Below are positions 1-64,000 of a DNA stretch of 64,000 bases, piece by piece. A model generated the notes under the pieces. It had not been told where the DNA came from, did no database searches, and saw nothing but the letters and a program-made list of their open reading frames with translations. This DNA comes from Dehalococcoidia bacterium (GTDB taxonomy: Bacteria; Chloroflexota; Dehalococcoidia; GIF9; AB-539-J10), in assembly GCA_030611085.1 (NCBI GenBank), contig JAUWQI010000001.1:32390-96389 (forward strand), in the 5' to 3' direction. The position numbers and the translations under genes were made by a program. Within the stretch, counting starts at the first letter, position 1. Every line of letters starts with the position of its first letter.

Positions 1-17
1 CACTACGGTTATATGTT

Positions 18-124
18 GCAGGGTCGGGGCTTGTCCCCGACCAAGGTATGAAGCGAGGCTGGCGAAGTCAGCCGAATCAATCTCAAGGTGGAATGGTATA
101 GATTGCTTCGCTTGCAATGGCAGA
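18..124. repeat. REP-like palindrome (GCAG-GGTCGGGGCTTGTCCCCGACC) followed by a degenerate family-A palindromic element
   Basis: Palindrome 18-42 recurs at 50777-50801 and, inverted, at 1261-1285; GATTGCTTCGCTTGCAATGGCA resembles the family-A right end. Confidence 0.75.
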
Positions 125-304
125 GAAAATTGTGCAATGCCTTATGCGGTTAGCTATAAGTATAACTGTAAGCTGATAGCTCCCAGCATTTTTGCTTCTT
201 TAATCGATGTCAAAACAGCGATTCATTAACTTACTATGATAAACTGTGCGAATAGCGGTATGGTGTTTGCATCAAGCTAAGGAATATTAGAAAGGATTTT
301 AGAA

Positions 305-388
305 ATGAACATGAAGTTGTTGATTGGTTTATTAGCTTTAGGCGTGATAGTGCTAGCTGTGGGCTTAGTGTTATTGTTTGCAGGGTAG
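305..388 (+). CDS. Small single-TM protein, 27 aa (MNMKLLIGLLALGVIVLAVGLVLLFAG)
   Basis: Translated by hand; AAAGGA upstream; wholly hydrophobic helix; below the ORF-track cutoff. Confidence 0.45.
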   Translation: MNMKLLIGLLALGVIVLAVGLVLLFAG

Positions 389-420
389 CCTAATCTTTTC
401 CTCGCTTTTTCGCTATAATT

Positions 421-1068
421 ATGGGGATGGATGGCATTTTGTTTGTGGACAAGCCCAAAGGGCTTACTTCATTCCGAGTGGTAGAGCTGATAAAAAAGAA
501 GTTTAAGGTGAAGGCTGGCCATACGGGGACGCTGGACCCTTTAGCTACAGGTTTGCTGATTGTTCTCACTGGCAAGCGTACCAAGGAAGCCTCTTCATTT
601 CTTCACATGGATAAATCTTACGAGGTTGAAGCTACTTTAGGAATGGAAACTGATACTTTTGATTCTGAAGGTGAGGTTTTATGGCGAAATGATAGTGCGG
701 TAACTAGAGAGGAGTTAGAGAGGGTATTAAAGGAATTTCACGGAGATATTTGGCAAACGCCTCCTTCTTTTTCTGCCAAGAAGGTAGGAGGGCACAAAGC
801 TTATGAACTGGCCAGAAAAGGCGTGACTGTGGATATGCCGCCTAAAAAAGTAAGCATTTACTCCTTGGAACTCAAAGAATTTCAGTTTCCTCATTTTGCT
901 TTGACTTGCGATGTGTCCTCTGGCTTCTATGTTAGGAGTCTGGTTCATGATATCGGGGAGAAGTTGGGAGTGGGTGCCATGGTAGAAGGGGTCCGCCGCA
1001 CAAGAGTCGGTCATTACCATGTGGAGCAGGCTAAGAATTTAGAGGAAATTCTGGACTACAAAGTCTAA
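421..1068 (+). CDS. truB: tRNA pseudouridine(55) synthase, short form without C-terminal PUA domain
   Basis: VDKPKGLTS, GHTGTLDPLATG, QTPPSFSAKKVGG and SSGFYVRSL motifs; start may be ATG 427. Confidence 0.95.
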   Translation: MGMDGILFVDKPKGLTSFRVVELIKKKFKVKAGHTGTLDPLATGLLIVLTGKRTKEASSFLHMDKSYEVEATLGMETDTFDSEGEVLWRNDSAVTREELERVLKEFHGDIWQTPPSFSAKKVGGHKAYELARKGVTVDMPPKKVSIYSLELKEFQFPHFALTCDVSSGFYVRSLVHDIGEKLGVGAMVEGVRRTRVGHYHVEQAKNLEEILDYKV

Positions 1069-1120
1069 ACTTTTTATCCCCCGTTTTCGTTATCGTATTT
1101 AGAAGAAGCAAGCTTAGAAA

Positions 1121-1321
1121 TGTAGTTGCCCAATTTATTTTGTGCCTGTGGCACAAATCGAAATTTGAATTTGCCCTTCGGGCAAAGCTAAGCCTGATGA
1201 ATCAGGCAACTACTACTTTGCCTGATTCATCAGGCAATTACAAAGAACGAAGGTGAAACTGGTCGGGGACAAGCCTCGACCCTGCAACATATAAATCGTA
1301 GTGGCGGGGTTTATCCCCGCC
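1121..1321. repeat. Cluster of GTAG-footed REP-like palindromes (family B)
   Basis: GTAGTTGCCCAATTTATT, two GCCTGATnnATCAGGCAA(C/T)TAC, GGTCGGGGACAAGCCTCGACC and GTAGTGGCGGGGTTTATCCCCGCC; same motifs at 16526, 37490, 62944 and 63044. Confidence 0.85.
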
Positions 1322-1399
1322 ATGAGACTCAGAAATGCCTAAAATTGAAGGAAAAATCAAAATTAAACAACCTCTCACAACAACAAGGAGGTTAATTGT

Positions 1400-3226
1400 A
1401 TGGTAAAGATACTGGTCAGAATTTTGTTGCTGACTATTTGCCTAAGCCTGAGCATCATGTCTTTGACGCCGGTAGCCCTGGCTGATAGAGGGATGGTGCC
1501 CATAAGCGATGTCTCAGTTTACGGTCCGGGGCAAAAAGCAATCATTGCCTGGGATGGCGAAGAGGAGATATTGATTCTATCCACCGATGTCAGGGCTAGC
1601 AGTGATAGTCAGGTTCTGGAACTCTTACCCTTACCTTCCAAGCCTGAAATAGAAAAAGGCGATTTCGCTTCCTTTGAACAGGTCGATAAGCTGATTAAAG
1701 AGCATTTTCCCACTCACTTGTGGGATCGATCTAAAGAGGGTGTAGTGGGCCCTCCCGGTGAGGGAGTGGAGATAGTTTTTCATGAAAAGATTGGAGCTCA
1801 TGACATCACCGTAGTCAAAGCTGCTGATTCCAGTGAGCTCGTTCAATGGGCAGAGAAGTTTCTAAAGGATACTGGCATTGAATACCAGGTTTCCTCGCCC
1901 AAGCTTGAATCACTAGTTGGTGATTATATAACCCAAGACATAAATTTCTTCGTTTTTGACCTCATCGAGGTAAGCTCGGAACCCAAGAGCATAGAGCCAA
2001 TCGTGTATCGGTTCGACACTGACTTTCTCTATTATCCCCTTAAGATTTCCACTTTGGCCGAAGGCTGGACGGACATAAACTTGTTTTTACTGACGCCGCA
2101 GCCGTTAAAGCTACATTGGTTACCTGAGGGAAGCGAACTACCACAAGGCATGGAGATAGGTAAGTTCTATGATAAGAATGGGCCTGAGTTTATTCAGTTT
2201 AAGGTGAGCGAGGATGAGCTAATCTCCATTGATGAGAGTCTCGCCAGCCTGATTGGGGGGAATGCCTGGCTTACCGCTATAAGCTATCATGGTGATTTAG
2301 CCGGTTTGACCAAGGATTTGAAGCTATACAAGGTTTCACCGACTCCAGAACTTATTTTCGACTGTTACCAGGGCAAATGTACCTCAGAGCAGAAGTCACA
2401 GGCTGTCATAGGGAATTTCGGCAATACCATCGTCGCTTATGGACTAGCCATTACGCCTACCCCCTGCTATGAACTTGAGGCAAGGTTGCAGACGCCTCCG
2501 CTGACTCATAGTGGCACACCGTACCTAATTGTTGACATCACAGCGCAGGAGAAGCCAGGCTACTGCATCGAATGTCTGGGAGAGGTGCCCTTTAGGGCTA
2601 AAATAGACAACCTGCCTCCAGACAGAAGTTATGATGTCACTATTCGATATCGAGGCAAAATTATCGCTCAGGAAAGTGTCCTTTTACCCCTTTTAAACAT
2701 AGGTCAATACTTTGAACTTCCACCCTATGCCACCCTCTATGTCCGCAGACCTGAAGAAGAATTTAGGCTTTATCTCGAAATTGGCGAACTCACTAGAGAG
2801 CTAGATTCAGGTACAGTTGTTAAAGCCGAGCTCAAGGGAAGTGATATGAAGGTCCATACAGCCTACCTCCGATTTAATGAAATTAATGGGGAGGTAATGA
2901 TTGAGGTCAACGATGTCCCCATGGTAGTCAAAATATCTCCAGGGCGCATGTTAAAAATCGAGCGTTCTTATCTCTTCTTGGAGGCACGTTGCCCGTTGCT
3001 GGTGCAGGTGATGCCAGATGAAGCGGCGGGTAATTTCAAGGCGGAGCCAGAATACCTGGAGCTCAGGGATGTCGATAGCAAGGTAGTATACGAATATAAA
3101 GGCATAAGCTACAAAAAACTCTTAAGATTAGTGCCCATAGAAATAAAGATAGAAGCGCAGGTAGACGCCGCCACCGGTGAAATAATCAAGCAGCAGAAGC
3201 CCTGGTGGGTGGGTTTTTGCTGGTGA
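1400..3226 (+). CDS. Secreted DUF2330-like protein with C-terminal PepSY-like segment
   Basis: Signal peptide; QKAIIAWDGEEEILILSTDV and LYYPLKIS resemble DUF2330; C-terminal VDAATGEII; AAGGAGG RBS. Confidence 0.7.
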   Translation: MVKILVRILLLTICLSLSIMSLTPVALADRGMVPISDVSVYGPGQKAIIAWDGEEEILILSTDVRASSDSQVLELLPLPSKPEIEKGDFASFEQVDKLIKEHFPTHLWDRSKEGVVGPPGEGVEIVFHEKIGAHDITVVKAADSSELVQWAEKFLKDTGIEYQVSSPKLESLVGDYITQDINFFVFDLIEVSSEPKSIEPIVYRFDTDFLYYPLKISTLAEGWTDINLFLLTPQPLKLHWLPEGSELPQGMEIGKFYDKNGPEFIQFKVSEDELISIDESLASLIGGNAWLTAISYHGDLAGLTKDLKLYKVSPTPELIFDCYQGKCTSEQKSQAVIGNFGNTIVAYGLAITPTPCYELEARLQTPPLTHSGTPYLIVDITAQEKPGYCIECLGEVPFRAKIDNLPPDRSYDVTIRYRGKIIAQESVLLPLLNIGQYFELPPYATLYVRRPEEEFRLYLEIGELTRELDSGTVVKAELKGSDMKVHTAYLRFNEINGEVMIEVNDVPMVVKISPGRMLKIERSYLFLEARCPLLVQVMPDEAAGNFKAEPEYLELRDVDSKVVYEYKGISYKKLLRLVPIEIKIEAQVDAATGEIIKQQKPWWVGFCW

Positions 3227-3310
3227 AGAGTATGGGTAACTCAAAAAATTCCTGGTGGAGAGGTAAACATTTTTGCGATTATTTCGTTTTTAATATTGGA
3301 TGGTGTTTAA

Positions 3311-3376
3311 CTGTCACCCTGAACGGAGTGAAGAGTCTCTAGATTCTTCGGTCGCTTCGCTCCCTCAGAACGACAA
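3311..3376. repeat. Family-A palindromic element (TGTCAC/T...GAAG..TCT...GACA)
   Basis: TGTCACCCTGAACGGAGTGAAGAGTCT...AGATTCTTCGGTCGCTTCGCTCCCTCAGAACGACA. Confidence 0.85.
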
Positions 3377-3409
3377 AGAAAATTATGCCCTATATTAGTA
3401 GAACGAATT

Positions 3410-3691
3410 ATGAAGATTCTGCGGATGTTGAAAACCTTGATAACTGCCAAAGGCATGCTGGTGCTTCTCTTGGGTAGAGAGGTTACTATGCCCGATGGCG
3501 CTAGCTTAGGGGTAGTCATTGGTATCAAAAAAGAACTATCGCAGGATAAAATATGGATGATGGTTGATAAGCAAGGTCAGGAGATGATGATTCCAATTGA
3601 GCAAATTGCCAGTGTGACCAATAAAGTGGTTCTCTTCGGCGATTCTTCATTGGCTAACTCAGCGATGAACGGAGGCCAATGTGTTTTCTAA
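3410..3691 (+). CDS. PRC-barrel-like small protein
   Basis: LLGREVTMPDGASLGVV...IPIEQIASVTNKVVL fits the PRC-barrel pattern. Confidence 0.6.
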   Translation: MKILRMLKTLITAKGMLVLLLGREVTMPDGASLGVVIGIKKELSQDKIWMMVDKQGQEMMIPIEQIASVTNKVVLFGDSSLANSAMNGGQCVF

Positions 3692-3724
3692 CCGAGGAAA
3701 GATTGTGTTAATAGAGGAGTCAAG

Positions 3725-6142
3725 ATGAAAATTGAGAGAGCTTTGATTTCTGTACTTTTAGTGGCTACCGTTCTGATTACCGGCTGTGGAACTGCTCAGC
3801 CACCCATATCCTCCGAGTTTACTATACCTTCGGTAGCTGGGAATGAGGTATCAAACCCCAAACTTGTTATGGGGAGCTGCTATAAGCCTGGAGATGTTTC
3901 TATGTCTCCTAACGCTCCTTCCTATCTATTGCCTCTGGATTTAGGTGAAATAACAAACTTGGGGAAGGTAGAATCGGAGTTTGGACTGAATGAAAGCCAA
4001 AAGCAGCTTCTGGAGAAAAATGGTTTTGTCGTTATTCCCTGGCATGGTGATGACATTGTCCAGCCTTATAAGACGCTTAAGGAGCAAGAAATTCCCATCT
4101 TTGTTACCTCGGATACTTTACTTCACTTATATCATATCCAGTTCAATGAAATCTTAAAACGCCTTGAGGAGGAAGAGTTTTTTGATGAGCTAATCGATAC
4201 GAGCTTGGCGATGATGGAAAGGGCAGAGCAGGATTACGAATCCTTCGCCGATGCTGACCTGAAGGAGGCTGCGAGAAGAAATGTGGCTTATTTCACCGTG
4301 GCTCTGAAGCTCCTGCAGACGCCGACCGGGGGATATGATGAAGCAAAGGTTAAACAGGAAATCGAGAAATGGAATAAAGAGCATCCCTGGGACAAGAAGG
4401 AGTTCAAGCCATTAAAGAAAGTTGATTTTGCTATCCCTAAGTATGTGGCGGATGAAGTTGACAAAGAAATTGAAAACATCGAAGCACACAAAGGCTTCAA
4501 GCCCAGTGCCATATTTAATTCGGAGAAAGATTGTGCCTGTGGATATCCCTGCTGCTATTGCGAGGACTACTCCCAGTATGTTCCCAGGGGGCATTACACC
4601 AGGAGCGAGGTGCTTAAAAGGTATTTCAAAGCGGCGATGTGGTATGGCAGGATGGCTTTCCTGCTCAAGGGTGGGGAGGGAGATGAATGTATGCAGCCAG
4701 AAGGGCCTTTGGTTAGTGAGAAAGATGCCAAAATAGCTACCATTCAAGCCGCGCTTATTTCAGCAGAACTGTCCCTTGTGTCATTGCGAGCGGAGCGAAG
4801 CAATCCCACCACGGTTTGGGAAATATGGAACAGAATTTACTCCGTCACTTCATTCTTTGTGGGCACCGCCGATGACCTGACACCCTACGAATACCTGGAT
4901 GCTATAGAGAAGGTTTTTGGCACCAGCTTTGATGTCAGTCAGCTTGCTAACGAGGAAGAACTGCTCAAGCTTAAAGCTGAGCTAGCTCAAATGAGGAATC
5001 CTGAAATCTATGGCGGCTCTGGCATTTGCGTTATCGCTCCCCCGGTAACTAAAGAAAAGCTCTACGAGTGCCTGGCTAAGACAAAGGGGATGAGATTCAT
5101 GGGGCAGAGGTTTATCCCCGACTCATATATGTTTCAGAATCTGATCTTTCCCACTGTGGGTAATTATGTGGGCAAGGATGAGCCATTTACCATGAAGATG
5201 ACTATACTCGGTCCTCAGAGATGCTTCCCCCGAGGATTAGATGTCATGGGAGTTTTGGGCTCTGAGCGGGCTTATGAGATATTGAAGGCCGAAGGCGATA
5301 CCGAATACCAGGGGAAAGACACCAGTTATGATAAGCAGCTAGGCGAGCTTAGAAAGGAATTTGGTGCTTTTACTGAGGAAGACTGGAATCATAATCTTTA
5401 TTGGAGTTGGCTTTATGCCTTGAAGCCGCTGCTTGAGAATTTCAACCAAGGTTATCCCGCCTTTATGCAAACCGAGGCATGGCAGGATAAGGAACTGCAA
5501 ACTGCCTTAGCATCCTGGACTGAGCTTCGGCATGACACCATTCTATATGCCAAGCAAAGCTATACTCCAGCGGCAACAGCGATGCCACCTCAGCCAAAAC
5601 CTGTGGTGGGCTATGTCGAACCCATTCCTGAGTTTTATTCCCGCATGCTGGCACTCACCACAATGACAAAAAATGGGCTAGCCCAGCTCGATGCCTTAAG
5701 CGACAAGGAGAAGTCGAGACTGGAGAGATTGGAAGGCATTCTGGAGAGGTTAATCCAAATCTCCAAAGATGAGTTAGAAGGCAAAGAACTAAGCAAAGAG
5801 GATTATGGATTCATCAGGAATTTTGGTGGGCAGCTCAATTCTATAGTCGCTGGTGTTGAGGCTAAAGGCAAGGAAACCACCCTTGTTGCTGATGTTCATA
5901 CTGATACTAACTCACCAATGGAAGTCTTGGAAGAAGGGGTGGGTTATGTTGACCTTGCCTTAGTGGCTTATAAAGTTCCCGATGGCAGGATTATCCTTGG
6001 CGCTGGCCCCACGCTTAGCTACTATGAGTTCAAACAGCTTATGGAGCAAGGAAGATTGACTGATGAGCAGTGGAAGGAGATGCTAGAGCAAGGGCAACAG
6101 CCTCCAAGGCCAGATTGGATAGATAGCTTCTATGCTGGCTAG
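3725..6142 (+). CDS. DUF3160-family lipoprotein
   Basis: Lipobox LITGC; DYSQYVPRGHYT, FMGQRFIPDSY, LASWTELRHDTILYAKQSY and VADVHTD motifs. Confidence 0.9.
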   Translation: MKIERALISVLLVATVLITGCGTAQPPISSEFTIPSVAGNEVSNPKLVMGSCYKPGDVSMSPNAPSYLLPLDLGEITNLGKVESEFGLNESQKQLLEKNGFVVIPWHGDDIVQPYKTLKEQEIPIFVTSDTLLHLYHIQFNEILKRLEEEEFFDELIDTSLAMMERAEQDYESFADADLKEAARRNVAYFTVALKLLQTPTGGYDEAKVKQEIEKWNKEHPWDKKEFKPLKKVDFAIPKYVADEVDKEIENIEAHKGFKPSAIFNSEKDCACGYPCCYCEDYSQYVPRGHYTRSEVLKRYFKAAMWYGRMAFLLKGGEGDECMQPEGPLVSEKDAKIATIQAALISAELSLVSLRAERSNPTTVWEIWNRIYSVTSFFVGTADDLTPYEYLDAIEKVFGTSFDVSQLANEEELLKLKAELAQMRNPEIYGGSGICVIAPPVTKEKLYECLAKTKGMRFMGQRFIPDSYMFQNLIFPTVGNYVGKDEPFTMKMTILGPQRCFPRGLDVMGVLGSERAYEILKAEGDTEYQGKDTSYDKQLGELRKEFGAFTEEDWNHNLYWSWLYALKPLLENFNQGYPAFMQTEAWQDKELQTALASWTELRHDTILYAKQSYTPAATAMPPQPKPVVGYVEPIPEFYSRMLALTTMTKNGLAQLDALSDKEKSRLERLEGILERLIQISKDELEGKELSKEDYGFIRNFGGQLNSIVAGVEAKGKETTLVADVHTDTNSPMEVLEEGVGYVDLALVAYKVPDGRIILGAGPTLSYYEFKQLMEQGRLTDEQWKEMLEQGQQPPRPDWIDSFYAG
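4779..4807. repeat. Family-A half element inserted in frame in the DUF3160 gene (VSLRAERSNP)
   Basis: TGTCATTGCGAGCGGAGCGAAGCAATCCC is nearly identical to the intergenic copy at 13561-13589. Confidence 0.85.
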
Positions 6143-6158
6143 CGGGTGTTTAAGCAAT

Positions 6159-6204
6159 GTAGTGCGAGGCTTTAGCCTCGTGCACGACCCTAAGGTCGCA
6201 CTAC
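6159..6204. repeat. GTAG-footed REP doublet between convergent genes
   Basis: GTAGTGCGAGGCTTTAGCCTCGTGCACGACCCTAAGGTCGCACTAC; supplies the TAG stop of ORF 6201-7100. Confidence 0.8.
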
Positions 6205-7100
6205 GAAATCAACTCGGCAATTGTGTCGCTGCCACTATCTAGAGGGTAATATTTGAGCACTGCGCCATGTTTTGGGTCTGGTCCTACTTCCAACATAGTC
6301 TTGTCTACAGCCTGCGCTATAGTTAATTTGTCAGAAGCACATAGGTGGTGGAGCAGTCTCATAGAGGCATGGTCAACATATTCCAAATCCACTGTAGCAT
6401 CCCAGGCAAGATAAACCGAGGCTCCTTTACCAACAAACGATTGGGCTAAATCATCAAGTCGAAGGCAAGAGCAACCAGTTATGATTATGACTGCGTTATC
6501 GAACTGCTCCTGCATACTGTTGGAGATGAATTTTGGGGTAATACCGAAGAAAAGTGAGCCGTTCCCTTCCCATACTTCCACTATCAGAAGTTCTTCATTT
6601 ATCTGTTCTCTAAAATGCCCCGCTTTACTATATGGCTCGTTGGTGAATAAGGCGGTTGTATGCATTAGTGGTTCATCCTCAGCTCTCATGAGCCCAGAAT
6701 GAGTTCGGAAGATGATTAACTTATATCCATAGCGCGGCAAATTCTGATAAAGGTCCACTGTGACATCGCCGCCTTGATAAACATCCACACCGAAGCCATA
6801 ATCTTCGAGCTCCTGAGTTACCTTAGCGGTGAAATCCTCGTTGAGGTAATTGGTATAAAGCTGGTCGACTATAGCTGCCCTTAGGTTTTGCTGACTAACC
6901 GGGTTGGCAGAGTGGGAAGTAAGCAAAAAAATGGCAGCAAAGGCAGCAATAAATAAAACCACAGTAACCCATAACCAAGGGAAACCTCTCTTTGGGAACT
7001 TTCCTTTAAGTTGTTTCCCATTCATGGGCTTGGCCAATGTAAATCTTGTGGCGTAGATTATGAAGAGATTTCTTAAGAGTCCCCGCCAAGCAAATTTCAC
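6201..7100 (-). CDS. Membrane-anchored hypothetical protein (alpha/beta fold; RTHSG and TGCS motifs)
   Basis: N-terminal TM helix; His...Cys spacing reminiscent of caspase/gingipain-like folds (inference); start probably ATG 7025. Confidence 0.6.
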   Translation of the reverse strand: MKFAWRGLLRNLFIIYATRFTLAKPMNGKQLKGKFPKRGFPWLWVTVVLFIAAFAAIFLLTSHSANPVSQQNLRAAIVDQLYTNYLNEDFTAKVTQELEDYGFGVDVYQGGDVTVDLYQNLPRYGYKLIIFRTHSGLMRAEDEPLMHTTALFTNEPYSKAGHFREQINEELLIVEVWEGNGSLFFGITPKFISNSMQEQFDNAVIIITGCSCLRLDDLAQSFVGKGASVYLAWDATVDLEYVDHASMRLLHHLCASDKLTIAQAVDKTMLEVGPDPKHGAVLKYYPLDSGSDTIAELIS

Positions 7101-7225
7101 AAGCTAAATCCCCGCAATTGTAGCAAGTCTAACGCACTAATACTACTTAGATTAGCAACCTCACCCTGAAACAAGGAGGGCAGGTCTTATTAACGGCTTG
7201 CCCCCCTTTCTTACTAAGGCTCGAT

Positions 7226-7324
7226 TTAGCCCTGCACCCTGCGGCGTCTCATAAATATGATAACTCCAGCTATACTAGCTACAAGCAAAGCAATCCAGGG
7301 TACTCGAATAGCAACTTTTTTCAC
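7226..7324 (-). CDS. 32-aa ORF resembling an orphan C-terminal membrane anchor/sorting signal
   Basis: Translated by hand: (EGAYP)VKKVAIRVPWIALLVASIAGVIIFMRRRRVQG; TM helix plus basic tail; GTG start with GAGGGG upstream. Confidence 0.4.
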   Translation of the reverse strand: MKKVAIRVPWIALLVASIAGVIIFMRRRRVQG

Positions 7325-7477
7325 GGGATAAGCCCCCTCTTTATTTCCTTACAAACATGCCCCATATTTATACCTCAATGCTAGATTATGCTACCTTAAA
7401 TAAAATAAGCAATAAGATTAAGAGACCATGGAGTATAATATCAGTCAGAAATAACACTGGGAGTTTACAAAGAGGCA

Positions 7478-9166
7478 ATGGAAGAATCTAGGCTGATAAT
7501 CGACCTGGCGATAGCTTTTGGGGCTGCTTTGGGCGGCGGTCTAATTGCCAGATTGCTAAGGCAGCCTGCGATTCTGGGTTATCTTGTAGCAGGCATTGTC
7601 ATTGGTCCATATGTACTAGGCTTGGTTCAGAGCACCGATAACATTCAGCTTCTAGCTAGCATTGGTGTGGTGCTGCTTCTTTTCACCTTGGGGATAGAGT
7701 TCTCTTTCCACGAACTAAAACGGATAAGGAATGTAGCTATCTTTGGTGGCATTGCCCAGTTGGTAGTAACAACTGCCCTGGGGATGTTTATCGCTATGTT
7801 CTTATTGGGGCAGAGCCTTCATGAGGCGATAGTCTTTGGTTTTCTGATTGCCTTAAGCAGCACTATGGTGGTAATCGGGATGCTGTTTGACAGAGGTGAG
7901 ACAAATTCAGTGCATGGGCGTGTGATGATAGGCATACTGTTATTACAGGATATTGCTGCCGCCTTTGCTATGTTTATCCTGCCAGCGTTAGGAGCAGGCA
8001 ACGGGAGTTTACTACCCACGCTGGGTGTAGCTTTTCTCAAAGCTGGAGTGTTCATTGCATTGGTGTTAGTTACTGGCATCTGGTTGATACCCCGAATATT
8101 GCGACGTGTAGCCCTGCGCCAGTCTAGAGAGTTATTCGTCATCTCCATCGCAGCATTGTGCTTGGGAAGCGCATTTGCTGCTTACTACTTTGGCTTATCT
8201 GCAGCCTTAGGTGCTTTTGCTGTTGGTCTCATGGTCAGTGAGTCTGACTTCGCGCACCAAGCGCTTGGCGATATAGTGCCGCTGCGTGATTTGTTTGCGG
8301 CGCTTTTCTTTGTATCAGTTGGCATGCTCATAGATTTGCCTTTTCTGGCAGCTAACATTATTCCCCTACTAACGCTGGTTGCGGCTATTATTTTAGGTAA
8401 GTTTGCCATCTGCTCCGGCGTTACTCGTGTATTCGGCTATCGGGGTAAAACAGTGCCGCTGGTGGGTGCTGGCATGACACAAGTTGGAGAATTCAGTTTT
8501 GTGCTGGCAGAGTTGTGCCTGGGAGCCAGCGTAATCACCGGATATACCTATTCAATGATACTTGGGAGTGCTCTTATCACCATAGTGCTCACGCCACCTA
8601 TTTTTGCCTTGACCACTAAGCTCTGTGTCAGACGAAGGGAAGCTGTACAAGTCACCAGTGGGGGTAAGGAACAACCTGATATAGAAGCTCCGTCCTCATC
8701 AAACCATGTAATCATTTGTGGGCATGGTCGTGTTGGTAGCAATGTGGCTCGGATTCTGGGGCAGTTGGCCATTCCATATGTGGTTACCGACCTCGACCCC
8801 AAAACTATCTCTGAACTTCGGGAGAGGGAAATTCCCTGCGTTTACGGCGATGCTGGCAACCAGAAGGTGCTCTACGAGGCGGGGATTGAGAATGCTACAT
8901 CTCTAATTCTTGCTATTCCTGACCCGGTGGCGGTAAGGCTTGCTCTTGACCATGCTCGGAGAATCAATCCAAAGCTAGATATAATTGCTCGTGCCCATAG
9001 TGATTCCGAGCTTGAGTTTTTACAAAGTAGGGATGTTTCCGAGGTAGTTCGACCCGAAACGGAGGCTGGCATAGAAATCGTGCGGCATATCTTGTGTCGC
9101 TTGGGCGTGTCTGAGGCTACTGTAGAGGAAATTATGTCTAATCAGAGAAGAATATGCCCCATGTAA
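7478..9166 (+). CDS. CPA2 cation:proton antiporter (KefB/YbaL-like) with TrkA-N domain
   Basis: Multiple TM segments, LSSTMVV, ALGAFAVG; C-terminal HVIICGHGRVG. Confidence 0.92.
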   Translation: MEESRLIIDLAIAFGAALGGGLIARLLRQPAILGYLVAGIVIGPYVLGLVQSTDNIQLLASIGVVLLLFTLGIEFSFHELKRIRNVAIFGGIAQLVVTTALGMFIAMFLLGQSLHEAIVFGFLIALSSTMVVIGMLFDRGETNSVHGRVMIGILLLQDIAAAFAMFILPALGAGNGSLLPTLGVAFLKAGVFIALVLVTGIWLIPRILRRVALRQSRELFVISIAALCLGSAFAAYYFGLSAALGAFAVGLMVSESDFAHQALGDIVPLRDLFAALFFVSVGMLIDLPFLAANIIPLLTLVAAIILGKFAICSGVTRVFGYRGKTVPLVGAGMTQVGEFSFVLAELCLGASVITGYTYSMILGSALITIVLTPPIFALTTKLCVRRREAVQVTSGGKEQPDIEAPSSSNHVIICGHGRVGSNVARILGQLAIPYVVTDLDPKTISELREREIPCVYGDAGNQKVLYEAGIENATSLILAIPDPVAVRLALDHARRINPKLDIIARAHSDSELEFLQSRDVSEVVRPETEAGIEIVRHILCRLGVSEATVEEIMSNQRRICPM

Positions 9167-9169
9167 GTT

Positions 9170-9613
9170 TTAATATCCTTGAAACAGTCTCTTAACTTTA
9201 TCCATGAAGGATTTGGAGCCTGCTTTCTTAAGGAAGCTTCCCCATTCCGCTTCGGCGGCAGCTTTCCGCTTCAGGTCTTTCCTCGTCTGCTGCATTAACT
9301 CAAGAACTCGTTTTTCCTCGCCGGCATCGAGCCAGAAGCCATGTCCTTCAGGACAAAAATCAAGCTCTAAATCATAGTAGGCGCGATAATCAAAAGCTGT
9401 CATTGGTTTGTTGCACCTGGGGCATAGAAGTTCACTGGTTCGAGGACTATAGACCATCGTTCCTTTGAGTTCATCGGCATTGAAGACAGTGTCTTCAAGT
9501 TGGTCAAGCTCAGGATAGTCCAACCACATGCCCTGGCAATTGGGACATCTGTCAACTTCAATTCCTTTGTATTGCTCTATTTTTAATTCAATGTTGCATC
9601 GTGGGCAATTCAT
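9170..9613 (-). CDS. Tandem zf-TFIIB zinc-ribbon protein
   Basis: CPRC...DRCPNCQGMWLD and CPRC...DFCPEGHGFWLDAGE. Confidence 0.85.
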   Translation of the reverse strand: MNCPRCNIELKIEQYKGIEVDRCPNCQGMWLDYPELDQLEDTVFNADELKGTMVYSPRTSELLCPRCNKPMTAFDYRAYYDLELDFCPEGHGFWLDAGEEKRVLELMQQTRKDLKRKAAAEAEWGSFLKKAGSKSFMDKVKRLFQGY

Positions 9614-9659
9614 ATTTCTGTTCTCTCCTCCTGCTTTTAAAGTTATTTAACAATCCACT

Positions 9660-9753
9660 TGTCATTCTGAGGGAGTGAAGCAACCGAAGAATCTCCGCTC
9701 AGGGTAAACTCCGCGAAGAATCTGGAGCCCCTGCGCTAGTACTCAGGGTGACA
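9660..9753. repeat. Family-A palindromic element
   Basis: TGTCATTCTGAGGGAGTGAAGCAACCGAAGAATCT...CTCAGGGTGACA; followed by TAAACACTCT (TIR-like). Confidence 0.85.
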
Positions 9754-9823
9754 ATTAAACACTCTGCTTGTTTGATTATACAAGATTATTGTATTATAGA
9801 GCAAAGCTTGCTTGAGGTGATTA

Positions 9824-10369
9824 ATGAAAACATTTAATAAGAAGGGCGACGAGGGTAAGACCAGTCTCCTTTATGGTGCCCGAGTGGCTAAAAATGATTT
9901 AAGATGTGAGGCTTACGGCACTATCGATGAGGCAGTTTCAATGTTAGGGTTAGCTAAAAGCTTTTGCCAACCCCAGATTAAAGACATTGTGTCGGATTTG
10001 CAGCGAGATTTATTTGTAGTAGGGACGGAGTTAGCAACGCAGAACGAACACTATTCAAAACTAGTGACAAAAGGCAGAGTGCTTAAACCCGAGATGGTGC
10101 AAAGACTGGAGGATTTAATAGATTATTTTGAGGCTAAGATTAACATGCCTCACGAGTTTATTATTCCCGGTGCCTGTGTGAGCTCGGCAGCATTGGATAT
10201 AGCCCGAACAATTGTGAGGCGTGCGGAAAGGAGAGCAGTCGATTTGGAACAGTCGGGGCAGTTAATGAATGAGGAAATATTAAAGTATCTTAATCGCCTG
10301 GCTGACTTAATTTTCACCCTGGCACGCTACGAGGAAAAGGTCGGAGATGGAAGTAATCCCAGCCATTGA
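9824..10369 (+). CDS. PduO-type ATP:cob(I)alamin adenosyltransferase
   Basis: KGDEGKTSL, AYGTIDE, ARTIVRRAER, YLNRLAD. Confidence 0.93.
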   Translation: MKTFNKKGDEGKTSLLYGARVAKNDLRCEAYGTIDEAVSMLGLAKSFCQPQIKDIVSDLQRDLFVVGTELATQNEHYSKLVTKGRVLKPEMVQRLEDLIDYFEAKINMPHEFIIPGACVSSAALDIARTIVRRAERRAVDLEQSGQLMNEEILKYLNRLADLIFTLARYEEKVGDGSNPSH

Positions 10370-11060
10370 TCTCAGAGATGGCAACTGCGTCCGCCTATAT
10401 CAAGGCGATTATGACCAGCAAACCGTCTTTGGTGAAGACCCAGCAGCAGTAGCTTTGAGGTGGCATTCTCAAGGAGCAAAGTGGCTCCATATTGTTGATT
10501 TAGATGGTGCAGCTATGGGTGAGCCAAGGAATATGGTAGCGGTTGAGGAAATAATAAAGGAGAGTGGGTTGCTGGTGGAGTTGGGTGGTGGCATCAGGAA
10601 AGAAGCTGTCGCCGAGGAATTGTTACACAAAGGGATAAGCCGAATCATTCTAGGCACATCGGCTGTGGAGAATCCAAGACTGCTGAAAAAGCTATGTCGG
10701 CGATTTGGTGAAGCCATTGTAGTGGGCCTCGATGCCCGAGATGGCAAAATCGCTGTCCATGGCTGGCGGAAAGATACAGCTATCGAGGTTCTAGAGCTAA
10801 GTCGGGAGATGGTAGAACTTGGAGTGAGGCGTTTTATCTATACGGATATAAAAAAGGATGGTACCCTCACCGAGCCCAATTTTGATGTAGTGCGGGAGCT
10901 TGTCTCCCACCTAAATGTTCCTATTATTGCGGCTGGAGGCATTTCCAGGGTGGAGCATTTGAGGAGGCTTAAAGAGCTTGGCGTTGAGGGAGCTATTATA
11001 GGCAAGGCTCTTTATACCGGGGATGTTGATTTAAAGGAAGCCATAGCTATCGGAGGTTAG
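10347..11060 (+). CDS. hisA: ProFAR isomerase
   Basis: VIPAIDL..G.CVRLYQGDY, HIVDLDGA, GGGIR, TDIKKDG. Confidence 0.96.
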   Translation: MEVIPAIDLRDGNCVRLYQGDYDQQTVFGEDPAAVALRWHSQGAKWLHIVDLDGAAMGEPRNMVAVEEIIKESGLLVELGGGIRKEAVAEELLHKGISRIILGTSAVENPRLLKKLCRRFGEAIVVGLDARDGKIAVHGWRKDTAIEVLELSREMVELGVRRFIYTDIKKDGTLTEPNFDVVRELVSHLNVPIIAAGGISRVEHLRRLKELGVEGAIIGKALYTGDVDLKEAIAIGG

Positions 11061-11066
11061 ACAAGG

Positions 11067-11405
11067 ATGTTAAAGCTTGACGATAAAGGTTTGATTCCAG
11101 CTATTATACAGAATGCCAGGAATGGTGAAGTGCTTATGCTTGGCTATATGAATAAGGAGTCACTGAAGCGTACAATAACCAGCGGGGATGTCTGGTTTTA
11201 TAGCCGCAGTCGGCAGGAATTGTGGCACAAGGGAGAAACTTCGGGTAATTTTCTCAAATTGAAATCCCTTATCAAGGACTGTGATAGCGATACGCTCTTA
11301 GTCCAAGCTGAGCCTACAGGTCCAGTATGCCACACTGGCAATCGAACTTGCTTCTTACAGGACGACACGAATTACAGATTCTTGGAGGAACAGGACTTAG
11401 GCTAG
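11067..11405 (+). CDS. hisI: Phosphoribosyl-AMP cyclohydrolase
   Basis: [30 protein letters not shown]. Confidence 0.95.
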
Positions 11406-12296
11406 CTGCTCCTCTGCTTCCTCAGAGTTTTCAGTCTCGATAACCTCATTTAACGCTGATATAGCAGCCTCCAGTTGGCTATCGTCAGGCTCTCTGGTAG
11501 TCATAGCTTGCAACATTAGCCCCGGTGCCAGGAGAATTTGGATTATGGCATTTTTAGCATGGCTTGCTCCAAATTTCATGATTTCATAGCTTAAGGCAGC
11601 AATTACCGGAATAAGGACTATACGAGATGTGATGCTTAACCATAGTGTGGGGCGACCAAACAAAGCAAAGACGAAGATAGCGATGATTAAAACAATAAAG
11701 ATAAAACCTGTGCCACAACGAGTGTGGGCAGTAGAATAATTCTTAATTGCGTCTACTTCCAAGGGGCTACCAGCTTCATAGGCATTAACCGTTTTGTGCT
11801 CCGCTCCATGGTAGGCAAAAACCCTTTTAATATCGGGAATTAACCCTATTAGCTTGAGGTAAACAATGAATATGCCAATACGAATAAAGCCTTCAACCAG
11901 GTTACTTACTAAGGCAGAGCCAATGTAGGGATCGATGAGATAACGAGTGACAAGGAGGGGAGCAATAAAGAAAAGGGCAACACCGAAGGCGAGACTAGCG
12001 GCCACAATTCCCCATAGAAGTCCTGTGGGTATTTTCTCTTCTTCTTCCTCTGCTGAAGCTACCTGAGCGGAGTGAAGTAGGGCTTGAGTGCCCAAAACCA
12101 GGGCTTCGATGAGAACGATAAACCCTCTGACTAAAGGTGTCTCCCTAAGGCGACCCTTATAAATGCCGGGTAATGGCTTTTTTGTGGTGTTTAATTTCCC
12201 ATCGGGGCCGCGTACAGAAATGGCTAGATTATCCCTGCCCCGCATCATCACTCCCTCGATGACTGCCTGCCCACCATAATAAAAAGGTTTTGCCAT
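11397..12296 (-). CDS. DUF1385 membrane protein
   Basis: [23 protein letters not shown]; commonly found next to rpmE. Confidence 0.9.
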
Positions 12297-12440
12297 TAGT
12301 ATCTCAATCCCTCTAAAATTTGCAATTCCACCTCAGCTATGAAAATCTCGTCAGCATTATAATAGAAATGGCTAAAAGAAAGGAAACTAACTCTTTAAGA
12401 TAGTAACCACAAACGAACTTTTAGTTTCCAGAAAGCGAGC

Positions 12441-12767
12441 TTAGGAGTAGTAGATGTTTGATGTCGCGTACTTAGCTCCAAGAATTCCTTTTATTTCCTG
12501 CTGTTCCTTCAAATCTGTTATTGCTTCTAACTTTGAGATGAGGTTATCCTCTCCTTTGACCTTCCAATCCACTATGTACCCTTGTATAAAAAGGCTGCTT
12601 ACTTCGTGAACACAGCTCCCATCACAGAAGGTAATACCTCCCCCTGCTTCTGACCAAATGCAGAGAACCTTCTTGCCTTTGTAATCTAAAGTCTCCTCCT
12701 TTATATGGTATGCTCTCCCCTCAGGTCCTATATCTTCACCTTCCGGCAAATGAATGTATTCCATCAT
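12441..12767 (-). CDS. Hypothetical protein coupled to rpmE
   Basis: Overlaps the rpmE stop by 4 nt; contains CDGSC. Confidence 0.6.
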
Positions 12768-12967
12768 TTTATCTGGTATCGCTTCTTAAAGCGTTCCACT
12801 CTTCCCAAGGTGTCCACTATCCTCTGTTCTCCAGTATAGAAAGGATGGCATTTGCTGCACACCTCGACTCTGAGCTCTGGCCTGGTCGAACCAGTGGTAA
12901 AGGTATTACCACAAAGGCAAGTCACTTTGGCATTCTCATAATACTTGGGATGGATTTTGTCTTTCAT
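12764..12967 (-). CDS. rpmE: 50S ribosomal protein L31 (Zn-binding type)
   Basis: [20 protein letters not shown]. Confidence 0.97.
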
Positions 12968-13215
12968 TTATAAACGCTCACCTTCTTTTTATATTTGGTC
13001 GCTGGCTCATATTTAACACAGCCATCTATTAAGGCAAAGAGGGTATAGTCTCTACCCAGGCCGACATTGCTTCCGGGGAATATGCGAGTCCCACGCTGCC
13101 GAACTAGAATAGTTCCAGCATGAACTTGTTCTCCTCCGTATCTTTTCACTCCCAGTCGCTTCGACTGGCTATCACGCCCACATCTTGTGCTGCCGCCACC
13201 TTTTTTATGTGCCAT
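12964..13215 (-). CDS. rpmA: 50S ribosomal protein L27
   Basis: [20 protein letters not shown]. Confidence 0.97.
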
Positions 13216-13217
13216 GT

Positions 13218-13538
13218 TTACCCTCCCGGCTTAACAATCTCATTTATTGATAGTCTAGTATAAATCTGACGATGCCCTGTTTTCTTACGATAGCGAACTT
13301 TGGACTTATATTTAAACACTATAATTTTGTCTCCTTTGATTTCCCCCAGAGAGGTAGCGAGAACCTTAGCATCTTTGATAATTGGGTTGCCTATAAGCGT
13401 ATTTTCATCATCACCGATAAATAGTACCTTATCCATCTCAACCGTGTCGCCTTCAGGTATATTTAAGCGTTCAACCTCTATCGTCTGCTTTGGAGCAACC
13501 TTATACTGTTTGCCACCTGTCTCAATAATAGCGTAAAT
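13218..13538 (-). CDS. rplU: 50S ribosomal protein L21 with non-canonical ATT start
   Basis: Frame extends upstream of the track ORF to (I)[11 protein letters not shown]; GGAGG 6 nt before ATT; C-terminal GHRQ. Confidence 0.93.
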
Positions 13539-13560
13539 TTTTCACCTCCATCCTCTCACT

Positions 13561-13616
13561 TGTCATTGCGAGCAAAGCGAAGCAATCTCAAGATCCTTCA
13601 CTATCACTCAGGGCGA
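13561..13616. repeat. Family-A palindromic element
   Basis: TGTCATTGCGAGCAAAGCGAAGCAATCTC...CTCAGGGCGA. Confidence 0.85.
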
Positions 13617-13738
13617 ATACCCGCCAGAGATTGAATCTTATCAGTTCAAATTGCTGGGTGTCAAACTGCTTGGGTCTCTCTGTTGATGTTCTACAATCTT
13701 GTCACCCCTTAACAGCAACATTGACTCAGCACATCGAG

Positions 13739-14662
13739 TTACGCTCCTGAGGTGGCTCCGAACTCTACCCTTACCCCCTGTGGCACAGCATAGCCAATAA
13801 ACTTGTAAGCCAGTTTGGCTAATAGAAAAGCGCAAGCCACTGGACCCTCTCGGGGGCAGAATTCCATTAAATCAAAGCCAACTATGTGTTTATGAAGGGC
13901 TACCGACTTTATTATAGTTAAGACCTGCTGCCATTGCATACCACCTGGTTCAGGAGTGCCCACTGCGGGCATAATGGAAGGGTCTAAAACATCGACATCT
14001 ATAGTGACATAAACATCCTGGCTGAGCGAGTCCAGCATTTTCTCTGTGGAAATTGTAGTTGATAGCAAATCAGACATGTAGAAAGGAGTCATCTTATTCT
14101 GGCTCAAGAATTGTTTTTCTTCTCGACTGAGGCTGCGAATTCCCACTTGAACAATAGGACAAAGTTCGAAGATACGGTGCATAACGCAGGCTTGGCCATA
14201 TTTGGTGCCTAAATACTTATCTCGAAGGTCAGTGTGAGCATCCAGTTGTAACACGGAAAGTCTGGGGAATGCCTCTTTAAAGGCTCGAGCTGTGCCTAGA
14301 GAGAGAGAATGTTCTCCGCCTAGCATCACCACAAATTTCCCCTTTTGTATTAAACCCTTAGTTAAGTTGTAGACCCTTTCTATCATATCTTTGGGGCCAC
14401 TTAACACTGGCTCTACCTGAGGCAGGGTATGGATACCAACTTTATATATCTCACGGTCTAATTCTAAATCGTAGAGCTCTAGATATTGGGAGGCGTCGAT
14501 GATAGCCTGAGGGCCATCCCGAGTTCCGCTCCGCCATTCGACAGTGCTATCGTAGGGAACAGGCAGAATTACAGTCCTGGCTTGTTGCAAATCTGAATAG
14601 GGTGGTGATAATCCAGCGAAGGTACGCTGTAGGAATGCCTCTTCATTCCCCATGATAAACAA
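13739..14662 (-). CDS. speB: Agmatinase
   Basis: GGEHS, DAHTD, DVDVLDP and GTPEPGG ureohydrolase motifs. Confidence 0.92.
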   Translation of the reverse strand: MFIMGNEEAFLQRTFAGLSPPYSDLQQARTVILPVPYDSTVEWRSGTRDGPQAIIDASQYLELYDLELDREIYKVGIHTLPQVEPVLSGPKDMIERVYNLTKGLIQKGKFVVMLGGEHSLSLGTARAFKEAFPRLSVLQLDAHTDLRDKYLGTKYGQACVMHRIFELCPIVQVGIRSLSREEKQFLSQNKMTPFYMSDLLSTTISTEKMLDSLSQDVYVTIDVDVLDPSIMPAVGTPEPGGMQWQQVLTIIKSVALHKHIVGFDLMEFCPREGPVACAFLLAKLAYKFIGYAVPQGVRVEFGATSGA

Positions 14663-15041
14663 AGTTCACGACATTGCTAGTTGCAAGTTCTGTTTGCGGA
14701 CAGTCTCTATCAATCAGGCAGGTTCTTGATTTAATTAGTCGGAATGCGACTTGAAAATCCTTAATCGCTTTCTCGGCATCGAAATCCTTGCATGAGAAAA
14801 CATCTATATTGACATAATTCTGCTCAACAAAAGTATGGATGCTGATATGACTCTCAGCAATAAAAACAAATCCCGATATGCCCCAATCCTCTAGTTTTGG
14901 TTCTCCATATCTAAGCACGTAGGGTGGTGAAATTCTGGTCATACCAATTCTGGCGGGATAGCTTTCCAGCCAGTTTCGAAGATAATTCTCATCCTGGAGA
15001 AGTTCTTGATTATCAGAATAGCCATCTATAATTAGGTGCAT
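14643..15041 (-). CDS. speD: SpeD-family pyruvoyl decarboxylase proenzyme (SAM or arginine decarboxylase)
   Basis: FIAESHISIHT autocleavage motif, DVFSCK; GAAGGAGG RBS. Confidence 0.85.
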   Translation of the reverse strand: MHLIIDGYSDNQELLQDENYLRNWLESYPARIGMTRISPPYVLRYGEPKLEDWGISGFVFIAESHISIHTFVEQNYVNIDVFSCKDFDAEKAIKDFQVAFRLIKSRTCLIDRDCPQTELATSNVVNFVYHGE

Positions 15042-15071
15042 TGGACCTCCTTCAAATCTGGCGTGCTCCCC

Positions 15072-15095
15072 GTAGCGCGGAGGCTTGTCCTCCGC
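15072..15095. repeat. GTAG-footed REP-like palindrome
   Basis: GTAGCGCGGAGGCTTGTCCTCCGC. Confidence 0.7.
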
Positions 15096-15138
15096 TAGAG
15101 TTAACCCAAGACATCACCTCTCTAAAAGCTAATAGCTC

Positions 15139-16434
15139 TCAGCATTTGATTGCAGGGCGAGCTAAATATTTTCCCACTATCGCCATGGCACAATATTTGC
15201 CACACATGCTGCAAGTATTTCCAGAGCTAGGAATCTTGTTATGGACTTGTCGTGAGAGCTCTGGGTCTAAGGACAATTTAGCTTGAGTCTCCCAATCAAG
15301 GGTCTTGCGGGCTCGGGCTATTTTTTCATCTTGCTCCCGAGCACCTTTTACTCCCTTAATAATATCACCAGCGTGAGCAGCTATGCGGGAGGCAATTACT
15401 CCTTGTTTTACATCCTCAACATCGGGAAGGGAGAGGTGCTCTGTGGGGGTAACATAGCACAAGAAATCTGCACCTGCAGCAGCAGCGATGGCTCCCCCGA
15501 TGGCACCAGTAATATGGTCATAGCCGGCACCTATATCGGTCACTAGAGGACCTAAGACATAAAAAGGTGCTCCATGGCAGAGGCTCTTTTCTAGTTGGAC
15601 ATTAGTAGCCACTTGGTCCAGCGGCAAATGCCCAGGTCCTTCTATTATGGACTGAACGCCAGCTTCTCGGGTACGTTTCACTAACTCTCCAAGGATGATT
15701 AGTTCTTCGACTTGAGCTCTATCAGTGGCATCGGCGATGCATCCTGGGCGTAAGCCATCACCCAAACTCAAGGCGAAATCATATTTGTGGGCTAAGTCCA
15801 ACAAACGGTCATAATATTGGTATAAAGGATTTTCCTTCTCATTATGCAGCATCCAGCCAATGAGAAAGGCACCTCCTCGGGAGACTATATCGGTTATTCT
15901 CCCTTGGTTTCTAAGTCTTGCCACCGATGCCTGAGTTACTCCGCAGTGAACGGTCATGAAATCAACGCCGTCCCTGGCTTGTTCTTCGATTACATCGAAA
16001 ATCTCGTCCACGGTCATGCTCACGATAGCCCCGTGTTTTGCAATGGCTTCGATGCCAGCTTGATAAACAGGCACAGTCCCTACAGGCACGGTGCTAGCAT
16101 TAATGATAGCTCTTCTGATAGCTGGAATATCGTTGCCAGTGCTCAAATCCATGACTGTATCGCTACCAAATGCAATAGCAGCTTGTAATTTTCTAAGTTC
16201 TGTATCTACATCAAAAGAATCTGGGGATGTGCCTATATTAGCATTGACCTTTGTCTTTAGTCCCTTGCCTATGCCACAAGGGGCTAGATTTGCATGGTTG
16301 GCATTGGCTGGAATTATGATTTTACCCTCGCTCAAACCTTGTAGGATAAAATCAATTTCTACCCCCTCCTTTTCAGCCACATGCTTCACCTGGGGTGAAA
16401 CAATTCCCTTTCGAACTAGCTCTAATTGAGTCAT
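15139..16434 (-). CDS. thiC: Phosphomethylpyrimidine synthase, short form (a Bza paralogue is not excluded)
   Basis: [44 protein letters not shown]. Confidence 0.88.
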
Positions 16435-16457
16435 TTCCCTACATCTTTCTCATTATA

Positions 16458-16589
16458 GAGGCTGTTTAATTTTGTTTTTCCGTTTGATTTTGGGTATTTT
16501 GGGGAGTCTTCACCCCCAAATTTTTGTAGTTGCCTGATTTATCAGGCTTAGCCCAATAAATTGGGCAACTACATTTTTTAAACAGCCTC
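16458..16589. mobile_element. MITE-like element: 12-bp TIR GAGGCTGTTTAA, 6-bp TSD ATTATA, carrying family-B REP doublet
   Basis: TIRs at 16458-16469 and 16578-16589; ATTATA at 16452-16457 and 16590-16595. Confidence 0.8.
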
Positions 16590-16688
16590 ATTATAAGGTA
16601 ACCCTAATTTGAATTATGAAAATATTTTGTATAAGCTTAGAAGGTAAAGTTAGCATAAAATTACTCCCAGATGCAAATTTGAGGGATG

Positions 16689-16885
16689 GAGATTGTTTAG
16701 CAACCCATTTGTCATTCTGAGCCCTACGGGCGAAGAATCTCTCTTAGACTCTTCGCGGAGCCTGTCCTGGTGAGCCGAAGCTCTGAATGCAATGAAGAGG
16801 AGATTCTTCAGTCGCTTCTCTCCCTCAGAATGACAAGAAGCGAAGGGCGCAGAGTAACATTTATCACTTATTAATAAACACTCTC
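16689..16885. mobile_element. MITE-like element: TIR GAGA(T/G)TGTTTA, 6-bp TSD GGGATG, carrying composite family-A palindromes
   Basis: GAGATTGTTTA at 16689 and TAAACACTCTC ending at 16885; GGGATG at 16683-16688 and 16886-16891. Confidence 0.8.
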
Positions 16886-16917
16886 GGGATGCAATCTAGT
16901 TATCAACTGGAGGTAGA

Positions 16918-17439
16918 ATGATTAGAAGTTTCAGTGGCATGACACCAAAAATAGCGGAGTCGGCTTTCGTTAGCGAAGCTGCCTATGTTGTTGGCGATGT
17001 GGAGATTGATGGGAATTCCAGCGTGTGGCCTGGAGCAGTAATCAGGGGTGATTTTGGCAAGATAAAAATTGGCAAGAATACCGCTGTGGAGGATAACTGC
17101 GTTATCCATTCAGGGTCACCTTCGGGAATCGTGAATGTTGTGATTGGAGATAATGTAGTTATCGGTCACGGTGCCGTTAGCAATTGCCGCAAGATTGGGA
17201 ACAATAGTCTTATAGGCATGAACTCCACTATTCTCCATGATGCTGAAATTGGTGACTTTTGCGTGATTGCTGCTGGATGCTTGGTGCGGCAAGGAATAAA
17301 AATCCCCAATGGTAAGTTAGTTGCTGGCGTTCCTGGCAGAATTAAAGGAGAGGCTTCGGCAGAACAGTTATGGTGGACACAAAACAACCCAGTACTTTAT
17401 CCCAAGCTAGCTAAGCAATACAAAGAACAGGGGCTCTAG
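16918..17439 (+). CDS. Gamma-carbonic anhydrase family (YrdA-like) protein
   Basis: Hexapeptide repeats, VVGDV.I, IRGDFG, EDNCVIH, IGHGA. Confidence 0.9.
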   Translation: MIRSFSGMTPKIAESAFVSEAAYVVGDVEIDGNSSVWPGAVIRGDFGKIKIGKNTAVEDNCVIHSGSPSGIVNVVIGDNVVIGHGAVSNCRKIGNNSLIGMNSTILHDAEIGDFCVIAAGCLVRQGIKIPNGKLVAGVPGRIKGEASAEQLWWTQNNPVLYPKLAKQYKEQGL

Positions 17440-17467
17440 CTGATATTGGACTTTCATCGTAACAGTC

Positions 17468-18139
17468 TCAATCCTCTTTTGCACCTTTCCCTAATACTGT
17501 TCCCCCCACTTGCCTCATCCACCGGCTGAGCACTAGTGGAAAGAACATGCTAGTAGTAGCCTGATAATTTCTGTACTCCTCACCGAAGACCAGGGTAAGA
17601 AGCTTCTCTTCCGATTTTGCCTGAAGGTAGAATAGGGGCACTGAAGAAAGGAAAATCAATATAAAGAGGAAGTCTTTGAAGAATAGGAAAAGCCCGAGGT
17701 AGGCTATCATCTTTGATGCGTATTGAGGATGCCTGATATGGCGGTATGCACCTGCCTTGACGACTCTGTGCCCTTGTTTTAAGCGGGCGCACCGTGGCTC
17801 GTTAAATTCGCCGAAGGACACAATTGCCCACCAGGATAAAAACATCCCTGCGACCAACAGCACGATGCCCATCAACTGGAGGGAAAAATCGAAGGAGCAA
17901 GAGAAGGGTAGGAACATATCAGGATACCCCAGCATAAGAAAAAGGAGTGCAAATCCCAGCGAGATGAGGATGAATACTCGGTCGAACACCACAGTAACCA
18001 GAGCCAATGTTCGGGAGGGCGCAGGCATTTGGAGGTCGGATTTTCGCATTCTGCTAAGTCTCATATACTTTATCCAGATGACAAGAAATGTCACTATCCC
18101 CAGCACTACGAGAGCCTTCATCAAAAAGATGTCTAACAT
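17468..18139 (-). CDS. Isoprenylcysteine carboxyl methyltransferase/PEMT-family membrane methyltransferase
   Basis: HRVVKAGAYRHIRHPQY, EEKLL...FGEEYRNY. Confidence 0.85.
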   Translation of the reverse strand: MLDIFLMKALVVLGIVTFLVIWIKYMRLSRMRKSDLQMPAPSRTLALVTVVFDRVFILISLGFALLFLMLGYPDMFLPFSCSFDFSLQLMGIVLLVAGMFLSWWAIVSFGEFNEPRCARLKQGHRVVKAGAYRHIRHPQYASKMIAYLGLFLFFKDFLFILIFLSSVPLFYLQAKSEEKLLTLVFGEEYRNYQATTSMFFPLVLSRWMRQVGGTVLGKGAKED

Positions 18140-18591
18140 TTGGTCATCATACCTTTCTGCAACATAGCTTTGAGTTTGGCTATGTTTCGCCTCGTGTCCT
18201 TCTTGGCATGATTTTCTAGCCCCAATTTACCAGCGAACCGACCCAGCAGCGAGCCCGGCACTGTATAATCTGCAATATAGGTTGCCTTTGTGCCACTGCC
18301 TTGAGCTTCTAACTCGAAGGTCAGCATCATTCTCCCCCCAAAGCCTGTCATCTCCCAGACGATTCTATGTGGGCGCTCATATTTGACTACCTTGCGACAG
18401 AATTCGACAGTTCTGCCACCTATTTTGGAGACCTGTGTCCAGCTTGCCCCCACTGCTAGAGGTCTTTCCAGCCGGCCCTTATTATCAACAAAGTTGCTAT
18501 TCCACGCCGACATATTATCCGGCTCGGCAATATAATCAAAGACATATTCCACCGGCGCCTGAGTGTAAAAGCTTATCTTCGTACGAGCCAT
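18133..18591 (-). CDS. SRPBCC/START-domain (polyketide cyclase-like) lipid-binding protein
   Basis: APVEYVFDYIAEPDNMSAW...LKAML pattern. Confidence 0.85.
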   Translation of the reverse strand: MARTKISFYTQAPVEYVFDYIAEPDNMSAWNSNFVDNKGRLERPLAVGASWTQVSKIGGRTVEFCRKVVKYERPHRIVWEMTGFGGRMMLTFELEAQGSGTKATYIADYTVPGSLLGRFAGKLGLENHAKKDTRRNIAKLKAMLQKGMMTKC

Positions 18592-18592
18592 T

Positions 18593-18832
18593 TCATTCCT
18601 TTCTCTTTCGGTCTCTATATTTTGTTAAGCAGTCGTGGCTGCAGAAGGTAAGCCCATCTTCCACAAACCTTAGCCACCCGGTAGCCCTCTTGCCACATAT
18701 GGCGCAGTAACTTGACCTTCCCGCCTCTCGGTCTTCATACTCCCGAACACAAGCTTGGCTACAGAACTTAAGCTCCCCTTTGCTCCAGGTTATCCTGCCC
18801 AGTTTTTTCCCACAAAGAGCACACTTTGCCAT
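18593..18832 (-). CDS. Tandem TRASH-like metal-binding protein
   Basis: Two CxxCG...FCSxxC repeats. Confidence 0.75.
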   Translation of the reverse strand: MAKCALCGKKLGRITWSKGELKFCSQACVREYEDREAGRSSYCAICGKRATGWLRFVEDGLTFCSHDCLTKYRDRKRKE

Positions 18833-18851
18833 TTTAGCCTCCCGAACTTTA

Positions 18852-19595
18852 CTAAAGTAAGCGTCTTCCTCTGGTTTTGCCTTTTATTCTGATGCCCAGA
18901 ACATCACTTAGAAGATGCTGAGCATGCCAATAAGTGTCATTAACAACTTGTTTGCCCAGGGGTAAAACCCCCAAAGGGTCAACAGCTTTTTCATCGAAAT
19001 CAAGCCCGAATTTTCTAGCAAGCTCCCTTAGCTCAAATAATATGTCCTCGATACTAAGAGTAGAGAAAGCTTCATCTTGCACATTTTCCTGAGATGTATC
19101 GGGGGCAGACTGGTGATACTCTCGTCTTTTCGCCTTTTCTTTTAACACCTTGAAGGCTCCATATACCCTCATGAGCTTCCCCAGGTTATCTCCACTGAGA
19201 TCCACGACATTACGATATTTGTTTACTAATTTTGTGGATGCCTTATCAATATCTTGCTCAGAAGCATCCTTACTCACCTCTAACATCTCATATAGGATGC
19301 TCTCAAAGTTAGAATCAAGGGAAGTCTCATCTTCGCCATGTGCTTGAGTAAATGCATCCAGCCCAAGGCGGTCATATTCTCGCTTTTTCCCCTCATCTTT
19401 CAACACAGAGTAAGCCTGATATACTTCCTCAAACTTCCCCTCGTTGCCCCTTCGTGGGTTTATTTGCGGATGATATTGGAGTGCTAATTTTATGAATGCC
19501 TTTTCCATCTTTGCTTTATTAGCATTCCTATCCACCTCTAATATCTGGTAATAATCCTGCTTGTGCATATAGTTTGCCCTCCCCAAATTTTTCAA
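18852..19595 (-). CDS. Tandem J-domain-like protein lacking HPD
   Basis: DYYQILEV...LALQYHPQ...AYSVL...REYD and a second LYEMLEV...AFKVL...RREY; start probably ATG 19568. Confidence 0.8.
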   Translation of the reverse strand: MKNLGRANYMHKQDYYQILEVDRNANKAKMEKAFIKLALQYHPQINPRRGNEGKFEEVYQAYSVLKDEGKKREYDRLGLDAFTQAHGEDETSLDSNFESILYEMLEVSKDASEQDIDKASTKLVNKYRNVVDLSGDNLGKLMRVYGAFKVLKEKAKRREYHQSAPDTSQENVQDEAFSTLSIEDILFELRELARKFGLDFDEKAVDPLGVLPLGKQVVNDTYWHAQHLLSDVLGIRIKGKTRGRRLL

Positions 19596-19601
19596 CCGAG
19601 T

Positions 19602-21176
19602 TTAAATTTTCAAAATGATAATTACCAATAGAGCTGTAATTACTACTACGGCGATAGCCCATGCTGCGTGGTTATTATTATTGCTCTTCACATTAAATTC
19701 CATCTCACCGCGTTCGATTTTGTTCATTATTGCTGTTGCCTGCCTCGGCAAATCCTTGATGAAATCAACAGCCTCGGCAGCGGAGTCCGCTAAATCGAGC
19801 AGAAAGTCCTTGGGCTCGGTTAAGCCCAATACATCTGCTTTGTTTCTCAATCTCTTGCGCCCGAGTCGCTTAAGATGGGGGTCGAACATATCGTATACAT
19901 TAAAGCCAGGATATAGCTGGTTTGCCAGTATCTCCACATAGAGGTAGGTTTTAAACACCAACACCATGTGCCTTGGCAGCCTGACTCCATATCCAAAAAC
20001 GGTCTTAGTGAGGTCATCCATAATATGGCCCACTCCCCTTTGCCCCAGGGGCATCTTGCCGTCTACAAAGTGGCGATCGATAAATGTGCCCATCTCCAAT
20101 TCTAGCTTCTCAACATCTACCTCATCTCTTTCTCCGGTATGCATCCTCATAAGCTCCTTCGTCAGCCTAATCGGGTCGTTGGAGTCGAAAGCCAGTATCA
20201 AGTCTCCCAGCATGTCCAACTGCTTATCTTCTATGCGCTCTATCATGCCGAAGTCCAGGACTGCAATGACATTGTCTTCCAGCACATATAAATTCCCCGG
20301 GTGGGGGTCAGCCTGCAGAAAGCCATCCTCGTGTATCATTTTCAGATAAGCCCTGGTCACATTCAGGGCTATTTCATATTTATCCAACCCTGCTCTGTCC
20401 ATAGCCTTAAAGTCATTTATCCTGATGCCCTCTATGAGTTCCTCGACTAGCACCCTCTTGGAGGTGTAATCCCAGTATACCTTGGGTATATACACTGTAT
20501 CATCATTCTTGAAGTTTTTGGCTATTTTGTCGGCATTGCGTCCCTCCAGAATATAATCTATCTCCCTCCTCAGTGAAGTGCCAAAGGCATCAACTATATC
20601 TGGCAGATGACTGCTTCTAATTCTAGGGAATAACTTATCAATAAGGAGGGCGAGGAAATCCAGGAGCGACAAGTCGACTTCAATTATGCTCTCTATATCA
20701 GGACGCTGAATCTTCACTGCCACCTTTTTCCGCCTGCTTCTTCCCTGCCTCAGCACCGCCTTATGCACCTGCCCCAGGGATGCGGCTGCAAGTGGCTCCT
20801 TATCAAATGAGACAAACAATTCCTCTACGGGGGCTGCCAACTCTTCCTCGATGATGTCCTCCACATCCTTATAGCTGAAGGGAGGTACTTGCTCCTGTAG
20901 CTTCTCCATCTCTTTCTTCAGCGCTTCAGGACACTCGGCCCTGGTGCTCAGAATTTGACCAAATTTGATAAAAGTGGGTCCCAGTTCCTCTATTAAACGC
21001 CGAACTAGCGCTCCAATGCCACCGCGGCTGCCCACCCGATTTCGGCGTTTGCCCCATATCTTGCTGAGTAAGACGCGAAATAGAAACTTTATCATTATGC
21101 CAATTATCCCGAGGAATCGGCGCAGCGTTACAAACCTTCGATATGTGTTGCTGAGTTCCCAAAGTGCTTTGTTCAT
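19602..21176 (-). CDS. ABC1/AarF/UbiB atypical kinase
   Basis: FIKFGQILSTR, AAASLGQVH, VAVKIQRP, ADPHPGN, DFGM; C-terminal TM helix. Confidence 0.93.
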   Translation of the reverse strand: MNKALWELSNTYRRFVTLRRFLGIIGIMIKFLFRVLLSKIWGKRRNRVGSRGGIGALVRRLIEELGPTFIKFGQILSTRAECPEALKKEMEKLQEQVPPFSYKDVEDIIEEELAAPVEELFVSFDKEPLAAASLGQVHKAVLRQGRSRRKKVAVKIQRPDIESIIEVDLSLLDFLALLIDKLFPRIRSSHLPDIVDAFGTSLRREIDYILEGRNADKIAKNFKNDDTVYIPKVYWDYTSKRVLVEELIEGIRINDFKAMDRAGLDKYEIALNVTRAYLKMIHEDGFLQADPHPGNLYVLEDNVIAVLDFGMIERIEDKQLDMLGDLILAFDSNDPIRLTKELMRMHTGERDEVDVEKLELEMGTFIDRHFVDGKMPLGQRGVGHIMDDLTKTVFGYGVRLPRHMVLVFKTYLYVEILANQLYPGFNVYDMFDPHLKRLGRKRLRNKADVLGLTEPKDFLLDLADSAAEAVDFIKDLPRQATAIMNKIERGEMEFNVKSNNNNHAAWAIAVVVITALLVIIILKI

Positions 21177-21207
21177 CGCCTTTTCATCTCGTCTGCTCTT
21201 AAATTAA

Positions 21208-21241
21208 AAGTTGCCCCCAACACAAAAGCAGGGGGCAACTT
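21208..21241 (-). terminator. Intrinsic terminator between the phasin-like gene and the kinase
   Basis: AAGTTGCCCCC/GGGGGCAACTT 11-bp stem followed by a U-rich tract on the minus strand. Confidence 0.7.
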
Positions 21242-21372
21242 CCAAGAGCTTGCTATATTTGGCACCATCGCCAACCGCAACCATAAGCCGTTTACACCAA
21301 GAAACCGCTCTTCATTGTTTTCACAGGCACCTGGTGCAATACCCGGCTTCCATTAGCTACTTTCTTTAGACT

Positions 21373-21768
21373 TTACTTGATTTTGGCAATTAACTCTTCG
21401 GCCTCATCTAAGACCTTCCTAGCCCTTGCAATAGCCTCCTCTGTTCCTTCTACAGATTTGGCCTTGATTTTGGCGCCAGCATCGGTTAGCTCTTGCTCTA
21501 TCGATGCCACTGCCTTTCTAGCTTTGCTTAGGTGCTCCTTAGCCGGGACCCTTGTCTCTTCAGGCTCCTTTTCTGCTTTCGTCTCTGCTTCTGCTAGCGC
21601 CTCTTTTACTCTAGCCATAGATCTCATAGCTTCATCTAGTGCCTTATCGCTTGCTTCTATAGTCCCCTTTTTGAGCAGGCCCACTATTTCGCCAGCCCCG
21701 ACTCTGGTTTCCTCTAGCCCCTTCCTTATCCTCGTTATCGCTTCTCCTAGTTCTTTACCAATCTCCAT
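21373..21768 (-). CDS. All-helical amphipathic protein (phasin/apolipoprotein-like)
   Basis: A/E/K-rich, no aromatic residues, internal repeat (EETRV twice); AAAGGAGG RBS; lies next to an ABC1 kinase. Confidence 0.65.
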   Translation of the reverse strand: MEIGKELGEAITRIRKGLEETRVGAGEIVGLLKKGTIEASDKALDEAMRSMARVKEALAEAETKAEKEPEETRVPAKEHLSKARKAVASIEQELTDAGAKIKAKSVEGTEEAIARARKVLDEAEELIAKIK

Positions 21769-21867
21769 TTCTCCTCCTTTAACGTTTGCTCTTACATTAG
21801 AAAACGCCAGGGCAATAAACTTGCCCGCTAAAAATTTCTCGCCACTGAGTTTTGCTTATTGGTTACA

Positions 21868-22053
21868 TCATTTTGCTACACTCTTATGAGTTACCTCGCG
21901 CTCTAAGGCAAAAAGAGCAAGCCTCATGATGTCGACTTCAACACCACACTGCGGACAGTCTTCGGTCATCGAACCTCTTATCGGGGTTTCATCGGTATCA
22001 ACCTCAGTAGTAATCGCCCCCCCACAATATGGGCACTCTATCTCAAGCTTCAC
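21868..22053 (-). CDS. CPxCG zinc-ribbon protein
   Basis: CPYCG...EDCPQCG; AAGGAGG upstream of GTG. Confidence 0.75.
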   Translation of the reverse strand: MKLEIECPYCGGAITTEVDTDETPIRGSMTEDCPQCGVEVDIMRLALFALEREVTHKSVAK

Positions 22054-22064
22054 AATATGCCTCC

Positions 22065-22319
22065 TTATGATTTGGCTATTAGCTTCCCATCGCAGTATAT
22101 GTCTATTTTTAGACCTGAGAGCCCTCGACCAAATTTCACTCTCATCTCATGCTTTTCTTGCTCGCCTAGGGTGAATCTCTGCGTCTCACTAAACGAAGTA
22201 ACTGCCCACTTATCTATGATGTCATCTCCGTCAACCGTTACCTTCCTCCTGCCCAGCAAGCCTTGCTCTGCCTCAACCTCATGCCTTTCTGTATCCCCTA
22301 CTGTAGTTCTAAGTTTCAT
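22065..22319 (-). CDS. Small beta-rich hypothetical protein
   Basis: AAGGAGG RBS; twofold beta repeat (VTVDGDDI / IYCDGKLI). Confidence 0.75.
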   Translation of the reverse strand: MKLRTTVGDTERHEVEAEQGLLGRRKVTVDGDDIIDKWAVTSFSETQRFTLGEQEKHEMRVKFGRGLSGLKIDIYCDGKLIAKS

Positions 22320-22344
22320 CTCACCCTCCTTTCTTATACTTTAT

Positions 22345-22797
22345 TTACCCCAGTTTCCATACTGCCTTGAAGGTCATATCCACCATATCTTCTGGAATGG
22401 CGACATGTGCTATCCCTTCGAAGTCAAGGGTAGTGTTTCCATGTTCCATCTGATTTATTATCATCTTGGCGAGGTCACCACTCAGGGGAGTTTTGACCTC
22501 CGACTTAGCATACTCCGCTGTATGCGATGGGATATAAACCTCCTCATCAACATATCCTTCGCCGACTTTCGCGTTGCCCTCTCGGAAATATATCCTGTAT
22601 TTAGCTCGCTGCACCATCACAGGAAACTCGTTGGGGTTGAAGATGTGGAACACTATTTCCAGGGTCAGCAGTCGCTCCCGAAGACCGAGACTAGCAAATT
22701 TAGCCCCACGCCCACGAATAGCAAACCTTAATTGTTTAACCTCGTCCTTATCCTCTTTGTCTCTCACTCTTTCCAGCATCTCCACACTAGACTTCAC
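22345..22797 (-). CDS. LEA type 2 / WHy-domain protein
   Basis: IFNPNEFPV motif (NPN), KVGEG, beta-rich. Confidence 0.75.
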   Translation of the reverse strand: MKSSVEMLERVRDKEDKDEVKQLRFAIRGRGAKFASLGLRERLLTLEIVFHIFNPNEFPVMVQRAKYRIYFREGNAKVGEGYVDEEVYIPSHTAEYAKSEVKTPLSGDLAKMIINQMEHGNTTLDFEGIAHVAIPEDMVDMTFKAVWKLG

Positions 22798-22844
22798 CCT
22801 TTCAGGTCAAATTTAGCCATTAGTCAGACAGCGATAAGAATATT

Positions 22845-23048
22845 TTAGATGTTTAGTAGGAATGGAGATGAATCCCCTTCTAGAGCTTCGAAATTTATCT
22901 CTATATTGCCGATTAGCCGAGGGGTCTGCCCCACAAATTCGAGCTCTATGTCATCTATGTCTATAACGAAATTTCTCTCCCACAATCTGGCTCTAGCTTC
23001 GCCCTCTTCTCCAGAGGTGAGAGCTAATCCTACTTTTTCCTCTGACAT
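22845..23048 (-). CDS. Small helix+beta-hairpin paralogue 5
   Basis: NFVIDIDDIELEFVGQTPRLIGNIEINF aligns with the other paralogues; GAGGTG 6 nt before ATG 23048. Confidence 0.7.
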   Translation of the reverse strand: MSEEKVGLALTSGEEGEARARLWERNFVIDIDDIELEFVGQTPRLIGNIEINFEALEGDSSPFLLNI

Positions 23049-23058
23049 TGCCATCACC

Positions 23059-23241
23059 TCACTCTCTCTCAATTTTTCTCATTGGCTCCATATGGAACTT
23101 AATCTTTCCCATCAAGTCAAGCGACTTCCCAAAAAATTTACGACCCACTTCCTCCATATCCAGCTCCTCAGTCGTTCCCTCATCAACAGCCCTGTTTAAG
23201 TAGTCAAATACCGACTGCCGACCTCTCTGCCCCCTTTTCAT
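23059..23241 (-). CDS. Small helix+beta-hairpin paralogue 4
   Basis: VFDYLNRAVDEGTTEELDMEEVGRKFFGKSLDLMGKI aligns with paralogue 3; GGGAGGT RBS before ATG 23241. Confidence 0.8.
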   Translation of the reverse strand: MKRGQRGRQSVFDYLNRAVDEGTTEELDMEEVGRKFFGKSLDLMGKIKFHMEPMRKIERE

Positions 23242-23326
23242 TGCTTTACCTCCCGCGCCATAGCAGGCTGAGTCCCGGGGCACAGCCTGCTATGGATTTA
23301 ATTTTCAAGGCATGCCGCCTTAGTGT

Positions 23327-23503
23327 TTACTTGGGTTTCTTTAAGGTTCCCAGGCTGATGTTTACCTTCCCCAACAACTTGAGGGAGCGTCCAAAGAGCT
23401 TGCCGCCAACATCTTCCATATCAATGTTGAGGTCGGTTTCCTTATCGGTAATCTTGTCTACCAGGTCAAGGACTGGTCCCTGTTCTTTGTCTACTTCTGC
23501 CAT
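23327..23503 (-). CDS. Small helix+beta-hairpin paralogue 3, 58 aa, not in the ORF track
   Basis: MAEVDKEQGPVLDLVDKITDKETDLNIDMEDVGGKLFGRSLKLLGKVNISLGTLKKPK; AAGGAGG RBS; 50/58 identical to the C-terminus of 23605-24024. Confidence 0.9.
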   Translation of the reverse strand: MAEVDKEQGPVLDLVDKITDKETDLNIDMEDVGGKLFGRSLKLLGKVNISLGTLKKPK

Positions 23504-23604
23504 TGTTCTTACCCTCCTTATAAATTTTCTATAATTTGCAAGCTATGCCCCCGGGACGCGGCTTACTATAGGGGTTAATCTTCAATGTAACTTTCTCTCA
23601 GTAT

Positions 23605-24024
23605 TTACTTGGACTTCTTCAAGGTTCCCAGGTCAATGTTTACCTTCCCCAGCAATCTTAAGGAACGCCCAAAGAGTTTGCCACCGACATCTTCAATATT
23701 GATGTTCAGGCTGGTCTCCTTATCGGTAATCTTGTCTATCAGGTCGAGCACTGGTCCTTGCTCTTTTTCTACTTCTGCCATTGTTATTACCTCCTCTGGT
23801 ATTTTTTCTATTTCCACTGCTTCTTCTACCGCTGGTACTTCCTCTATCAGCTTCTTCGCTGCTGCTATAAATGTGCCGCCTCTATCTCCGACTATCCCTT
23901 CGAGCTCCTCAGGGCTGGCTACTGCTACAGCCTCGACCGTCATATACCCGGCTGCAGCCAGTTTTTTTGCCGTTGTCGGACCGACCCCGGCAACCTTCTG
24001 TAGTTCCTCTTCAGTGTCAATCAT
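23605..24024 (-). CDS. RadA/Rad51-type HhH domain fused to paralogue 2 (internal start at 23781)
   Basis: GVGPTTAKKLAAAGYMTVEAVAVASPEEL; last 58 aa match 23327-23503. Confidence 0.85.
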   Translation of the reverse strand: MIDTEEELQKVAGVGPTTAKKLAAAGYMTVEAVAVASPEELEGIVGDRGGTFIAAAKKLIEEVPAVEEAVEIEKIPEEVITMAEVEKEQGPVLDLIDKITDKETSLNINIEDVGGKLFGRSLRLLGKVNIDLGTLKKSK

Positions 24025-24398
24025 CTTAGCATTACCTCCTTTCTAAATATATTTTAGAGAATTAAACCTCGTGCCTTCTGAAGCCATTCCACAGGCTTTT
24101 TGAAGACACTAGCCACTTAATTGACTAGAGCACTGATTGTGCTGAGACATTCTCCTCTAATAGTTCAGAGGAGAATACATCCGAAATGCTGAAAACCCTG
24201 CCTTTGGTATTAAGAGACCTGGGGATACCGACTTACAGACCTTCAGCATTTGCTTAGAGCTGGCTAATGGTGCCAGCGAAAAGAGCAATACCTGTTCTAT
24301 AGGCATTGCTGATAATGAGTGATAAGGATTGTTCTTCACTTCCTTAATCACTGTGCTAAAAATTGCTTTCATCTTCACCCTTTTCTCTCTTCCCTTTC

Positions 24399-24590
24399 TC
24401 ACCTCTGCCTTTTCCTCTTTTTCTTCCCCCATCCTACCTTTAATCCATCTGCGCCAAACTTGCCATCTAAGCGGATAATTGTTCTATCAGTAAAAGGAAA
24501 CTTAATTTCCATATTATCGAAGTCTATAGACAAATTACATTCTCTATCTTCAATCTTTTTCTTTAGGTCGTCTAAAAATCCTTCACCCAT
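24399..24590 (-). CDS. Small helix+beta-hairpin paralogue 1 (divergent)
   Basis: FLDDLKKKIEDRECNLSIDFDNMEIKFPF...IRLDGKF has the same pattern; GGGGAGG RBS. Confidence 0.7.
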   Translation of the reverse strand: MGEGFLDDLKKKIEDRECNLSIDFDNMEIKFPFTDRTIIRLDGKFGADGLKVGWGKKKRKRQR

Positions 24591-24678
24591 GTTTAGTCTT
24601 CCTCCCCAATGGACTTTAAATTATATGGCGCATCCAACATCATATACGCGTTTTACTTGTGGGGTTTTCACCCCCACC

Positions 24679-25134
24679 TTACCTCTCTCCCTTCAAAGGA
24701 GAGGAATTCAAGCCTCGCAATGACATCGATTTAATCCTTTTATCATTTCTATGTGGCAGCTCAGTCTCCCCATAGCGGCATAGCGAGGCCCTAATCTGAG
24801 CTGCTAGCTCGTCATAATTTGTGGGTAACTGCATGTAATAATCCCAGTCCGTAGGGACTTCCGAGTTTGGGGAATAAACTTCCCCCTCCGATTTAGTACC
24901 CAAAAGGATGAGAGGAAGATTAAATAAACGGTGTATTTGCCAACAGAGAGTGAAGCCATCTAGCCCGGGAGGGCTATCCCTGACAACAACTGCGTCAGGG
25001 GTAGCCTTATCCACTATTTTAAACCCCGCTAATTCGGATGAGGCTACCATCACCTCAAAGCCAGACCCGGTAAGAGCTGAAGCTATCTTCTTTGCCGAGG
25101 CAAGGTCGCTGTCGATAACAAGAACACTATTCAT
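24679..25134 (-). CDS. Atypical receiver-domain protein; C-terminus formed by repeat DNA
   Basis: VLVIDSD, PGLDGF, LPLILL; no output domain; tail SLRGLNSSPLKGER read from family-A and family-D repeats. Confidence 0.7.
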   Translation of the reverse strand: MNSVLVIDSDLASAKKIASALTGSGFEVMVASSELAGFKIVDKATPDAVVVRDSPPGLDGFTLCWQIHRLFNLPLILLGTKSEGEVYSPNSEVPTDWDYYMQLPTNYDELAAQIRASLCRYGETELPHRNDKRIKSMSLRGLNSSPLKGER

Positions 25135-25273
25135 TTCACCCCTTTAGGACTTTGCTACAAACATAAGCTCTTTCAGCTAATATCTTAATGAGAGCTTGCT
25201 ACCCTTATTTAAGAATATACTAAATAATATTTTAGTTTGCCTTCGCGAGGGTGCTAATGTTCGGTCGCTCTCA

Positions 25274-25442
25274 TGTCACCCTGAGCCCTTCGCTTCATGT
25301 CATTCTGAAGAAGCGGAGCGACTGAAGAATCTCCTCTTCAGTTCCTTCCTATCGTCAGGACTTAGAGCTTCGGCTTACCAAGACAGGCTTCGCGAAGGAT
25401 CTAAAAAGGACAAAGAGATTCTTCGCTCCACTCAGAATGACA
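25274..25442. repeat. Composite family-A element
   Basis: TGTCACCCTGAGCCCTTCGCTTCATGTCATTCTGAAG...GAAGAATCT...AGATTCTTCGCTCCACTCAGAATGACA; shares blocks with the recG insertion. Confidence 0.9.
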
Positions 25443-25683
25443 GAGAAAGGTGAATGGTTGCCTGTGCCCCCGAGTGGTTCAAAGCAGGCTTGCTTTCGCT
25501 AGCACGAAGGTGCCTACCACGCGGGGGCGCTTTATGCCCCCCGCCTTTTCAGCCAAGTCAAAGCAAAACTATGCTTTGGTACTCATACCAATAAGCTATT
25601 GACAAAAATATTATTTAGCTGCCTGTTGCTCCGATAGGGCTCCGAGGATAGGCGAGTAAAATTGCGTCTAAGGAGGAAAAATC

Positions 25684-26670
25684 ATGCAACAGGAGCTAAA
25701 TAGATTTCTTCACTATCTTGAGGTTGAGAAGGGATATTCCCAAGGCACTATCGAGGCATATCGGCTTGATATAGGAAAAGGGCTATTCCCATTCCTGCAT
25801 GAGATTGAGATTGCCACGCCTTCGGCTCGCAATGACAGGGTAGAAGAGGTCACGAAGGATGACATCCGAGCATATTTGGACTATCTAGCTGTTGAAAGGG
25901 CTAACTCCGGTGTTACCAGAGCACGCAAGCTAGCAGCAATAAAGTCATTCTTCAATTACTTGGTGGAAAATGAAGGGCTTGAAGCAAACCCGGCAGCTTC
26001 GGTAAAGAGTCCCAAGATACCTGAAAAGGAGCCGGTGTATCTGAGTGAGGAAGAGTGCCTTCGTTTTTTACAGATAATAGCCCAAAAAGCCAGACCACAG
26101 GTTAGAGAGCGGGATATGGCAATAGCTATGCTCTTGCTTCATACTGGGCTAAGGGTATCGGAGCTAACAAATCTGAAATTTTCTAATGTTGATCTTGAGA
26201 GAAGTCAGATAAAAATAACCAGGAAAGGGAGTAAAGAACAATATCTTCACCTGAATGGTGAAGCAGTAAGCGTATTGGTAAATTACCTTCATAGCTATCC
26301 ATATGACAGGAGATTGCCACGCTTCGCTCGCAATGACAGGGGGGAGATGGCTCGCAATGACGGAGGACTTTTGCCACAGGCTCAAAACGGCAGGTTTTTT
26401 GTAGGAACCAAAGGTCAAAATCTGAACCGCACTTATGTTTATAGTGTGGTGCGAAGATACTTAGAACTGGCGGGTATCAATAAAGATAAGCAGGGACCTC
26501 ACCTCTTGAGACATACCTTCTGCACCAGGCTACATCAGAAGGGAGTCTCACCCTTCGTGATAAAGGAACTCGCTGGTCACAAAAGCCTTAATACAACCAT
26601 GAGATATATCAAAATAGAAAATAAGGAGCAGTCTGAAGCCCTTGATAGACTGGAGTTTGGTATTCTTTAA
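25684..26670 (+). CDS. Tyrosine recombinase (XerC/D-like)
   Basis: TGLRVSEL, RKGSKE, HLLRHTF, LAGH...TTMRY catalytic set; AAGGAGG RBS; two in-frame repeat insertions. Confidence 0.93.
   Translation: MQQELNRFLHYLEVEKGYSQGTIEAYRLDIGKGLFPFLHEIEIATPSARNDRVEEVTKDDIRAYLDYLAVERANSGVTRARKLAAIKSFFNYLVENEGLEANPAASVKSPKIPEKEPVYLSEEECLRFLQIIAQKARPQVRERDMAIAMLLLHTGLRVSELTNLKFSNVDLERSQIKITRKGSKEQYLHLNGEAVSVLVNYLHSYPYDRRLPRFARNDRGEMARNDGGLLPQAQNGRFFVGTKGQNLNRTYVYSVVRRYLELAGINKDKQGPHLLRHTFCTRLHQKGVSPFVIKELAGHKSLNTTMRYIKIENKEQSEALDRLEFGIL
26585..26653. repeat. 69-bp direct repeat copy 1 (3' part of the recombinase gene)
   Basis: 68/69 identical to 27634-27702. Confidence 0.95.
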
Positions 26671-26702
26671 GAAATCTTAGCTAGTTAGACAATTTCGGTA
26701 AG

Positions 26703-26878
26703 GTCGCTTCGCTTAGGGCTTTTCACCCTCGCAATGACAAAGGGGGAAGGCTCACAATGACACTTTTGAGGGCTGAGGGAGTCCTCTCCCTCAGCATGAA
26801 GGAACAGATTCCTTCATGCCTCAGATTGCCATGCCTTCGGCACGCAACTGCACTCAGGGCTTCGGCTCAGGGTGACAT
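26703..26878. repeat. Cluster of family-A half elements and hairpins
   Basis: CTCGCAATGACA, CTCACAATGACA, AGATTGCCATGCCTTCGG, CTCAGGGTGACA. Confidence 0.8.
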
Positions 26879-26984
26879 AGAGAACATTTTTTCTATTTTA
26901 CCACTAAATATGCTCAAAAAGAATATTCGAATGAGTTAAACTAGAGGACATTTCTAAAGGGTCTTGGCACCTCTACTAATAGAC

Positions 26985-27026
26985 TTGACAATTATGGTGG
27001 ACAGCTGTATCATCATTGTAGATACA
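26985..27026 (+). promoter_or_regulatory. mazEF sigma70 promoter with palindromic operator
   Basis: TTGACA-17nt-TATCAT; TGTATC...GATACA inverted repeat overlapping the -10. Confidence 0.7.
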
Positions 27027-27043
27027 TATATGGAGGTACTCCA

Positions 27044-27286
27044 ATGCAAAGACGCATCCAAAAGTGGGGAAACAGCCTGGCGCTGCGTATCCCGAAGCCA
27101 TTTGCCCAAGAAATAGGTCTCGACCGTAATGTGCCGGTTAATGTGTCGCTGGAAGACGGGAGACTCATTGTGGTACCTGTCGCTGTGACCTCCATGACTC
27201 TCGAACGGCTATTGGAGCAGATCACAGAGGACAATATCCATCGCGAAGCTGATACAGGTCTGGCAATCGGTGAGGAGGTATGGTAA
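27044..27286 (+). CDS. mazE: MazE antitoxin (AbrB fold)
   Basis: IQKWGNSLALRIPK, LERLL..IT..N.H, GEEVW. Confidence 0.93.
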   Translation: MQRRIQKWGNSLALRIPKPFAQEIGLDRNVPVNVSLEDGRLIVVPVAVTSMTLERLLEQITEDNIHREADTGLAIGEEVW

Positions 27287-27651
27287 AAGGTAAAGTATAT
27301 GTTCCCAACCGCGGTGATGCCATCTGGATCACTTTGAATCCTCAGGCTGGCTACGAACAATCCGGGCGTCGGCCAGCAGTTGTCCTCTCACCAAGGATAT
27401 ACAATGGCAAGGTAGGGCTTGCTATTCTGTGCCCCATCACGAATCAAATCAAAGGTTATCCTTTTGAGATTCTCATCCCTTCTGCTCTAGCCGTCAGTGG
27501 AGCGATCCTGTCTGACCAGGTGAAGAGCCTGGATTGGCGAGCGCGGGAAGCTGAATGGATTTGCAGACTACCGGACAACACTATTGCGGAGACATTTCAG
27601 AAACTGAGCACACTATTGTTTCAGGGAGCGAATGCCTTAATACAACCATGA
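27280..27651 (+). CDS. mazF: MazF/PemK endoribonuclease toxin
   Basis: YVPNRGD, PQAGYEQSGRRPAVVLS, DQVKSLDWRAR. Confidence 0.93.
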   Translation: MVKGKVYVPNRGDAIWITLNPQAGYEQSGRRPAVVLSPRIYNGKVGLAILCPITNQIKGYPFEILIPSALAVSGAILSDQVKSLDWRAREAEWICRLPDNTIAETFQKLSTLLFQGANALIQP

Positions 27652-27702
27652 GATATATCAAAATAGAAAATAGGGAGCAGTCTGAAGCCCTTGATAGACT
27701 GG
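27634..27702. repeat. 69-bp direct repeat copy 2; supplies the mazF stop codon
   Basis: 68/69 identical to 26585-26653. Confidence 0.95.
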
Positions 27703-27747
27703 GTTTGCTGCGGTGAACTTGTGCTGTTAAGATAATGCGGCGGTATT

Positions 27748-29475
27748 TTACATTCTCTCGGGGGCTGTCATGCCCATGAGGTGAAGAACCCTGGCTAAAA
27801 CAATCTGAGTTGCTCTGACCAACTTAAGCCGAGCTTTAGTCAGCTCTTCATCCTGGGAAATGACTCTGCATTGCTTATAAAAGCTGTGGAAAACGGTAGC
27901 TAAATCTTGAGCATAGTAGGGTAGATGATGAGGCTCAAGGGTAGTTGCTACCTCTTCTATTATTTCGGGGAGAAGTATTAAGCGGCGAATTAAAGTTAAC
28001 TCTGGCTCAGTTGAGAGCAGAGAAACATCGCCTTGGGCATAATCTATCCTCTGCTGCTTGGCTAACCTGAGAATACTGGCAATCCGAGCATAAGCATATT
28101 GAACATAATACACGGGATTATCCACTGATTGCTTCTTAGCTAGCTCTATATCGAAGTCCATCTGGCTGTCAGCAGAGCGAGAAAGGAAGAATAAGCGGCA
28201 AACATCTGGTCCTACTTCATCAATCAACTCCCGCAGGGTAACGATGTCACCGCTACGTTTAGATACTTTGACCATTTCCTTCCCACGCCGCAGAGTAACT
28301 AACTGACAGATTATTACCTTGAGATGTTCAGGGGCTACTCCTAGAGCTTTGAGCATCGCTTTCATCCGGGGAACATGTCCCTGGTGGTCAGCCCCCCAAA
28401 TATCAATTACAGTGCTGAATCTTCGCTCCAGAAATTTGTTGTAGTGATAGGCAATGTCAGAGGCAAAATAAGTAGGAGAGCCATCACTACGCAGCAGAAC
28501 ATTATCTTTATCCTCGCCTAAGGCAGTCGATTCAAACCAGGTGGCGTTTTCCTTCTTAGCTACATAGCCTCCGTCTTGTAGCAATGCCATGGCTTTATGG
28601 TACTGAGATCCTTCCCCTTCACTTTGTTCAGGGTCAGGACGATAAAGGCTTTTTTCACTAAACCAAACATCAAAGTCAACATTTAATAGCTTAAGGTCTT
28701 CCTTAATTCCCTGTATTATCCGGGCAAGTCCAATTTTAGCTAATTCTGAAATTGCTTCGCCTTCGGCTCGCAATGGCGATTCACCCTCACCCAACCCTCT
28801 CCCTTCAAGGGAGAGGGAAAATTTATCACCTTGCTCCTGAACAATTTCCTTCGCCAGGTCAATCATGTAATCACCAAGATAGCTGTTCGGGAGCATGGCA
28901 ACCTCTTTGCCTAAGCACTGTTGATAGCGTGCATAGAGGGAGCGGCCGAAGCTGTCTATCTGGTTGCCCATATCATTTACATAATATTCCTTTTCTACTG
29001 AGTAACCAGCAGCGCTGAGTACGTTTGCTAAGGTGCTACCTAAGACAGCACCACGTCCATGGCCTACATGGAGAGGACCGGTGGGGTTGACACTAACAAA
29101 CTCAAGTTGAACACGACTGCCTTTGCCTGATAGGCTAGCGCCATATGATTCACCAGTTTCCAGAATCGATGTCACTTGCCCACATAGCCAGTCATCCCGC
29201 AAGTTGAAGTTGATAAAACCTGGCGAAGCAATCATAACCTTATCGAATTCGGAAGGAGGCGATACATGCTCGTATATTCTTTCAGCTATAGCCATAGGTG
29301 ACATCCTCATACCACGAGCTAGTTTCAGGGGGAGGCCTGAGGCAAAATCTCCGTGCTCTGGGTTCTGGGGATGTTCCACGGTTATTTCAGGCAAAGTTGT
29401 GGTAACAAGCTCACCCTGTTGTTGCGCTTCAAGCACTGCTTCTCGGAGACAAGCAGCTAATTTTTCCTTAAGCAT
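27748..29475 (-). CDS. argS: Arginine--tRNA ligase
   Basis: EFVSVNPTGPLHVGHGR, WGADHQGH, SKRSG, YVQYAYARI; two repeat insertions. Confidence 0.97.
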   Translation of the reverse strand: MLKEKLAACLREAVLEAQQQGELVTTTLPEITVEHPQNPEHGDFASGLPLKLARGMRMSPMAIAERIYEHVSPPSEFDKVMIASPGFINFNLRDDWLCGQVTSILETGESYGASLSGKGSRVQLEFVSVNPTGPLHVGHGRGAVLGSTLANVLSAAGYSVEKEYYVNDMGNQIDSFGRSLYARYQQCLGKEVAMLPNSYLGDYMIDLAKEIVQEQGDKFSLSLEGRGLGEGESPLRAEGEAISELAKIGLARIIQGIKEDLKLLNVDFDVWFSEKSLYRPDPEQSEGEGSQYHKAMALLQDGGYVAKKENATWFESTALGEDKDNVLLRSDGSPTYFASDIAYHYNKFLERRFSTVIDIWGADHQGHVPRMKAMLKALGVAPEHLKVIICQLVTLRRGKEMVKVSKRSGDIVTLRELIDEVGPDVCRLFFLSRSADSQMDFDIELAKKQSVDNPVYYVQYAYARIASILRLAKQQRIDYAQGDVSLLSTEPELTLIRRLILLPEIIEEVATTLEPHHLPYYAQDLATVFHSFYKQCRVISQDEELTKARLKLVRATQIVLARVLHLMGMTAPERM

Positions 29476-29481
29476 AAACGA

Positions 29482-29756
29482 TAAACCCTAATATCTAATA
29501 TCTAATTTCGAAATCCTAAACAAATCCGAATATCTAAATTCAAATACTAAAACTCATTTTGCTTTCTCTGCTATCGAGCCAAAGATTTTCATAAGTTCAG
29601 TTGCTTCCCCGATCAGCGACTCGCTGCTCTTCTCTTGGTCTTTGGTTTCTTCTTTGGCAAACTTTAAAGTCCGTTCTTCCAAATCATATTGTTTTGGATT
29701 TTGGTCATTAGTGCTTCGATATTGTTTAGTATTTAGAATTTCGTGCTTAGAATTTG
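29482..29756. repeat. Inverted heptamer-repeat arrays (family C) around a four-helix-bundle remnant
   Basis: Degenerate (TAATATC/TAAATTC)n at 29482-29553 facing (TTAGTAT/TTAGAAT)n at 29692-29756. Confidence 0.8.
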
Positions 29757-29784
29757 CCGTATTTTGCTTTTTTATTTCAATCAT
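29554..29784 (-). pseudogene. Internally deleted four-helix-bundle (23S rRNA-IVP/Avd-like) protein
   Basis: N-terminal YDLEERTLKFA joined almost directly to C-terminal LIGEATELMKIFGSI; central GAN(Y)xEA block absent. Confidence 0.7.
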
Positions 29785-29787
29785 TGT

Positions 29788-32379
29788 TTAGCTCCATTCG
29801 ACTTCCTTAGGCCATACTTGGCTTAGTTGCTGACCTAGAAGTTGATGTTCCGCTGTTTTGAAATCAGGGTCGCTTTGGAAAATACTTATTGCCTCTTGCC
29901 GAGCCAATTCTAAGAGATGCAAGTTAGACAGCTTAGCTACTTTAAGGTCGGGCAAGCCACTTTGCTGAGTGCCAAAAAACTCCCCCGGGCCTCTTAGCTC
30001 TAAGTCTTTCTCCGCTAGAGCGAAGCCATCGTGGATTTTCTCCATTAGCTTTAGCCGCTCCTTTACCTCGGGCGAAAATTTCCCAGGAATAAGTATACAA
30101 TAACCTTGCTCTTTGCCTCGGCCTACTCTTCCCCTGAATTGATGAAGCTGAGATAAGCCAAAATGGTCAGCACCTTCTATCACCATAACTGTAGCTTTAG
30201 GCACATCAATACCGACCTCTATTACTGATGTTGACACCAGGATATCAATTTCCCCAGCACGGAAGTGGCGCATCACCTTCTCTTTGTCCTCAGCGTGCAT
30301 TTGGCCATGAAGCAATCCCAGCCTTAAATCTGGGAAAATCTCTTTAGATAGGCGTTCGTATTCTGTTGTAGCCGCTTTTGCCTCAGGCAATTCCGATTCT
30401 TCGACTAGTGGACAAATAATGAAGGCTTGTCCTCCATTGCTAACCTGGCGGTGGAGGAAACCATAAACCTTTCCTGTATATCGTGGCTCAATACACTTCG
30501 TTTTTACCACCCGTCGTCCTGGAGGTAACTCATCAATAACTGAGAGGTCGAGGTCTCCATAAAGTGTCAGCGCCATAGTTCGAGGAATAGGTGTAGCTGT
30601 CATAACCAACACATGAGGATTGAACCCCTTTTGCCGGAGCTTCTGGCGTTGCAACACGCCAAAGCGATGTTGCTCGTCTATCACTGTCAAGCCCAGCTTG
30701 TTAAATTCTACCCCTTTTTGAATGAGGGCATGAGTGCCAATAACAATATCAATTTCACCTTGCGTGATCTTACGGTGTAAATTCTCCTTTTCACCTTCCC
30801 TAAGGCTGCCGATGAGAAGAGCGATAGTAAGCGGTCGTGGGAGAAATTCTGAAAAGGATGCAAGCGAGGAATCTCGCTCCTCGCAATGACAGGTTTGGGT
30901 GCTGGCTTTAGCTAGATATTCGCTGATACTAGCGAAATGCTGTTCGGCTAATACTTCAGTGGGGGCCATCAGTGCTCCTTGATAGCCATTGGCAACAGCT
31001 ATTAGTAGAGCCAAAACGGCGATTACGGTTTTACCACTACCTACCTCGCCTTGAAGAAGGCGTGACATAGCTTTTGGGCGTTTGAGGTCGATTGAGATCT
31101 CCTCCAGCACTCGCTCCTGAGCCCGAGTTAGGGTGAAAGGAAAGCAGTGTAAAAATTTGCTAATAAGCTCCGGGTCTATATTAAAGGCATTGCCCGGCTG
31201 ACTTTCTTGCCAGTCGCGCTTTCTTCTCAAGACACCTAGTTGGAGAAGGAATAACTCGTCAAAGGCTAACCTCTCCCGTGCTTCCTCTGCTATCAATTGG
31301 CTATCAGGGTAATGAGCTTGCTTGATTGCTTCAGGGAGGTCTGGCAGGCGGCAGTGATTTTTTATATTTTGGGGCAAGAAATCACTCACTTGCCATAGCC
31401 AGCCGTCAATAGCTTCCTTCGTCCATCCCCTCACTCGCCTGGGATACAAGCCTCGAGTGAGAGGATAAACGGGAACCAATCGGCCGGTGTGAATTAACTC
31501 TTTATCTTCAAGTAATTCCCATTCCGGAGATTCAAAAACCTTCTGCCCTTTGAATAAACTTACTGTGCCACTAATTACCACTTTAGCATTGGTAGGGAAT
31601 TTCTTAGCTAGATAAGGTTGGTTAAACCAAACTACTCTGATGTTTCCTGTCTCATCACCCACAATTGCCTCTGTGCCTCGCCGATTGCCAAAAGTGGCCA
31701 CTCTGGCTTGCCATACTGTGGCTACAATAGTTTGTTCCGCATCTTCCCTAAGTGCGGCGATGAACTTCCTTTGGCTATAGTCAACATAGCGTCTGGGGAA
31801 AAAATAAAGCAAGTCACGCACTACCCTCACATTAAGTTTGGCAAATTTAGCAGATGCCTTAGGCGTTATACCTTTGATGATAGTTATGGGTGAATCTAGT
31901 CTTTCATTTTTCTTTTGGGGCTGTGACTTAGCTACTGCTGTTACGCTGATCTGAAGCCCTGAGTCCTGGTCCTGACGATAGGAAGGATCTGAAGGAACTG
32001 AAGGGGCAAGCGAAGGGTCTCTAGATTCTTCGCTACGCTCAGAATGACAGGAAGCGAAGGGCTCAGAATGATAGATAGGAGTCCTTTCCTTTTCCAGCTT
32101 ATCTAGCCAGTCGAAAATGCTTGTCACCCATCTGTGGCGCTCATTTATACTGTGGGAACTGTAGTTGTAGCTAGCCAATCCTAATTCATCAAAGTCGGCT
32201 AAAAGTTGTGAGGTCAACTCCTTCGTTTTCACTTCGTTCAGACTCAGGACAAGGCTTTGCCTGATTCGCTCCGCCTGCTTGTGAAGATATTTATCTAGCC
32301 CGCCGATAACTGCTTTATCGGCATAACCTTTCTTGCATTCCAATTCAAGAACATTTCGTAGCGAGTCGATGTTTAGCAT
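29788..32379 (-). CDS. recG: ATP-dependent DNA helicase RecG
   Basis: LQGEVGSGKT, IDEQHRFGV, MTATPIPRT, QFRGRVGRG; three in-frame repeat insertions. Confidence 0.97.
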   Translation of the reverse strand: MLNIDSLRNVLELECKKGYADKAVIGGLDKYLHKQAERIRQSLVLSLNEVKTKELTSQLLADFDELGLASYNYSSHSINERHRWVTSIFDWLDKLEKERTPIYHSEPFASCHSERSEESRDPSLAPSVPSDPSYRQDQDSGLQISVTAVAKSQPQKKNERLDSPITIIKGITPKASAKFAKLNVRVVRDLLYFFPRRYVDYSQRKFIAALREDAEQTIVATVWQARVATFGNRRGTEAIVGDETGNIRVVWFNQPYLAKKFPTNAKVVISGTVSLFKGQKVFESPEWELLEDKELIHTGRLVPVYPLTRGLYPRRVRGWTKEAIDGWLWQVSDFLPQNIKNHCRLPDLPEAIKQAHYPDSQLIAEEARERLAFDELFLLQLGVLRRKRDWQESQPGNAFNIDPELISKFLHCFPFTLTRAQERVLEEISIDLKRPKAMSRLLQGEVGSGKTVIAVLALLIAVANGYQGALMAPTEVLAEQHFASISEYLAKASTQTCHCEERDSSLASFSEFLPRPLTIALLIGSLREGEKENLHRKITQGEIDIVIGTHALIQKGVEFNKLGLTVIDEQHRFGVLQRQKLRQKGFNPHVLVMTATPIPRTMALTLYGDLDLSVIDELPPGRRVVKTKCIEPRYTGKVYGFLHRQVSNGGQAFIICPLVEESELPEAKAATTEYERLSKEIFPDLRLGLLHGQMHAEDKEKVMRHFRAGEIDILVSTSVIEVGIDVPKATVMVIEGADHFGLSQLHQFRGRVGRGKEQGYCILIPGKFSPEVKERLKLMEKIHDGFALAEKDLELRGPGEFFGTQQSGLPDLKVAKLSNLHLLELARQEAISIFQSDPDFKTAEHQLLGQQLSQVWPKEVEWS

Positions 32380-33212
32380 TCTCCTTCAAGGATGGAAACA
32401 GCCAGGACATGAGGACCGACATGTGTTCCTACTACGGGGCTTATCTTGGAACGATAGAACCTCTCTGGAGGGACTAGGTCCTTAAGGCGCTGGGCTAATA
32501 TCTCTAATTCACCAGGGGTAGTGGCATCTTCAATAGCTAAAGCTTCGATATGATGGAAACCTTTGGCAAAATTCACGAGGAAATCCATGGCTTGAGCCCG
32601 GTTGCGAGGTCGAGCAACTGGGAAGGTTGTGCCATCCTTTATTGACAAAACAGGGTTTACCTTTAATAAACTGCCTAAGAATGCTTGCGCCTTGCCAATA
32701 CGTCCACCTCTCCTTAAATATTCCAATGTATCGAAGGACATCCGCACATGGGTTCTAGGTATCGCTTCCCTCACCCATTGAGCAATCTGGTTTAAATTAG
32801 CTCCCTCCTGAGCCATCTTAGCTGCTGTTGTAACTAAAAGCAGTTGTCCACCTATTGCCAATTGACAGTCAATAACCTCGATATGGCATTTGTTTTTAAC
32901 CATAGCCTTGCCTTGAAGGGCGCTCCCATAAGTGCCGCTGTACATTTCAGAGAGCGTTATGGTTAAGATTTCATTTGTTTCTTTAGCTAGTTTAGTAAAA
33001 AGCTTGGTAAAAAACTCAGGAGTGACAGTTGAAGTAGTAGGAATAACCTTGCTCTTCACTAGCTTATGATAGAATTCCACAGTAGCCAGGTCAACATTAT
33101 CGCGGTAAACTTTGTCGCCAAACTGAACATATAAGGGCACCACCATAATCCCATACTCCTGAGCTAGCTCAGGAGTAATATCAGAACAACTATCAGTTAC
33201 AATCTTAACCAT
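32373..33212 (-). CDS. DegV/FakB fatty-acid-binding protein
   Basis: IVTDS, LEYLRRGGRIG, GTHVGP. Confidence 0.93.
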   Translation of the reverse strand: MVKIVTDSCSDITPELAQEYGIMVVPLYVQFGDKVYRDNVDLATVEFYHKLVKSKVIPTTSTVTPEFFTKLFTKLAKETNEILTITLSEMYSGTYGSALQGKAMVKNKCHIEVIDCQLAIGGQLLLVTTAAKMAQEGANLNQIAQWVREAIPRTHVRMSFDTLEYLRRGGRIGKAQAFLGSLLKVNPVLSIKDGTTFPVARPRNRAQAMDFLVNFAKGFHHIEALAIEDATTPGELEILAQRLKDLVPPERFYRSKISPVVGTHVGPHVLAVSILEGEC

Positions 33213-33247
33213 TAAACAGTTCTCCCTTTTTCATCCTGTTTACCCTT

Positions 33248-33362
33248 TGTCATTCTGAGTCATTCGCTCCGCCTGTCATTCTGAGAGAGCAGAGCGACCG
33301 AAGAATCTCCTCTTCAATTCCTTCAGAGCTTCGGCTCACCAGGATGAACTTGACGAAGAATT
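33248..33362. repeat. Composite family-A element
   Basis: TGTCATTCTGAG twice, GCGACCGAAGAATCTCCTCTTCA; similar to 25297-25400. Confidence 0.85.
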
Positions 33363-33372
33363 TTTAAGTCCA

Positions 33373-35004
33373 TTATTCCAGCGAGATTATATAATTATAA
33401 TATGGTTGCCCTCCGCGAACTATTTCAACCTGTATAGAATATTTATCCTGAATTTCCCAAGCTATGCTTTCAGCTTCGCTAGCTTGAGTCTCAGCACCGT
33501 AGTAGATAGTCATCACATCGGCATCTTCAATATCTGCCTTTAGTAGAGCTTCAAAAATAACCTCTTTTATATTACTGCCACTGGCTATCAAATTCTCATC
33601 ATTCAGGATGGCAATGAATTGCCCCTTTTTTATCTTCATGCCATTGAGCTGTGTCTTGCGTACTGCTTTAGTAACTTCTATAGTTTTTATTGCGGTTATC
33701 GCCTCTTCCATAACTTGAGCATTTTTCTCTAGGTTTGCCTCGTAGCTGAAGGCAAGAAATGCTGCTATGCCTTGCGGGACGGTTCTGGTAGGAACTACCT
33801 TCACCTTCTTTGAAGTTAAAGATTCAACCTGAGAAGCTGTGAGGATGATATTTTTGTTATTAGGCAATAGAATAACATTATCTGAAGGTGCTGATTCCAC
33901 AGCTTGAACTAGCTGACGAACACTAGGGTTCATTGTTTGACCACCAGGGACAGTGATCGCAGTACCTAAGCTATTAAATACTTCCAAAAAGCCATCTCCA
34001 GAGGCGACCGTTACCATAGCGATATCAGCTGTGGGCAATCTTTCTTTTTGCATTTTAATAAATTCGACATATTGGTCATCCATATTATTGATACTTATCT
34101 GATGCAAAGTGCCTAGATGTGTAGCATAATTGATGATCTCGCCGGGCTCAAAGCTATGAATGTGAACTCGGACTAAAGATTCATCACCAGAAATGATTAA
34201 AGATTGTCCTTTCTTTCCCAAATCTTTTTTGAGCTTTTTCAAATCAAGACTTTGCCCTTTCAGTACAAAATTGGTGCAATACCCGTAAGGTACTTCAACC
34301 TCAGTGGCCGTGGGAGCCATCTTCGGGGTCAGTGCCACATCGGCAGCAACTAGCCTCGGTTGCCGATACTGCATCTTATCCTTTTCCCCTTTAAGGTGAT
34401 GAAGAGCGCCATCCAGCAGAACATAAATGCCCTGCCCCCCAGCATCCACTACACCTGCCTCCTTCAATACTGGTAACAGGCTAGGTGTTCGAGCCACTGA
34501 ATCTTTGGCTGCCTCCACTGCAGCTTCTAGCACTGAGAGCAAGTTTTCAGAATTAACTTTAGCTGTCTTATCAGCGGCTTCGGCAGCATCTTTAAGCACG
34601 GTCAACATAGTACCTTCTACAGGGTGGATAATTCCCTCGTAGGCAGTTTGTGATGCTTCAGCTAATGCTGTGGCGAAATCTTTAGCATCAAAGGAACTCT
34701 TGCCCTCCAGCCCCTTAGCCAAGCCGCGCCAGAATTGAGATAGGATTACTCCCGAATTACCTCGCGCTCCCATTAAGGCGCCGTAAGCCAGCGATTTGGT
34801 CATTGAGGAGGCGTCGCTATCTGAATTTCTAGTTGCTTCTTCTAGAGCAGAGCGCATAGTAAGCAACATATTGGTTCCTGTATCACCATCGGGAATAGGA
34901 AAAACATTTATAGCATTGATATCGGGGGCACTTTTTTCCAGCCAGGTAGTGCCTGAAGCAAATATCTCTTTTAAGAGTTGACCATCAGGTAGATTAGCCT
35001 TCAT
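33373..35004 (-). CDS. DAK2-domain fatty acid kinase catalytic subunit (FakA)
   Basis: NVFPIPDGDTGTNM, GARGNSGVILSQ, VDAGG, GGQTMNPS. Confidence 0.94.
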   Translation of the reverse strand: MKANLPDGQLLKEIFASGTTWLEKSAPDINAINVFPIPDGDTGTNMLLTMRSALEEATRNSDSDASSMTKSLAYGALMGARGNSGVILSQFWRGLAKGLEGKSSFDAKDFATALAEASQTAYEGIIHPVEGTMLTVLKDAAEAADKTAKVNSENLLSVLEAAVEAAKDSVARTPSLLPVLKEAGVVDAGGQGIYVLLDGALHHLKGEKDKMQYRQPRLVAADVALTPKMAPTATEVEVPYGYCTNFVLKGQSLDLKKLKKDLGKKGQSLIISGDESLVRVHIHSFEPGEIINYATHLGTLHQISINNMDDQYVEFIKMQKERLPTADIAMVTVASGDGFLEVFNSLGTAITVPGGQTMNPSVRQLVQAVESAPSDNVILLPNNKNIILTASQVESLTSKKVKVVPTRTVPQGIAAFLAFSYEANLEKNAQVMEEAITAIKTIEVTKAVRKTQLNGMKIKKGQFIAILNDENLIASGSNIKEVIFEALLKADIEDADVMTIYYGAETQASEAESIAWEIQDKYSIQVEIVRGGQPYYNYIISLE

Positions 35005-35098
35005 CTTTTCTCCCTTTGCTTCGATTGCTTATTGTGATATTATTGGCCTATATAATACCTTGCGGTGTGTTTTTAGTAAAAGGGGGTAGGAATTTCCT

Positions 35099-35281
35099 AT
35101 GAAGTGTGAGATTTGTGGTAAAAAGCCTCAGTTTGGGCATAGTGTGAGCCACTCCAAGAGACATACCAATCGGCGGTGGTTGCCTAATATTCATCGGACT
35201 ACAATTATTGTGGATGGGAGAAAGATAAAAGTCAATATGTGCACCAGATGCCTTCGCACTCAATATAAAGCAACTCGCTAG
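35099..35281 (+). CDS. rpmB: 50S ribosomal protein L28
   Basis: CEICGK..FGHSVSHS...RRWLPN, CTRCLR. Confidence 0.96.
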   Translation: MKCEICGKKPQFGHSVSHSKRHTNRRWLPNIHRTTIIVDGRKIKVNMCTRCLRTQYKATR

Positions 35282-35319
35282 CTTTTTGTGAGCCCCGTTC
35301 ACAAATCAAATCAAAGTTT

Positions 35320-36003
35320 CTAATAAGCTCCCTTTCTGTCTTTGACAGCTTCCCTAATCTTTTGCATCGCCTGATTTATTCCTTCCTTAGCTTTAAATAC
35401 GCTGTTTCCCACTGCCAGGATATTAGCTCCCGCTTCAGCTATGCCAGGTGCATTATCAATAGTAATGCCCCCATCAACTTCAATTTCGGTGACCAGGTTT
35501 TTATCATCGAGCATCCTGCGCAAGCGACTTATTTTCTCCAATGATTCTGGAATAAAAGCTTGCCCACCGAAGCCAGGGTTGACGCTCATGATGAGAATTA
35601 AATCAACATGGGGGATAATTTCTTCTATCGAGCTCAGCGGGGTGGCTGGATTTAAAGCTATCCCGGCTCTTACCCCTAGGTCCTTTATCAGTTGGATTGT
35701 TCGGTGAAGGTGAGGGCAAGCTTCGACATGGACAGTGATAATATTAGCGCCGGCACTGGCAAACTCAGAAATGTAGCGCTCAGGCTGCTCTATCATCAGG
35801 TGGACATCTAAAGGTAAGTGTGTCCAGGGGCGCATGGAAGCCACTACAGGAACTCCAATAGTGATATTGGGCACGAAATGTCCATCCATAACATCTATGT
35901 GAATATAATCAGCCCCTGACTTGGTAACTGCAGCAACCTGCTCACCAAGCCGAGCAAAATCAGCAGAAAGTATTGATGGTGCTAGCTTTATTTGGCTTTC
36001 CAT
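35320..36003 (-). CDS. rpe: Ribulose-phosphate 3-epimerase
   Basis: APSILSADF, HIDVMDGHFVPN, MSVNPGFGGQ, VDGGI. Confidence 0.97.
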   Translation of the reverse strand: MESQIKLAPSILSADFARLGEQVAAVTKSGADYIHIDVMDGHFVPNITIGVPVVASMRPWTHLPLDVHLMIEQPERYISEFASAGANIITVHVEACPHLHRTIQLIKDLGVRAGIALNPATPLSSIEEIIPHVDLILIMSVNPGFGGQAFIPESLEKISRLRRMLDDKNLVTEIEVDGGITIDNAPGIAEAGANILAVGNSVFKAKEGINQAMQKIREAVKDRKGAY

Positions 36004-36037
36004 ATTTTCACTTCATGGAGTATGATTCTTTATTTCA

Positions 36038-36121
36038 CTTCCCCTTCACTTTGTTCAGGGCTTTGGTTCACTCATTCGGAATGACAGGATTTGTCATTCC
36101 GAGCGTAGCAAAGAATCTCCC
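36038..36121. repeat. Family-A elements; the right one supplies the argH stop
   Basis: CTTCCCCTTCACTTTGTTCAGGG (identical to argS 28611-28633); TGTCATTCCGAGCGTAGCAAAGAATCT. Confidence 0.85.
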
Positions 36122-37473
36122 TTGCTTTTTTGCAGTGCTGCTTCTACTTGCTGCGGGGAAGTGCCACCGATGACATCCCGAGCAGCTATGGATGATTCGA
36201 AGGATATACCATATACATCTTCACTGAAGAGAGGTGAGAAATTTTTGTACTCCCTCAGGCTAAGCTCGTGGAAGCTTTTGCCCTCCTTAATAGCATATTC
36301 ACTAAGTTTAGCTACAATGCCATGCGCCTCCCTGAATGGCAAGCCTTTCTTCACTAAATAGTCGGCTATATCGGTAGCCAAAATGTAATCCTTTTTAATA
36401 ACATCACGAATACGCTTAGCATTGACCTTGATTGTTTTTATCATCTCAGCAAATATTTCTAAACTGGAATGTAATGTATCCACGGTGTCGAAAAGCCCTT
36501 CTTTATCCTCCTGCATATCCCGATTATAAGTTAAGGGCAGGCTTTTCATGGTGGTTAGGATAGCCATGAGATTACCGTATACTCGTCCGGTTTTGCCTCG
36601 AGCTAGCTCTGCTACATCGGGATTTTTCTTCTGCGGCATGATGCTGCTGCCCGTAGTGTAGGCTTCACCAAGCTCTATAAAGCCAAACTCGATAGATGAC
36701 CACAGGATAATCTCTTCAGCTAATCGTGAAAGGTGCATCATAGTTAAGGCAGCGGCAGCTTCATATTCTATTATGAAATCCCTATCGGAAACAGCATCAA
36801 GACTATTTGCGCTTACTTTAGTGAAACCCAATTCTTGGGCAACGAATTCACGGTCTACAGGATAAGGAACGCCAGCTAAAGCACCGCTGCCTAGAGGCAA
36901 AACATCAGTGCAGTTGAGACAATTATAGAACCTCTTTTTATCTCGCTGGAGCATCTCAAAATAGGCGAGTAAGTGATGTGCCACAAGAACTGGCTGAGCC
37001 TGCTGCAAATGAGTATAGCCGGGCATGATGACTTCTTTATTGGTTTCAGCTAAGTTTACAAGCGAGCATTGCAAAGCTTCTAACGCATCGATGGTTTTCA
37101 AGATTTCCTCTTTAACAAAGAGGCGCAAATCCAAGGCTATTTGGTCATTCCTGGAACGAGCAGTATGCAGCTTGCCAGCCACATTGCCTATCTTTTCAAA
37201 CAACCTAGCTTCGATATTCATGTGTATATCTTCAAGCTCAGACTTAAACTGAAATTTCCCCTGCTCAATTTCCTCACAAATAGAATTAAGCCCAGCAATT
37301 ATAGCTTCAGCCTCGCTGTTCGTTATTATTCCTTGTTTTGCCAGCATTTTGGCATGAGCGATGCTTCCCTCGACGTCCTGGCGATATAATCGCTGATCAA
37401 AGGGGATAGAAGCAACATAATCTTGTGCCATTCTATTAGCCTCTTTCTGAAAGCGATTACGCAAGTAACTCAT
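36094..37473 (-). CDS. argH: Argininosuccinate lyase
   Basis: EDIHM, HTARSRNDQ, GYTHLQ, TGSSIMPQKKNPD. Confidence 0.97.
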   Translation of the reverse strand: MSYLRNRFQKEANRMAQDYVASIPFDQRLYRQDVEGSIAHAKMLAKQGIITNSEAEAIIAGLNSICEEIEQGKFQFKSELEDIHMNIEARLFEKIGNVAGKLHTARSRNDQIALDLRLFVKEEILKTIDALEALQCSLVNLAETNKEVIMPGYTHLQQAQPVLVAHHLLAYFEMLQRDKKRFYNCLNCTDVLPLGSGALAGVPYPVDREFVAQELGFTKVSANSLDAVSDRDFIIEYEAAAALTMMHLSRLAEEIILWSSIEFGFIELGEAYTTGSSIMPQKKNPDVAELARGKTGRVYGNLMAILTTMKSLPLTYNRDMQEDKEGLFDTVDTLHSSLEIFAEMIKTIKVNAKRIRDVIKKDYILATDIADYLVKKGLPFREAHGIVAKLSEYAIKEGKSFHELSLREYKNFSPLFSEDVYGISFESSIAARDVIGGTSPQQVEAALQKSKGDSLLRSE

Positions 37474-37489
37474 CTAAATCTGTCTCAAA

Positions 37490-37511
37490 GCCTGATAAAT
37501 CAGGCAACTAC
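37490..37511. repeat. Family-B REP half
   Basis: GCCTGATAAATCAGGCAACTAC, identical to copies at 62972 and 63072. Confidence 0.85.
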
Positions 37512-37617
37512 ACTAAATATTAAGGTGAAATCTTGATACTTTCCCCTCCTATTTGTCAACCAGTTTCCACCAAACAAGTTCAAGCAGGTTACTACAGCAG
37601 CTGCACGCACGAGGAAT

Positions 37618-38304
37618 TCATGAATATATGCTACTTAGCTCCTCCATAATTCTCCTCTCGTCTTCAAGTTTCTCTATTTGCTCCAGTGTCAGGCGAGCTT
37701 CATACGTAGAGAGCCTTTGATGCAATAGCATTTCCATCTTATCAGTGGCATTTGCTTCTTTATGACTAAACACTATAGTTTCGGGAGTTTCTTTGATTTC
37801 TTTGGCTGGACCGACTTTAGTGGCAATCCATGGATATGGCGATTGTCTAAAAAGCCCCGTGGTTAACAAGTCTCCGAATCCTATTATCAGATTGTCGATG
37901 GGCGCCATAAATGGAAAGAGGAACTGCGTAATTTCGCCTTTCTGGCTTGTCACAGCATGCAATAGGGTGCCTCCTCCAGCATACAAGAAGCATAATATGA
38001 ACAGAAGGCAGAGCAACGATAAGATGATGAGGAGCAGCCTCCCCAAAAAGCTAGCACCAACCGCACTAAAGGTGAAGCTCAAGATAAGACCAACTATAGA
38101 CCAGCCAAAGGCCAATGCTAAGTAACCCGTGCCTCTGTACTCAGTTAGCTCTAGTTGGCTTAGTTTGGTACCTCTTACTTGTGATTCAGCGGCGTTATGT
38201 TTGCCTGCAACAAACAATAAAGCAGCACCTATCAATGACAAGCCAGCGAGAATAGCAAAAAAAGAAGGGGAAAGTAAACTACCTAGTCTTACTAAGATTT
38301 CCAT
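37618..38304 (-). CDS. Hypothetical membrane protein
   Basis: 228-aa ORF with about three TM helices; no recognised motif. Confidence 0.6.
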   Translation of the reverse strand: MEILVRLGSLLSPSFFAILAGLSLIGAALLFVAGKHNAAESQVRGTKLSQLELTEYRGTGYLALAFGWSIVGLILSFTFSAVGASFLGRLLLIILSLLCLLFILCFLYAGGGTLLHAVTSQKGEITQFLFPFMAPIDNLIIGFGDLLTTGLFRQSPYPWIATKVGPAKEIKETPETIVFSHKEANATDKMEMLLHQRLSTYEARLTLEQIEKLEDERRIMEELSSIYS

Positions 38305-38479
38305 GACTATCTCTTTGAACTAATTCCGACGGACATTTAAAGATAGCATAACAAATTCCACCTTATAATGTCATTCTAAGACTCCGCACACTTATTTTCT
38401 GAACCGACACCAGTCTAACAGGCATAATTATTCTGGAGAGGAAGTTTGCGAGAACTTGTGCGGGGTACAGATGGTTCTT

Positions 38480-39628
38480 TTACCACTGAACGAACATAGG
38501 CATAACCACATGAACATAATTATCCACGCCTATGGGACGGATGACACCGGGACTTGATGGGGTGGTAACCTCCAAAGCAACTTGAGATTGGTGTAGGACA
38601 TTTAAGACATCAGAAAGATATTTTACATTGAAGGCGATTTTAGCTTCTTCTCCGTCAACGAGAGCGTCAATTTCGCTAACATTGCCTCCTACTTCCTCAG
38701 CCTGAGCAGTAACGGTTACTTTTCCTGGAGTCATTTCGGCACCCGGGGTGATGGCTAAGCGGATGATGCCGCTAGCATCGCGGGCAAATATGGAAGACAT
38801 TTTGGTCACTCGCATGAATTCGCTAACATCTACTACGGCTCTTGTAGTGTAGCTTTGAGGTATGACTTGAGAATAGTTGGGAAAGGAGCCTTGGATAAGC
38901 TGTGAGACTATCTCAGCATTTTTGAGGTGGAAGAGGACTTGACTTTTCTGCTGGTTTATGGTGATTTCCATTGGCCCTTCTTGCTCACTGAGAAGGCGAT
39001 TTAGTTCATTGAGGGTTCTTGCTGGGATAATCACCATGGTTTTCTCACTGATTGGTGAGGCAAGACTCATTTTGTGGACAGCTAGCCTGAAGCCATCGGC
39101 GGCTGCCAGGTTAAGCTGTTCACCTTCAAACTCGGTGTTAACACCAGTTAATACCGGGCGGGATTCTTCAGTGGCGGCAGCAAAGGCTACTTGTGCAATT
39201 CCTTCTCTAAGAGCATCTGCCTCAATGCTGGTGGTCATGCCATCGCTTATCTTAGGGATAGGTGGGAAATCGTCGGCATCAATGCCATTAATATGAGCTT
39301 GGAAGCGACCACTTTTGAGCTCCAGAGTGTGACTGTTGGGTGGCAGGGTGGCCTCAATTATTAAATCACTAGGTAAGGAGTTAACAAAGTCGGTAAGCAA
39401 GCGAGCTGGGATGGTTATAGCTCCATCCTGCTCTACCTTAGCGCCAACCCAGCATGTAATGGCCATTTCCAGATTGGTAGCTGCTAGTTTGAGGCGCGAT
39501 TGCTCAGTAGCTAGAAGGATATTTTGGGTGATAGGCAAGGTGGATCTGGTAGCTACAGCTCTACCAACTATGCCTAGCCCTCTGCTCAGATTTTCTTGAA
39601 GACACGATAACTTCATAATACCTCCCAC
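38480..39628 (-). CDS. dnaN: DNA polymerase III beta clamp
   Basis: ATNLE, SRPVLTG, AADGFRL, FPNY, VVMPM; start probably ATG 39616. Confidence 0.96.
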   Translation of the reverse strand: MGGIMKLSCLQENLSRGLGIVGRAVATRSTLPITQNILLATEQSRLKLAATNLEMAITCWVGAKVEQDGAITIPARLLTDFVNSLPSDLIIEATLPPNSHTLELKSGRFQAHINGIDADDFPPIPKISDGMTTSIEADALREGIAQVAFAAATEESRPVLTGVNTEFEGEQLNLAAADGFRLAVHKMSLASPISEKTMVIIPARTLNELNRLLSEQEGPMEITINQQKSQVLFHLKNAEIVSQLIQGSFPNYSQVIPQSYTTRAVVDVSEFMRVTKMSSIFARDASGIIRLAITPGAEMTPGKVTVTAQAEEVGGNVSEIDALVDGEEAKIAFNVKYLSDVLNVLHQSQVALEVTTPSSPGVIRPIGVDNYVHVVMPMFVQW

Positions 39629-39719
39629 AACTTATATGCGGTAGAATACTACCAGAGATTGTTTATTTTGTCATCCGCATCCTTCGATAAGCTCAGGATA
39701 AGCTCTTATTCCTCTTCCA

Positions 39720-40625
39720 TCAAGGGAGAGCAGTCTGTTCGCTCCCAAGCTCTAGACTGATATCTAAAGCCCTGGCTGAATGAGTAAGGGCACCAATGGA
39801 GATGAAGTTAACCCCAGTTTCAGCTACAAGCCGAACCTTATCTAAAGTAATACCACCGGAGGCTTCGATTAAAGCACGACCGTGAATCATCTTAACCGCC
39901 TGGCACATATCGTCAAGACTCATATTGTCCAGCATAATGATATCTGCCTTAGCCTCACTAGCCTCCAGGGCTTCTTGGGGAGTCTTGACCTCCACCTCGA
40001 TCTTTAACCGCCGTGAAGTGTTTTGCCGAGCTCTTGCTACAATATCCTTGATGTTTAATCCCCGGCTATGAAGCAATGCTAAATGATTATCCTTGATGAG
40101 AATACCATCGCCCAAATTCATACGGTGGTTTTCGCCGCCGCCGACTCTGACAGCATATTTCTCCAATAGTCTTAACCCCGGGGTGGTCTTTCTGGTATCC
40201 ATAATGCGCACCCGCAACCCTTTAGTAGCCTCCACATAGCGATTTGCCTCTGAGGCAATGCCGCTCAAGTGCTGAAGGAAATTCAGAGCCACCCTCTCTG
40301 CTCTGAGAATGCTGGTTGCATTGCCTTCTATTTTAGCTGCTATGTCTCCGGGCTTAACTTTAGAACCGTCTTCAAGAAGAATATCCACTTTTAACTCCGA
40401 ATCAACTCGATGAAAAACTCGCTTAGCTACTTCAATGCCAGCCAGAATGCCCTTTTCTTTTATGATAACAAAGCCTGTTCCCTGTTGGGCACTCGATATC
40501 AAAGCGTCGGTAGTAACATCACCGGAGCTTAGGTCTTCAGCTAAAGCGAGGGCAACAATCTTTTCAATTTGCACAAGGCTAAAGCCACACATTACATTCT
40601 TAGCTTTTAACATTTTCACCTTCAC
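39720..40625 (-). CDS. nadC: Quinolinate phosphoribosyltransferase
   Basis: DTRKTTPGLR, HRMNL, IKDNH, MLDN, EASGGI. Confidence 0.96.
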   Translation of the reverse strand: MKVKMLKAKNVMCGFSLVQIEKIVALALAEDLSSGDVTTDALISSAQQGTGFVIIKEKGILAGIEVAKRVFHRVDSELKVDILLEDGSKVKPGDIAAKIEGNATSILRAERVALNFLQHLSGIASEANRYVEATKGLRVRIMDTRKTTPGLRLLEKYAVRVGGGENHRMNLGDGILIKDNHLALLHSRGLNIKDIVARARQNTSRRLKIEVEVKTPQEALEASEAKADIIMLDNMSLDDMCQAVKMIHGRALIEASGGITLDKVRLVAETGVNFISIGALTHSARALDISLELGSEQTALP

Positions 40626-40626
40626 C

Positions 40627-42202
40627 TTAATTCTCTCCCGTCAAGGGAGAAGAGAGGAAAGTTATATGCCTTTGCCAGGCAGACGAGGTCTGAGGGAAAT
40701 CACTACGGAAGTGAGCACCGCGGCTCTCCTCTCGAAGCAAAGCAGCCTCGGTTACCAGCCTGGCACATAACACCAAATTATTTAGTTCGTAGGATTGGCG
40801 GTCAATAGGTTGAGACAAAGAGCGTTGCCAGGTAGCCAAAATGCCTGCAGCATTAGCTAGGCTTTCACCAGAACGAATAATGCCCACTTTGTCCCACATA
40901 AGAGACTGCAGACTAGGCAAATTAAGCGGTGGCACATTCTTTAGTCCTGAGTCTCTAGTCTTGAGTCTTGAGTCTTGAGTCTTGACTTCTTGACTCTTGA
41001 CTCTCGACTCCTGACTCCTTATGACAAGGAGCGGTAGTCCTTTCCGCCACTCGCTTACCAAAAACAACTGATTCAAGCAGTGAATTTGATGCCAGCCTGT
41101 TAGCTCCGTGCACGCCGGTGCAGGCAGTCTCGCCAGCAGCAAATAGACCGGAGATGTTTGTTTCACCCCAAGTATTCACTTTTACTCCTCCCATAAGATA
41201 ATGAGCTGCCGGGGCTACCGGGATGAGCCCTCTGGTAATATCCAAACCATGAGCCAAACAAAAGCGGTAAATATGGGGGAAACGAGTGGTGATTAGCCGA
41301 GGTGGTAAATGGGTGACATCCAGAAATACTCTATCACTTCCTGTCTTTCTCATTTCGTAGACAGTGCTGCGGGCTACTATATCCCTTGCCGCTAGCTCGG
41401 CTTCAGCAACGTAGTTTGGCATAAAGCGGTAGCCTTCCACATTTCTAAGTATGCCACCCTCTCCCCTTACCGCCTCGGAGATGAGGAAGGGAGCCACTCC
41501 GGGCAGGCGAAGAACAGTGGGGTGGAATTGGAAAAATTCCATATCGCTGATTCCAGCCCCAGCCTTAAAAGCTAGAGCTACGCCATCGCCAGTAACCACA
41601 TCAGAATTGGTACTATATTTAAACAGGCGCCCAACCCCCCCAGTAGCTAAAATGAGAAATTGGCAGCTATATTCCTCCACTAAGCCAGTTCGGCAATCAA
41701 GTGACTTCACGCCTTTTACCTTGTTGCCCTCTACCAAAATCTCGCTAGCCAAACAATCCTCTAAAATCTTGATTGAGCTTGACCTCACTTGCTGGCTTAG
41801 GGAAAGCTCAATATGCTCGCCTGTGGCATCTCCACCAGCATGGATGATGCGCGGGGTACTATGAGCTGCTTCTCTAGTCAAAGTAATTTCACCATTTAAG
41901 GTATCGAAAGGGACTCCAAATCTGATTAAGTCAGCAATGCACTCAGCGCCCTCTTCAGTCAAAATACGCACCGCTTCAGCATCGCATAAGCCATCACCGG
42001 CAGCCATAGTATCTTTGAAGTGAAGCTCAGGAGAGTCATCCTTGCTCATAGCAACAGCAATACCACCTTGAGCATACTTAGTATTGCAGTCATCAATGTT
42101 GCCTTTAGTCAAGATAAGAACGCTGCCTTGCTTTATAGCAAGCAAGGCGATGTAAAGGCCAGCAATGCCGCTGCCCACTATAATGTAGTCGTAGTGATTC
42201 AT
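40627..42202 (-). pseudogene. nadB: L-aspartate oxidase split by a frameshifting heptamer-repeat insertion (possibly phase-variable)
   Basis: N-part 40955-42202 (GSGIAG, QFHPT, HYLMGG, HGANRLASNSL); C-part in the +1 frame (MWDKVGIIR, REESRGAHFRSDFP). Confidence 0.9.
40941..41018. repeat. Inverted heptamer arrays including perfect (TTGAGTC)3 at 40961-40981
   Basis: (GAGTCTT)n facing (GACTCTT)n, read directly from the sequence. Confidence 0.9.
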
Positions 42203-42220
42203 CTTTTTCTCACCCTCACC

Positions 42221-42360
42221 CTAAACTTAAATCCTAAATTCTAATTTCTAAACTCTAAACAAATTCAAAATTCCAAATCCAAAGGCTCAAAATAGTTTAG
42301 AATTTTGAATTTTGGTCATTTGCATTTGTTTCGGATTTAGTGCTTAGTATTTCGTATTTC
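42221..42360. repeat. Family-C heptamer hairpin element without gene
   Basis: TAAATCC TAAATTC TAATTTC TAAACTC arm and GGATTTA GTGCTTA GTATTTC arm, similar to 29482-29756. Confidence 0.8.
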
Positions 42361-42366
42361 CTCCCA

Positions 42367-43293
42367 TCAGGTTATGTCCAGCATCTTATCAATAGCTTGC
42401 TTAGCTCTTATTCCTATTTCCTCGGGGACAGTGACCACATTGCTCCTTGTTTGCATAGTCTCTATAACTGTTTCCAGCGTTGTTTTTTTCATATCGGGGC
42501 AGATAAAGCCATCTGAGATGAGGTGGAACTCCTTGTCTGAATTTTGCTCCCTCAAGGAATGTAGTATTCCTTCCTCGGTGCCAATGAGAAAAACTTTATG
42601 GTTGCTTTGCTTAGCATAGCGAAGCATCTGTGAAGTGCTGAGAGCGGCATCAGCTAAGTCTATAACCTCGGGGCGACATTCAGGATGAACTAAGACCTTA
42701 GCTTGGGGATACCTTTGCTTAGCCAATTTGACTTCCTCCGCAGTAAGTTTGGCATGGGTATTGCAGAAGCCAGGATAAAGAATCATTTTCTTACTGGTCT
42801 TGGTGGAAACATAGTGCCCTAGATTTTGGTCGGGAACAAAAAGAATTTCCTCACTAGGCACTGCATCCACTACTTCAACTCCGTTAGCTGAAGTACAGCA
42901 AAAATCGCTTTCTGCCTTAACCGCTGCTGTAGTATTGACATAAGCCACCACGGCAGCTTCAGGATATTTCTCTTTCCATTGCCTTAACCTCTCAACATCA
43001 ATCATATCGGCCAAAGGACAGCCAGCATCAGCGTGAGACAAAAGCACGGTGGAGGATGGGTTAAGGATAGCTGCCGTCTCAGCCATAAAACGAACTCCAC
43101 AGAAGACAATTGTCTCCGCTTTATTTCCAGCACACTTCCGCGCTAGCTCCAGAGAATCACCGGTGAGGTCGGCTATATTTTGAACCTCAGGCCGCTGATA
43201 ATTATGAGCTACAATAATAGCATTAAGCTCCTTTTTTAGCTCCAAAACCTTCTGCTGGAGCTCTTCCAGTCCAAACATTGCTTCAGTAGCCAC
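42367..43293 (-). CDS. nadA: Quinolinate synthase
   Basis: AHNYQ, GDSL, FCGVRFMAE, GCPLA, YVNT, HPEC, CPDMK. Confidence 0.96.
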   Translation of the reverse strand: MATEAMFGLEELQQKVLELKKELNAIIVAHNYQRPEVQNIADLTGDSLELARKCAGNKAETIVFCGVRFMAETAAILNPSSTVLLSHADAGCPLADMIDVERLRQWKEKYPEAAVVAYVNTTAAVKAESDFCCTSANGVEVVDAVPSEEILFVPDQNLGHYVSTKTSKKMILYPGFCNTHAKLTAEEVKLAKQRYPQAKVLVHPECRPEVIDLADAALSTSQMLRYAKQSNHKVFLIGTEEGILHSLREQNSDKEFHLISDGFICPDMKKTTLETVIETMQTRSNVVTVPEEIGIRAKQAIDKMLDIT

Positions 43294-43295
43294 TT

Positions 43296-44588
43296 TTAGT
43301 TTTCATCTCCTTTGCTTACATCATGATATCTTTCGAGTTTCCAAATCCAGCAAGCTACGAATCTTCTTAGAGCTCTTGCTGCCCTATCGGGTGAAGGGAA
43401 AACGTGTATACCCTGGTTAATAATATATTTTCTTATCTCGGCAATGGCACTCCGCTCATTACTAATCATCCTCACCAAATTCACGGGTAAGATGGGTGCT
43501 TTTGGGAGGATAGATGCGTCTACAGGGTTTCTAACCCAATCCCAAGCTTCTGGAATTTCCTCCTTAAGTTTCTCTCTTACTACAGGAGATAGGTCTGGCA
43601 GTTGGAGGCCTTCTTCCTCCCACACATCAGCTGCAATCACGCTTTTCCCTCCTCCACCTCCAGCAATAATCGCCTTTTTCCCTGTGATAGGCGGCAAGAA
43701 AGAGAAAACTACAACTTGGTCTACTAACTCCTGAAAGTTATGGACTGTAGTAGCACCGTACTGTTTTGATATCGCTGTCCAAATCTTCATAGAGCCTGTC
43801 AGTGATGCCGTGTGAGAGAACGCTAACTTCGACCCAACTCTTTCCCTTCCTCCCTTGAGTATTATAACTGGTTTCCTCATTGTGGCATATGATAAAGCCT
43901 GAATAAACTCCCGCCCATCTTTAGCCCCTTCGATGTAGGCAGCAATCAATTTTGTTTCAGGGTCCTGAGCAAAGTAATATAATAGCTCAGTTTCATTCAT
44001 ATCCAAAGCATTGCTATAGCTTATCACCTTGCTGAAGTGGACTCCTCGTAAAGCAGCATACCGAACAAATTCTCCCGCTCCTCCACCGCTCTGAAAAAAT
44101 CCTCTGACGAATCCACCTTCCTTTGGCAAATCAAGGTTAAAGGAGAGTCCAATTTGGGGATAGTAAATACCCATACAATTTGGCCCCAGAATTCTCATAC
44201 TGTAACTTTTAGCTTTTTCTAAGATTTCGCGTTCGAGCTTTGTTTTTTTGTCTCTTCCTGTCGCTCTCATCCTCCCTGTGAAAAGATAGATAAGCTTAAC
44301 ATTTTTAGTTTTGCAATCTTTGAGGAGAGCTAAAACTCCTTCAGCGGGTATGCAGCAAATAACATAATCTACCTTTGGCTCAGGAATGTCTCTAAGGCTT
44401 GGGTAGGCCCTAAGGTCGAGAGCCTCATTCGCCCTTGGGTTTATGGGATATATCCTGCTCGTAAAGTTATAGTCTATAAGGTAGCGGGTAAAGTCGTATC
44501 CGCCCGAGGTGGGGGTCGAAGATGCTCCCTCAATAGCAACAGAATTTGGGTGGAAAAGTACATCAAGATTGGTGAAATCCTCAAACAC
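43296..44588 (-). CDS. NDP-forming acyl-CoA synthetase alpha-subunit-like protein, possibly degenerate
   Basis: CoA-binding N-terminus, ILGPNCMG, QSGG, SHTASL, NPVD; C-terminal region appears shortened. Confidence 0.8.
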   Translation of the reverse strand: MFEDFTNLDVLFHPNSVAIEGASSTPTSGGYDFTRYLIDYNFTSRIYPINPRANEALDLRAYPSLRDIPEPKVDYVICCIPAEGVLALLKDCKTKNVKLIYLFTGRMRATGRDKKTKLEREILEKAKSYSMRILGPNCMGIYYPQIGLSFNLDLPKEGGFVRGFFQSGGGAGEFVRYAALRGVHFSKVISYSNALDMNETELLYYFAQDPETKLIAAYIEGAKDGREFIQALSYATMRKPVIILKGGRERVGSKLAFSHTASLTGSMKIWTAISKQYGATTVHNFQELVDQVVVFSFLPPITGKKAIIAGGGGGKSVIAADVWEEEGLQLPDLSPVVREKLKEEIPEAWDWVRNPVDASILPKAPILPVNLVRMISNERSAIAEIRKYIINQGIHVFPSPDRAARALRRFVACWIWKLERYHDVSKGDEN

Positions 44589-44653
44589 GGCTCTTAATCC
44601 AGTTCTTTAGTTTGTTTGGGATTGCTTATCTATCTAGATTTCAAACTAACATA

Positions 44654-44947
44654 TTACTTCTCTGTTAATTGTTTATCGCCTTGCTTGCCGAGTATGCTAC
44701 TTCTGGCTATCCTCATTGTTGCCCCAGATTCTATTTTCAAAATCACAGAATCCGCACTAACACTTTCAATTTGTCCGTAGATTCCACTGCTGGTAATTAC
44801 TTTGTCTCCCTTTCTTAATTCCTTCATCATCTCTTGTTGTGTCTTCTGTTGCTTTTGCCGCGGTCTGATCATGAGAAAGTAAATCATTGCAAAAAACAAT
44901 ACCAGAATGAGAATTGGGTAAATTGAGCTTAAGCCTTCACCGTCCAT
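44654..44947 (-). CDS. yajC: Preprotein translocase subunit YajC
   Basis: YFLMIRP, LRKGDKVITSSGIYG. Confidence 0.93.
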   Translation of the reverse strand: MDGEGLSSIYPILILVLFFAMIYFLMIRPRQKQQKTQQEMMKELRKGDKVITSSGIYGQIESVSADSVILKIESGATMRIARSSILGKQGDKQLTEK

Positions 44948-44961
44948 GTTCCCTCCTTATT

Positions 44962-46311
44962 TCAAAGTATAATTTTGCCTTGCAGCGCCCAAGGGCTGCT
45001 TTTGTCAACTTTAACTTTCAACAATTGACCAAGATAGCCAGCATCGTCTTCAAAGAAGACCAGCTTATTACTCCTAGTGCGTCCATACCACTTATCTTTC
45101 TTCTCACCTTCCACCAGTACCTGCACTATCTTTCCCTGAAGCTGTGAGTTTATTTCAGAAGCTATGCTTGCTTGGAGGTCTTCAATTTTATTGAGCCTTT
45201 TCCTCTTAATCTCTGGAGGAACATTATCTTTGTATTTCTGCGAGGCGATAGTGCCAGGACGAGGCGAGTAAGCTGCCACATGAACAACATCAAACCTTAA
45301 TTCTTGGAGTAACGAAAAGGTATGTTCAAATTGCTCCTCCGTTTCTCCAGGGAAGCCAACGATAACATCGGTGCTTAAAGATACTTCAGGGATATGGCAC
45401 CGAACAGTATGGATAAGTTCACGATATTGTTCCACGGTGTATCCCCGTCTCATGGCTCTCAGTATATCATCATCGCCTGCCTGAATGGCTAACTCCAGGT
45501 GTTCACAAACCTTATTCAGGGAAGCTACAGCCCCAATGAGCTTCGGGCTCATGTCTTTAGGATGGTTTGTCAGGAAGCGAATTCTGACCAAGTTATCGAT
45601 GCCATTTAGTCTAGCTAGTAAGTCAGCCAAGTTGGGTTTCCCAGGCAAATCATGTCCGTAAGAGTCAACATTTTGTCCCAGCAAAGTTATCTCTTTTACA
45701 CCACGCTTCACCATTTCTTCAACCTCGCAGACTATTTCCTCTACAGGGTGACTTACCTCCTTACCCCGCCGATAAGGAACAATACAGTAAGAGCAGAAAT
45801 TATCACAGCCTTGAATAATGGGAACAAAGGCACATGGTAAGGAAGTCCCCAAAGTGTCATTGTGAGCCCTGCGCTCCTTGTTATTCTGAGGGAGCGAAGC
45901 GACTGAAGAAGCTCGCTCAGGGCAGGCTCCGCAAAGCAATCCTTGCTCAGCAACAAAAATACCTTGCCCTTTAGCCCAATCAATTAACTCGGAATAAGCC
46001 CCGGGCTTAAAGAAAAAATCAACCTGGGGAAATTGACTCTTTAACCCCTCAATATCGGAATCGACAAAGCAGCCAGTAACCAATATAGAGAGATTTGGGC
46101 GTTTCCTTTTCAAGCCCTGTAGTCCATTTAGGGTGCCTAGAACTTTATCTTCGGCGCTTTGCCTCACTACGCAGGTGTTGAGCACTATTAGATTGGCTTC
46201 TTGAAAAGAAGCTGTAGCCTGATAGCCAGCAGAATCCAGATAACCAGCTATATGCTGTGATTCCGCCTTATTCATCTGGCAGCCTATAGTCCAAATAGAA
46301 TAACGTGACAT
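44962..46311 (-). CDS. miaB: tRNA-2-methylthio-N6-dimethylallyladenosine synthase
   Basis: GCQMN, NTCVVR, GCDNFCSYC, IVGFPGET, TRAM domain; in-frame repeat insertion. Confidence 0.95.
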   Translation of the reverse strand: MSRYSIWTIGCQMNKAESQHIAGYLDSAGYQATASFQEANLIVLNTCVVRQSAEDKVLGTLNGLQGLKRKRPNLSILVTGCFVDSDIEGLKSQFPQVDFFFKPGAYSELIDWAKGQGIFVAEQGLLCGACPERASSVASLPQNNKERRAHNDTLGTSLPCAFVPIIQGCDNFCSYCIVPYRRGKEVSHPVEEIVCEVEEMVKRGVKEITLLGQNVDSYGHDLPGKPNLADLLARLNGIDNLVRIRFLTNHPKDMSPKLIGAVASLNKVCEHLELAIQAGDDDILRAMRRGYTVEQYRELIHTVRCHIPEVSLSTDVIVGFPGETEEQFEHTFSLLQELRFDVVHVAAYSPRPGTIASQKYKDNVPPEIKRKRLNKIEDLQASIASEINSQLQGKIVQVLVEGEKKDKWYGRTRSNKLVFFEDDAGYLGQLLKVKVDKSSPWALQGKIIL

Positions 46312-46380
46312 AGGGTAACCTCACCTCTTTTAGTTTCTATTAATTATAGTTAAAATATATAATTTAGGGAAGCGAAGAGC

Positions 46381-47112
46381 ATGGAAGTTAAGAGCCAAGA
46401 GGGTCATAGGGGGAGGTTACGAGAGAAATTCAACCAATCGGGACTTTCAGCGTTCCTCGACTATGAAATTGTGGAACTGCTGTTAGCCCTAGGGACAGCT
46501 CGTAGGGATTGTAAACCACAAGCAAAGGAAGCAATAGAGAGGTTCAAAACCTTAAGAGGGGTTTTACAGGCTTCTCCCGAGGAACTGCAGGAAATCGAGG
46601 GGATTAGTCCTTATAATACTTTTGTAATCAAGCTCGTGCAGGAGATATCCAGAGAATTCCTCAAGGAGCAGATTCTTAATAAACCCTATTATAAATCTTC
46701 CAAAGAGGTCTTTGCCTATCTAGATCACTCTATGCGAGGTCTTAAAAAAGAGACCTTCAAAGTTATGTTCCTAAATGCCCAAAATCAAATTATCAAGGTG
46801 GAGGACCTCTTTGAAGGAACATTAAATGCCAGCGCTGTCTATCCCCGGGAAGTTATTGAAAAGGCTATCAAGCATAGTGCCGTTGCCCTAATTTTCGCCC
46901 ACAACCACCCTTCAGGGAACCCCGAGCCTAGCGACAATGATAAACAAATAACCAGGGAGTTAGTCTTCGCTGCTAACATTATGCAAATGAAAGTCTTAGA
47001 CCATATCATCATAGGAGGTAACAGCTATTTTAGTTTTGCCGATGAAGGGCTAATTGAGGAATATAACCTGAGCTTCTTAAGCCTTAGTATTAGTAGGGGA
47101 AGAAACGTTTAA
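46381..47112 (+). CDS. radC: RadC/UPF0758 JAB-domain protein
   Basis: GHRGRLR, VYPREV, HNHPSG..PS..D, LDHIII. Confidence 0.93.
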   Translation: MEVKSQEGHRGRLREKFNQSGLSAFLDYEIVELLLALGTARRDCKPQAKEAIERFKTLRGVLQASPEELQEIEGISPYNTFVIKLVQEISREFLKEQILNKPYYKSSKEVFAYLDHSMRGLKKETFKVMFLNAQNQIIKVEDLFEGTLNASAVYPREVIEKAIKHSAVALIFAHNHPSGNPEPSDNDKQITRELVFAANIMQMKVLDHIIIGGNSYFSFADEGLIEEYNLSFLSLSISRGRNV

Positions 47113-47266
47113 ACCATACTTTGGGATAGCATGCAAAGTTATTATGGACTTCTTCTTCAAAAAGGACTGAGGGCTACGGGTACCCCTAGTGTGTGCTGGA
47201 TATGGGCAGATAGTTTTGATTTTTCCTTCTATTTGCTTTATACTTTTTAGTTAGCACCGAGGGAAC

Positions 47267-48151
47267 ATGCTAGAAAAGGGCAATTGGAAAGTTAAAACTG
47301 GGTTGGCTCAGATGCTGAAGGGAGGGGTAATTATGGATGTAGTCACCCCGGAGCAAGCCAAAATTGCTGAGGATGCTGGTGCTTGTGCCGTCATGGCGTT
47401 GGAGCGGGTGCCCGCGGATATTCGTGCCTCTGGTGGAGTAGCTCGCATGGCTGACCCCAGCATAATTTCAGCTATAATGGAGACAGTAAGCATACCAGTA
47501 ATGGCAAAATGTCGCATTGGGCACTTCGTTGAAGCTCGGGTGTTGGAGGCATTGGGCGTTGATTTCATTGATGAATCTGAGGTACTCACTCCCGCCGATG
47601 AGAGCCATCATGTTTGGAAACACGATTTCAAGGTTCCTTTTGTCTGTGGCTGCCGTGACTTAGGCGAGGCGTTGCGTCGCATTGCTGAAGGAGCAGCTAT
47701 GATTCGAACTAAAGGAGAGGCGGGGACAGGCAATATTGTTGAGGCTGTGCGGCATATGCGGGCAGTTCAGGATGGAATTCGCAGGCTTCAAGCTTTGCCT
47801 GAGGAGGAGTTGGTAGCTGAGGCAAAGGCCATGGGTGCCTCTCTGGAGTTAGTGATGGAAGTACACAATACGGGAAAGCTACCAGTGGTAAATTTTGCTG
47901 CTGGCGGCATAGCTACGCCCACCGATGCCGCTTTAATGATGCAATTGGGGGCTGAAGGTGTATTCGTTGGCTCGGGGATTTTCAAATCCAGTGACCCTGC
48001 GCCCAGGGCACAAGCTATCGTTAAAGCCACCACCCACTATCAAGACCCAGCTATTATCGCCGAGGTATCCAAGGGCTTAGGAATTGCCATGCCTAGCCTA
48101 GATATAAAACAAATCCCAACTGAGGAATTGTTAGCCACTAGAGGGTGGTAG
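47267..48151 (+). CDS. pdxS: Pyridoxal 5'-phosphate synthase lyase subunit
   Basis: [36 protein letters not shown]. Confidence 0.97.
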
Positions 48152-48187
48152 GGTGGAAATAAGCATCTTAGTAGCCCTACAATAAGG

Positions 48188-49555
48188 ATGCGAAAGGTAA
48201 TTACTGACGATTTAAACGCGTTACTTGATATTTTGCCCTCACATATCCGAGAGCCACTTTACCAACAGTCTGACCGCAGTGAATTATTAGAGGTAATCTT
48301 AGATTTAGGGCGTCTTCCCGGAGCTCGCTTCCCCCATCGCGAGCTAGTCCTCAACTCTGGAGAGGTAAGCCAAGCTGATATTGATTATGTGGTATCCCGT
48401 GTTGGCGACTTCACTGGTGATAACCGTGCTGGGATTGAACGCACCCTCCATCGTATTTCAGCCATACGCAGCAGAAACGGATATATAATTGGTTTAACCT
48501 GCCGTGTAGGCAGGGCTGTATTCGGCACTGTAAGGATGATTCAAGACCTCATTGAATCCGGCAAGAATGTTTTGCTTTTGGGGCGACCGGGAGTAGGCAA
48601 AACAACTATGCTACGGGAAGTGGCCCGAGTGCTAGCTGATGACTGCAAAAGACGTGTTATTGTCATTGATACCTCCAATGAAATTGCTGGTGATGGCGAT
48701 ATTCCCCATCCTGCCATTGGTCATGCACGGCGAATGCAGGTAGCTACTCCAGCTAGACAGCATGCGGTAATGATTGAAGCGGTAGAAAATCACACGCCTG
48801 AGGTCATTATCATTGATGAAATAGGCACCGAACTGGAAGCCCAAGCAGCTCGGACTATCGCTGAGCGTGGGGTGCAACTGGTAGGTACAGCACATGGGAA
48901 TACATTAGATAACCTGATAATGAACCCTACCCTAGCTGACCTTATCGGTGGTATCCAAACAGTTACCTTAGGTGATGAAGAGGCAAGGCGACGCCACACA
49001 CAAAAATCCATTCTGGAGCGGAAGGCACCGCCTACCTTTGATGTGATTGTGGAAATCATGGATTATTACAAAGTAGCTATCCACCCTGATGTGATTGATG
49101 CTGTAGATGCTACTTTGCACGGGCGACCCACTCAAACGGAAATCCGATGGATGGATGAAAATGGTGAGGTGAAAAAGGAAGAGATGATGCTACCCTCTAT
49201 GGTAGAAAACAATCAGAAGCTTATCCCCAGTGAAGCTAAAGAACCGGGAAAGCCATTACGGTTTTACCTCTTCGGTACTAATCGCTCTCGGTTGGAGCAA
49301 GTTGCCAGAGAAAAACAGAAAAACTTAAAAATCATAGCCGATCTTAAACAAGCTGACCTTTTCCTTACTACACGAAGTTATTACCGCCGTAAGCCACAAA
49401 AAATAAGGGATGCTGAAGCACTGGGTATACCAATCTATGCCCTTAAGAGCAATGACGCCGCTCAAATGCGGCAATGTCTGGACACTATTTATTCTGTTGA
49501 CACTTCTGCTTATACTCACCATCTACAACATTTCCTAGCCGAGCATCATGGTTGA
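48188..49555 (+). CDS. Ycf45/SpoIIIAA-like AAA ATPase; no R3H domain recognised
   Basis: TLHRISAIR, GRPGVGKTT, DTSNEIAGDG, IIDEIG, TAHG. Confidence 0.88.
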   Translation: MRKVITDDLNALLDILPSHIREPLYQQSDRSELLEVILDLGRLPGARFPHRELVLNSGEVSQADIDYVVSRVGDFTGDNRAGIERTLHRISAIRSRNGYIIGLTCRVGRAVFGTVRMIQDLIESGKNVLLLGRPGVGKTTMLREVARVLADDCKRRVIVIDTSNEIAGDGDIPHPAIGHARRMQVATPARQHAVMIEAVENHTPEVIIIDEIGTELEAQAARTIAERGVQLVGTAHGNTLDNLIMNPTLADLIGGIQTVTLGDEEARRRHTQKSILERKAPPTFDVIVEIMDYYKVAIHPDVIDAVDATLHGRPTQTEIRWMDENGEVKKEEMMLPSMVENNQKLIPSEAKEPGKPLRFYLFGTNRSRLEQVAREKQKNLKIIADLKQADLFLTTRSYYRRKPQKIRDAEALGIPIYALKSNDAAQMRQCLDTIYSVDTSAYTHHLQHFLAEHHG

Positions 49556-50187
49556 GGCGAATTTTGAGCTTATTTATTACATTTGAAGGTGGTGAAGGCT
49601 GCGGCAAGAGCACACAAGCCAAGGCTCTATATAGGAAGTTATGTCAGCAGGGTATCCCTGTGGTATTAACTCATGAGCCTGGTGGCACTACTCTAGGTAA
49701 CGAGATAAGGAAATTGCTTAAGAGAAAACAAGAGAGCTCCATTTCACCTCAAGCTGAACTGCTCCTCTTCGCCGCTTCTCGTGTCCAGTTGGTAGCCGAG
49801 GTAATTTGCCCCGCTTTGGAAGAAGGTAAAGTAGTCATCTGTGATCGTTTCGCTCACTCTACCCTTGTTTATCAAGGCTATGGGCGAGGGCTTGATTTAA
49901 CTACTGTAGAGATGGTTAACAATCTAGCCGTGCAGAATCTCAATCCAGATACCGTTATTTTCCTAGACATATCCCCTGAGCAAGGGTTAGCACGAAAGCG
50001 AGCTCCGAAAGACCGCTTTGAGTTAGAGGATTTATCGTTCCACCGCCGAGTAAGAGAAGGGTATCTTAAAGCAGCGGTGGCTGACCCCAACCGCTGGCTG
50101 GTGATAGATGCTACACTACCGAAAAGGGAAATCGCCAAAATTGTCTGGGGGGAAATAAGCCAGCTGTTATCTAACTTGGCATTGTAA
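49552..50187 (+). CDS. tmk: Thymidylate kinase
   Basis: FEGGEGCGKST, EPGGT, CDRF..ST..YQGYGRG. Confidence 0.96.
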   Translation: MRRILSLFITFEGGEGCGKSTQAKALYRKLCQQGIPVVLTHEPGGTTLGNEIRKLLKRKQESSISPQAELLLFAASRVQLVAEVICPALEEGKVVICDRFAHSTLVYQGYGRGLDLTTVEMVNNLAVQNLNPDTVIFLDISPEQGLARKRAPKDRFELEDLSFHRRVREGYLKAAVADPNRWLVIDATLPKREIAKIVWGEISQLLSNLAL

Positions 50188-50200
50188 ACTTTTTCCCTGT

Positions 50201-50250
50201 TGTCATTGTGCGACCTTCGCTTATTGTCATTCTGAGCGAAGCGAAGAATC
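50201..50250. repeat. Family-A element directly upstream of mnmA
   Basis: TGTCATTCTGAGCGAAGCGAAGAATCT. Confidence 0.85.
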
Positions 50251-50257
50251 TGAAGAT

Positions 50258-51391
50258 ATGACTAAAAAGCGAGTAGCTGTAGCACTAAGTGGCGGTGTGG
50301 ATTCCTCCGTGGCAGCTTTACTGCTTAAAGAGGCTGGATATGAAGTTATGGGTCTGCATGCCCGTTTGTGGGAATCTCCAAGTTCAGAGCAACAGAGACA
50401 GCAAGCTGAAAGTATCTGCCGTATTTTAAACATCCCCTTTCACATGATAGAGTTACAAAAGGAATTTAACCTCCAAGTAGTTGATTACTTTTGCCAGGAG
50501 TACCAACAGGGGCGGACTCCTAATCCTTGCGTTGCCTGTAATCAGCATGTAAAGTTTGGCCTACTCCTCGATAAAGCCCTTTCCCTGGGTGCTGACTGTT
50601 TAGCCACGGGGCATTATGCCCAAATTGAGCATTCTGTCAATGGCTATCACTTGCTTAAAGGGGCAGATGCGAGCAAGGACCAATCTTACTTTCTTTATAC
50701 CTTAAATCAGGAGAAACTCAGATATGTTCTTTTCCCTTTAGGTGGATATACCAAAGTTGAGGTTAAGCAGATAGCAGTAGGGTCGGGGCTTGTCCCCGAC
50801 CGCGGGTTGCCTGTGACAGCTAAGCCTAGCCAGGATATCTGCTTCATCTCTCAGAAGAATTACCATGCTTTTATCAGCCAACGTTTTACCAACATGCCAG
50901 GAGATATCATAGATACTCAAGGGAAAATACTAGGTCGCCATCAAGGAATAGCCTATTACACTATTGGGCAAAGACATGGTTTAGGATTGTCGTCAGGTAA
51001 GCCTCTTTATGTCATAAAGATAGAGCCAGGGCTTAACAGAATTGTGCTTGGCGAAGAAAAGGAACTTTACAGTCAGAAAATTACCGCTCGAAAGTTGAGA
51101 TGGGTACCAGGTGAACTACCTTCTGAGCCTATCGCTATTACAGCTAGGATACGCTATAAATCGAGAGAGGCGGAAGCTATACTATACCCACCCTGTTATT
51201 GCGAGCAAGGCGAAGCAATCTCTGATATTTGCTTTTCTCAGCCGCAGCGAGCAAGCACTCCAGGACAAGCCATCGTGTTTTATAAAGGTGATGAAGTGCT
51301 GGGTGGCGGCACCATAGAAAATAAAAGATTAAAATGCAAAAGGCAAAAATGCAGGGCAAAGGTAAAAACATTTTTAAGTTTTGACTTTTAA
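50258..51391 (+). CDS. mnmA: tRNA 2-thiouridylase
   Basis: SGGVDSSVAA, TPNPCVACN, ATGHYA, KDQSYFL, SQDICF, TIGQR, PGQ; two in-frame repeat insertions and a repeat-derived tail. Confidence 0.96.
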   Translation: MTKKRVAVALSGGVDSSVAALLLKEAGYEVMGLHARLWESPSSEQQRQQAESICRILNIPFHMIELQKEFNLQVVDYFCQEYQQGRTPNPCVACNQHVKFGLLLDKALSLGADCLATGHYAQIEHSVNGYHLLKGADASKDQSYFLYTLNQEKLRYVLFPLGGYTKVEVKQIAVGSGLVPDRGLPVTAKPSQDICFISQKNYHAFISQRFTNMPGDIIDTQGKILGRHQGIAYYTIGQRHGLGLSSGKPLYVIKIEPGLNRIVLGEEKELYSQKITARKLRWVPGELPSEPIAITARIRYKSREAEAILYPPCYCEQGEAISDICFSQPQRASTPGQAIVFYKGDEVLGGGTIENKRLKCKRQKCRAKVKTFLSFDF

Positions 51392-52040
51392 CTTTCGCAG
51401 GAATATGTCGCAGCCACCAAGCCTTGACGAGGAAAACAAGCTTAAGTCCCAGGGTTATGAGCTTATTGCTGGCATTGATGAGGTCGGACGAGGTGCTCTT
51501 GCCGGCCCCGTAGTTGCCGCTGCTATTATTCTGCCTCAGTTCACTTCTCTGCCCTGGTTTAAGCTGGTTCGGGATAGTAAGGAGTTAAGCCCTAAGAAGC
51601 GTGAATCCCTTTTCGGTTTGATTAGCAGTGATGCCTTAGCTGTGGGCATTGGCAGTGTTTCGCCACAAGCGATTGATTCTATAAATATCTTCGAGGCAAC
51701 TAGACTAGCAATGATGCAGGCTGTAGAAAAGCTGCCTCAGCAGCCGAGTTTTCTCCTCATTGATAGGCTAACCTTGCCGCGATGCCCTATCCCTCAAATG
51801 GGGATAACTAAAGGTGATAAACTATGCCTCTCTATTGCCTGTGCTTCTATTATAGCCAAGGTCACCAGAGACCATCTCATGGAGGAGATTGATGGAACTT
51901 ACCCTGGTTATGGCTTTGCCAAGCATAAAGGTTATGGAACAAGAGAACATATTTCCCGTTTACAACAACTAGGTTCCTCACCAGTTCACCGCTTATCTTT
52001 TGCTCCCATTAAGAAAAAAGCACTAAATACTAATATCTAA
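51381..52040 (+). CDS. rnhB: Ribonuclease HII
   Basis: GIDEVGRG.LAGPV, DSK, ASIIAKVTRD, HKGYGT; start probably ATG 51405. Confidence 0.96.
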   Translation: MTFNFRRNMSQPPSLDEENKLKSQGYELIAGIDEVGRGALAGPVVAAAIILPQFTSLPWFKLVRDSKELSPKKRESLFGLISSDALAVGIGSVSPQAIDSINIFEATRLAMMQAVEKLPQQPSFLLIDRLTLPRCPIPQMGITKGDKLCLSIACASIIAKVTRDHLMEEIDGTYPGYGFAKHKGYGTREHISRLQQLGSSPVHRLSFAPIKKKALNTNI

Positions 52041-52099
52041 ATCCTAAGAAATTAGGAATTTGGATTTGTTTAGAGTTTAGGAATTCGAATTTAGGATTT
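52020..52099. repeat. Family-C heptamer hairpin element; supplies the rnhB C-terminus
   Basis: TAAATAC TAATATC TAAATCC arm facing GAGTTTA GGAATTC GAATTTA GGATTT arm. Confidence 0.8.
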
Positions 52100-52108
52100 A
52101 CTTAGAGG

Positions 52109-52480
52109 ATGAATCGCCAAGAAGTCGGTAAATTGGGAGAGAAATTAGCCCAGAAATTTCTTAAAAAGAGGGGCTATCATATTCTTGAGACGAATTTTCG
52201 CTGCCGCGAAGGGGAAATTGATATCGTTGCTCGACAAAAAGATTACCTTGTCTTTATAGAAGTTCGCACTAAAAGCAATCTAGCCTTTGGCACTCCAGAG
52301 GAATCAATAACTGGAGCTAAAAAGGGGAGATTGGTTGCTTCAGCCTTCGCTTACATTAGCATTCACCAAAATCTGCCCTCTTTATGGCGTATAGATGTTG
52401 TAGCCATAGAAGTTGATGATAAGGGTAAGACCAAACGCATTGAACTTATTGAGAACGCTATTGAGCAGCCGCGTTATTAA
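52109..52480 (+). CDS. YraN/UPF0102 family nuclease-like protein
   Basis: GKLGE, GEIDIVA, FIEVRTK, RIDVVAI. Confidence 0.92.
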   Translation: MNRQEVGKLGEKLAQKFLKKRGYHILETNFRCREGEIDIVARQKDYLVFIEVRTKSNLAFGTPEESITGAKKGRLVASAFAYISIHQNLPSLWRIDVVAIEVDDKGKTKRIELIENAIEQPRY

Positions 52481-52572
52481 AAGTAAAATACGCTGTGCTG
52501 AGAAAGAACTGAAATTCTAATTGGATATTATGAGGATAATAGTGTAAATTAAATTAACGATAAAAGGGAGGA

Positions 52573-54510
52573 GTGAATATGAACCAATTGGGAAACCTGT
52601 TTAAGCCTATCAAGATAGGGAAGGTAGAGCTTAAGAATAGAATTGTAATGCTAGCGCTAACTACAGGATATAGTGAATCCGATAATACTATTGGCGACCG
52701 CTTTATTAACTTTTATACTGAAAGAGCCAAAGGTGGTGCTGGGCTTATTATTGTGCCCTTCACTCCCGTTGATATTGCGTCTCCTGCGCAACCCGGCTTA
52801 TACCATGATCACTTTCTCCACGGTGCACGCAAGTTAGTCGATGCGGTTCACGCTCAGGGGGCAAGAATAGCTGTTCAGTTGATCACCCAGTATCACTGGG
52901 TAACCAGTGAAGGTAGCTCGGCTGAGGTGATAGGCCCTTCACCAGTATTCAATCAGATAATGCGCTGCACTCCAAAAGCTCTCACTATCGAGGAAATTCA
53001 CCGCCTTGTTGAGGAATATGGGAAAGCAGCTTTGAGGGCACGAGAAGCTGGGTTCGATGCTATAGAGATAGCTATAGTAGGAGGATATCTGTTAAACCGC
53101 TTTTTGTCTCCGTATAGCAACAAGCGCCAGGATAAGTATGGTGGGAGTTTGGAAAACAGGATGCGTCTTCCTTTAGAAATCATTGAAACTATAAAGCAAA
53201 CCACAGGCGAAGATTATCCCATTATTTGTCGTCTCAATGTAGAAGAGTTTATGGAAGATGGACATACTATTAGAGATTCTAAGAAGGTGGCTCCTGTGCT
53301 TGAAGCATCTGGCATTGAAGCAATAAATCTTTATGTAGGCTGGCATGAATGCTCGGTGCCTACCGTACAGATGTCAGTGCCTAGAGGGGCTTTCGTTTAT
53401 TGTGCGGAGGAGATTAAAGAGGTGGTCGACATTCCTGTAATTGTTGCCAATCGTATTAATGATCCAATCCTAGCAGAGAATATCCTATCTCAAGGGAAAG
53501 CTGATCTCATAGGTATGGCTCGAGCATTGCTTGCTGACCCTGAATTTCCCAACAAAGCAAGAGAGGGAAGGATTGACGAAATTGTTCCTTGCATTGCCTG
53601 TTCGCATTGCCTTGCCGAGCTTTTGAAGACATATAAAGATTGGAAGAATCCAGTTTCTGCATTTTGTGCTGTAAATCCTAGAGCAGGAAAAGAAGCGGAA
53701 TATGCCATAAAACCCACTCCAATTTCTAAAAAAGTATTTGTTATTGGTGGTGGCCCTGGAGGTATGGAGGCAGCAATAATAGCGGCGTCAAGAGGTCATC
53801 AGGTTACTCTTTATGAAAAGGGAGATAAATTAGGAGGGCAACTTTTGATAGCTTCCTTACCCCCGTATAAGGACGAAATAAACTCTTTGGTTCGGAGCTT
53901 AATTGTGCGAACACACAAGGCTGATGTGGAAGTTAAATTGAATACTGAGGTTAACCTTGAAACTATAGAGCAAGAGAAGCCAGATGTTGTGGTTCTAGCT
54001 ACAGGAGCTACGCCGATCATACCAGATATGCTGGGAGTTCAAGGGGATAATGTAGTTACAGCAGTGGAGGTGCTAAACAAGCAAAAGGAAGTTGGCAAAA
54101 ATGTAGTTGTTATCGGCGGTGGAATGGTTGGTTGTGAAGCAGCGGAGTTTTTAGCTCAGCAAGAAAAGAAAGTAACCATTGTAGAGATGCTAGGTCGTAT
54201 AGGAAGTGATATAGTAACGACTAACAGGCCCTTCTTTCTGGCAAGGCTGAGGAAAGCCGGCGTAAGAATGGATACCAATGTTAAAGTGGAAGAAATAACT
54301 AACAATGGTGTAAGGATAAGTCGGAATGGAGTTCCTGACTTCCTTGAAGGGGACACCGCAGTGCTTGCTGTAGGTTTCAAGGCAAATAGGGAACTTGCTG
54401 AGAAGTTAAAGGAGAAGGTTGCAGCATTATACTTAGTTGGAGATTGTGCTGAACCTCGCATGATAAAAGAAGCCATAAAGGAAGGGTTTTGTGTGGGCAT
54501 GGAAATTTAG
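52573..54510 (+). CDS. Old-yellow-enzyme family FMN/FAD/4Fe-4S oxidoreductase (2,4-dienoyl-CoA reductase-like)
   Basis: ERAKGG, GYLL..FLSP..NKR.DKYGGSLENRMR, CIACSHC...CAVNP, two Rossmann motifs. Confidence 0.9.
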   Translation: MNMNQLGNLFKPIKIGKVELKNRIVMLALTTGYSESDNTIGDRFINFYTERAKGGAGLIIVPFTPVDIASPAQPGLYHDHFLHGARKLVDAVHAQGARIAVQLITQYHWVTSEGSSAEVIGPSPVFNQIMRCTPKALTIEEIHRLVEEYGKAALRAREAGFDAIEIAIVGGYLLNRFLSPYSNKRQDKYGGSLENRMRLPLEIIETIKQTTGEDYPIICRLNVEEFMEDGHTIRDSKKVAPVLEASGIEAINLYVGWHECSVPTVQMSVPRGAFVYCAEEIKEVVDIPVIVANRINDPILAENILSQGKADLIGMARALLADPEFPNKAREGRIDEIVPCIACSHCLAELLKTYKDWKNPVSAFCAVNPRAGKEAEYAIKPTPISKKVFVIGGGPGGMEAAIIAASRGHQVTLYEKGDKLGGQLLIASLPPYKDEINSLVRSLIVRTHKADVEVKLNTEVNLETIEQEKPDVVVLATGATPIIPDMLGVQGDNVVTAVEVLNKQKEVGKNVVVIGGGMVGCEAAEFLAQQEKKVTIVEMLGRIGSDIVTTNRPFFLARLRKAGVRMDTNVKVEEITNNGVRISRNGVPDFLEGDTAVLAVGFKANRELAEKLKEKVAALYLVGDCAEPRMIKEAIKEGFCVGMEI

Positions 54511-54665
54511 CGGGAAACACTAAAACAGCCTGGAAGTCAGCAGTTTAATAGTCAGGACCTGGGACTAATGACCAGGGACTGGAGGCTTGGGGGAAGTGTT
54601 TCGTGTGATCTCTAAATCTATTGTCAAGCACATAATTCAGTGCTACCCTTTGAGATGGTATTACT

Positions 54666-56030
54666 ATGGGTAATAGGCAGCACTTATTTGGAACTAGTGG
54701 AGTCAGGGGCGTAGTTGGCCAAGATCTATCAGTGGATCTTTGCTGCCAAGTTGCCCTAGCAGTGGGTACTACCTTGCCTCAATCTTCCACAGTTTGTATC
54801 GCCACTGATACTAGAACGAGCAAAGAAGTAGTTAAAGGAGCAGTTATCTCGGGCTTGCTTTCCTGTGGTATAAATATAGTTGATTTAGGCATTTTGCCTA
54901 CCCCAGCGCTGGCACTTTTAACTCGCGAGTTGGGATTTGATACAGGGGTAATGATTACTGCCTCCCACAATCCCCCTGAGTTCAACGGAATCAAGCTTTT
55001 CACCGGGAATTCGCTGGGATATAGCCAGGCTCGGGAGGCCGAGATAGAGAAAGTTTATTTTGCCAAGAAATTCAGGCGAGGAGAGGTAGGAACTTTAGAG
55101 CAGGCGTATGATTTGAAACAAAAATATTTTTCCTTTATTAAGGATAAGTTTCCTCTGCCAAGATTCAATCGTCAGTTAAAAGTAGTTGTCGACCCTGGCA
55201 ATGGCGCTGCCTCTGGATTTGCCAGTGATATCTTTGCCCAAATGGGTCTCAGTGTAATCCCTATAAATGATGAGCCGGATGGCCTCTTCCCGGGAAGAAA
55301 TCCCGAACCTAGAGAAGATACGCTTCAGTCAACTGTAGAATTCCTAAAGCAACAGAAAGCTGACTTAGCTGTCTGTTTTGATGGCGATGCTGACCGCGTC
55401 GTTTTCTGCGATAAGGAAGGCTTCTTGGGTTTCAATGAGCCGATTGCCTTTATCTCCAGACTTGTGGCTAAGAAAACAGGAAAGAAAAGGATCGCCACTA
55501 CAGTGGAGACGGGGAAACTTCTTGACTTGGCAGTAAATGACCTCGGCGTAGAAGTAATCAGAGGCAAGGTAGGTGATGTCAACGTGGCTTACTTAGCTCA
55601 GGAGATTGATGCTGCCCTGGGGGTAGAGGGGGTAGGCGTTTATATCCTTCCCCAGGTGGGCTATTACCCGGATAGCATTTTCGCTTCACTTACTCTGTTA
55701 AGCCAGTTAAGCGATATCGGTGAAGTTAGACAATACTTCCAAGACATGCCCAAATTATTCTTTGAAAAAAGCAAGGTTCCTTGCCCCAACAAACTCAAGA
55801 GTCCAGTTATGGCTCGAGTAAAAGAAAGGGCTCGTCTTTTTACTCCCAATGAGATAAATATCCTTGATGGCTTAAGGCTTGAGTTTGATGATTCCTGGAT
55901 GCTCATAAGAGCTAGTGGCACTGAGCCTGCCGTCCGAATCATTGCTGAGTCAACATCGGAGCGACAGACCGATGAGCTTATAAGCAAGGGAGCGGAACTT
56001 GTTCAAAACCTTGTGGAGGCCCAAAAGTGA
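54666..56030 (+). CDS. glmM: Phosphoglucosamine mutase / phosphohexomutase
   Basis: LFGTSGVRG, TASHNP, DGDADR, RASGTEP; operon with glmU/glmS. Confidence 0.85.
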   Translation: MGNRQHLFGTSGVRGVVGQDLSVDLCCQVALAVGTTLPQSSTVCIATDTRTSKEVVKGAVISGLLSCGINIVDLGILPTPALALLTRELGFDTGVMITASHNPPEFNGIKLFTGNSLGYSQAREAEIEKVYFAKKFRRGEVGTLEQAYDLKQKYFSFIKDKFPLPRFNRQLKVVVDPGNGAASGFASDIFAQMGLSVIPINDEPDGLFPGRNPEPREDTLQSTVEFLKQQKADLAVCFDGDADRVVFCDKEGFLGFNEPIAFISRLVAKKTGKKRIATTVETGKLLDLAVNDLGVEVIRGKVGDVNVAYLAQEIDAALGVEGVGVYILPQVGYYPDSIFASLTLLSQLSDIGEVRQYFQDMPKLFFEKSKVPCPNKLKSPVMARVKERARLFTPNEINILDGLRLEFDDSWMLIRASGTEPAVRIIAESTSERQTDELISKGAELVQNLVEAQK

Positions 56031-57346
56031 AAGCTATTTTTCTCTGTGGAGGTAGTGGTAAGAGAATGTTTCCCATCACTGAGGATAAATTCCTCCTCGA
56101 TTTTCTAGGAAAGTCTTTGCTCCAGCGCCAGATAGAAATAGCCCAGGAAGCTGGACTGAAGCACTTTGTCATCATCGGAAATCCAAGCAATATGGAGAAA
56201 GTAGAGCGAATAGCTAAGAGCATTTTTGGTGCCAGGTTTGAGTTTGCTCTCCAGGAAAAGCCATTGGGTATCGCTGATGCCTTGAGGAGTGCCTCGCCTT
56301 TTCTTCAAGGGCAGGTTTTAGTAGTAAATCCCAATGATGTCTTCTCCGTCTCAGCATACACTAAAATCATCGCAGAGGCTAAAAAAGCCCCTGCTTCATC
56401 CTACGTGCTGGGCTACCAGGTCGAGGAATATTTTCCTGGAGGCTATCTTGAGGTGAATTCTCAAGGTGAACTGCAGCATATTGTAGAAAAGCCTAAGCCT
56501 GGCGAGGAGCCCAGCAACTTAGTGAATATCCTGACACATCTTCATAATGACCCTAAAAAACTCCTGCAATATATTGGAAGCGTTCAAACTATCAGGGATG
56601 ATGTTTATGAATGTGCTCTGGATAATATGGTGAAGGAAGGATACAAGGTCAAGGTGATTCCCTATAGTAATTTTTGGGCACCGATAAAATATCCCTGGCA
56701 TATCTTCAAAGTGGTGGAATATTTCCTGGATAGTGCTGAGCCTTATATATCTCCTACAGCGCATATTTCTGAGAAAGCAACTATTGAGGGGAAAGTTATC
56801 TTAGGGGACAATGTTAAGGTGTTGGAGAACGCCGTGATTCGGGGCCCAGTGTATATTGGGGCGAACTCTATAATTGGCAATAATGCCCTAGTGCGGGATT
56901 ATAGCCATATTGGTGCTAACTCGGTTGTAGGCTACTCCACAGAGATAAAACATTCTTACATTGGCGATAATTGCTGGTTTCACTCTAATTATATTGGCGA
57001 CTCTGTAATAGATGGTGATTGCTCCTTCGGCAGTGGTGCTATAACAGCTAATTTTCGTCTGGATGAAGAAAATGTCTGTGTAGAAGTCAGTAGTAGCAAA
57101 GTAGATACTGGGCGTGATAAACTTGGCGCCATTGTGGGTGAAGGTTGCCGCATTGGAATAAATGCCAGTCTCATGCCTGGAGTTCGAGTTGGCTCTAACT
57201 CCTTTGTGGGGCCCCAGGTATGTTTGCGCCGAGATCTGGAGGCAAATAAAATGGCTCTGCTTGAACCTCAATATCAAATATGGAACAATGAAACAAGGCT
57301 AGCCCAAGGCAAAAGACAAGAACTATTGCAGAGGTTATCGGATTAA
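56027..57346 (+). CDS. Archaeal-type bifunctional sugar-1-P nucleotidylyltransferase/acetyltransferase (GlmU-like)
   Basis: GGSGKRMFP, IVEKP, YPW, hexapeptide C-terminus with YIGDSVI, ANFRLD and KLGAIVG. Confidence 0.88.
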   Translation: MKAIFLCGGSGKRMFPITEDKFLLDFLGKSLLQRQIEIAQEAGLKHFVIIGNPSNMEKVERIAKSIFGARFEFALQEKPLGIADALRSASPFLQGQVLVVNPNDVFSVSAYTKIIAEAKKAPASSYVLGYQVEEYFPGGYLEVNSQGELQHIVEKPKPGEEPSNLVNILTHLHNDPKKLLQYIGSVQTIRDDVYECALDNMVKEGYKVKVIPYSNFWAPIKYPWHIFKVVEYFLDSAEPYISPTAHISEKATIEGKVILGDNVKVLENAVIRGPVYIGANSIIGNNALVRDYSHIGANSVVGYSTEIKHSYIGDNCWFHSNYIGDSVIDGDCSFGSGAITANFRLDEENVCVEVSSSKVDTGRDKLGAIVGEGCRIGINASLMPGVRVGSNSFVGPQVCLRRDLEANKMALLEPQYQIWNNETRLAQGKRQELLQRLSD

Positions 57347-57347
57347 G

Positions 57348-59123
57348 ATGTGCGGTATTATTGGCTATTGTGGCAACAAACCAGCAGCCCCGGTTGTCCT
57401 TGAGGGGCTGAAATGCCTGGAATATCGTGGCTATGATTCGGTAGGTGTAGCTATCCTATGCGATGCGCAATTGCTAATAAGAAAGGATGCTGGCAAAATT
57501 GAAGAAGTCAGTGAAAAGCATGGCTTGGATTCACTCCCCGGCAATATCGCCATCGGACATACTCGCTGGGCAACTCATGGCAGTGTTACCCAAGCTAATG
57601 CTCACCCCCACTCGGACTGCAGCGGTAGAATAGCTGTAGTCCACAATGGCATTATTGAGAACTATCAAGAGCTTCGCCAGGAACTTATTAGCCAGGGACA
57701 CCGCTTTAGCTCGGAAACAGATAGTGAGGTCATCCCGCATCTTCTCGAAGATGAACTTAAAAGTGGATGCTCCTTAGAAGAGGCTGTCTTAGCTATAGCT
57801 CCGAAACTTGAGGGTTCTTATGCCTTCCTGGTTCTCTCCCGTGATGACTCAGGCAAGATTGTGGGCACAAGGAAAAATAATCCCCTGGTTATTGGTGCTG
57901 ATGGCCATGCCTATTATGTTAGTAGTGATGCCCTGGCTTTCTCCCAATATACCAATCAGGTAATAACTTTGAGGGATACCGAGGTGGTGATATTAACATC
58001 GGACAAAATTGAATTTCTCGATGCTGCGGGAAATAGGTTGACCAAGCAATCCGAAGAGCTCGACAGTAGTTGGGCAGGTAATCATAAAGATGGCTACCCA
58101 TTTTTTATGCTCAAGGAGATAATGGAACAACCCCAGGTGCTGAGCAAAACAGCTTATCAAGATGAGAGAAAATTCACCGATATCGCCTTGGATATCTTGA
58201 GAGCCAGGCAAGTAATCATAACCGCTTGTGGCACCTCCCGCTATGCCTCTCTGGTAGGCAGATATCTTTTTTCCAAAGTGGGCAAGAAGTTTTGTGATGT
58301 GGTCATGGCCTCTGAGTTCGGTTACTTCGCTGATTCTGTGGATAAAAACACCTTGGTTATAGCCGTGTCCCAGAGTGGCGAGACCGCTGATGTAATTGAA
58401 GGAGTAAAGGCGGCTAGAGATGCTGGCGCTGAAATTGTCTCTATTGTCAACCGACCTAACTCTATACTGGCTGACCTGAGTCACCAAGTTATTCCCCTCA
58501 ATTGCGGTCCCGAGATAGGGGTAGCGGCTACCAAGACTTTCCTATCTCAACTAGCCGTGTTTTATCTATTATCTTTCTCTATGGTCAACTCTTTTGATAA
58601 GGCTTGCATTCAACTCAGCGACATGAGCAGCAAGATAACTGAAGCCTTAAATTGCAACAACGATGGGCTCATTAAGCTCAGCCAAGAGCTGAAGGATAAA
58701 AATAACTTCTATTACATCGCCCGAGGAATTAACTTTGCCATTGCCTCTGAAGGTGCCTTGAAGCTTAAAGAGATTTCCTATATCCATGCTGAAGGAATGC
58801 CCGCTGGGGAGCTCAAGCATGGCACTTTAGCTCTCATAGAACAAGATACACCAGTGGTGGTGATTTGTCCTGCTGATTATGCCTATAGTGAAACTCTAAG
58901 CAATGCCATAGAGGCGAAGTCTCGTGGAGCTTATATCATCGCTGTTTCTGACAAAGAAAGCGACATCTATGACTTCTGGATCAAAATTCCCGAAGTTGAT
59001 GAGCTTTTGTACCCCATGGTCGCTGTAGTTCCTTTGCAGCTCCTGGCTTATTACATGGCGGTCAGTCGTGGGTACGACCCTGACAAGCCCCGCAATTTAG
59101 CCAAGTCAGTTACCGTAAAGTAA
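57348..59123 (+). CDS. glmS: Glutamine--fructose-6-phosphate aminotransferase
   Basis: MCGIIG, LEYRGYDS, HTRWATHG, SQSGETAD, PRNLAKSVTV. Confidence 0.97.
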   Translation: MCGIIGYCGNKPAAPVVLEGLKCLEYRGYDSVGVAILCDAQLLIRKDAGKIEEVSEKHGLDSLPGNIAIGHTRWATHGSVTQANAHPHSDCSGRIAVVHNGIIENYQELRQELISQGHRFSSETDSEVIPHLLEDELKSGCSLEEAVLAIAPKLEGSYAFLVLSRDDSGKIVGTRKNNPLVIGADGHAYYVSSDALAFSQYTNQVITLRDTEVVILTSDKIEFLDAAGNRLTKQSEELDSSWAGNHKDGYPFFMLKEIMEQPQVLSKTAYQDERKFTDIALDILRARQVIITACGTSRYASLVGRYLFSKVGKKFCDVVMASEFGYFADSVDKNTLVIAVSQSGETADVIEGVKAARDAGAEIVSIVNRPNSILADLSHQVIPLNCGPEIGVAATKTFLSQLAVFYLLSFSMVNSFDKACIQLSDMSSKITEALNCNNDGLIKLSQELKDKNNFYYIARGINFAIASEGALKLKEISYIHAEGMPAGELKHGTLALIEQDTPVVVICPADYAYSETLSNAIEAKSRGAYIIAVSDKESDIYDFWIKIPEVDELLYPMVAVVPLQLLAYYMAVSRGYDPDKPRNLAKSVTVK

Positions 59124-59152
59124 TCCAGGCATCAAAAAGCCTTGTTATTAAA

Positions 59153-60400
59153 ATGCTTTCAAATCTTTTGGGACTCGTTACTCGATATAAGGGAAGGAAA
59201 TTTCTCAAGCTCAACGAAGAAATCGATGAATCGAAGGTTGTAGGGTTTGGTTCGGGTGGCGAGGAAATTGCGCTTTACATCCACATCCCATTTTGCAGAA
59301 GCCTCTGCCCCTATTGTTGCTTTAACAGATACCTGTTTAATGAGAATAAAGCGAGGAAATACTTTAACAATCTCAAAAGAGAGCTTGACCTTTACATTCG
59401 GCGAGGGTTCAAATTCTCAACATTTTATTTTGGCGGCGGAACCCCAACTGTGTTAATGGATGAGTTACTGGCATTCATAGATTACCTCAAGAAAAACTTC
59501 GAGGTGAGGCAAATTTCTGTGGAAACTACAGCTCGTGAAGTAACTGAGGAAAATGTGAAGCTCCTAAAGGACGCTGGAGTCAATAGGCTGTCCATCGGGG
59601 TGCAGAGCTTCCATGACAGCATATTAAAGGCAATGGGAAGGTCATTTTGTGGTGGCGAGGAGATAAAGGAGAAGGTTCTAGTTGCTAAGGGTAAATTCGA
59701 TACCCTTAACCTCGACTTTATATTTAATTTTCCTTCCCAGACTGTGGAGCAATTTGAAGTCGACTTGGAGATTTTCACAAGCCTGGGTGTAGAGCAAGCT
59801 ACCTTTTATCCCTTGATGCCTTCCCCACATAAGAGGAATGCTCTGGAACGGAGATTCAACAAGGTGGACACATCGCGAGAAGAGAGATTTTACCAAGTTA
59901 TTGTGAAGGAGCTTGCCACTAATGGCTACAACCCTTCCACTGTCTGGTGTTTTTCCCGAGGCGAAAGGATGATAGATGAGTATGTAGTTGACTTCGATGA
60001 CTATATTGGCATAGGATGCGGGTCGGTAAGTCTCTTCAGAGGAAACTTCTATGCTAATTCATTTTCCCTGGACAGGTACGAGGAATTTCTAGCCCAGGGT
60101 AAGCTCCCCATAATTCGGTGGAGAGGGCTATCTGAGCATGAATTGCTTTATTATTATCTCTTGTCAAAGCTATTTGGGATGAGAATAGACACGGGGAAGT
60201 TCCATCACAAGTTTAATGCCGACATATATAAAAAGTTGAGGAAGGAGCTATTATTCCTCAAGTTTTTTGGCTTGATTCAGGAAGAGGATGGGGGAATAGC
60301 TTTAACACAAAAGGGGATGTACCCGGTGAATGTGATGACGAGGGAATTTTTCTCCTCTTTGAATGGTTTAAGGGAATACTGCATCGAGAATCAGATTTAG
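59153..60400 (+). CDS. HemN-like class C radical SAM protein, probable menaquinone methyltransferase (MenK/MqnK-like)
   Basis: YIHIPFCRSLCPYC, GGGTPT, QATFYPLM, MIDEY; convergent with menA/menG. Confidence 0.7.
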   Translation: MLSNLLGLVTRYKGRKFLKLNEEIDESKVVGFGSGGEEIALYIHIPFCRSLCPYCCFNRYLFNENKARKYFNNLKRELDLYIRRGFKFSTFYFGGGTPTVLMDELLAFIDYLKKNFEVRQISVETTAREVTEENVKLLKDAGVNRLSIGVQSFHDSILKAMGRSFCGGEEIKEKVLVAKGKFDTLNLDFIFNFPSQTVEQFEVDLEIFTSLGVEQATFYPLMPSPHKRNALERRFNKVDTSREERFYQVIVKELATNGYNPSTVWCFSRGERMIDEYVVDFDDYIGIGCGSVSLFRGNFYANSFSLDRYEEFLAQGKLPIIRWRGLSEHELLYYYLLSKLFGMRIDTGKFHHKFNADIYKKLRKELLFLKFFGLIQEEDGGIALTQKGMYPVNVMTREFFSSLNGLREYCIENQI

Positions 60401-60403
60401 ATT

Positions 60404-61315
60404 CTAACCTATAAACCCTGCCAGAATATAGCCTACACCTAAGAGCAATTGAGTTAGAAGCACTGCCAAGACATTATTGCTCATAGCTGGCACTAGCTCA
60501 TTTATCTCTTCTCGATGCTTTAGCGTACCCCGAATAGCCTTTATGGCAAAGGGGAGCGTTAGCAAAGCTATTAAGGAAAAGACTGGCATTAGTCCCAACA
60601 CTACAGCGCCAACTATCCAGAGATAGGCTACCACAGTCAGAACTGAATAAGTCACACTGGCTCTTGCCTTGCCCATAACAATGGGCAAGGTTTTTCTGCC
60701 GCCTTTCTTATCGGCTTCGGTATCGGGAAATTCATTCAATAGGAGCAGATTATGCACCAGAATGCCAGAGGGTATAGACGCTATAATTGCAGGGAGAGTG
60801 TAAGTAGCGGTCTGAACGAAGTAGAATCCAAGAACGGGTAAAGCCCCCATCCCCACTCCGGGAGCCCACTCAGTCCATCCCAGCCTGGTTAAGAAGGGTG
60901 TATAAAGAAGAATACATATTGCGCCTACCAGAAGTAGAGGCAGCAGAAGCCAGCCTCTGGTAATAACAAAATAAACTCCTATTGGTATAGCCAATAGGAA
61001 GGAAATCAGCCCGAACCAGAAGACCTGCGTTGGCTTAAGCCGAGCTGGAGGGAGGATGCCACTGCCCCCGCTAAAGGGAGTTCTTTTAACCTCCATATCT
61101 ATCCCGCTTTTATAGTCAAAGTAATCATTAAGCACATTTACGCTGATGTGGCACAAAAGTAACCCAATGAAAGCCAATAAAGCGTAGCCAAGGTAAAATT
61201 CACCATCATAAGTTCTTGCTTCTTTCCAGGCTATTGAGGTACCCAGGAATGCCAGCACAACAGAAAGAAGCAAGAACTGGGGTCTGGTCTCTAAGAACCA
61301 TGTTTTTAGCTTCAT
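60404..61315 (-). CDS. menA: UbiA-family prenyltransferase (MenA-like)
   Basis: ETRPQFL, NDYFDYKSGID, GGSG, NEFPDTEADKKGGRKTL; start reassigned to ATG 61315 (AAGGAG RBS). Confidence 0.8.
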   Translation of the reverse strand: MKLKTWFLETRPQFLLLSVVLAFLGTSIAWKEARTYDGEFYLGYALLAFIGLLLCHISVNVLNDYFDYKSGIDMEVKRTPFSGGSGILPPARLKPTQVFWFGLISFLLAIPIGVYFVITRGWLLLPLLLVGAICILLYTPFLTRLGWTEWAPGVGMGALPVLGFYFVQTATYTLPAIIASIPSGILVHNLLLLNEFPDTEADKKGGRKTLPIVMGKARASVTYSVLTVVAYLWIVGAVVLGLMPVFSLIALLTLPFAIKAIRGTLKHREEINELVPAMSNNVLAVLLTQLLLGVGYILAGFIG

Positions 61316-61353
61316 CGGGTCTCTCCTTTTTCCTGTTTTTTCTGCCTTTAGGC

Positions 61354-62172
61354 TCAGTTTTCCCCACAAACGAGACAATTCATCACTTGCCCATTGTCTT
61401 CTGTGTGATCTTTGCTCCGGCAATAATTGGGTGTTGCGCTCTTGATTGCGACATAAGTTGTGGCCATTCCGAGAGTGAGGGGATAAGCTATAACATTCCC
61501 CAACCCTACCCTTTCCATAACCTGTTTCAATGCGGAGGGACTGTAAAATTCTACGATTGACTTTGGAAGATAAGCATAGGCTTCCTTATTCCTTGATATA
61601 ACCTGCCCGAGAAAGGGTAGAATATGGAAAATGTAGAAATAATAAATCCGCCTGAATATCTTGTGCTGAGGTCGGCTGAACTCAAGGCAAAGCATCTTCC
61701 CTCCTATCTTTAGCACCCTGGTCATTTCTCGAAGTGTTTGTTCCACCTCGGACACATTCCTCAAGGCAAAGCCAATGCTAACGCAGTCAAAGGTATCGTC
61801 GGGAAAAGGAAGAGCTTCCGCTTTAGCGCAAATAAGCTCCATATTGTGGCACCGCCTTTTCGCTAGCTTGCCTTGAGCTCTGCGCAGCATCTCTTTAGAA
61901 AAATCAACCCCGATAACTTTACCCTCTCTACCAATTTTGCTAGCTAATTCCAAGACCAGAGCACCGGTTCCGGTAGCTACATCGAGAACCTGCCCTCCAG
62001 CCCCAGGTTCAACTTTGGAAACGGCAAATCTCCTCCAATATTTATCCCTATTAAAGCTGAGCAAACTATTAAGGAAATCATAATTATTGGCTATGGAAGA
62101 GAATATCTTGTGAATATATGTTTCCTTGCTTGCTACCCAACTCCTGTTGTTTACTGCTTTATGAGTGAACAT
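61354..62172 (-). CDS. menG: Demethylmenaquinone methyltransferase (UbiE/MenG)
   Basis: IFSSIA..YD..N..LS, LDVATGTG, FALRNV, YAYL..SI. Confidence 0.9.
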   Translation of the reverse strand: MFTHKAVNNRSWVASKETYIHKIFSSIANNYDFLNSLLSFNRDKYWRRFAVSKVEPGAGGQVLDVATGTGALVLELASKIGREGKVIGVDFSKEMLRRAQGKLAKRRCHNMELICAKAEALPFPDDTFDCVSIGFALRNVSEVEQTLREMTRVLKIGGKMLCLEFSRPQHKIFRRIYYFYIFHILPFLGQVISRNKEAYAYLPKSIVEFYSPSALKQVMERVGLGNVIAYPLTLGMATTYVAIKSATPNYCRSKDHTEDNGQVMNCLVCGEN

Positions 62173-62248
62173 GGCAAGTAAGCAAAATTATACCCATAAT
62201 GTATGGCTGTCAAGTTTCCTTGAGGAAAAGGTTGTTTAGCAACTCGAC

Positions 62249-62305
62249 TGTCATTCTGAGCAAAGCGAAGAATCTCCAGACCCTTCGCTATCGCTCAGGG
62301 TGACA
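62249..62305. repeat. Family-A palindromic element
   Basis: TGTCATTCTGAGCAAAGCGAAGAATCT..AGACCCTTCGCTATCGCTCAGGGTGACA. Confidence 0.9.
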
Positions 62306-62350
62306 AAGTAAGCGACCTTATTGAAAAGCTAGAGAGCTTTAGCTTATAAT

Positions 62351-62926
62351 GTGCCAATGCGAAGTTATAGCTCCGTTAATTTAAATGCCCTTTGGTTCTT
62401 AATAGCAGCGAATGTTTTAATCTTTATAGTTACCCTGATAAGACCAGAAGCAATCTATTTTCTTGGCTTAACACCCGCGATTCTCTTACACCAACCCTGG
62501 ACTATGATAACTAACCTCTTTGTCCACGCGGGCTTTGGCCACATCATATGCAATATGATAAGCCTGTATTTTCTGGGAAGCTTCGTGCTCAGACTAATCG
62601 GGGAAGGAAGGTTTCTATTAACATATTTCCTTGGAGGAATAGTGGGGAATATACTTTTTATATTTCTTGCTCCCTCCCTTTCAACGGGTATAGGAGCTTC
62701 AGGAGCTATTTTCGCCCTTGGTGGAGCCCTGGCAATGATAGCTCCAAAGTTGCGAGTTCTTCTATTCCCTATTCCCATCCCAGTTCCACTTTGGGTAGCA
62801 ATTATAATCTTCTTTATAATTTCCTTCTTCCCGGGTGTAGCATGGCAAGCTCATCTTGGAGGTTTGGGTTTAGGTCTCCTGGCTGGCTACTTCTTTAGGA
62901 GAAAAAGGCGACCCTATTATTTTTAG
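62351..62926 (+). CDS. Rhomboid intramembrane serine protease
   Basis: PWT...FVH...HI..NM, GASGA, AHLGG. Confidence 0.92.
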   Translation: MPMRSYSSVNLNALWFLIAANVLIFIVTLIRPEAIYFLGLTPAILLHQPWTMITNLFVHAGFGHIICNMISLYFLGSFVLRLIGEGRFLLTYFLGGIVGNILFIFLAPSLSTGIGASGAIFALGGALAMIAPKLRVLLFPIPIPVPLWVAIIIFFIISFFPGVAWQAHLGGLGLGLLAGYFFRRKRRPYYF

Positions 62927-63097
62927 ATGAGGCATGTAGAGACGTAGTTGCCCAATTTATTGGGCGATACTGCCTGATAAATCAGGCAACTACTACAAAG
63001 AACGGGGTGAAGCTTATTATTTTTAGATGGGGTGTGTAGAGGCGTAGTTGCCCAATCTACTGGGCGATACTGCCTGATAAATCAGGCAACTACTACA
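62915..63097. repeat. Tandem 83-bp duplication (period 100) containing family-B REP doublets
   Basis: 62915-62997 versus 63015-63097, near-identical. Confidence 0.9.
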
Positions 63098-63146
63098 GAA
63101 ATTTGGATGAGGAATCAGAATTAAACAGCCGTTAAATCTCTGCAAG

Positions 63147-63926
63147 ATGGAAGTTAAAGATATTTGTTTACAAAGCGACGGACTTGAGATTGCTGGAGAG
63201 CTTTATATTCCCTCAAAGAATAGACCTTATCCTGCTTTATGCATCTGTCATGGCATTCCTGCCGTTCCTTACAATCCTGATGACAAGGGTTATGCCTCAC
63301 TAGCGCAAAGATTTTGTGCTGCTGGCTTTCTCACCTTGATATTCAACTTCCGTGGTACAGGGAAAAGCCAGGGAAATCTAGATTTGTTAGGCTGGAGCCA
63401 AGATTTGCAAGCTGCACTCGATTTCCTCTATAGCTTTGAAGGGATAGACAAAACACACCTTTGCCTTCTTGGCTCTAGTGGCGGAGCAGCAGTCAGTGTT
63501 TACGCCGCAGCCCATGACTCCAGAGTAACGGCGCTGGCAACTTGTGCCTGCCCCGCCGATTTTGGTTTTCTGGGAAGTAAAGAACAGGCTGTCTCTAACA
63601 TACAACACTTCCGAGACATTGGAGTTATCAGAGACAGGGATTTCCCGCCTTCAGTTGAAGAGTGGCTAAAGGGGTTTGAAACCATTTCTCCAATTCGCTG
63701 GATAGAAAAAGTTTCCCCTCGTCCACTGCTCTTGGTTCATGGAGACGCTGACGAAGTCGTGCCTCTGGAGCATGCACATATGCTTTACCAAAAAGCCCAA
63801 GAGCCTAAAGAGCTGGCTATAATCCCCGGTGCCTCGCACAGGCTACGATTGGAAGAAGCAGCGATGACTACTGTGTTAGATTGGCTAAAGGCTAGAGTTT
63901 CAACACCAATGAATATACGGACTTGA
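63147..63926 (+). CDS. Alpha/beta hydrolase
   Basis: CHG, NFRGTGKSQG, GSSGG nucleophile elbow, HGDADEVVP, GASH. Confidence 0.9.
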   Translation: MEVKDICLQSDGLEIAGELYIPSKNRPYPALCICHGIPAVPYNPDDKGYASLAQRFCAAGFLTLIFNFRGTGKSQGNLDLLGWSQDLQAALDFLYSFEGIDKTHLCLLGSSGGAAVSVYAAAHDSRVTALATCACPADFGFLGSKEQAVSNIQHFRDIGVIRDRDFPPSVEEWLKGFETISPIRWIEKVSPRPLLLVHGDADEVVPLEHAHMLYQKAQEPKELAIIPGASHRLRLEEAAMTTVLDWLKARVSTPMNIRT

Positions 63927-63952
63927 CAATTTTAGCCCGGACTTTCTATAAT
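63923..63952 (+). promoter_or_regulatory. Consensus sigma70 promoter for a gene beyond the window
   Basis: TTGACA-18nt-TATAAT. Confidence 0.7.
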
Positions 63953-64000
63953 TCAATAAATTCAAGTTTGCCTCGCATCTTTAAGATTAGCCCACAAGAT

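Follow-up and report, generated by a model that had tools for sequence, protein, structure and literature searches.

Short palindromic sequences that recur between genes are also found inside open reading frames of a Dehalococcoidia bacterium (GCA_030611085.1), which raises the question of whether they are genuine insertions into working genes and, if so, what placed them there and what allowed them to stay. We addressed this in a 64,000-nucleotide stretch of contig JAUWQI010000001.1 (positions 32,390–96,389, forward; hereafter the window, to which all coordinates refer). The genome, here called G000 (codes such as G001 and G005 denote compared genomes), is a metagenome assembly from cold-seep metagenomes with a completeness of 83%. 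A sequence-only reading of the window had proposed 11 insertions in six genes. G000 does carry short hairpin repeats of three families, in frame, within intact housekeeping genes.

Repeat copies were defined as matches of at least 20 nt at 85% or more, with the reversed genome as a control. By this measure each of the 11 segments is a copy of a dispersed repeat and matches 6–132 other loci in the genome and 0–2 in its reversed counterpart. They lie where they had been placed, within uninterrupted frames of the six genes then named (DUF3160, recombinase, argS, recG, miaB and mnmA), and encode the peptides read there (CHSERSEES, SLRAERSN, EIATPSARND, VGSGLVPDR, LSLEGRG). Alignment with orthologs bore out the insertions, with a net gain of 4–29 residues per insert over the modal ortholog length. 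Because the inserts mostly replace some target bases, the added length falls short of that of the repeat. Catalytic or helicase motifs are unbroken in the recombinase, ArgS, RecG, MiaB and MnmA.

The DUF3160 gene (3725..6142, + strand; 805 aa) has one insert, a family A (TGTC-tagged) hairpin at 4779..4807 (+), which adds 5 aa relative to 12 orthologs; the same site is filled in G037, G005, G035, G001 and G006. The tyrosine recombinase gene (25684..26670, +), with its catalytic motifs intact, contains a family A hairpin in antisense (25807..25837, −; +7 aa), which displaces ~13 target bases, and a second element at 26296..26370 (−; +25 aa), in which a family A hairpin is joined by a partial second copy and non-repeat flanks; the coordinates reported earlier, 26310–26361, mark its core. 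Both are missing from the sole ortholog compared, that of G005 (87% identical). In argS (27748..29475, −; 575 aa), where the HIGH-type and other motifs are intact, a family A loop module at 28605..28644 (−) adds 9 aa (28 orthologs) and has a shorter form in G017. The other argS insert (28748..28817, −; 28 orthologs), common to G001, G017 and G015, places a family C triplex-type repeat beside a family A hairpin, and its 70 nt yield only 14 additional residues.

Three inserts are found in recG (29788..32379, −; 863 aa; helicase motifs intact). A family A segment in a variable loop (30860..30891, −) adds 4 aa (28–29 orthologs), and far longer expansions occupy the same site in G001 and G017. In the N-terminal linker, a family A composite (31951..32073, −) adds ~29 aa (28–29 orthologs) and is elaborated differently in G001 and G002, while a degenerate family A module (32228..32256, −; +11 aa) is shared by G002 alone among 28 orthologs. 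The miaB gene (44962..46311, −; 449 aa; radical-SAM cysteine motif intact) has a family A composite in its inter-domain linker (45855..45942, −; +25 aa, 28 orthologs), where a newer element lies inside an older, shorter family A element; the outer one is carried by three other genomes, G015, G007 and G010. In mnmA (50258..51391, +; 377 aa; catalytic motifs intact), a family D GTAG-tagged REP at 50777..50801 (+; +6 aa) is absent from all 27 orthologs and has exact copies at three other G000 loci and at the RAYT locus of G164, beside its Y1_Tnp gene. A family A hairpin at 51194..51222 (+; +6 aa, 26 orthologs) is common to G001, G012 and G006, and longer in G007 and G008.

The argS segment 28748–28817 consists of two adjoining elements (family C at ~28780–28817, family A at ~28748–28775) and recG 30860 is nearly a replacement. 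The expected location in loops agrees with structure models of ArgS and MnmA, in which three of four inserts, including argS 28605–28644, fall in low-confidence loops and the fourth, mnmA 51194, is predicted to extend a beta-hairpin. The inserts are predicted to give their host proteins flexible loops at the surface.

G000 is a metagenome assembly whose contigs break at several of the repeats, so that the inserts might be errors from collapsed repeats. Related repeat DNA, however, stands at 8 of the 11 sites in other genomes, mostly of other genera, and assembly errors would not preserve reading frames. Contigs of four public runs from one study, in a check covering the ten sites outside DUF3160, bridge 6 of the 11 sites, five of these through contigs from runs that are not the possible source. 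Error is refuted for the shared and bridged sites, and we regard its overall probability as negligible. At the two recombinase sites and two of the recG sites, the pieces listed include no bridging contig.

The repeats themselves have cores of 25–38 nt and form composites of up to ~180 nt. Intergenic family A composites occur at 9658..9760 and also at 3308, 13558, 16689, 25273, 26852, 33246, 36038, 50201 and 62248. Family C copies outside the scored coding set lie at 24666..24706, 39705 and 40614; intergenic GTAG-tagged copies of families B and D occupy 1112..1321, and further family B copies lie at 16512, 37487, 62937 and 63044. The family A core is built of a 5-bp stem, tandem GA/GA, a 2-bp stem and a 3–4 nt loop. 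Its tag reads TGTC in 85 and CGTC in 1 of 86 cores, a count in which only the first base was free to vary because the scan required GTC; the tail is CT in 84 of 86, and the tag 12-mer is the commonest 12-mer in the genome. A G-N-A loop closes 47 of 62 seven-base inner segments. Downstream of the tag, the mini-hairpin lies on the tagged strand 113 times and its complementary form twice. Energies calculated with ViennaRNA, which is not known to model sheared G-A pairs, separate the two strands little. GCGNAGC and GCGNNAGC are described as exceptionally stable DNA structures whose RNA counterparts are far less stable (PMC13037366).

The possibility that element lengths follow multiples of three was rejected, as cores measure 26, 27, 28, 30, 34 nt and other lengths. 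Among intergenic copies, tail-to-tail spacing is divisible by three in only 1 of 16 cases; only the tandem head unit has a predominant length of 24 nt, and 28 of 40 intergenic spacings of this unit are divisible by three. Both tags of the CGTC/TGTC and GTAG REP superfamilies are found in G000 (PMC3733652). CGTC/TGTC REPs are described with an 8–9 bp stem, a 4–5 nt loop and a CCA-like tail, and family A departs from this pattern (PMC3733652); the portions of that paper available to us list no CGTC family for Chloroflexi and report no enzyme found for CGTC repeats. The argS family C segment resembles the BoxC/PIT/TMECO repeat (Holder et al., 2015; PMC4666352) and fits its consensus only when the second loop is relaxed to 2 nt instead of 3, the triplex itself being a prediction. 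With this relaxation, G000 has 12 copies within three mismatches and the reversed control none, and the argS copy is the best match in the genome.

Across the genome, 361 repeat loci were counted, 79 of them inside ORFs of 60 genes, in line with the high density claimed from the window; the census and the segment matches also bear out three families, both orientations and several frames (five of six are used). Families B and D contribute only 4 of these 79, to which mnmA 50777, overlooked by the census, is to be added. Insertions of at least 5 residues relative to a repeat-poor relative overlap repeats in 42 of 90 cases. G045 was compared over 0.63 of ~1.2 Mb and G003 over 1.01 of ~1.4 Mb; the ortholog-checked counts are lower bounds because the second reference genome was only partly covered.

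Repeat density is 7.9 per 100 kb of coding DNA (coding length approximate) versus 175 per 100 kb of non-coding DNA, a depletion of ~22-fold. Where both flanks fall on one reference ORF, 49 of 56 loci are intact and the remaining seven are shadow frames or precede the start codon; no convincing case of a conserved gene broken by families A–D was found among these 56 testable loci. The insert peptides have a mean hydropathy of −0.90, compared with −0.41 for all open frames, and host-gene dN/dS is 0.06–0.16 in 12 of 13 pairs, the last being saturated. Of 90 family A heads inside genes, 71 lie on the sense strand, where stop-free placements would predict 55%. Intergenic loci with a single orientation likewise face the sense direction in 28 of 46 cases, a proportion below that in genes (Fisher p 0.014), and the bias could be partly mechanistic. 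Taken together, the coding depletion, hydrophilic frames, low-confidence loops and intact catalytic motifs make the surviving inserts look selection-filtered.

The segments might instead be removed after transcription or translation, in the manner of introns or inteins, leaving proteins of normal length; the intact function-critical motifs of essential enzymes and the hairpin folds of the elements would suit such a process. All retained copies nevertheless keep the frame open and polar frames are favoured, which is expected only if the segments are translated. They are also far too short for inteins, and their junctions delete target bases. The search of public runs listed no RNA run holding the sequence. 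We therefore hold removal to be highly improbable.

Exact 24-mers shared with another locus occur in 45 of 74 intragenic loci, and many repeat sites are unlike those of a same-genus genome. These sequence comparisons suggest that repeat movement has likely been recent. Growth at the same sites proceeds stepwise across genomes, by nesting or in tandem. The mutagenesis had also been called active. That is unsupported, because 8 of 11 sites are shared, no joint skipping an insert was seen among those listed (four runs, whose contigs drop rare variants), and the G000 nuclease described below deviates from its homologs.

Persistence of several inserts across genera could mean that intragenic copies are kept for a function, whether as Ssn cut marks that limit core-gene replacement, as mRNA structures or as useful peptides. 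In Neisseria, transforming DNA is reported to integrate less when SsnA and NTS repeats are present (PMC11893778), PMC3733652 speculates about a preference for repair genes, and the position of the genome's best triplex match within argS fits such a role. Shared inserts have pN/pS of 0.134/0.232, weak constraint measured on few and non-independent pairs. The coding depletion, however, argues against a function, as does the patchy presence of the inserts: at the DUF3160 site, a single clade of carriers is rejected (p-AU 7e-5), and two genomes of one genus differ in whether the insert is present. Insert length at one site ranges from zero to tens of residues across genomes, and the same loop is filled by different families in different genomes. 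Retention for function is, in our judgement, improbable.

Each family was found to flank its own small enzyme gene, in G000 or in relatives: family A a 95-aa Ssn-like GIY-YIG nuclease, the GTAG repeat a RAYT transposase and family C a DUF559 nuclease. In G000, a stand-alone GIY-YIG gene (95 aa) lies at G000:C17 between family A repeats, the downstream copy being degenerate and recognised by eye; NCBIfam matched no family to this small nuclease. A homolog is present in 45 of 151 genomes of the order. At the best 30 homolog loci, the family A motif stands on both sides in 25 and on at least one side in all 30, compared with 4 of 44 control windows. Genomes with a homolog have a median of 62 motif copies versus 12.5 without, and the homolog occurs in 35 of 66 repeat-rich versus 3 of 43 repeat-poor genomes, kin not being independent in either comparison. 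The catalytic residues Y8, Y19 and E66 are in register, by spacing, with Y6, Y17 and E64 of SsnA. In the G000 protein, Gly21 (the residue of 43 of 44 homologs) is replaced by Ser, Val22 by Ala and Trp88 by Leu, at positions otherwise conserved in 39–43 of 43–44 homologs, and the protein may be decaying, since near-invariant residues are replaced, including the Gly of the second motif.

The family A locus resembles Ssn/NTS-SRM (Chenal et al., 2025; PMC11893778) in its repeat–nuclease–repeat cassette, its ~95-aa single-domain GIY-YIG protein, its TGTCA-type tag and the register of its catalytic Tyr/Tyr/Glu. It differs in that the published SRM pattern does not match family A (PMC11893778): the pattern gave 2 hits in G000 versus 3–7 in eight Markov controls, and none at the flanks of the 30 homologs. 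Families B and D, like REP/REPIN-RAYT systems (Y1 HUH transposase; PMC3733652), are GTAG palindromes flanking Y1_Tnp in relatives, and depart from them in their few intragenic copies and in that RAYT was not found in G000, itself 83% complete. RAYT is present in 20 of 73 family genomes, and family B adjoins Y1_Tnp genes in four genomes (15 of 27 Y1_Tnp matches inspected). The family C motif stands on both sides of 5 of the 10 stand-alone DUF559 loci inspected (from 22 matches) and not on both sides of the other five; at DUF559 genes of G073 and G010, flanking copies fit the relaxed triplex pattern without mismatch. In E. coli K-12, TMECO is reported to occur only between genes, and in the account available no mobile element was found to accompany it (PMC4666352), unlike family C, which is read in frame and flanks nuclease genes. 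The three candidate partners suggested by the sequence-only reading are indeed flanked by matching repeats, but neither RAYT nor DUF559 was found in G000 at its present completeness.

Spread without a dedicated enzyme, by hairpin-driven template switching, slippage and gene conversion, would make the nucleases passengers or targets. Junctions lose target bases and no common duplication is seen at the inspected sites, tandem 24-nt units and nested modules are explicable by slippage and ectopic recombination, and a nuclease match is absent in 9 of 25 genomes with at least 100 motif copies. Against this, each family brackets its own enzyme family and not the others, in a tight, inverted arrangement, and new copies stand at sites without prior homology (mnmA 50777, recombinase). 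We consider enzyme-free spread unlikely, if less so than a retained function.

More probably, the inserts were copied in by each family's own ssDNA enzyme acting in trans and were then filtered by selection. The Ssn-like GIY-YIG nuclease, the RAYT transposase and the DUF559 nuclease would each copy their own repeat, the substrate being ssDNA that folds on one strand into a hairpin with a GCGN(N)AGC mini-hairpin at its tip. SsnA cuts only one strand of its own hairpin as ssDNA (PMC11893778). In the parts of that paper at hand, cleavage is demonstrated, repeat expansion is only hypothesised and Ssn mobilisation is not demonstrated. Joining would delete a few target bases and leave no duplication, and a resident repeat may draw in further modules. 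Selection likely retains only open-frame copies with a polar peptide at a tolerant loop, so that the peptides would be translated and nearly neutral.

A broader reading is possible, and we rate its chances somewhat below even: three unrelated small DNA-cutting enzymes would each have converged on a REP/RAYT-like lifestyle, spreading copies of their own structured ssDNA tag through the chromosome, and would together have become the main source of new protein loops in the lineage (about half of insertions of at least 5 residues), with resident repeats seeding stepwise growth and the Ssn-type partner reading a GCGN(N)AGC mini-hairpin on tandem GA/GA, a class outside the published SRM motif.

The parallel drawn earlier with Rickettsia palindromic elements (RPEs) holds. 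RPEs are dispersed palindromes, intergenic and in frame in apparently functional housekeeping genes (PMC10969869, PMC3184786, PMC3733652), and as in Rickettsia several families in one genome have both kinds of copy. By description, RPEs are ~105–150 bp long with one conserved peptide, unlike the short cores and five frames of G000, which also differs in its cold-seep host and visible partner enzyme genes. In-frame insertion outside Rickettsia was already described: Di Nocera et al. (2013) reported in-frame REPs in tRNA synthetase, pseudouridine synthase, repair and polymerase genes, and double REP insertions in one gene (PMC3733652). Intragenic REPs (PMC3733652) and the Ssn link (PMC11893778) are published; the lineage, the density, the three-enzyme pairing and the DNA mini-hairpin core outside the published motif are new. 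Our literature search, run outside subscription journals, found no report of Dehalococcoidia with in-frame palindromic insertions, no mention of DUF559 among the matches listed for that family and nothing relevant among the GIY-YIG matches listed.

In G000 and its relatives, naturally inserted peptides in essential enzymes form a dense and dated series, in which repeat DNA can be followed as it turns into protein sequence. Among related genomes the same loops occur in empty, filled and expanded form, which maps the loops that tolerate insertion. The defined enzyme–repeat pairs also make it testable whether Ssn nucleases spread repeats, as hypothesised (PMC11893778), and what mobilises the BoxC/triplex repeat (PMC4666352).

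The sequence-only reading had placed dispersed hairpin repeats in frame in six genes, and all 11 segments are indeed present at the given coordinates, in open frames of those genes. Each matches 6 to 132 further loci in the source genome; the reversed sequence gave 0 to 2 matches. This confirms them as dispersed repeats. Alignment to orthologs (drawn from 30 relatives; 60 for DUF3160) revealed a net gain, counted as residues above the modal ortholog length, for all 11 insertions: +5 in the DUF3160 gene (4779–4807), +7 and +25 in the tyrosine recombinase (25807–25837, 26310–26361; single ortholog only), +14 and +9 in argS (28748–28817, 28605–28644), +11, +29 and +4 in recG (32228–32256, 31951–32073, 30860–30891), +25 in miaB (45855–45942), and +6 and +6 in mnmA (50777–50801, 51194–51222). 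At the sites inspected, the junctions usually lacked some target bases and showed no common target duplication.

Related repeat DNA occurs at 8 of the 11 sites in other genomes, often with different lengths; the recG insert at 30860 comprises 33 residues in the source genome and up to 81 in its same-genus relative G001. The miaB insert is a new composite nested within a shorter element carried by three relatives (G015, G007 and G010), and the mnmA insert at 50777 is missing in 27 of 27 orthologs. Presence is patchy, and the DUF3160 carriers were rejected as a single clade, which signifies that repeated gain, loss or recombination occurred.

The source assembly consists of 30 contigs (1.16 Mb, 83% complete). 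Its lineage is likely Dehalococcoidia; among named homologs of its small nuclease, the closest is from this class as well. The window sequence was found in four cold-seep metagenome runs, all from one study. Contigs span 6 of the 11 insertion sites, which supports the insertions; for 5 of these sites the spanning contigs come from runs other than the possible source. An assembly artefact was ruled out for the shared and bridged sites.

Genome-wide, the TGTC-tagged family A accounts for 278 regions (6 in the reversed control), while the GTAG-tagged families B and D and the triplex-type family C account for 90, 28 and 40, respectively (0 in each control). These merge into 361 loci, of which 79 lie inside ORFs of 60 genes; this census is a lower bound because the known sites 25807, 32228 and 50777 were missed. 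Fifty-four intragenic loci (40 genes) sit in regions that align to two repeat-poor relatives, whose genomes were covered in part; 43 of them add at least 4 residues compared with every available reference. The other 25 intragenic loci have no reference ortholog and are less secure. Relative to G003, 42 of 90 insertions of at least 5 residues overlap repeats (499 genes; 54 insertions in the reverse direction), and relative to G045, 21 of 57 (367 genes; 33 in reverse). Judged from N-termini, further host genes presumably include DnaE, PolA, UvrA, Mfd, IleS, ProS, PheT, TilS and HypF.

The core of family A combines the TGTC tag with two stems, of 5 bp and then 2 bp, separated by tandem GA opposite GA; the loop is mostly G-N-A or G-N-N-A. 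Family A loci show a 12-fold enrichment of a GCGN(N)AGC cap, which occurs on the tagged strand 113 times versus 2. According to the accessible part of PMC13037366, this sequence class forms an unusually stable DNA mini-hairpin that is much weaker as RNA. This would suggest ssDNA of one strand as the substrate, and not an RNA element. At window position 34557, the site in a DAK2-domain gene is empty in the source genome and holds a 147-nt family A composite in G001.

Mobilising enzymes had been anticipated elsewhere in the genome. One candidate was found, a single stand-alone 95-aa GIY-YIG gene (contig C17, 10435–10719) between family A repeats, whereas RAYT and DUF559 were not found in this 83% complete assembly. 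A GIY-YIG homolog is present in 45 of 151 genomes of the order. The family A motif lies on both sides of 25 of the 30 best homolog loci, versus 4 of 44 control windows. The median number of motif copies is 62 where a homolog is present and 12.5 where it is not, although kin are not independent. The arrangement resembles that of Ssn nucleases, for which the sections available of PMC11893778 describe repeats bracketing a small nuclease gene and cutting of one hairpin strand as ssDNA; Tyr, Tyr and Glu are in the same register. The published Ssn repeat motif pattern did not match the repeats of the source genome, so family A works like those motifs and is not a member by that test. The nuclease departs from the near-invariant Gly21, Val22 and Trp88, and this copy may be decaying.

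Among genomes of the family, RAYT is present in 20 of 73 and DUF559 in 17 of 73. The mnmA element has an exact copy at a RAYT locus of G164, family B adjoins RAYT genes in G007, G035, G040 and G166, and 10 stand-alone DUF559 loci were inspected, 5 of which have family C on both sides. As far as the accessible text of PMC4666352 describes it, the BoxC/TMECO triplex motif of E. coli is similar to family C. At four loci (L299, L326, L317, L318), a DUF559 cassette (G133) and RAYT cassettes (G007, G035, G040) seemingly lie directly upstream of the same gene, which appears to be a shared hot spot for different enzyme–repeat cassettes. In G007 (L158 and L315; C4, 187484–188141), a RAYT gene stands directly beside a truncated Ssn-like gene, with both repeat kinds between them.

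Coding DNA carries repeats at a density about 22-fold below that of non-coding DNA. At 56 loci both flanks fall on one reference ORF; 49 of these loci are intact, and the remaining 7 resemble shadow frames or precede the start. The sense strand carries 71 of 90 intragenic family A heads, versus the 55% that stop-free placements of intergenic copies would give; the bias is weaker for intergenic copies that lie between co-directional genes (28 of 46). Insert peptides are more polar than open frames at large (hydropathy −0.90 vs −0.41). Catalytic motifs are intact in ArgS, RecG, MiaB, MnmA and the recombinase, and dN/dS outside the inserts is 0.06–0.16. Placement in loops was expected, and in AlphaFold models the two ArgS inserts and the first of the MnmA inserts are low-confidence loops; the second MnmA insert lengthens a beta-hairpin. 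The first ArgS insert partly extends a helix, and the ArgS model retains the ArgRS fold.

Other repeats also touch genes. In the window, a frameshift within a 7-nt tandem array around 40950–41010 breaks nadB (40627–42202, minus strand) in two, which could reflect real slippage or an error of assembly; the G003 ortholog of nadB is one 540-aa frame. A four-helix-bundle gene (PF05635; L331, contig C11, 38258–38569) is flanked by 6-nt tandem arrays, and similar 6–7 nt arrays lie in frame in several genes of the source genome and, in G001 and G012, in the miaB linker; peptides are thus also added by another class of repeats. A 72-nt direct repeat (26582–26653 and 27631–27702; 97% identical) duplicates the recombinase 3′ end and encloses a segment that contains a MazF-type gene, a pattern as after integration; another of 195 nt (23319–23513 and 23597–23791; 84% identical) lies in a run of small ORFs. 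Gene ends, too, are made of repeats: an AT-rich repeat lengthens mnmA (about 51310–51391), the tail of nadB falls within a family C copy (40614–40655), and the stop of argH is overlapped by one of family A (36090–36119).

The in-frame insertions are real and of an already known kind. The proposed parallel with Rickettsia holds, since in-frame palindromes in housekeeping genes are described there (PMC3733652, PMC10969869, PMC3184786; accessible parts). The available text of PMC3733652 also reports in-frame GTAG and CGTC REPs from several other species, with tRNA synthetase and repair genes among the hosts and with double insertions, and that of PMC11893778 already links TGTC-type repeats to the nuclease. 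Our literature search found nothing on in-frame palindromic insertions in Dehalococcoidia, and none of the papers listed describes a link between DUF559 and repeats.

For 45 of 74 intragenic loci an exact 24-mer recurs at another locus, and many sites differ from G001, which argues for recent movement. Most likely, the repeats are non-autonomous tags: partner enzymes would copy them in trans where DNA is single-stranded, and they would insert without regard to genes. Copies would be lost unless they left the frame open and gave a tolerated peptide, and the survivors would then grow through tandem and nested additions.

Follow-up and report, generated by a model that had tools for sequence, protein, structure and literature searches.

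To our knowledge, GvpA, the wall protein of gas vesicles, has no established relatives outside gas vesicle clusters. According to parts of one account (PMC9501494), gvpF, gvpG, gvpK, gvpL, and gvpN are conserved in all known gas vesicle clusters; a gvpA gene present in several identical or near-identical copies and followed by a termination signal is a further known feature of such clusters. In the gas vesicle wall, as set out in excerpts of PMC9994262, helix α1 forms a bridge between ribs, its nonpolar side turned to the lumen, and helix α2 folds onto the hairpin. Genes for gas vesicle proteins are noted in Chloroflexota metagenome-assembled genomes in a section of PMC11650866. In the present study, gvpA was found in 32 of 301 genomes of the phylum.

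The coats of storage granules are a further described system with which the locus can be compared. PhaF and PhaM tether PHA granules to DNA, and phasins are helical.

Here we describe an array of five small genes in the genome of a Dehalococcoidia bacterium (phylum Chloroflexota; GCA_030611085.1; 1.16 Mb, 83% complete). The analysis concerned a 64,000-nucleotide stretch of that genome (JAUWQI010000001.1:32390-96389), referred to below as the window, and all coordinates are positions within it. Literature searches found no description of the small-domain family or of its operon, with the qualification that word searches cannot find a family that has no name.

Five paralogous genes in one array

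All five open reading frames of the array were confirmed on the minus strand within 22845-24590. An initial sequence-only reading had proposed that they form a five-member paralog array that includes an unannotated gene for a 58-amino-acid protein at 23327-23503, and both proposals were borne out. An iterated HMM (1,102 open reading frames and proteins) converged with all five array genes included and no other open reading frame from the window.

The 58-amino-acid protein, the major paralog (subtype A), consists of a polar arm, an amphipathic helix, an amphipathic β-hairpin, and a short basic tail. It is identical at 50 of 58 positions to the C-terminal 58 amino acids encoded by 23605-24024, a gene in which an HhH domain (Pfam HHH_5; E = 3.7e-10) is fused to an A-type copy. 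The two A copies differ by 17 synonymous and 8 nonsynonymous codons, with 7, 3, and 19 differences at the first, second, and third codon positions. This synonymous excess, together with a strong Shine-Dalgarno motif upstream, indicates that 23327-23503 is a real gene; it is missing from the open reading frame track because 58 amino acids is below the cutoff of 60. The protein had 39 homologues, with local identities of 70 to 94%, in the protein collection searched. Within the HhH fusion gene, an internal ATG at 23781 is preceded by an intact Shine-Dalgarno motif, and it is possible that a free 58-amino-acid form is also made from this start, so that both forms are produced.

The other three genes encode subtype B (23059-23241; 60 amino acids), in which the helix ends in DEG, compared to DKG in GvpA; subtype C (22845-23048; 67 amino acids), an acidic protein that has retained the hairpin and lost the helix motif; and subtype D (24399-24590; 63 amino acids), which ends in a basic WG-K/R tail. 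Basic tails are present on subtypes A, B, and D. A further open reading frame overlapping the D gene (24157-24432), for which no other locus has an equivalent, was treated as spurious.

As a guard against circularity, HMMs were built with one subtype left out at a time and compared with a background of 23,469 sequence windows from the genome's own proteins. The genes at 23059-23241, 24399-24590, and 22845-23048, all of which had been reported to align with the 58-amino-acid gene, scored 48.8, 22.1, and 16.7 bits, compared to background maxima of 10.9, 9.9, and 8.3 bits, respectively. Beyond the window, every sequence scored in this way exceeded the best of the 23,469 background windows (17/17 B, 13/13 C, 12/12 D, 6/6 E, and 14/14 archaeal-type sequences). 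The subtype D gene also had a match in its own genome at an E value of 3.2e-12. Judged by these profile scores, the five array genes are true paralogs of one unnamed family. When 33 and 103 members were compared with Pfam and NCBIfam, no family matched, and there were only scattered weak matches, to at most four members per family.

Predicted fold and resemblance to GvpA

AlphaFold2, supplied with 103 sequences, placed a helix at residues 9 to 20 and strands at residues 23 to 36 and 39 to 51, joined by a turn at F37-G38 (pLDDT, 63; pTM, 0.24, a value that leaves the position of the helix open). A monomer model built with 40 close sequences had a pLDDT of 49 and contained only the helix. The 103-row model predicts a helix-plus-hairpin topology in which the chain ends 7 residues after the second strand with no helix there; archaeal forms end 3 residues after that strand. 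The predicted elements agree with the helix, two strands, and xFG turn that had been read from the sequence, but that pattern does not extend to all copies: the helix motif is absent from 22845-23048, and 24399-24590 has FPFTDR in place of the xFG turn. Fold searches with the 103-row model, among them the Foldseek comparison proposed as a check on the likeness to GvpA, gave no usable match: Foldseek found nothing at an E value of ≤0.001, the best VIA Z score was 2.3, and GvpA was not listed, a result that speaks neither for nor against a shared fold at a pTM of 0.24.

With faces assigned from residue alternation, the nonpolar face of the hairpin was 83% hydrophobic (97% including Gly) and 2% charged, and the opposite face was 7% hydrophobic and 54% charged. 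In 46 GvpA-family sequences (GvpA, GvpJ, GvpM, and GvpS) from gvp loci of the phylum, the corresponding values were 94% hydrophobic (100% with Gly) and 0% charged for the nonpolar face and 41% and 33% for the other. On this pattern, the small domain has a strictly amphipathic β-hairpin with one continuous nonpolar face.

The small domains had been read as remote relatives of the GvpA fold or as an analogous polymerizing subunit. They resemble GvpA, GvpJ, GvpM, and GvpS (PF00741; 8gbs) in size, in a polar N-terminal arm of ∼10 residues, in an amphipathic hairpin of similar length, and in the occurrence of several near-identical major copies together with divergent minor paralogs. The helix motif shared with GvpA (two hydrophobic residues, D/E, two hydrophobic residues, D, K/R, a hydrophobic residue, any residue, D, K/R/E, and G/E) was picked by eye before the tests described below, and its final G is present in 20% of family rows.

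The family HMM gave 37 of the 46 GvpA-family sequences a higher score than any of 23,322 background windows of equal length; in the reverse test, a GvpA HMM placed 6 of 103 family members above background. Splitting the profiles located the signal in the helix, because the helix-only family HMM detected 11/46 GvpA-family sequences and the hairpin-only HMM 0/46. Neither the GvpA helix HMM alone (background up to 13.4 bits) nor the GvpA hairpin HMM placed any of the 103 members above background. Alignment to GvpA with hhalign gave probabilities of 41% and 46% over a local match covering the helix and the first part of strand 1, and there was no GvpA signal in subtypes C, D, and E. Pfam Gas_vesicle (PF00741) matched 0 of 103 members at an E value of ≤10. 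In a search of 177,635 PDB sequences, the single match of the 103-row profile at an E value of ≤10 was GvpA (8gbs) at residues 4 to 23 (8gbs residues 5 to 24), with a nonsignificant E value of 1.5. A 33-row profile missed GvpA and gave two unrelated matches, as did a single E-type sequence. A register drawn by eye, which paired GvpA I26-D27-A28 and A44-R45-V46 with I27-D28-M29 and G45-K46-V47, needed two gaps, had no statistical support, and was discarded.

Unlike GvpA, the small-domain family has no α2, a hairpin without detectable sequence similarity to that of GvpA, a bulge that the pattern places in strand 1 (strand 2 in GvpA), a fully polar outer face, a basic tail, and frequent N-terminal fusions. 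Outer hydrophobic positions of GvpA (V25, V47, and A49) correspond to D/T24, N/K48, and S/D50. The loss of both α2 and these outer hydrophobic residues is coherent and compatible with a simplified wall, but it is equally compatible with packing of the helix on the nonpolar face of the hairpin. An argument that the polar outer face excludes a GvpA-like wall was dropped, since α2, not α1, packs on that face according to the excerpts of PMC9994262.

The GvpA likeness, as far as profiles can tell, is above background but confined to the helix. The GvpA motif is the best known look-alike of the family helix, but an amphipathic helix of 15 residues is no proof of common descent. The proposed kinship is accordingly favored by the helix motif, the sole PDB match, the amphipathic hairpin, and the operon links described below; the split hairpin profiles, the hhalign probabilities, the Pfam result, the failure of the 33-row profile to find GvpA, and the absence of α2 count against it.

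Operon composition and conservation across loci

A metagenome scan yielded 27 loci, and 24 of these plus the window (n = 25) were used for counts; L032 to L034, which match residues 1 to 37 only, were dropped. In array loci the domain is present as many as nine times, in five subtypes (A to E), and the order A-B-C was observed in 12 of the 25. The A-type domain is fused to an HhH domain in 8/25 loci (by motif) and to a receiver domain in 8/25, and in P0040 it is fused in frame to a winged helix.

The minus-strand operon of the window is headed by a response regulator with a receiver domain (24679-25134; Pfam Response_reg; E = 2.6e-7). Three conserved operon members are located on the other side of the array: a LEA_2 (WHy)-like protein (22345-22779; Pfam LEA_2 E = 3.8e-5, below the cutoff; 7/25 loci), an 84-amino-acid protein predicted to be all-β (22065-22319; weak Pfam FAIM1 match, E = 0.0014; 11/25 loci), and a Zn-ribbon protein with a CPYC...CxxC pattern (21868-22053; Pfam Cys_rich_CPXG E = 1.2e-6; 10/25 loci). 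An ABC1/UbiB atypical kinase (19602-21176; Pfam ABC1 E = 3.4e-80) is linked also in L012, L018, L019, and L027 and thus occurs in 5/25 loci, on the same strand as the array in three and convergent with it in two.

The operon also encodes a 131-amino-acid helical protein that is apolipophorin/phasin-like by eye (21373-21768), for which there was no Pfam match over the cutoff and no tblastn match in loci L008 to L084, and a protein with two J domains (18852-19595; two stretches matching Pfam DnaJ). The distal genes (17468-18832, minus strand), which are possible members of the system, were assigned by Pfam scan to a Cys-rich protein of 79 amino acids, a START/SRPBCC protein, and an ICMT/PEMT-like methyltransferase. 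They had no matches in other array loci, and most contigs of the 25-locus set are too short to show further genes; the START and PEMT genes have paralogs elsewhere in the genome.

A conserved 17-bp stem-loop (23258-23295, minus strand; inverted repeat I10) is located after the last A copy and before B. A strong fold was found at 10 of 14 A-to-B junctions versus 1 of 21 other regions 3′ of A genes. Among the ten stem-loops, 12 of 17 pairs had two-sided changes, a value reached in 0 of 500 shuffles, in an alignment whose rows were chosen by folding score and include related rows that inflate the result; slid controls were 38 to 47% paired. A promoter and terminator scan gave results equal to those for shuffled sequences. 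The stem-loop is likely an mRNA step-down or stabilizing element. The division into two major and three minor copies that had been proposed from the sequence would agree with the tandem copies and with a covarying hairpin after the last major copy.

Insertion site and links to gas vesicle clusters

The region from approximately 17468 to 27651 is an insertion, because it is absent between argS and a gamma-carbonic-anhydrase-like gene in 7/7 relatives examined, in which the two genes are ≤1.5 kb apart. It also contains a mazEF pair with a 72-nucleotide duplication and, on the plus strand and divergent from the operon, a tyrosine recombinase gene (25684-26670). A recombinase 76 to 78% identical to this one was found in G087, a genome of the same family, and 2 of 41 genomes contained the recombinase. 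Its neighbor in G087 is a complete gvp cluster (GvpA, an N-like AAA protein, GvpO, GvpG, GvpK, and GvpF/L), which lies between the gamma-carbonic-anhydrase gene and the recombinase gene, one gene from the insertion site of the window. The islands of the two genomes are on opposite sides of the gamma-carbonic-anhydrase gene and in opposite orientations and are thus related elements with different cargo rather than the product of one event.

Other links to gas vesicle clusters come from L019, L028, and P0040. In L019, the array is preceded by a winged-helix gene that had matches in 5 of 301 genomes, four of them within ∼2 kb of a gvpA-family gene (hypergeometric P of about 5e-4, with kin that are not independent). 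The fifth match (G206; E = 8.5e-5) was an unrelated small HTH gene without gvp neighbors and was set aside. In those gvp clusters, the winged-helix domain is at the end of the gene following gvpA, which mostly encodes a long helical-repeat protein; on the array side, L019 and L028 have it as a separate gene ahead of the array, and P0040 has it joined to the small domain. We read the helical-repeat genes next to gvpA as GvpC-like, although Pfam gives no GvpC match; their tail domains also occur fused to the small domain. A TPR gene from L019 matched 1 of 301 genomes at an E value of ≤1e-45, inside the gvp cluster of G252, with 52% identity. Neither this winged-helix gene nor a close TPR gene was found in the operon of the window or in its genome. 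In G061, the gene next to gvpA instead has at its end an HhH domain that is only 26% identical to the HhH partner of the array, and the links through HhH and NarL-type regulators are weak, both domain types being common.

Canonical gvp clusters from genomes within the same family and order (G087, G252, G284, G044, and G061) share with array loci a winged-helix tail domain, a TPR gene, an HhH tail, J domains, and upstream two-component regulators, and that of G087 is in addition flanked by the recombinase and lies at almost the same place in the chromosome. In contrast, the array operon has no gvpN, gvpF/L, gvpG, gvpK, gvpO, Hsp20, or CDC48-like ATPase gene and instead has the LEA_2, 84-amino-acid β, Zn-ribbon, and ABC1 kinase genes, none of which was found in the gvp loci examined. 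The 83%-complete genome had no match to PF00741 (gvpA) or PF06386 (gvpF/L). A tblastn search with 109 gvp-cluster open reading frames found no relative of gvpN, gvpG, gvpK, or gvpO in it, with only generic AAA, Hsp20, DnaK, J-domain, ArsA, and regulator matches elsewhere in the genome. The array operon is therefore not a canonical gas vesicle cluster. For a GvpC-like outer protein, no repeat protein match was obtained, but the tail domains of the helical-repeat genes do occur on the small domain, as noted above.

Distribution of the small-domain family

The small-domain family was not found in 400 genomes of the phylum, 60 of relatives, and 399 of the class (overlapping samples) or in the viral contigs and plasmids searched. 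A pattern scan of the genome collection gave three short matches (18 to 27 residues) that were judged to be due to chance. Short single-domain relatives, known here only as single proteins, are labeled Euryarchaeota and Halobacteria. The 58-amino-acid protein fell near three unnamed, mainly archaeal clusters of the ESM Atlas (0.86 to 0.90), in which Bathyarchaeota was the commonest label among the few with a record; nothing named was found for P0056. Of the five listed runs containing the island, four are cold-seep metagenomes of one study, and one may be the source of the genome itself. There was no RNA data set among the listed runs; contigs from the seep runs document DNA presence and strain variants only.

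Possible function of the array

The best explanation, to which we assign a probability of roughly 0.4, is that the array encodes an amphipathic wall, similar to that of GvpA, which encloses a compartment probably filled with gas. It is favored by the GvpA-like helix motif, the amphipathic faces, the accessory genes common to gvp clusters, and the multiple major copies. The small helix-plus-hairpin domains would polymerize laterally, giving a thin wall on the GvpA plan, with hairpins hydrogen-bonded into ribs and the nonpolar face and helix directed towards the lumen, and the compartment would be assembled by its own non-Gvp helpers. Tandem near-identical A copies would supply the bulk subunit, the stem-loop after the last A would lower expression of B, C, and the downstream genes, and B, C, D, and E might act as nucleators or caps, as do GvpJ and GvpM. 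The N-terminal HhH, winged-helix, and receiver domains would be displayed outside, like the same domain types on GvpC-like tails, and could anchor the shell or control it. GvpN and chaperones may be replaced by the ABC1 ATPase/kinase and the J-domain protein. Counting against such a wall are the hairpin's lack of sequence similarity to GvpA, the absence of gvpA, gvpF/L, gvpN, gvpG, gvpK, and gvpO from the 83%-complete genome, the absence of the core helper genes from the gvp loci examined, and the presence of the holders in seep metagenomes, as buoyancy is a less obvious need there. Gas vesicles are nonetheless conceivable in such sediment, because same-family genomes carry canonical gvp clusters, and gas-saturated pore water would presumably lessen collapse.

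The same strict amphipathicity of the hairpin would suit a polymer that coats or channels lipid, either as a skin on a hydrophobic inclusion or as a lipid-carrying groove, loaded by the ABC1/UbiB ATPase and tethered to DNA through the HhH and winged-helix fusions. Such a role, which we consider possible but unlikely, would fit the linkage of the ABC1 kinase in 5/25 loci in two orientations, LEA_2 in 7/25 loci, the START, PEMT-like, and apolipophorin-like genes of the window, and the absence of Gvp assembly factors from the genome. As generally understood, phasin- and PhaF-type granule coats and lipid-body loci with an ABC1 kinase likewise combine small, abundant amphipathic proteins, DNA-binding fusions, and an ABC1/UbiB kinase neighbor, but phasins differ in being helical. 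Of the two synthase types looked for, neither PHA synthase (PhaC_N, PF07167) nor wax-ester synthase (WS/DGAT, PF03007) was found in the 83%-complete genome, and the array operon is therefore not a classical PHA or neutral-lipid locus. Furthermore, the START, PEMT, and helical-protein genes were not seen in other loci, where most contigs are short, and the parts of PMC6791001 consulted make no link between LEA_2 and lipid-transfer folds. A lipid coat would also give no account of why a winged-helix gene, a TPR gene, and a recombinase connect array loci with gvp clusters, a difficulty shared by the proposal that the small domain is an oligomerization module. In that case, which seems rather unlikely, helices on the nonpolar face would give closed oligomers or a solid filament displaying HhH, winged-helix, and receiver domains, perhaps a nucleoid or stress scaffold, and the GvpA motif would be a chance amphipathic helix. 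The HhH and receiver fusions (8/25 loci each), the basic tails on A, B, and D, a GvpA similarity limited to ∼15 residues, a helix position left open by the pTM of 0.24, and archaeal relatives known only as single proteins are all consistent with such a module, whereas up to nine copies, fixed subtypes in a fixed order, tandem major copies, and the covarying step-down hairpin are better suited to a bulk structure.

Alternatively, the association with gas vesicle clusters might reflect hitchhiking, with both cargoes carried on recombinase islands of one kind at a shared hot spot and trading regulators and neighbors, and the array itself being a membrane insert, an amyloid-like fiber, or an inhibitor set. 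The absence of 17468-27651 from 7/7 relatives, the mazEF pair with its duplication at the same place, and the opposite sides and orientations of the two islands accord with this idea. However, other array loci have different flanks (for example, L017, L019, and L024), and the winged helix is fused in frame to the small domain in P0040; we consider hitchhiking improbable.

Implications

A family that has the same arm-helix-hairpin plan as GvpA, other helpers, and natural fusions may provide a test of what a minimal gas vesicle wall is and where it came from. GvpA accepts fusion partners poorly according to portions of PMC10961726, which gives the natural N-terminal fusions a value for engineering. 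Whichever reading holds, a dozen small genes are cheap to examine. If the lumen holds lipid, the array would represent a new kind of protein-coated inclusion and offer a concrete substrate for ABC1 kinases. It is conceivable, if on balance doubtful, that sediment bacteria and archaea possess a second, unrecognized class of gas (or hydrophobic-phase) organelle with a protein wall. Its subunit would be a minimal relative of GvpA that lacks α2, and the GvpA fold, otherwise isolated, would thereby gain its first known relative; the organelle would be served by an ABC1 kinase-LEA_2 toolkit in place of GvpN, GvpF/L, GvpG, GvpK, and GvpO and would bear surface domains fused to its wall subunits.

Variation within the array and in the genes downstream

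The spacer that follows each A-type gene, the major subtype of the predicted helix-plus-hairpin domain, was duplicated together with each A copy (for example, 23520-23595). A conserved CCCCGGGG-type core was present in the spacer after every A copy, and it grew into a full stem only behind the last one. At two loci, a small membrane protein with hydrophobic segments at its N and C termini was inserted in the array (L015:4133-4615 and L016:1173-1592); the two proteins differed from each other, and a search for family matches to them returned none. In loci L032 (7619-8141), L033, and L034, a response regulator was followed by a small-domain remnant in which the match was confined to residues 1 to 37, and the remaining operon was absent. 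These remnants are possibly decayed arrays.

Within the START gene downstream of the array, at 18155-18409, 253 nt were missing from contigs of two runs. Genome contig C1 carries a second, paralogous START-PEMT pair, shorter than that in the window, which may be the source of the contigs lacking the 253 nt.

Repeats around the recombinase gene

A multicopy family of short repeats, with very high contig depth, was found at both island ends and within the recombinase gene (16744-16860 and 25273-25404; further copies, 25808-25840, 26326-26365, and 26823-26877). The copies within the gene were in-frame insertions compared to the related recombinase gene of genome G087. The window's recombinase gene also has its 3' terminus duplicated as a 72-nt direct repeat (26582-26653 and 27631-27702; 97% identity) flanking a mazEF-like toxin-antitoxin pair (27044-27651), which suggests that the pair entered by recombination at this sequence.

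Gas vesicle clusters of relatives

The canonical gas vesicle clusters inspected in small-genome relatives (L065 on G087:C10, L066/L067 in G252, L068 in G284, and L084 in G044) were rich in extra parts, including a GvpF/L-J domain fusion, DnaJ-type zinc fingers, Hsp20, a CDC48-like ATPase, ArsA, DnaK, and several winged-helix genes. Helical-repeat proteins directly followed gvpA at four loci (L065:14754-15590, L084:6098-6895, L082:532-1674, and L083:7754-9055). None of the four matched Pfam GvpC, and each ended in a winged-helix or HhH domain. We read these proteins as a GvpC analogue that apparently has no name yet and whose tail may bind DNA.
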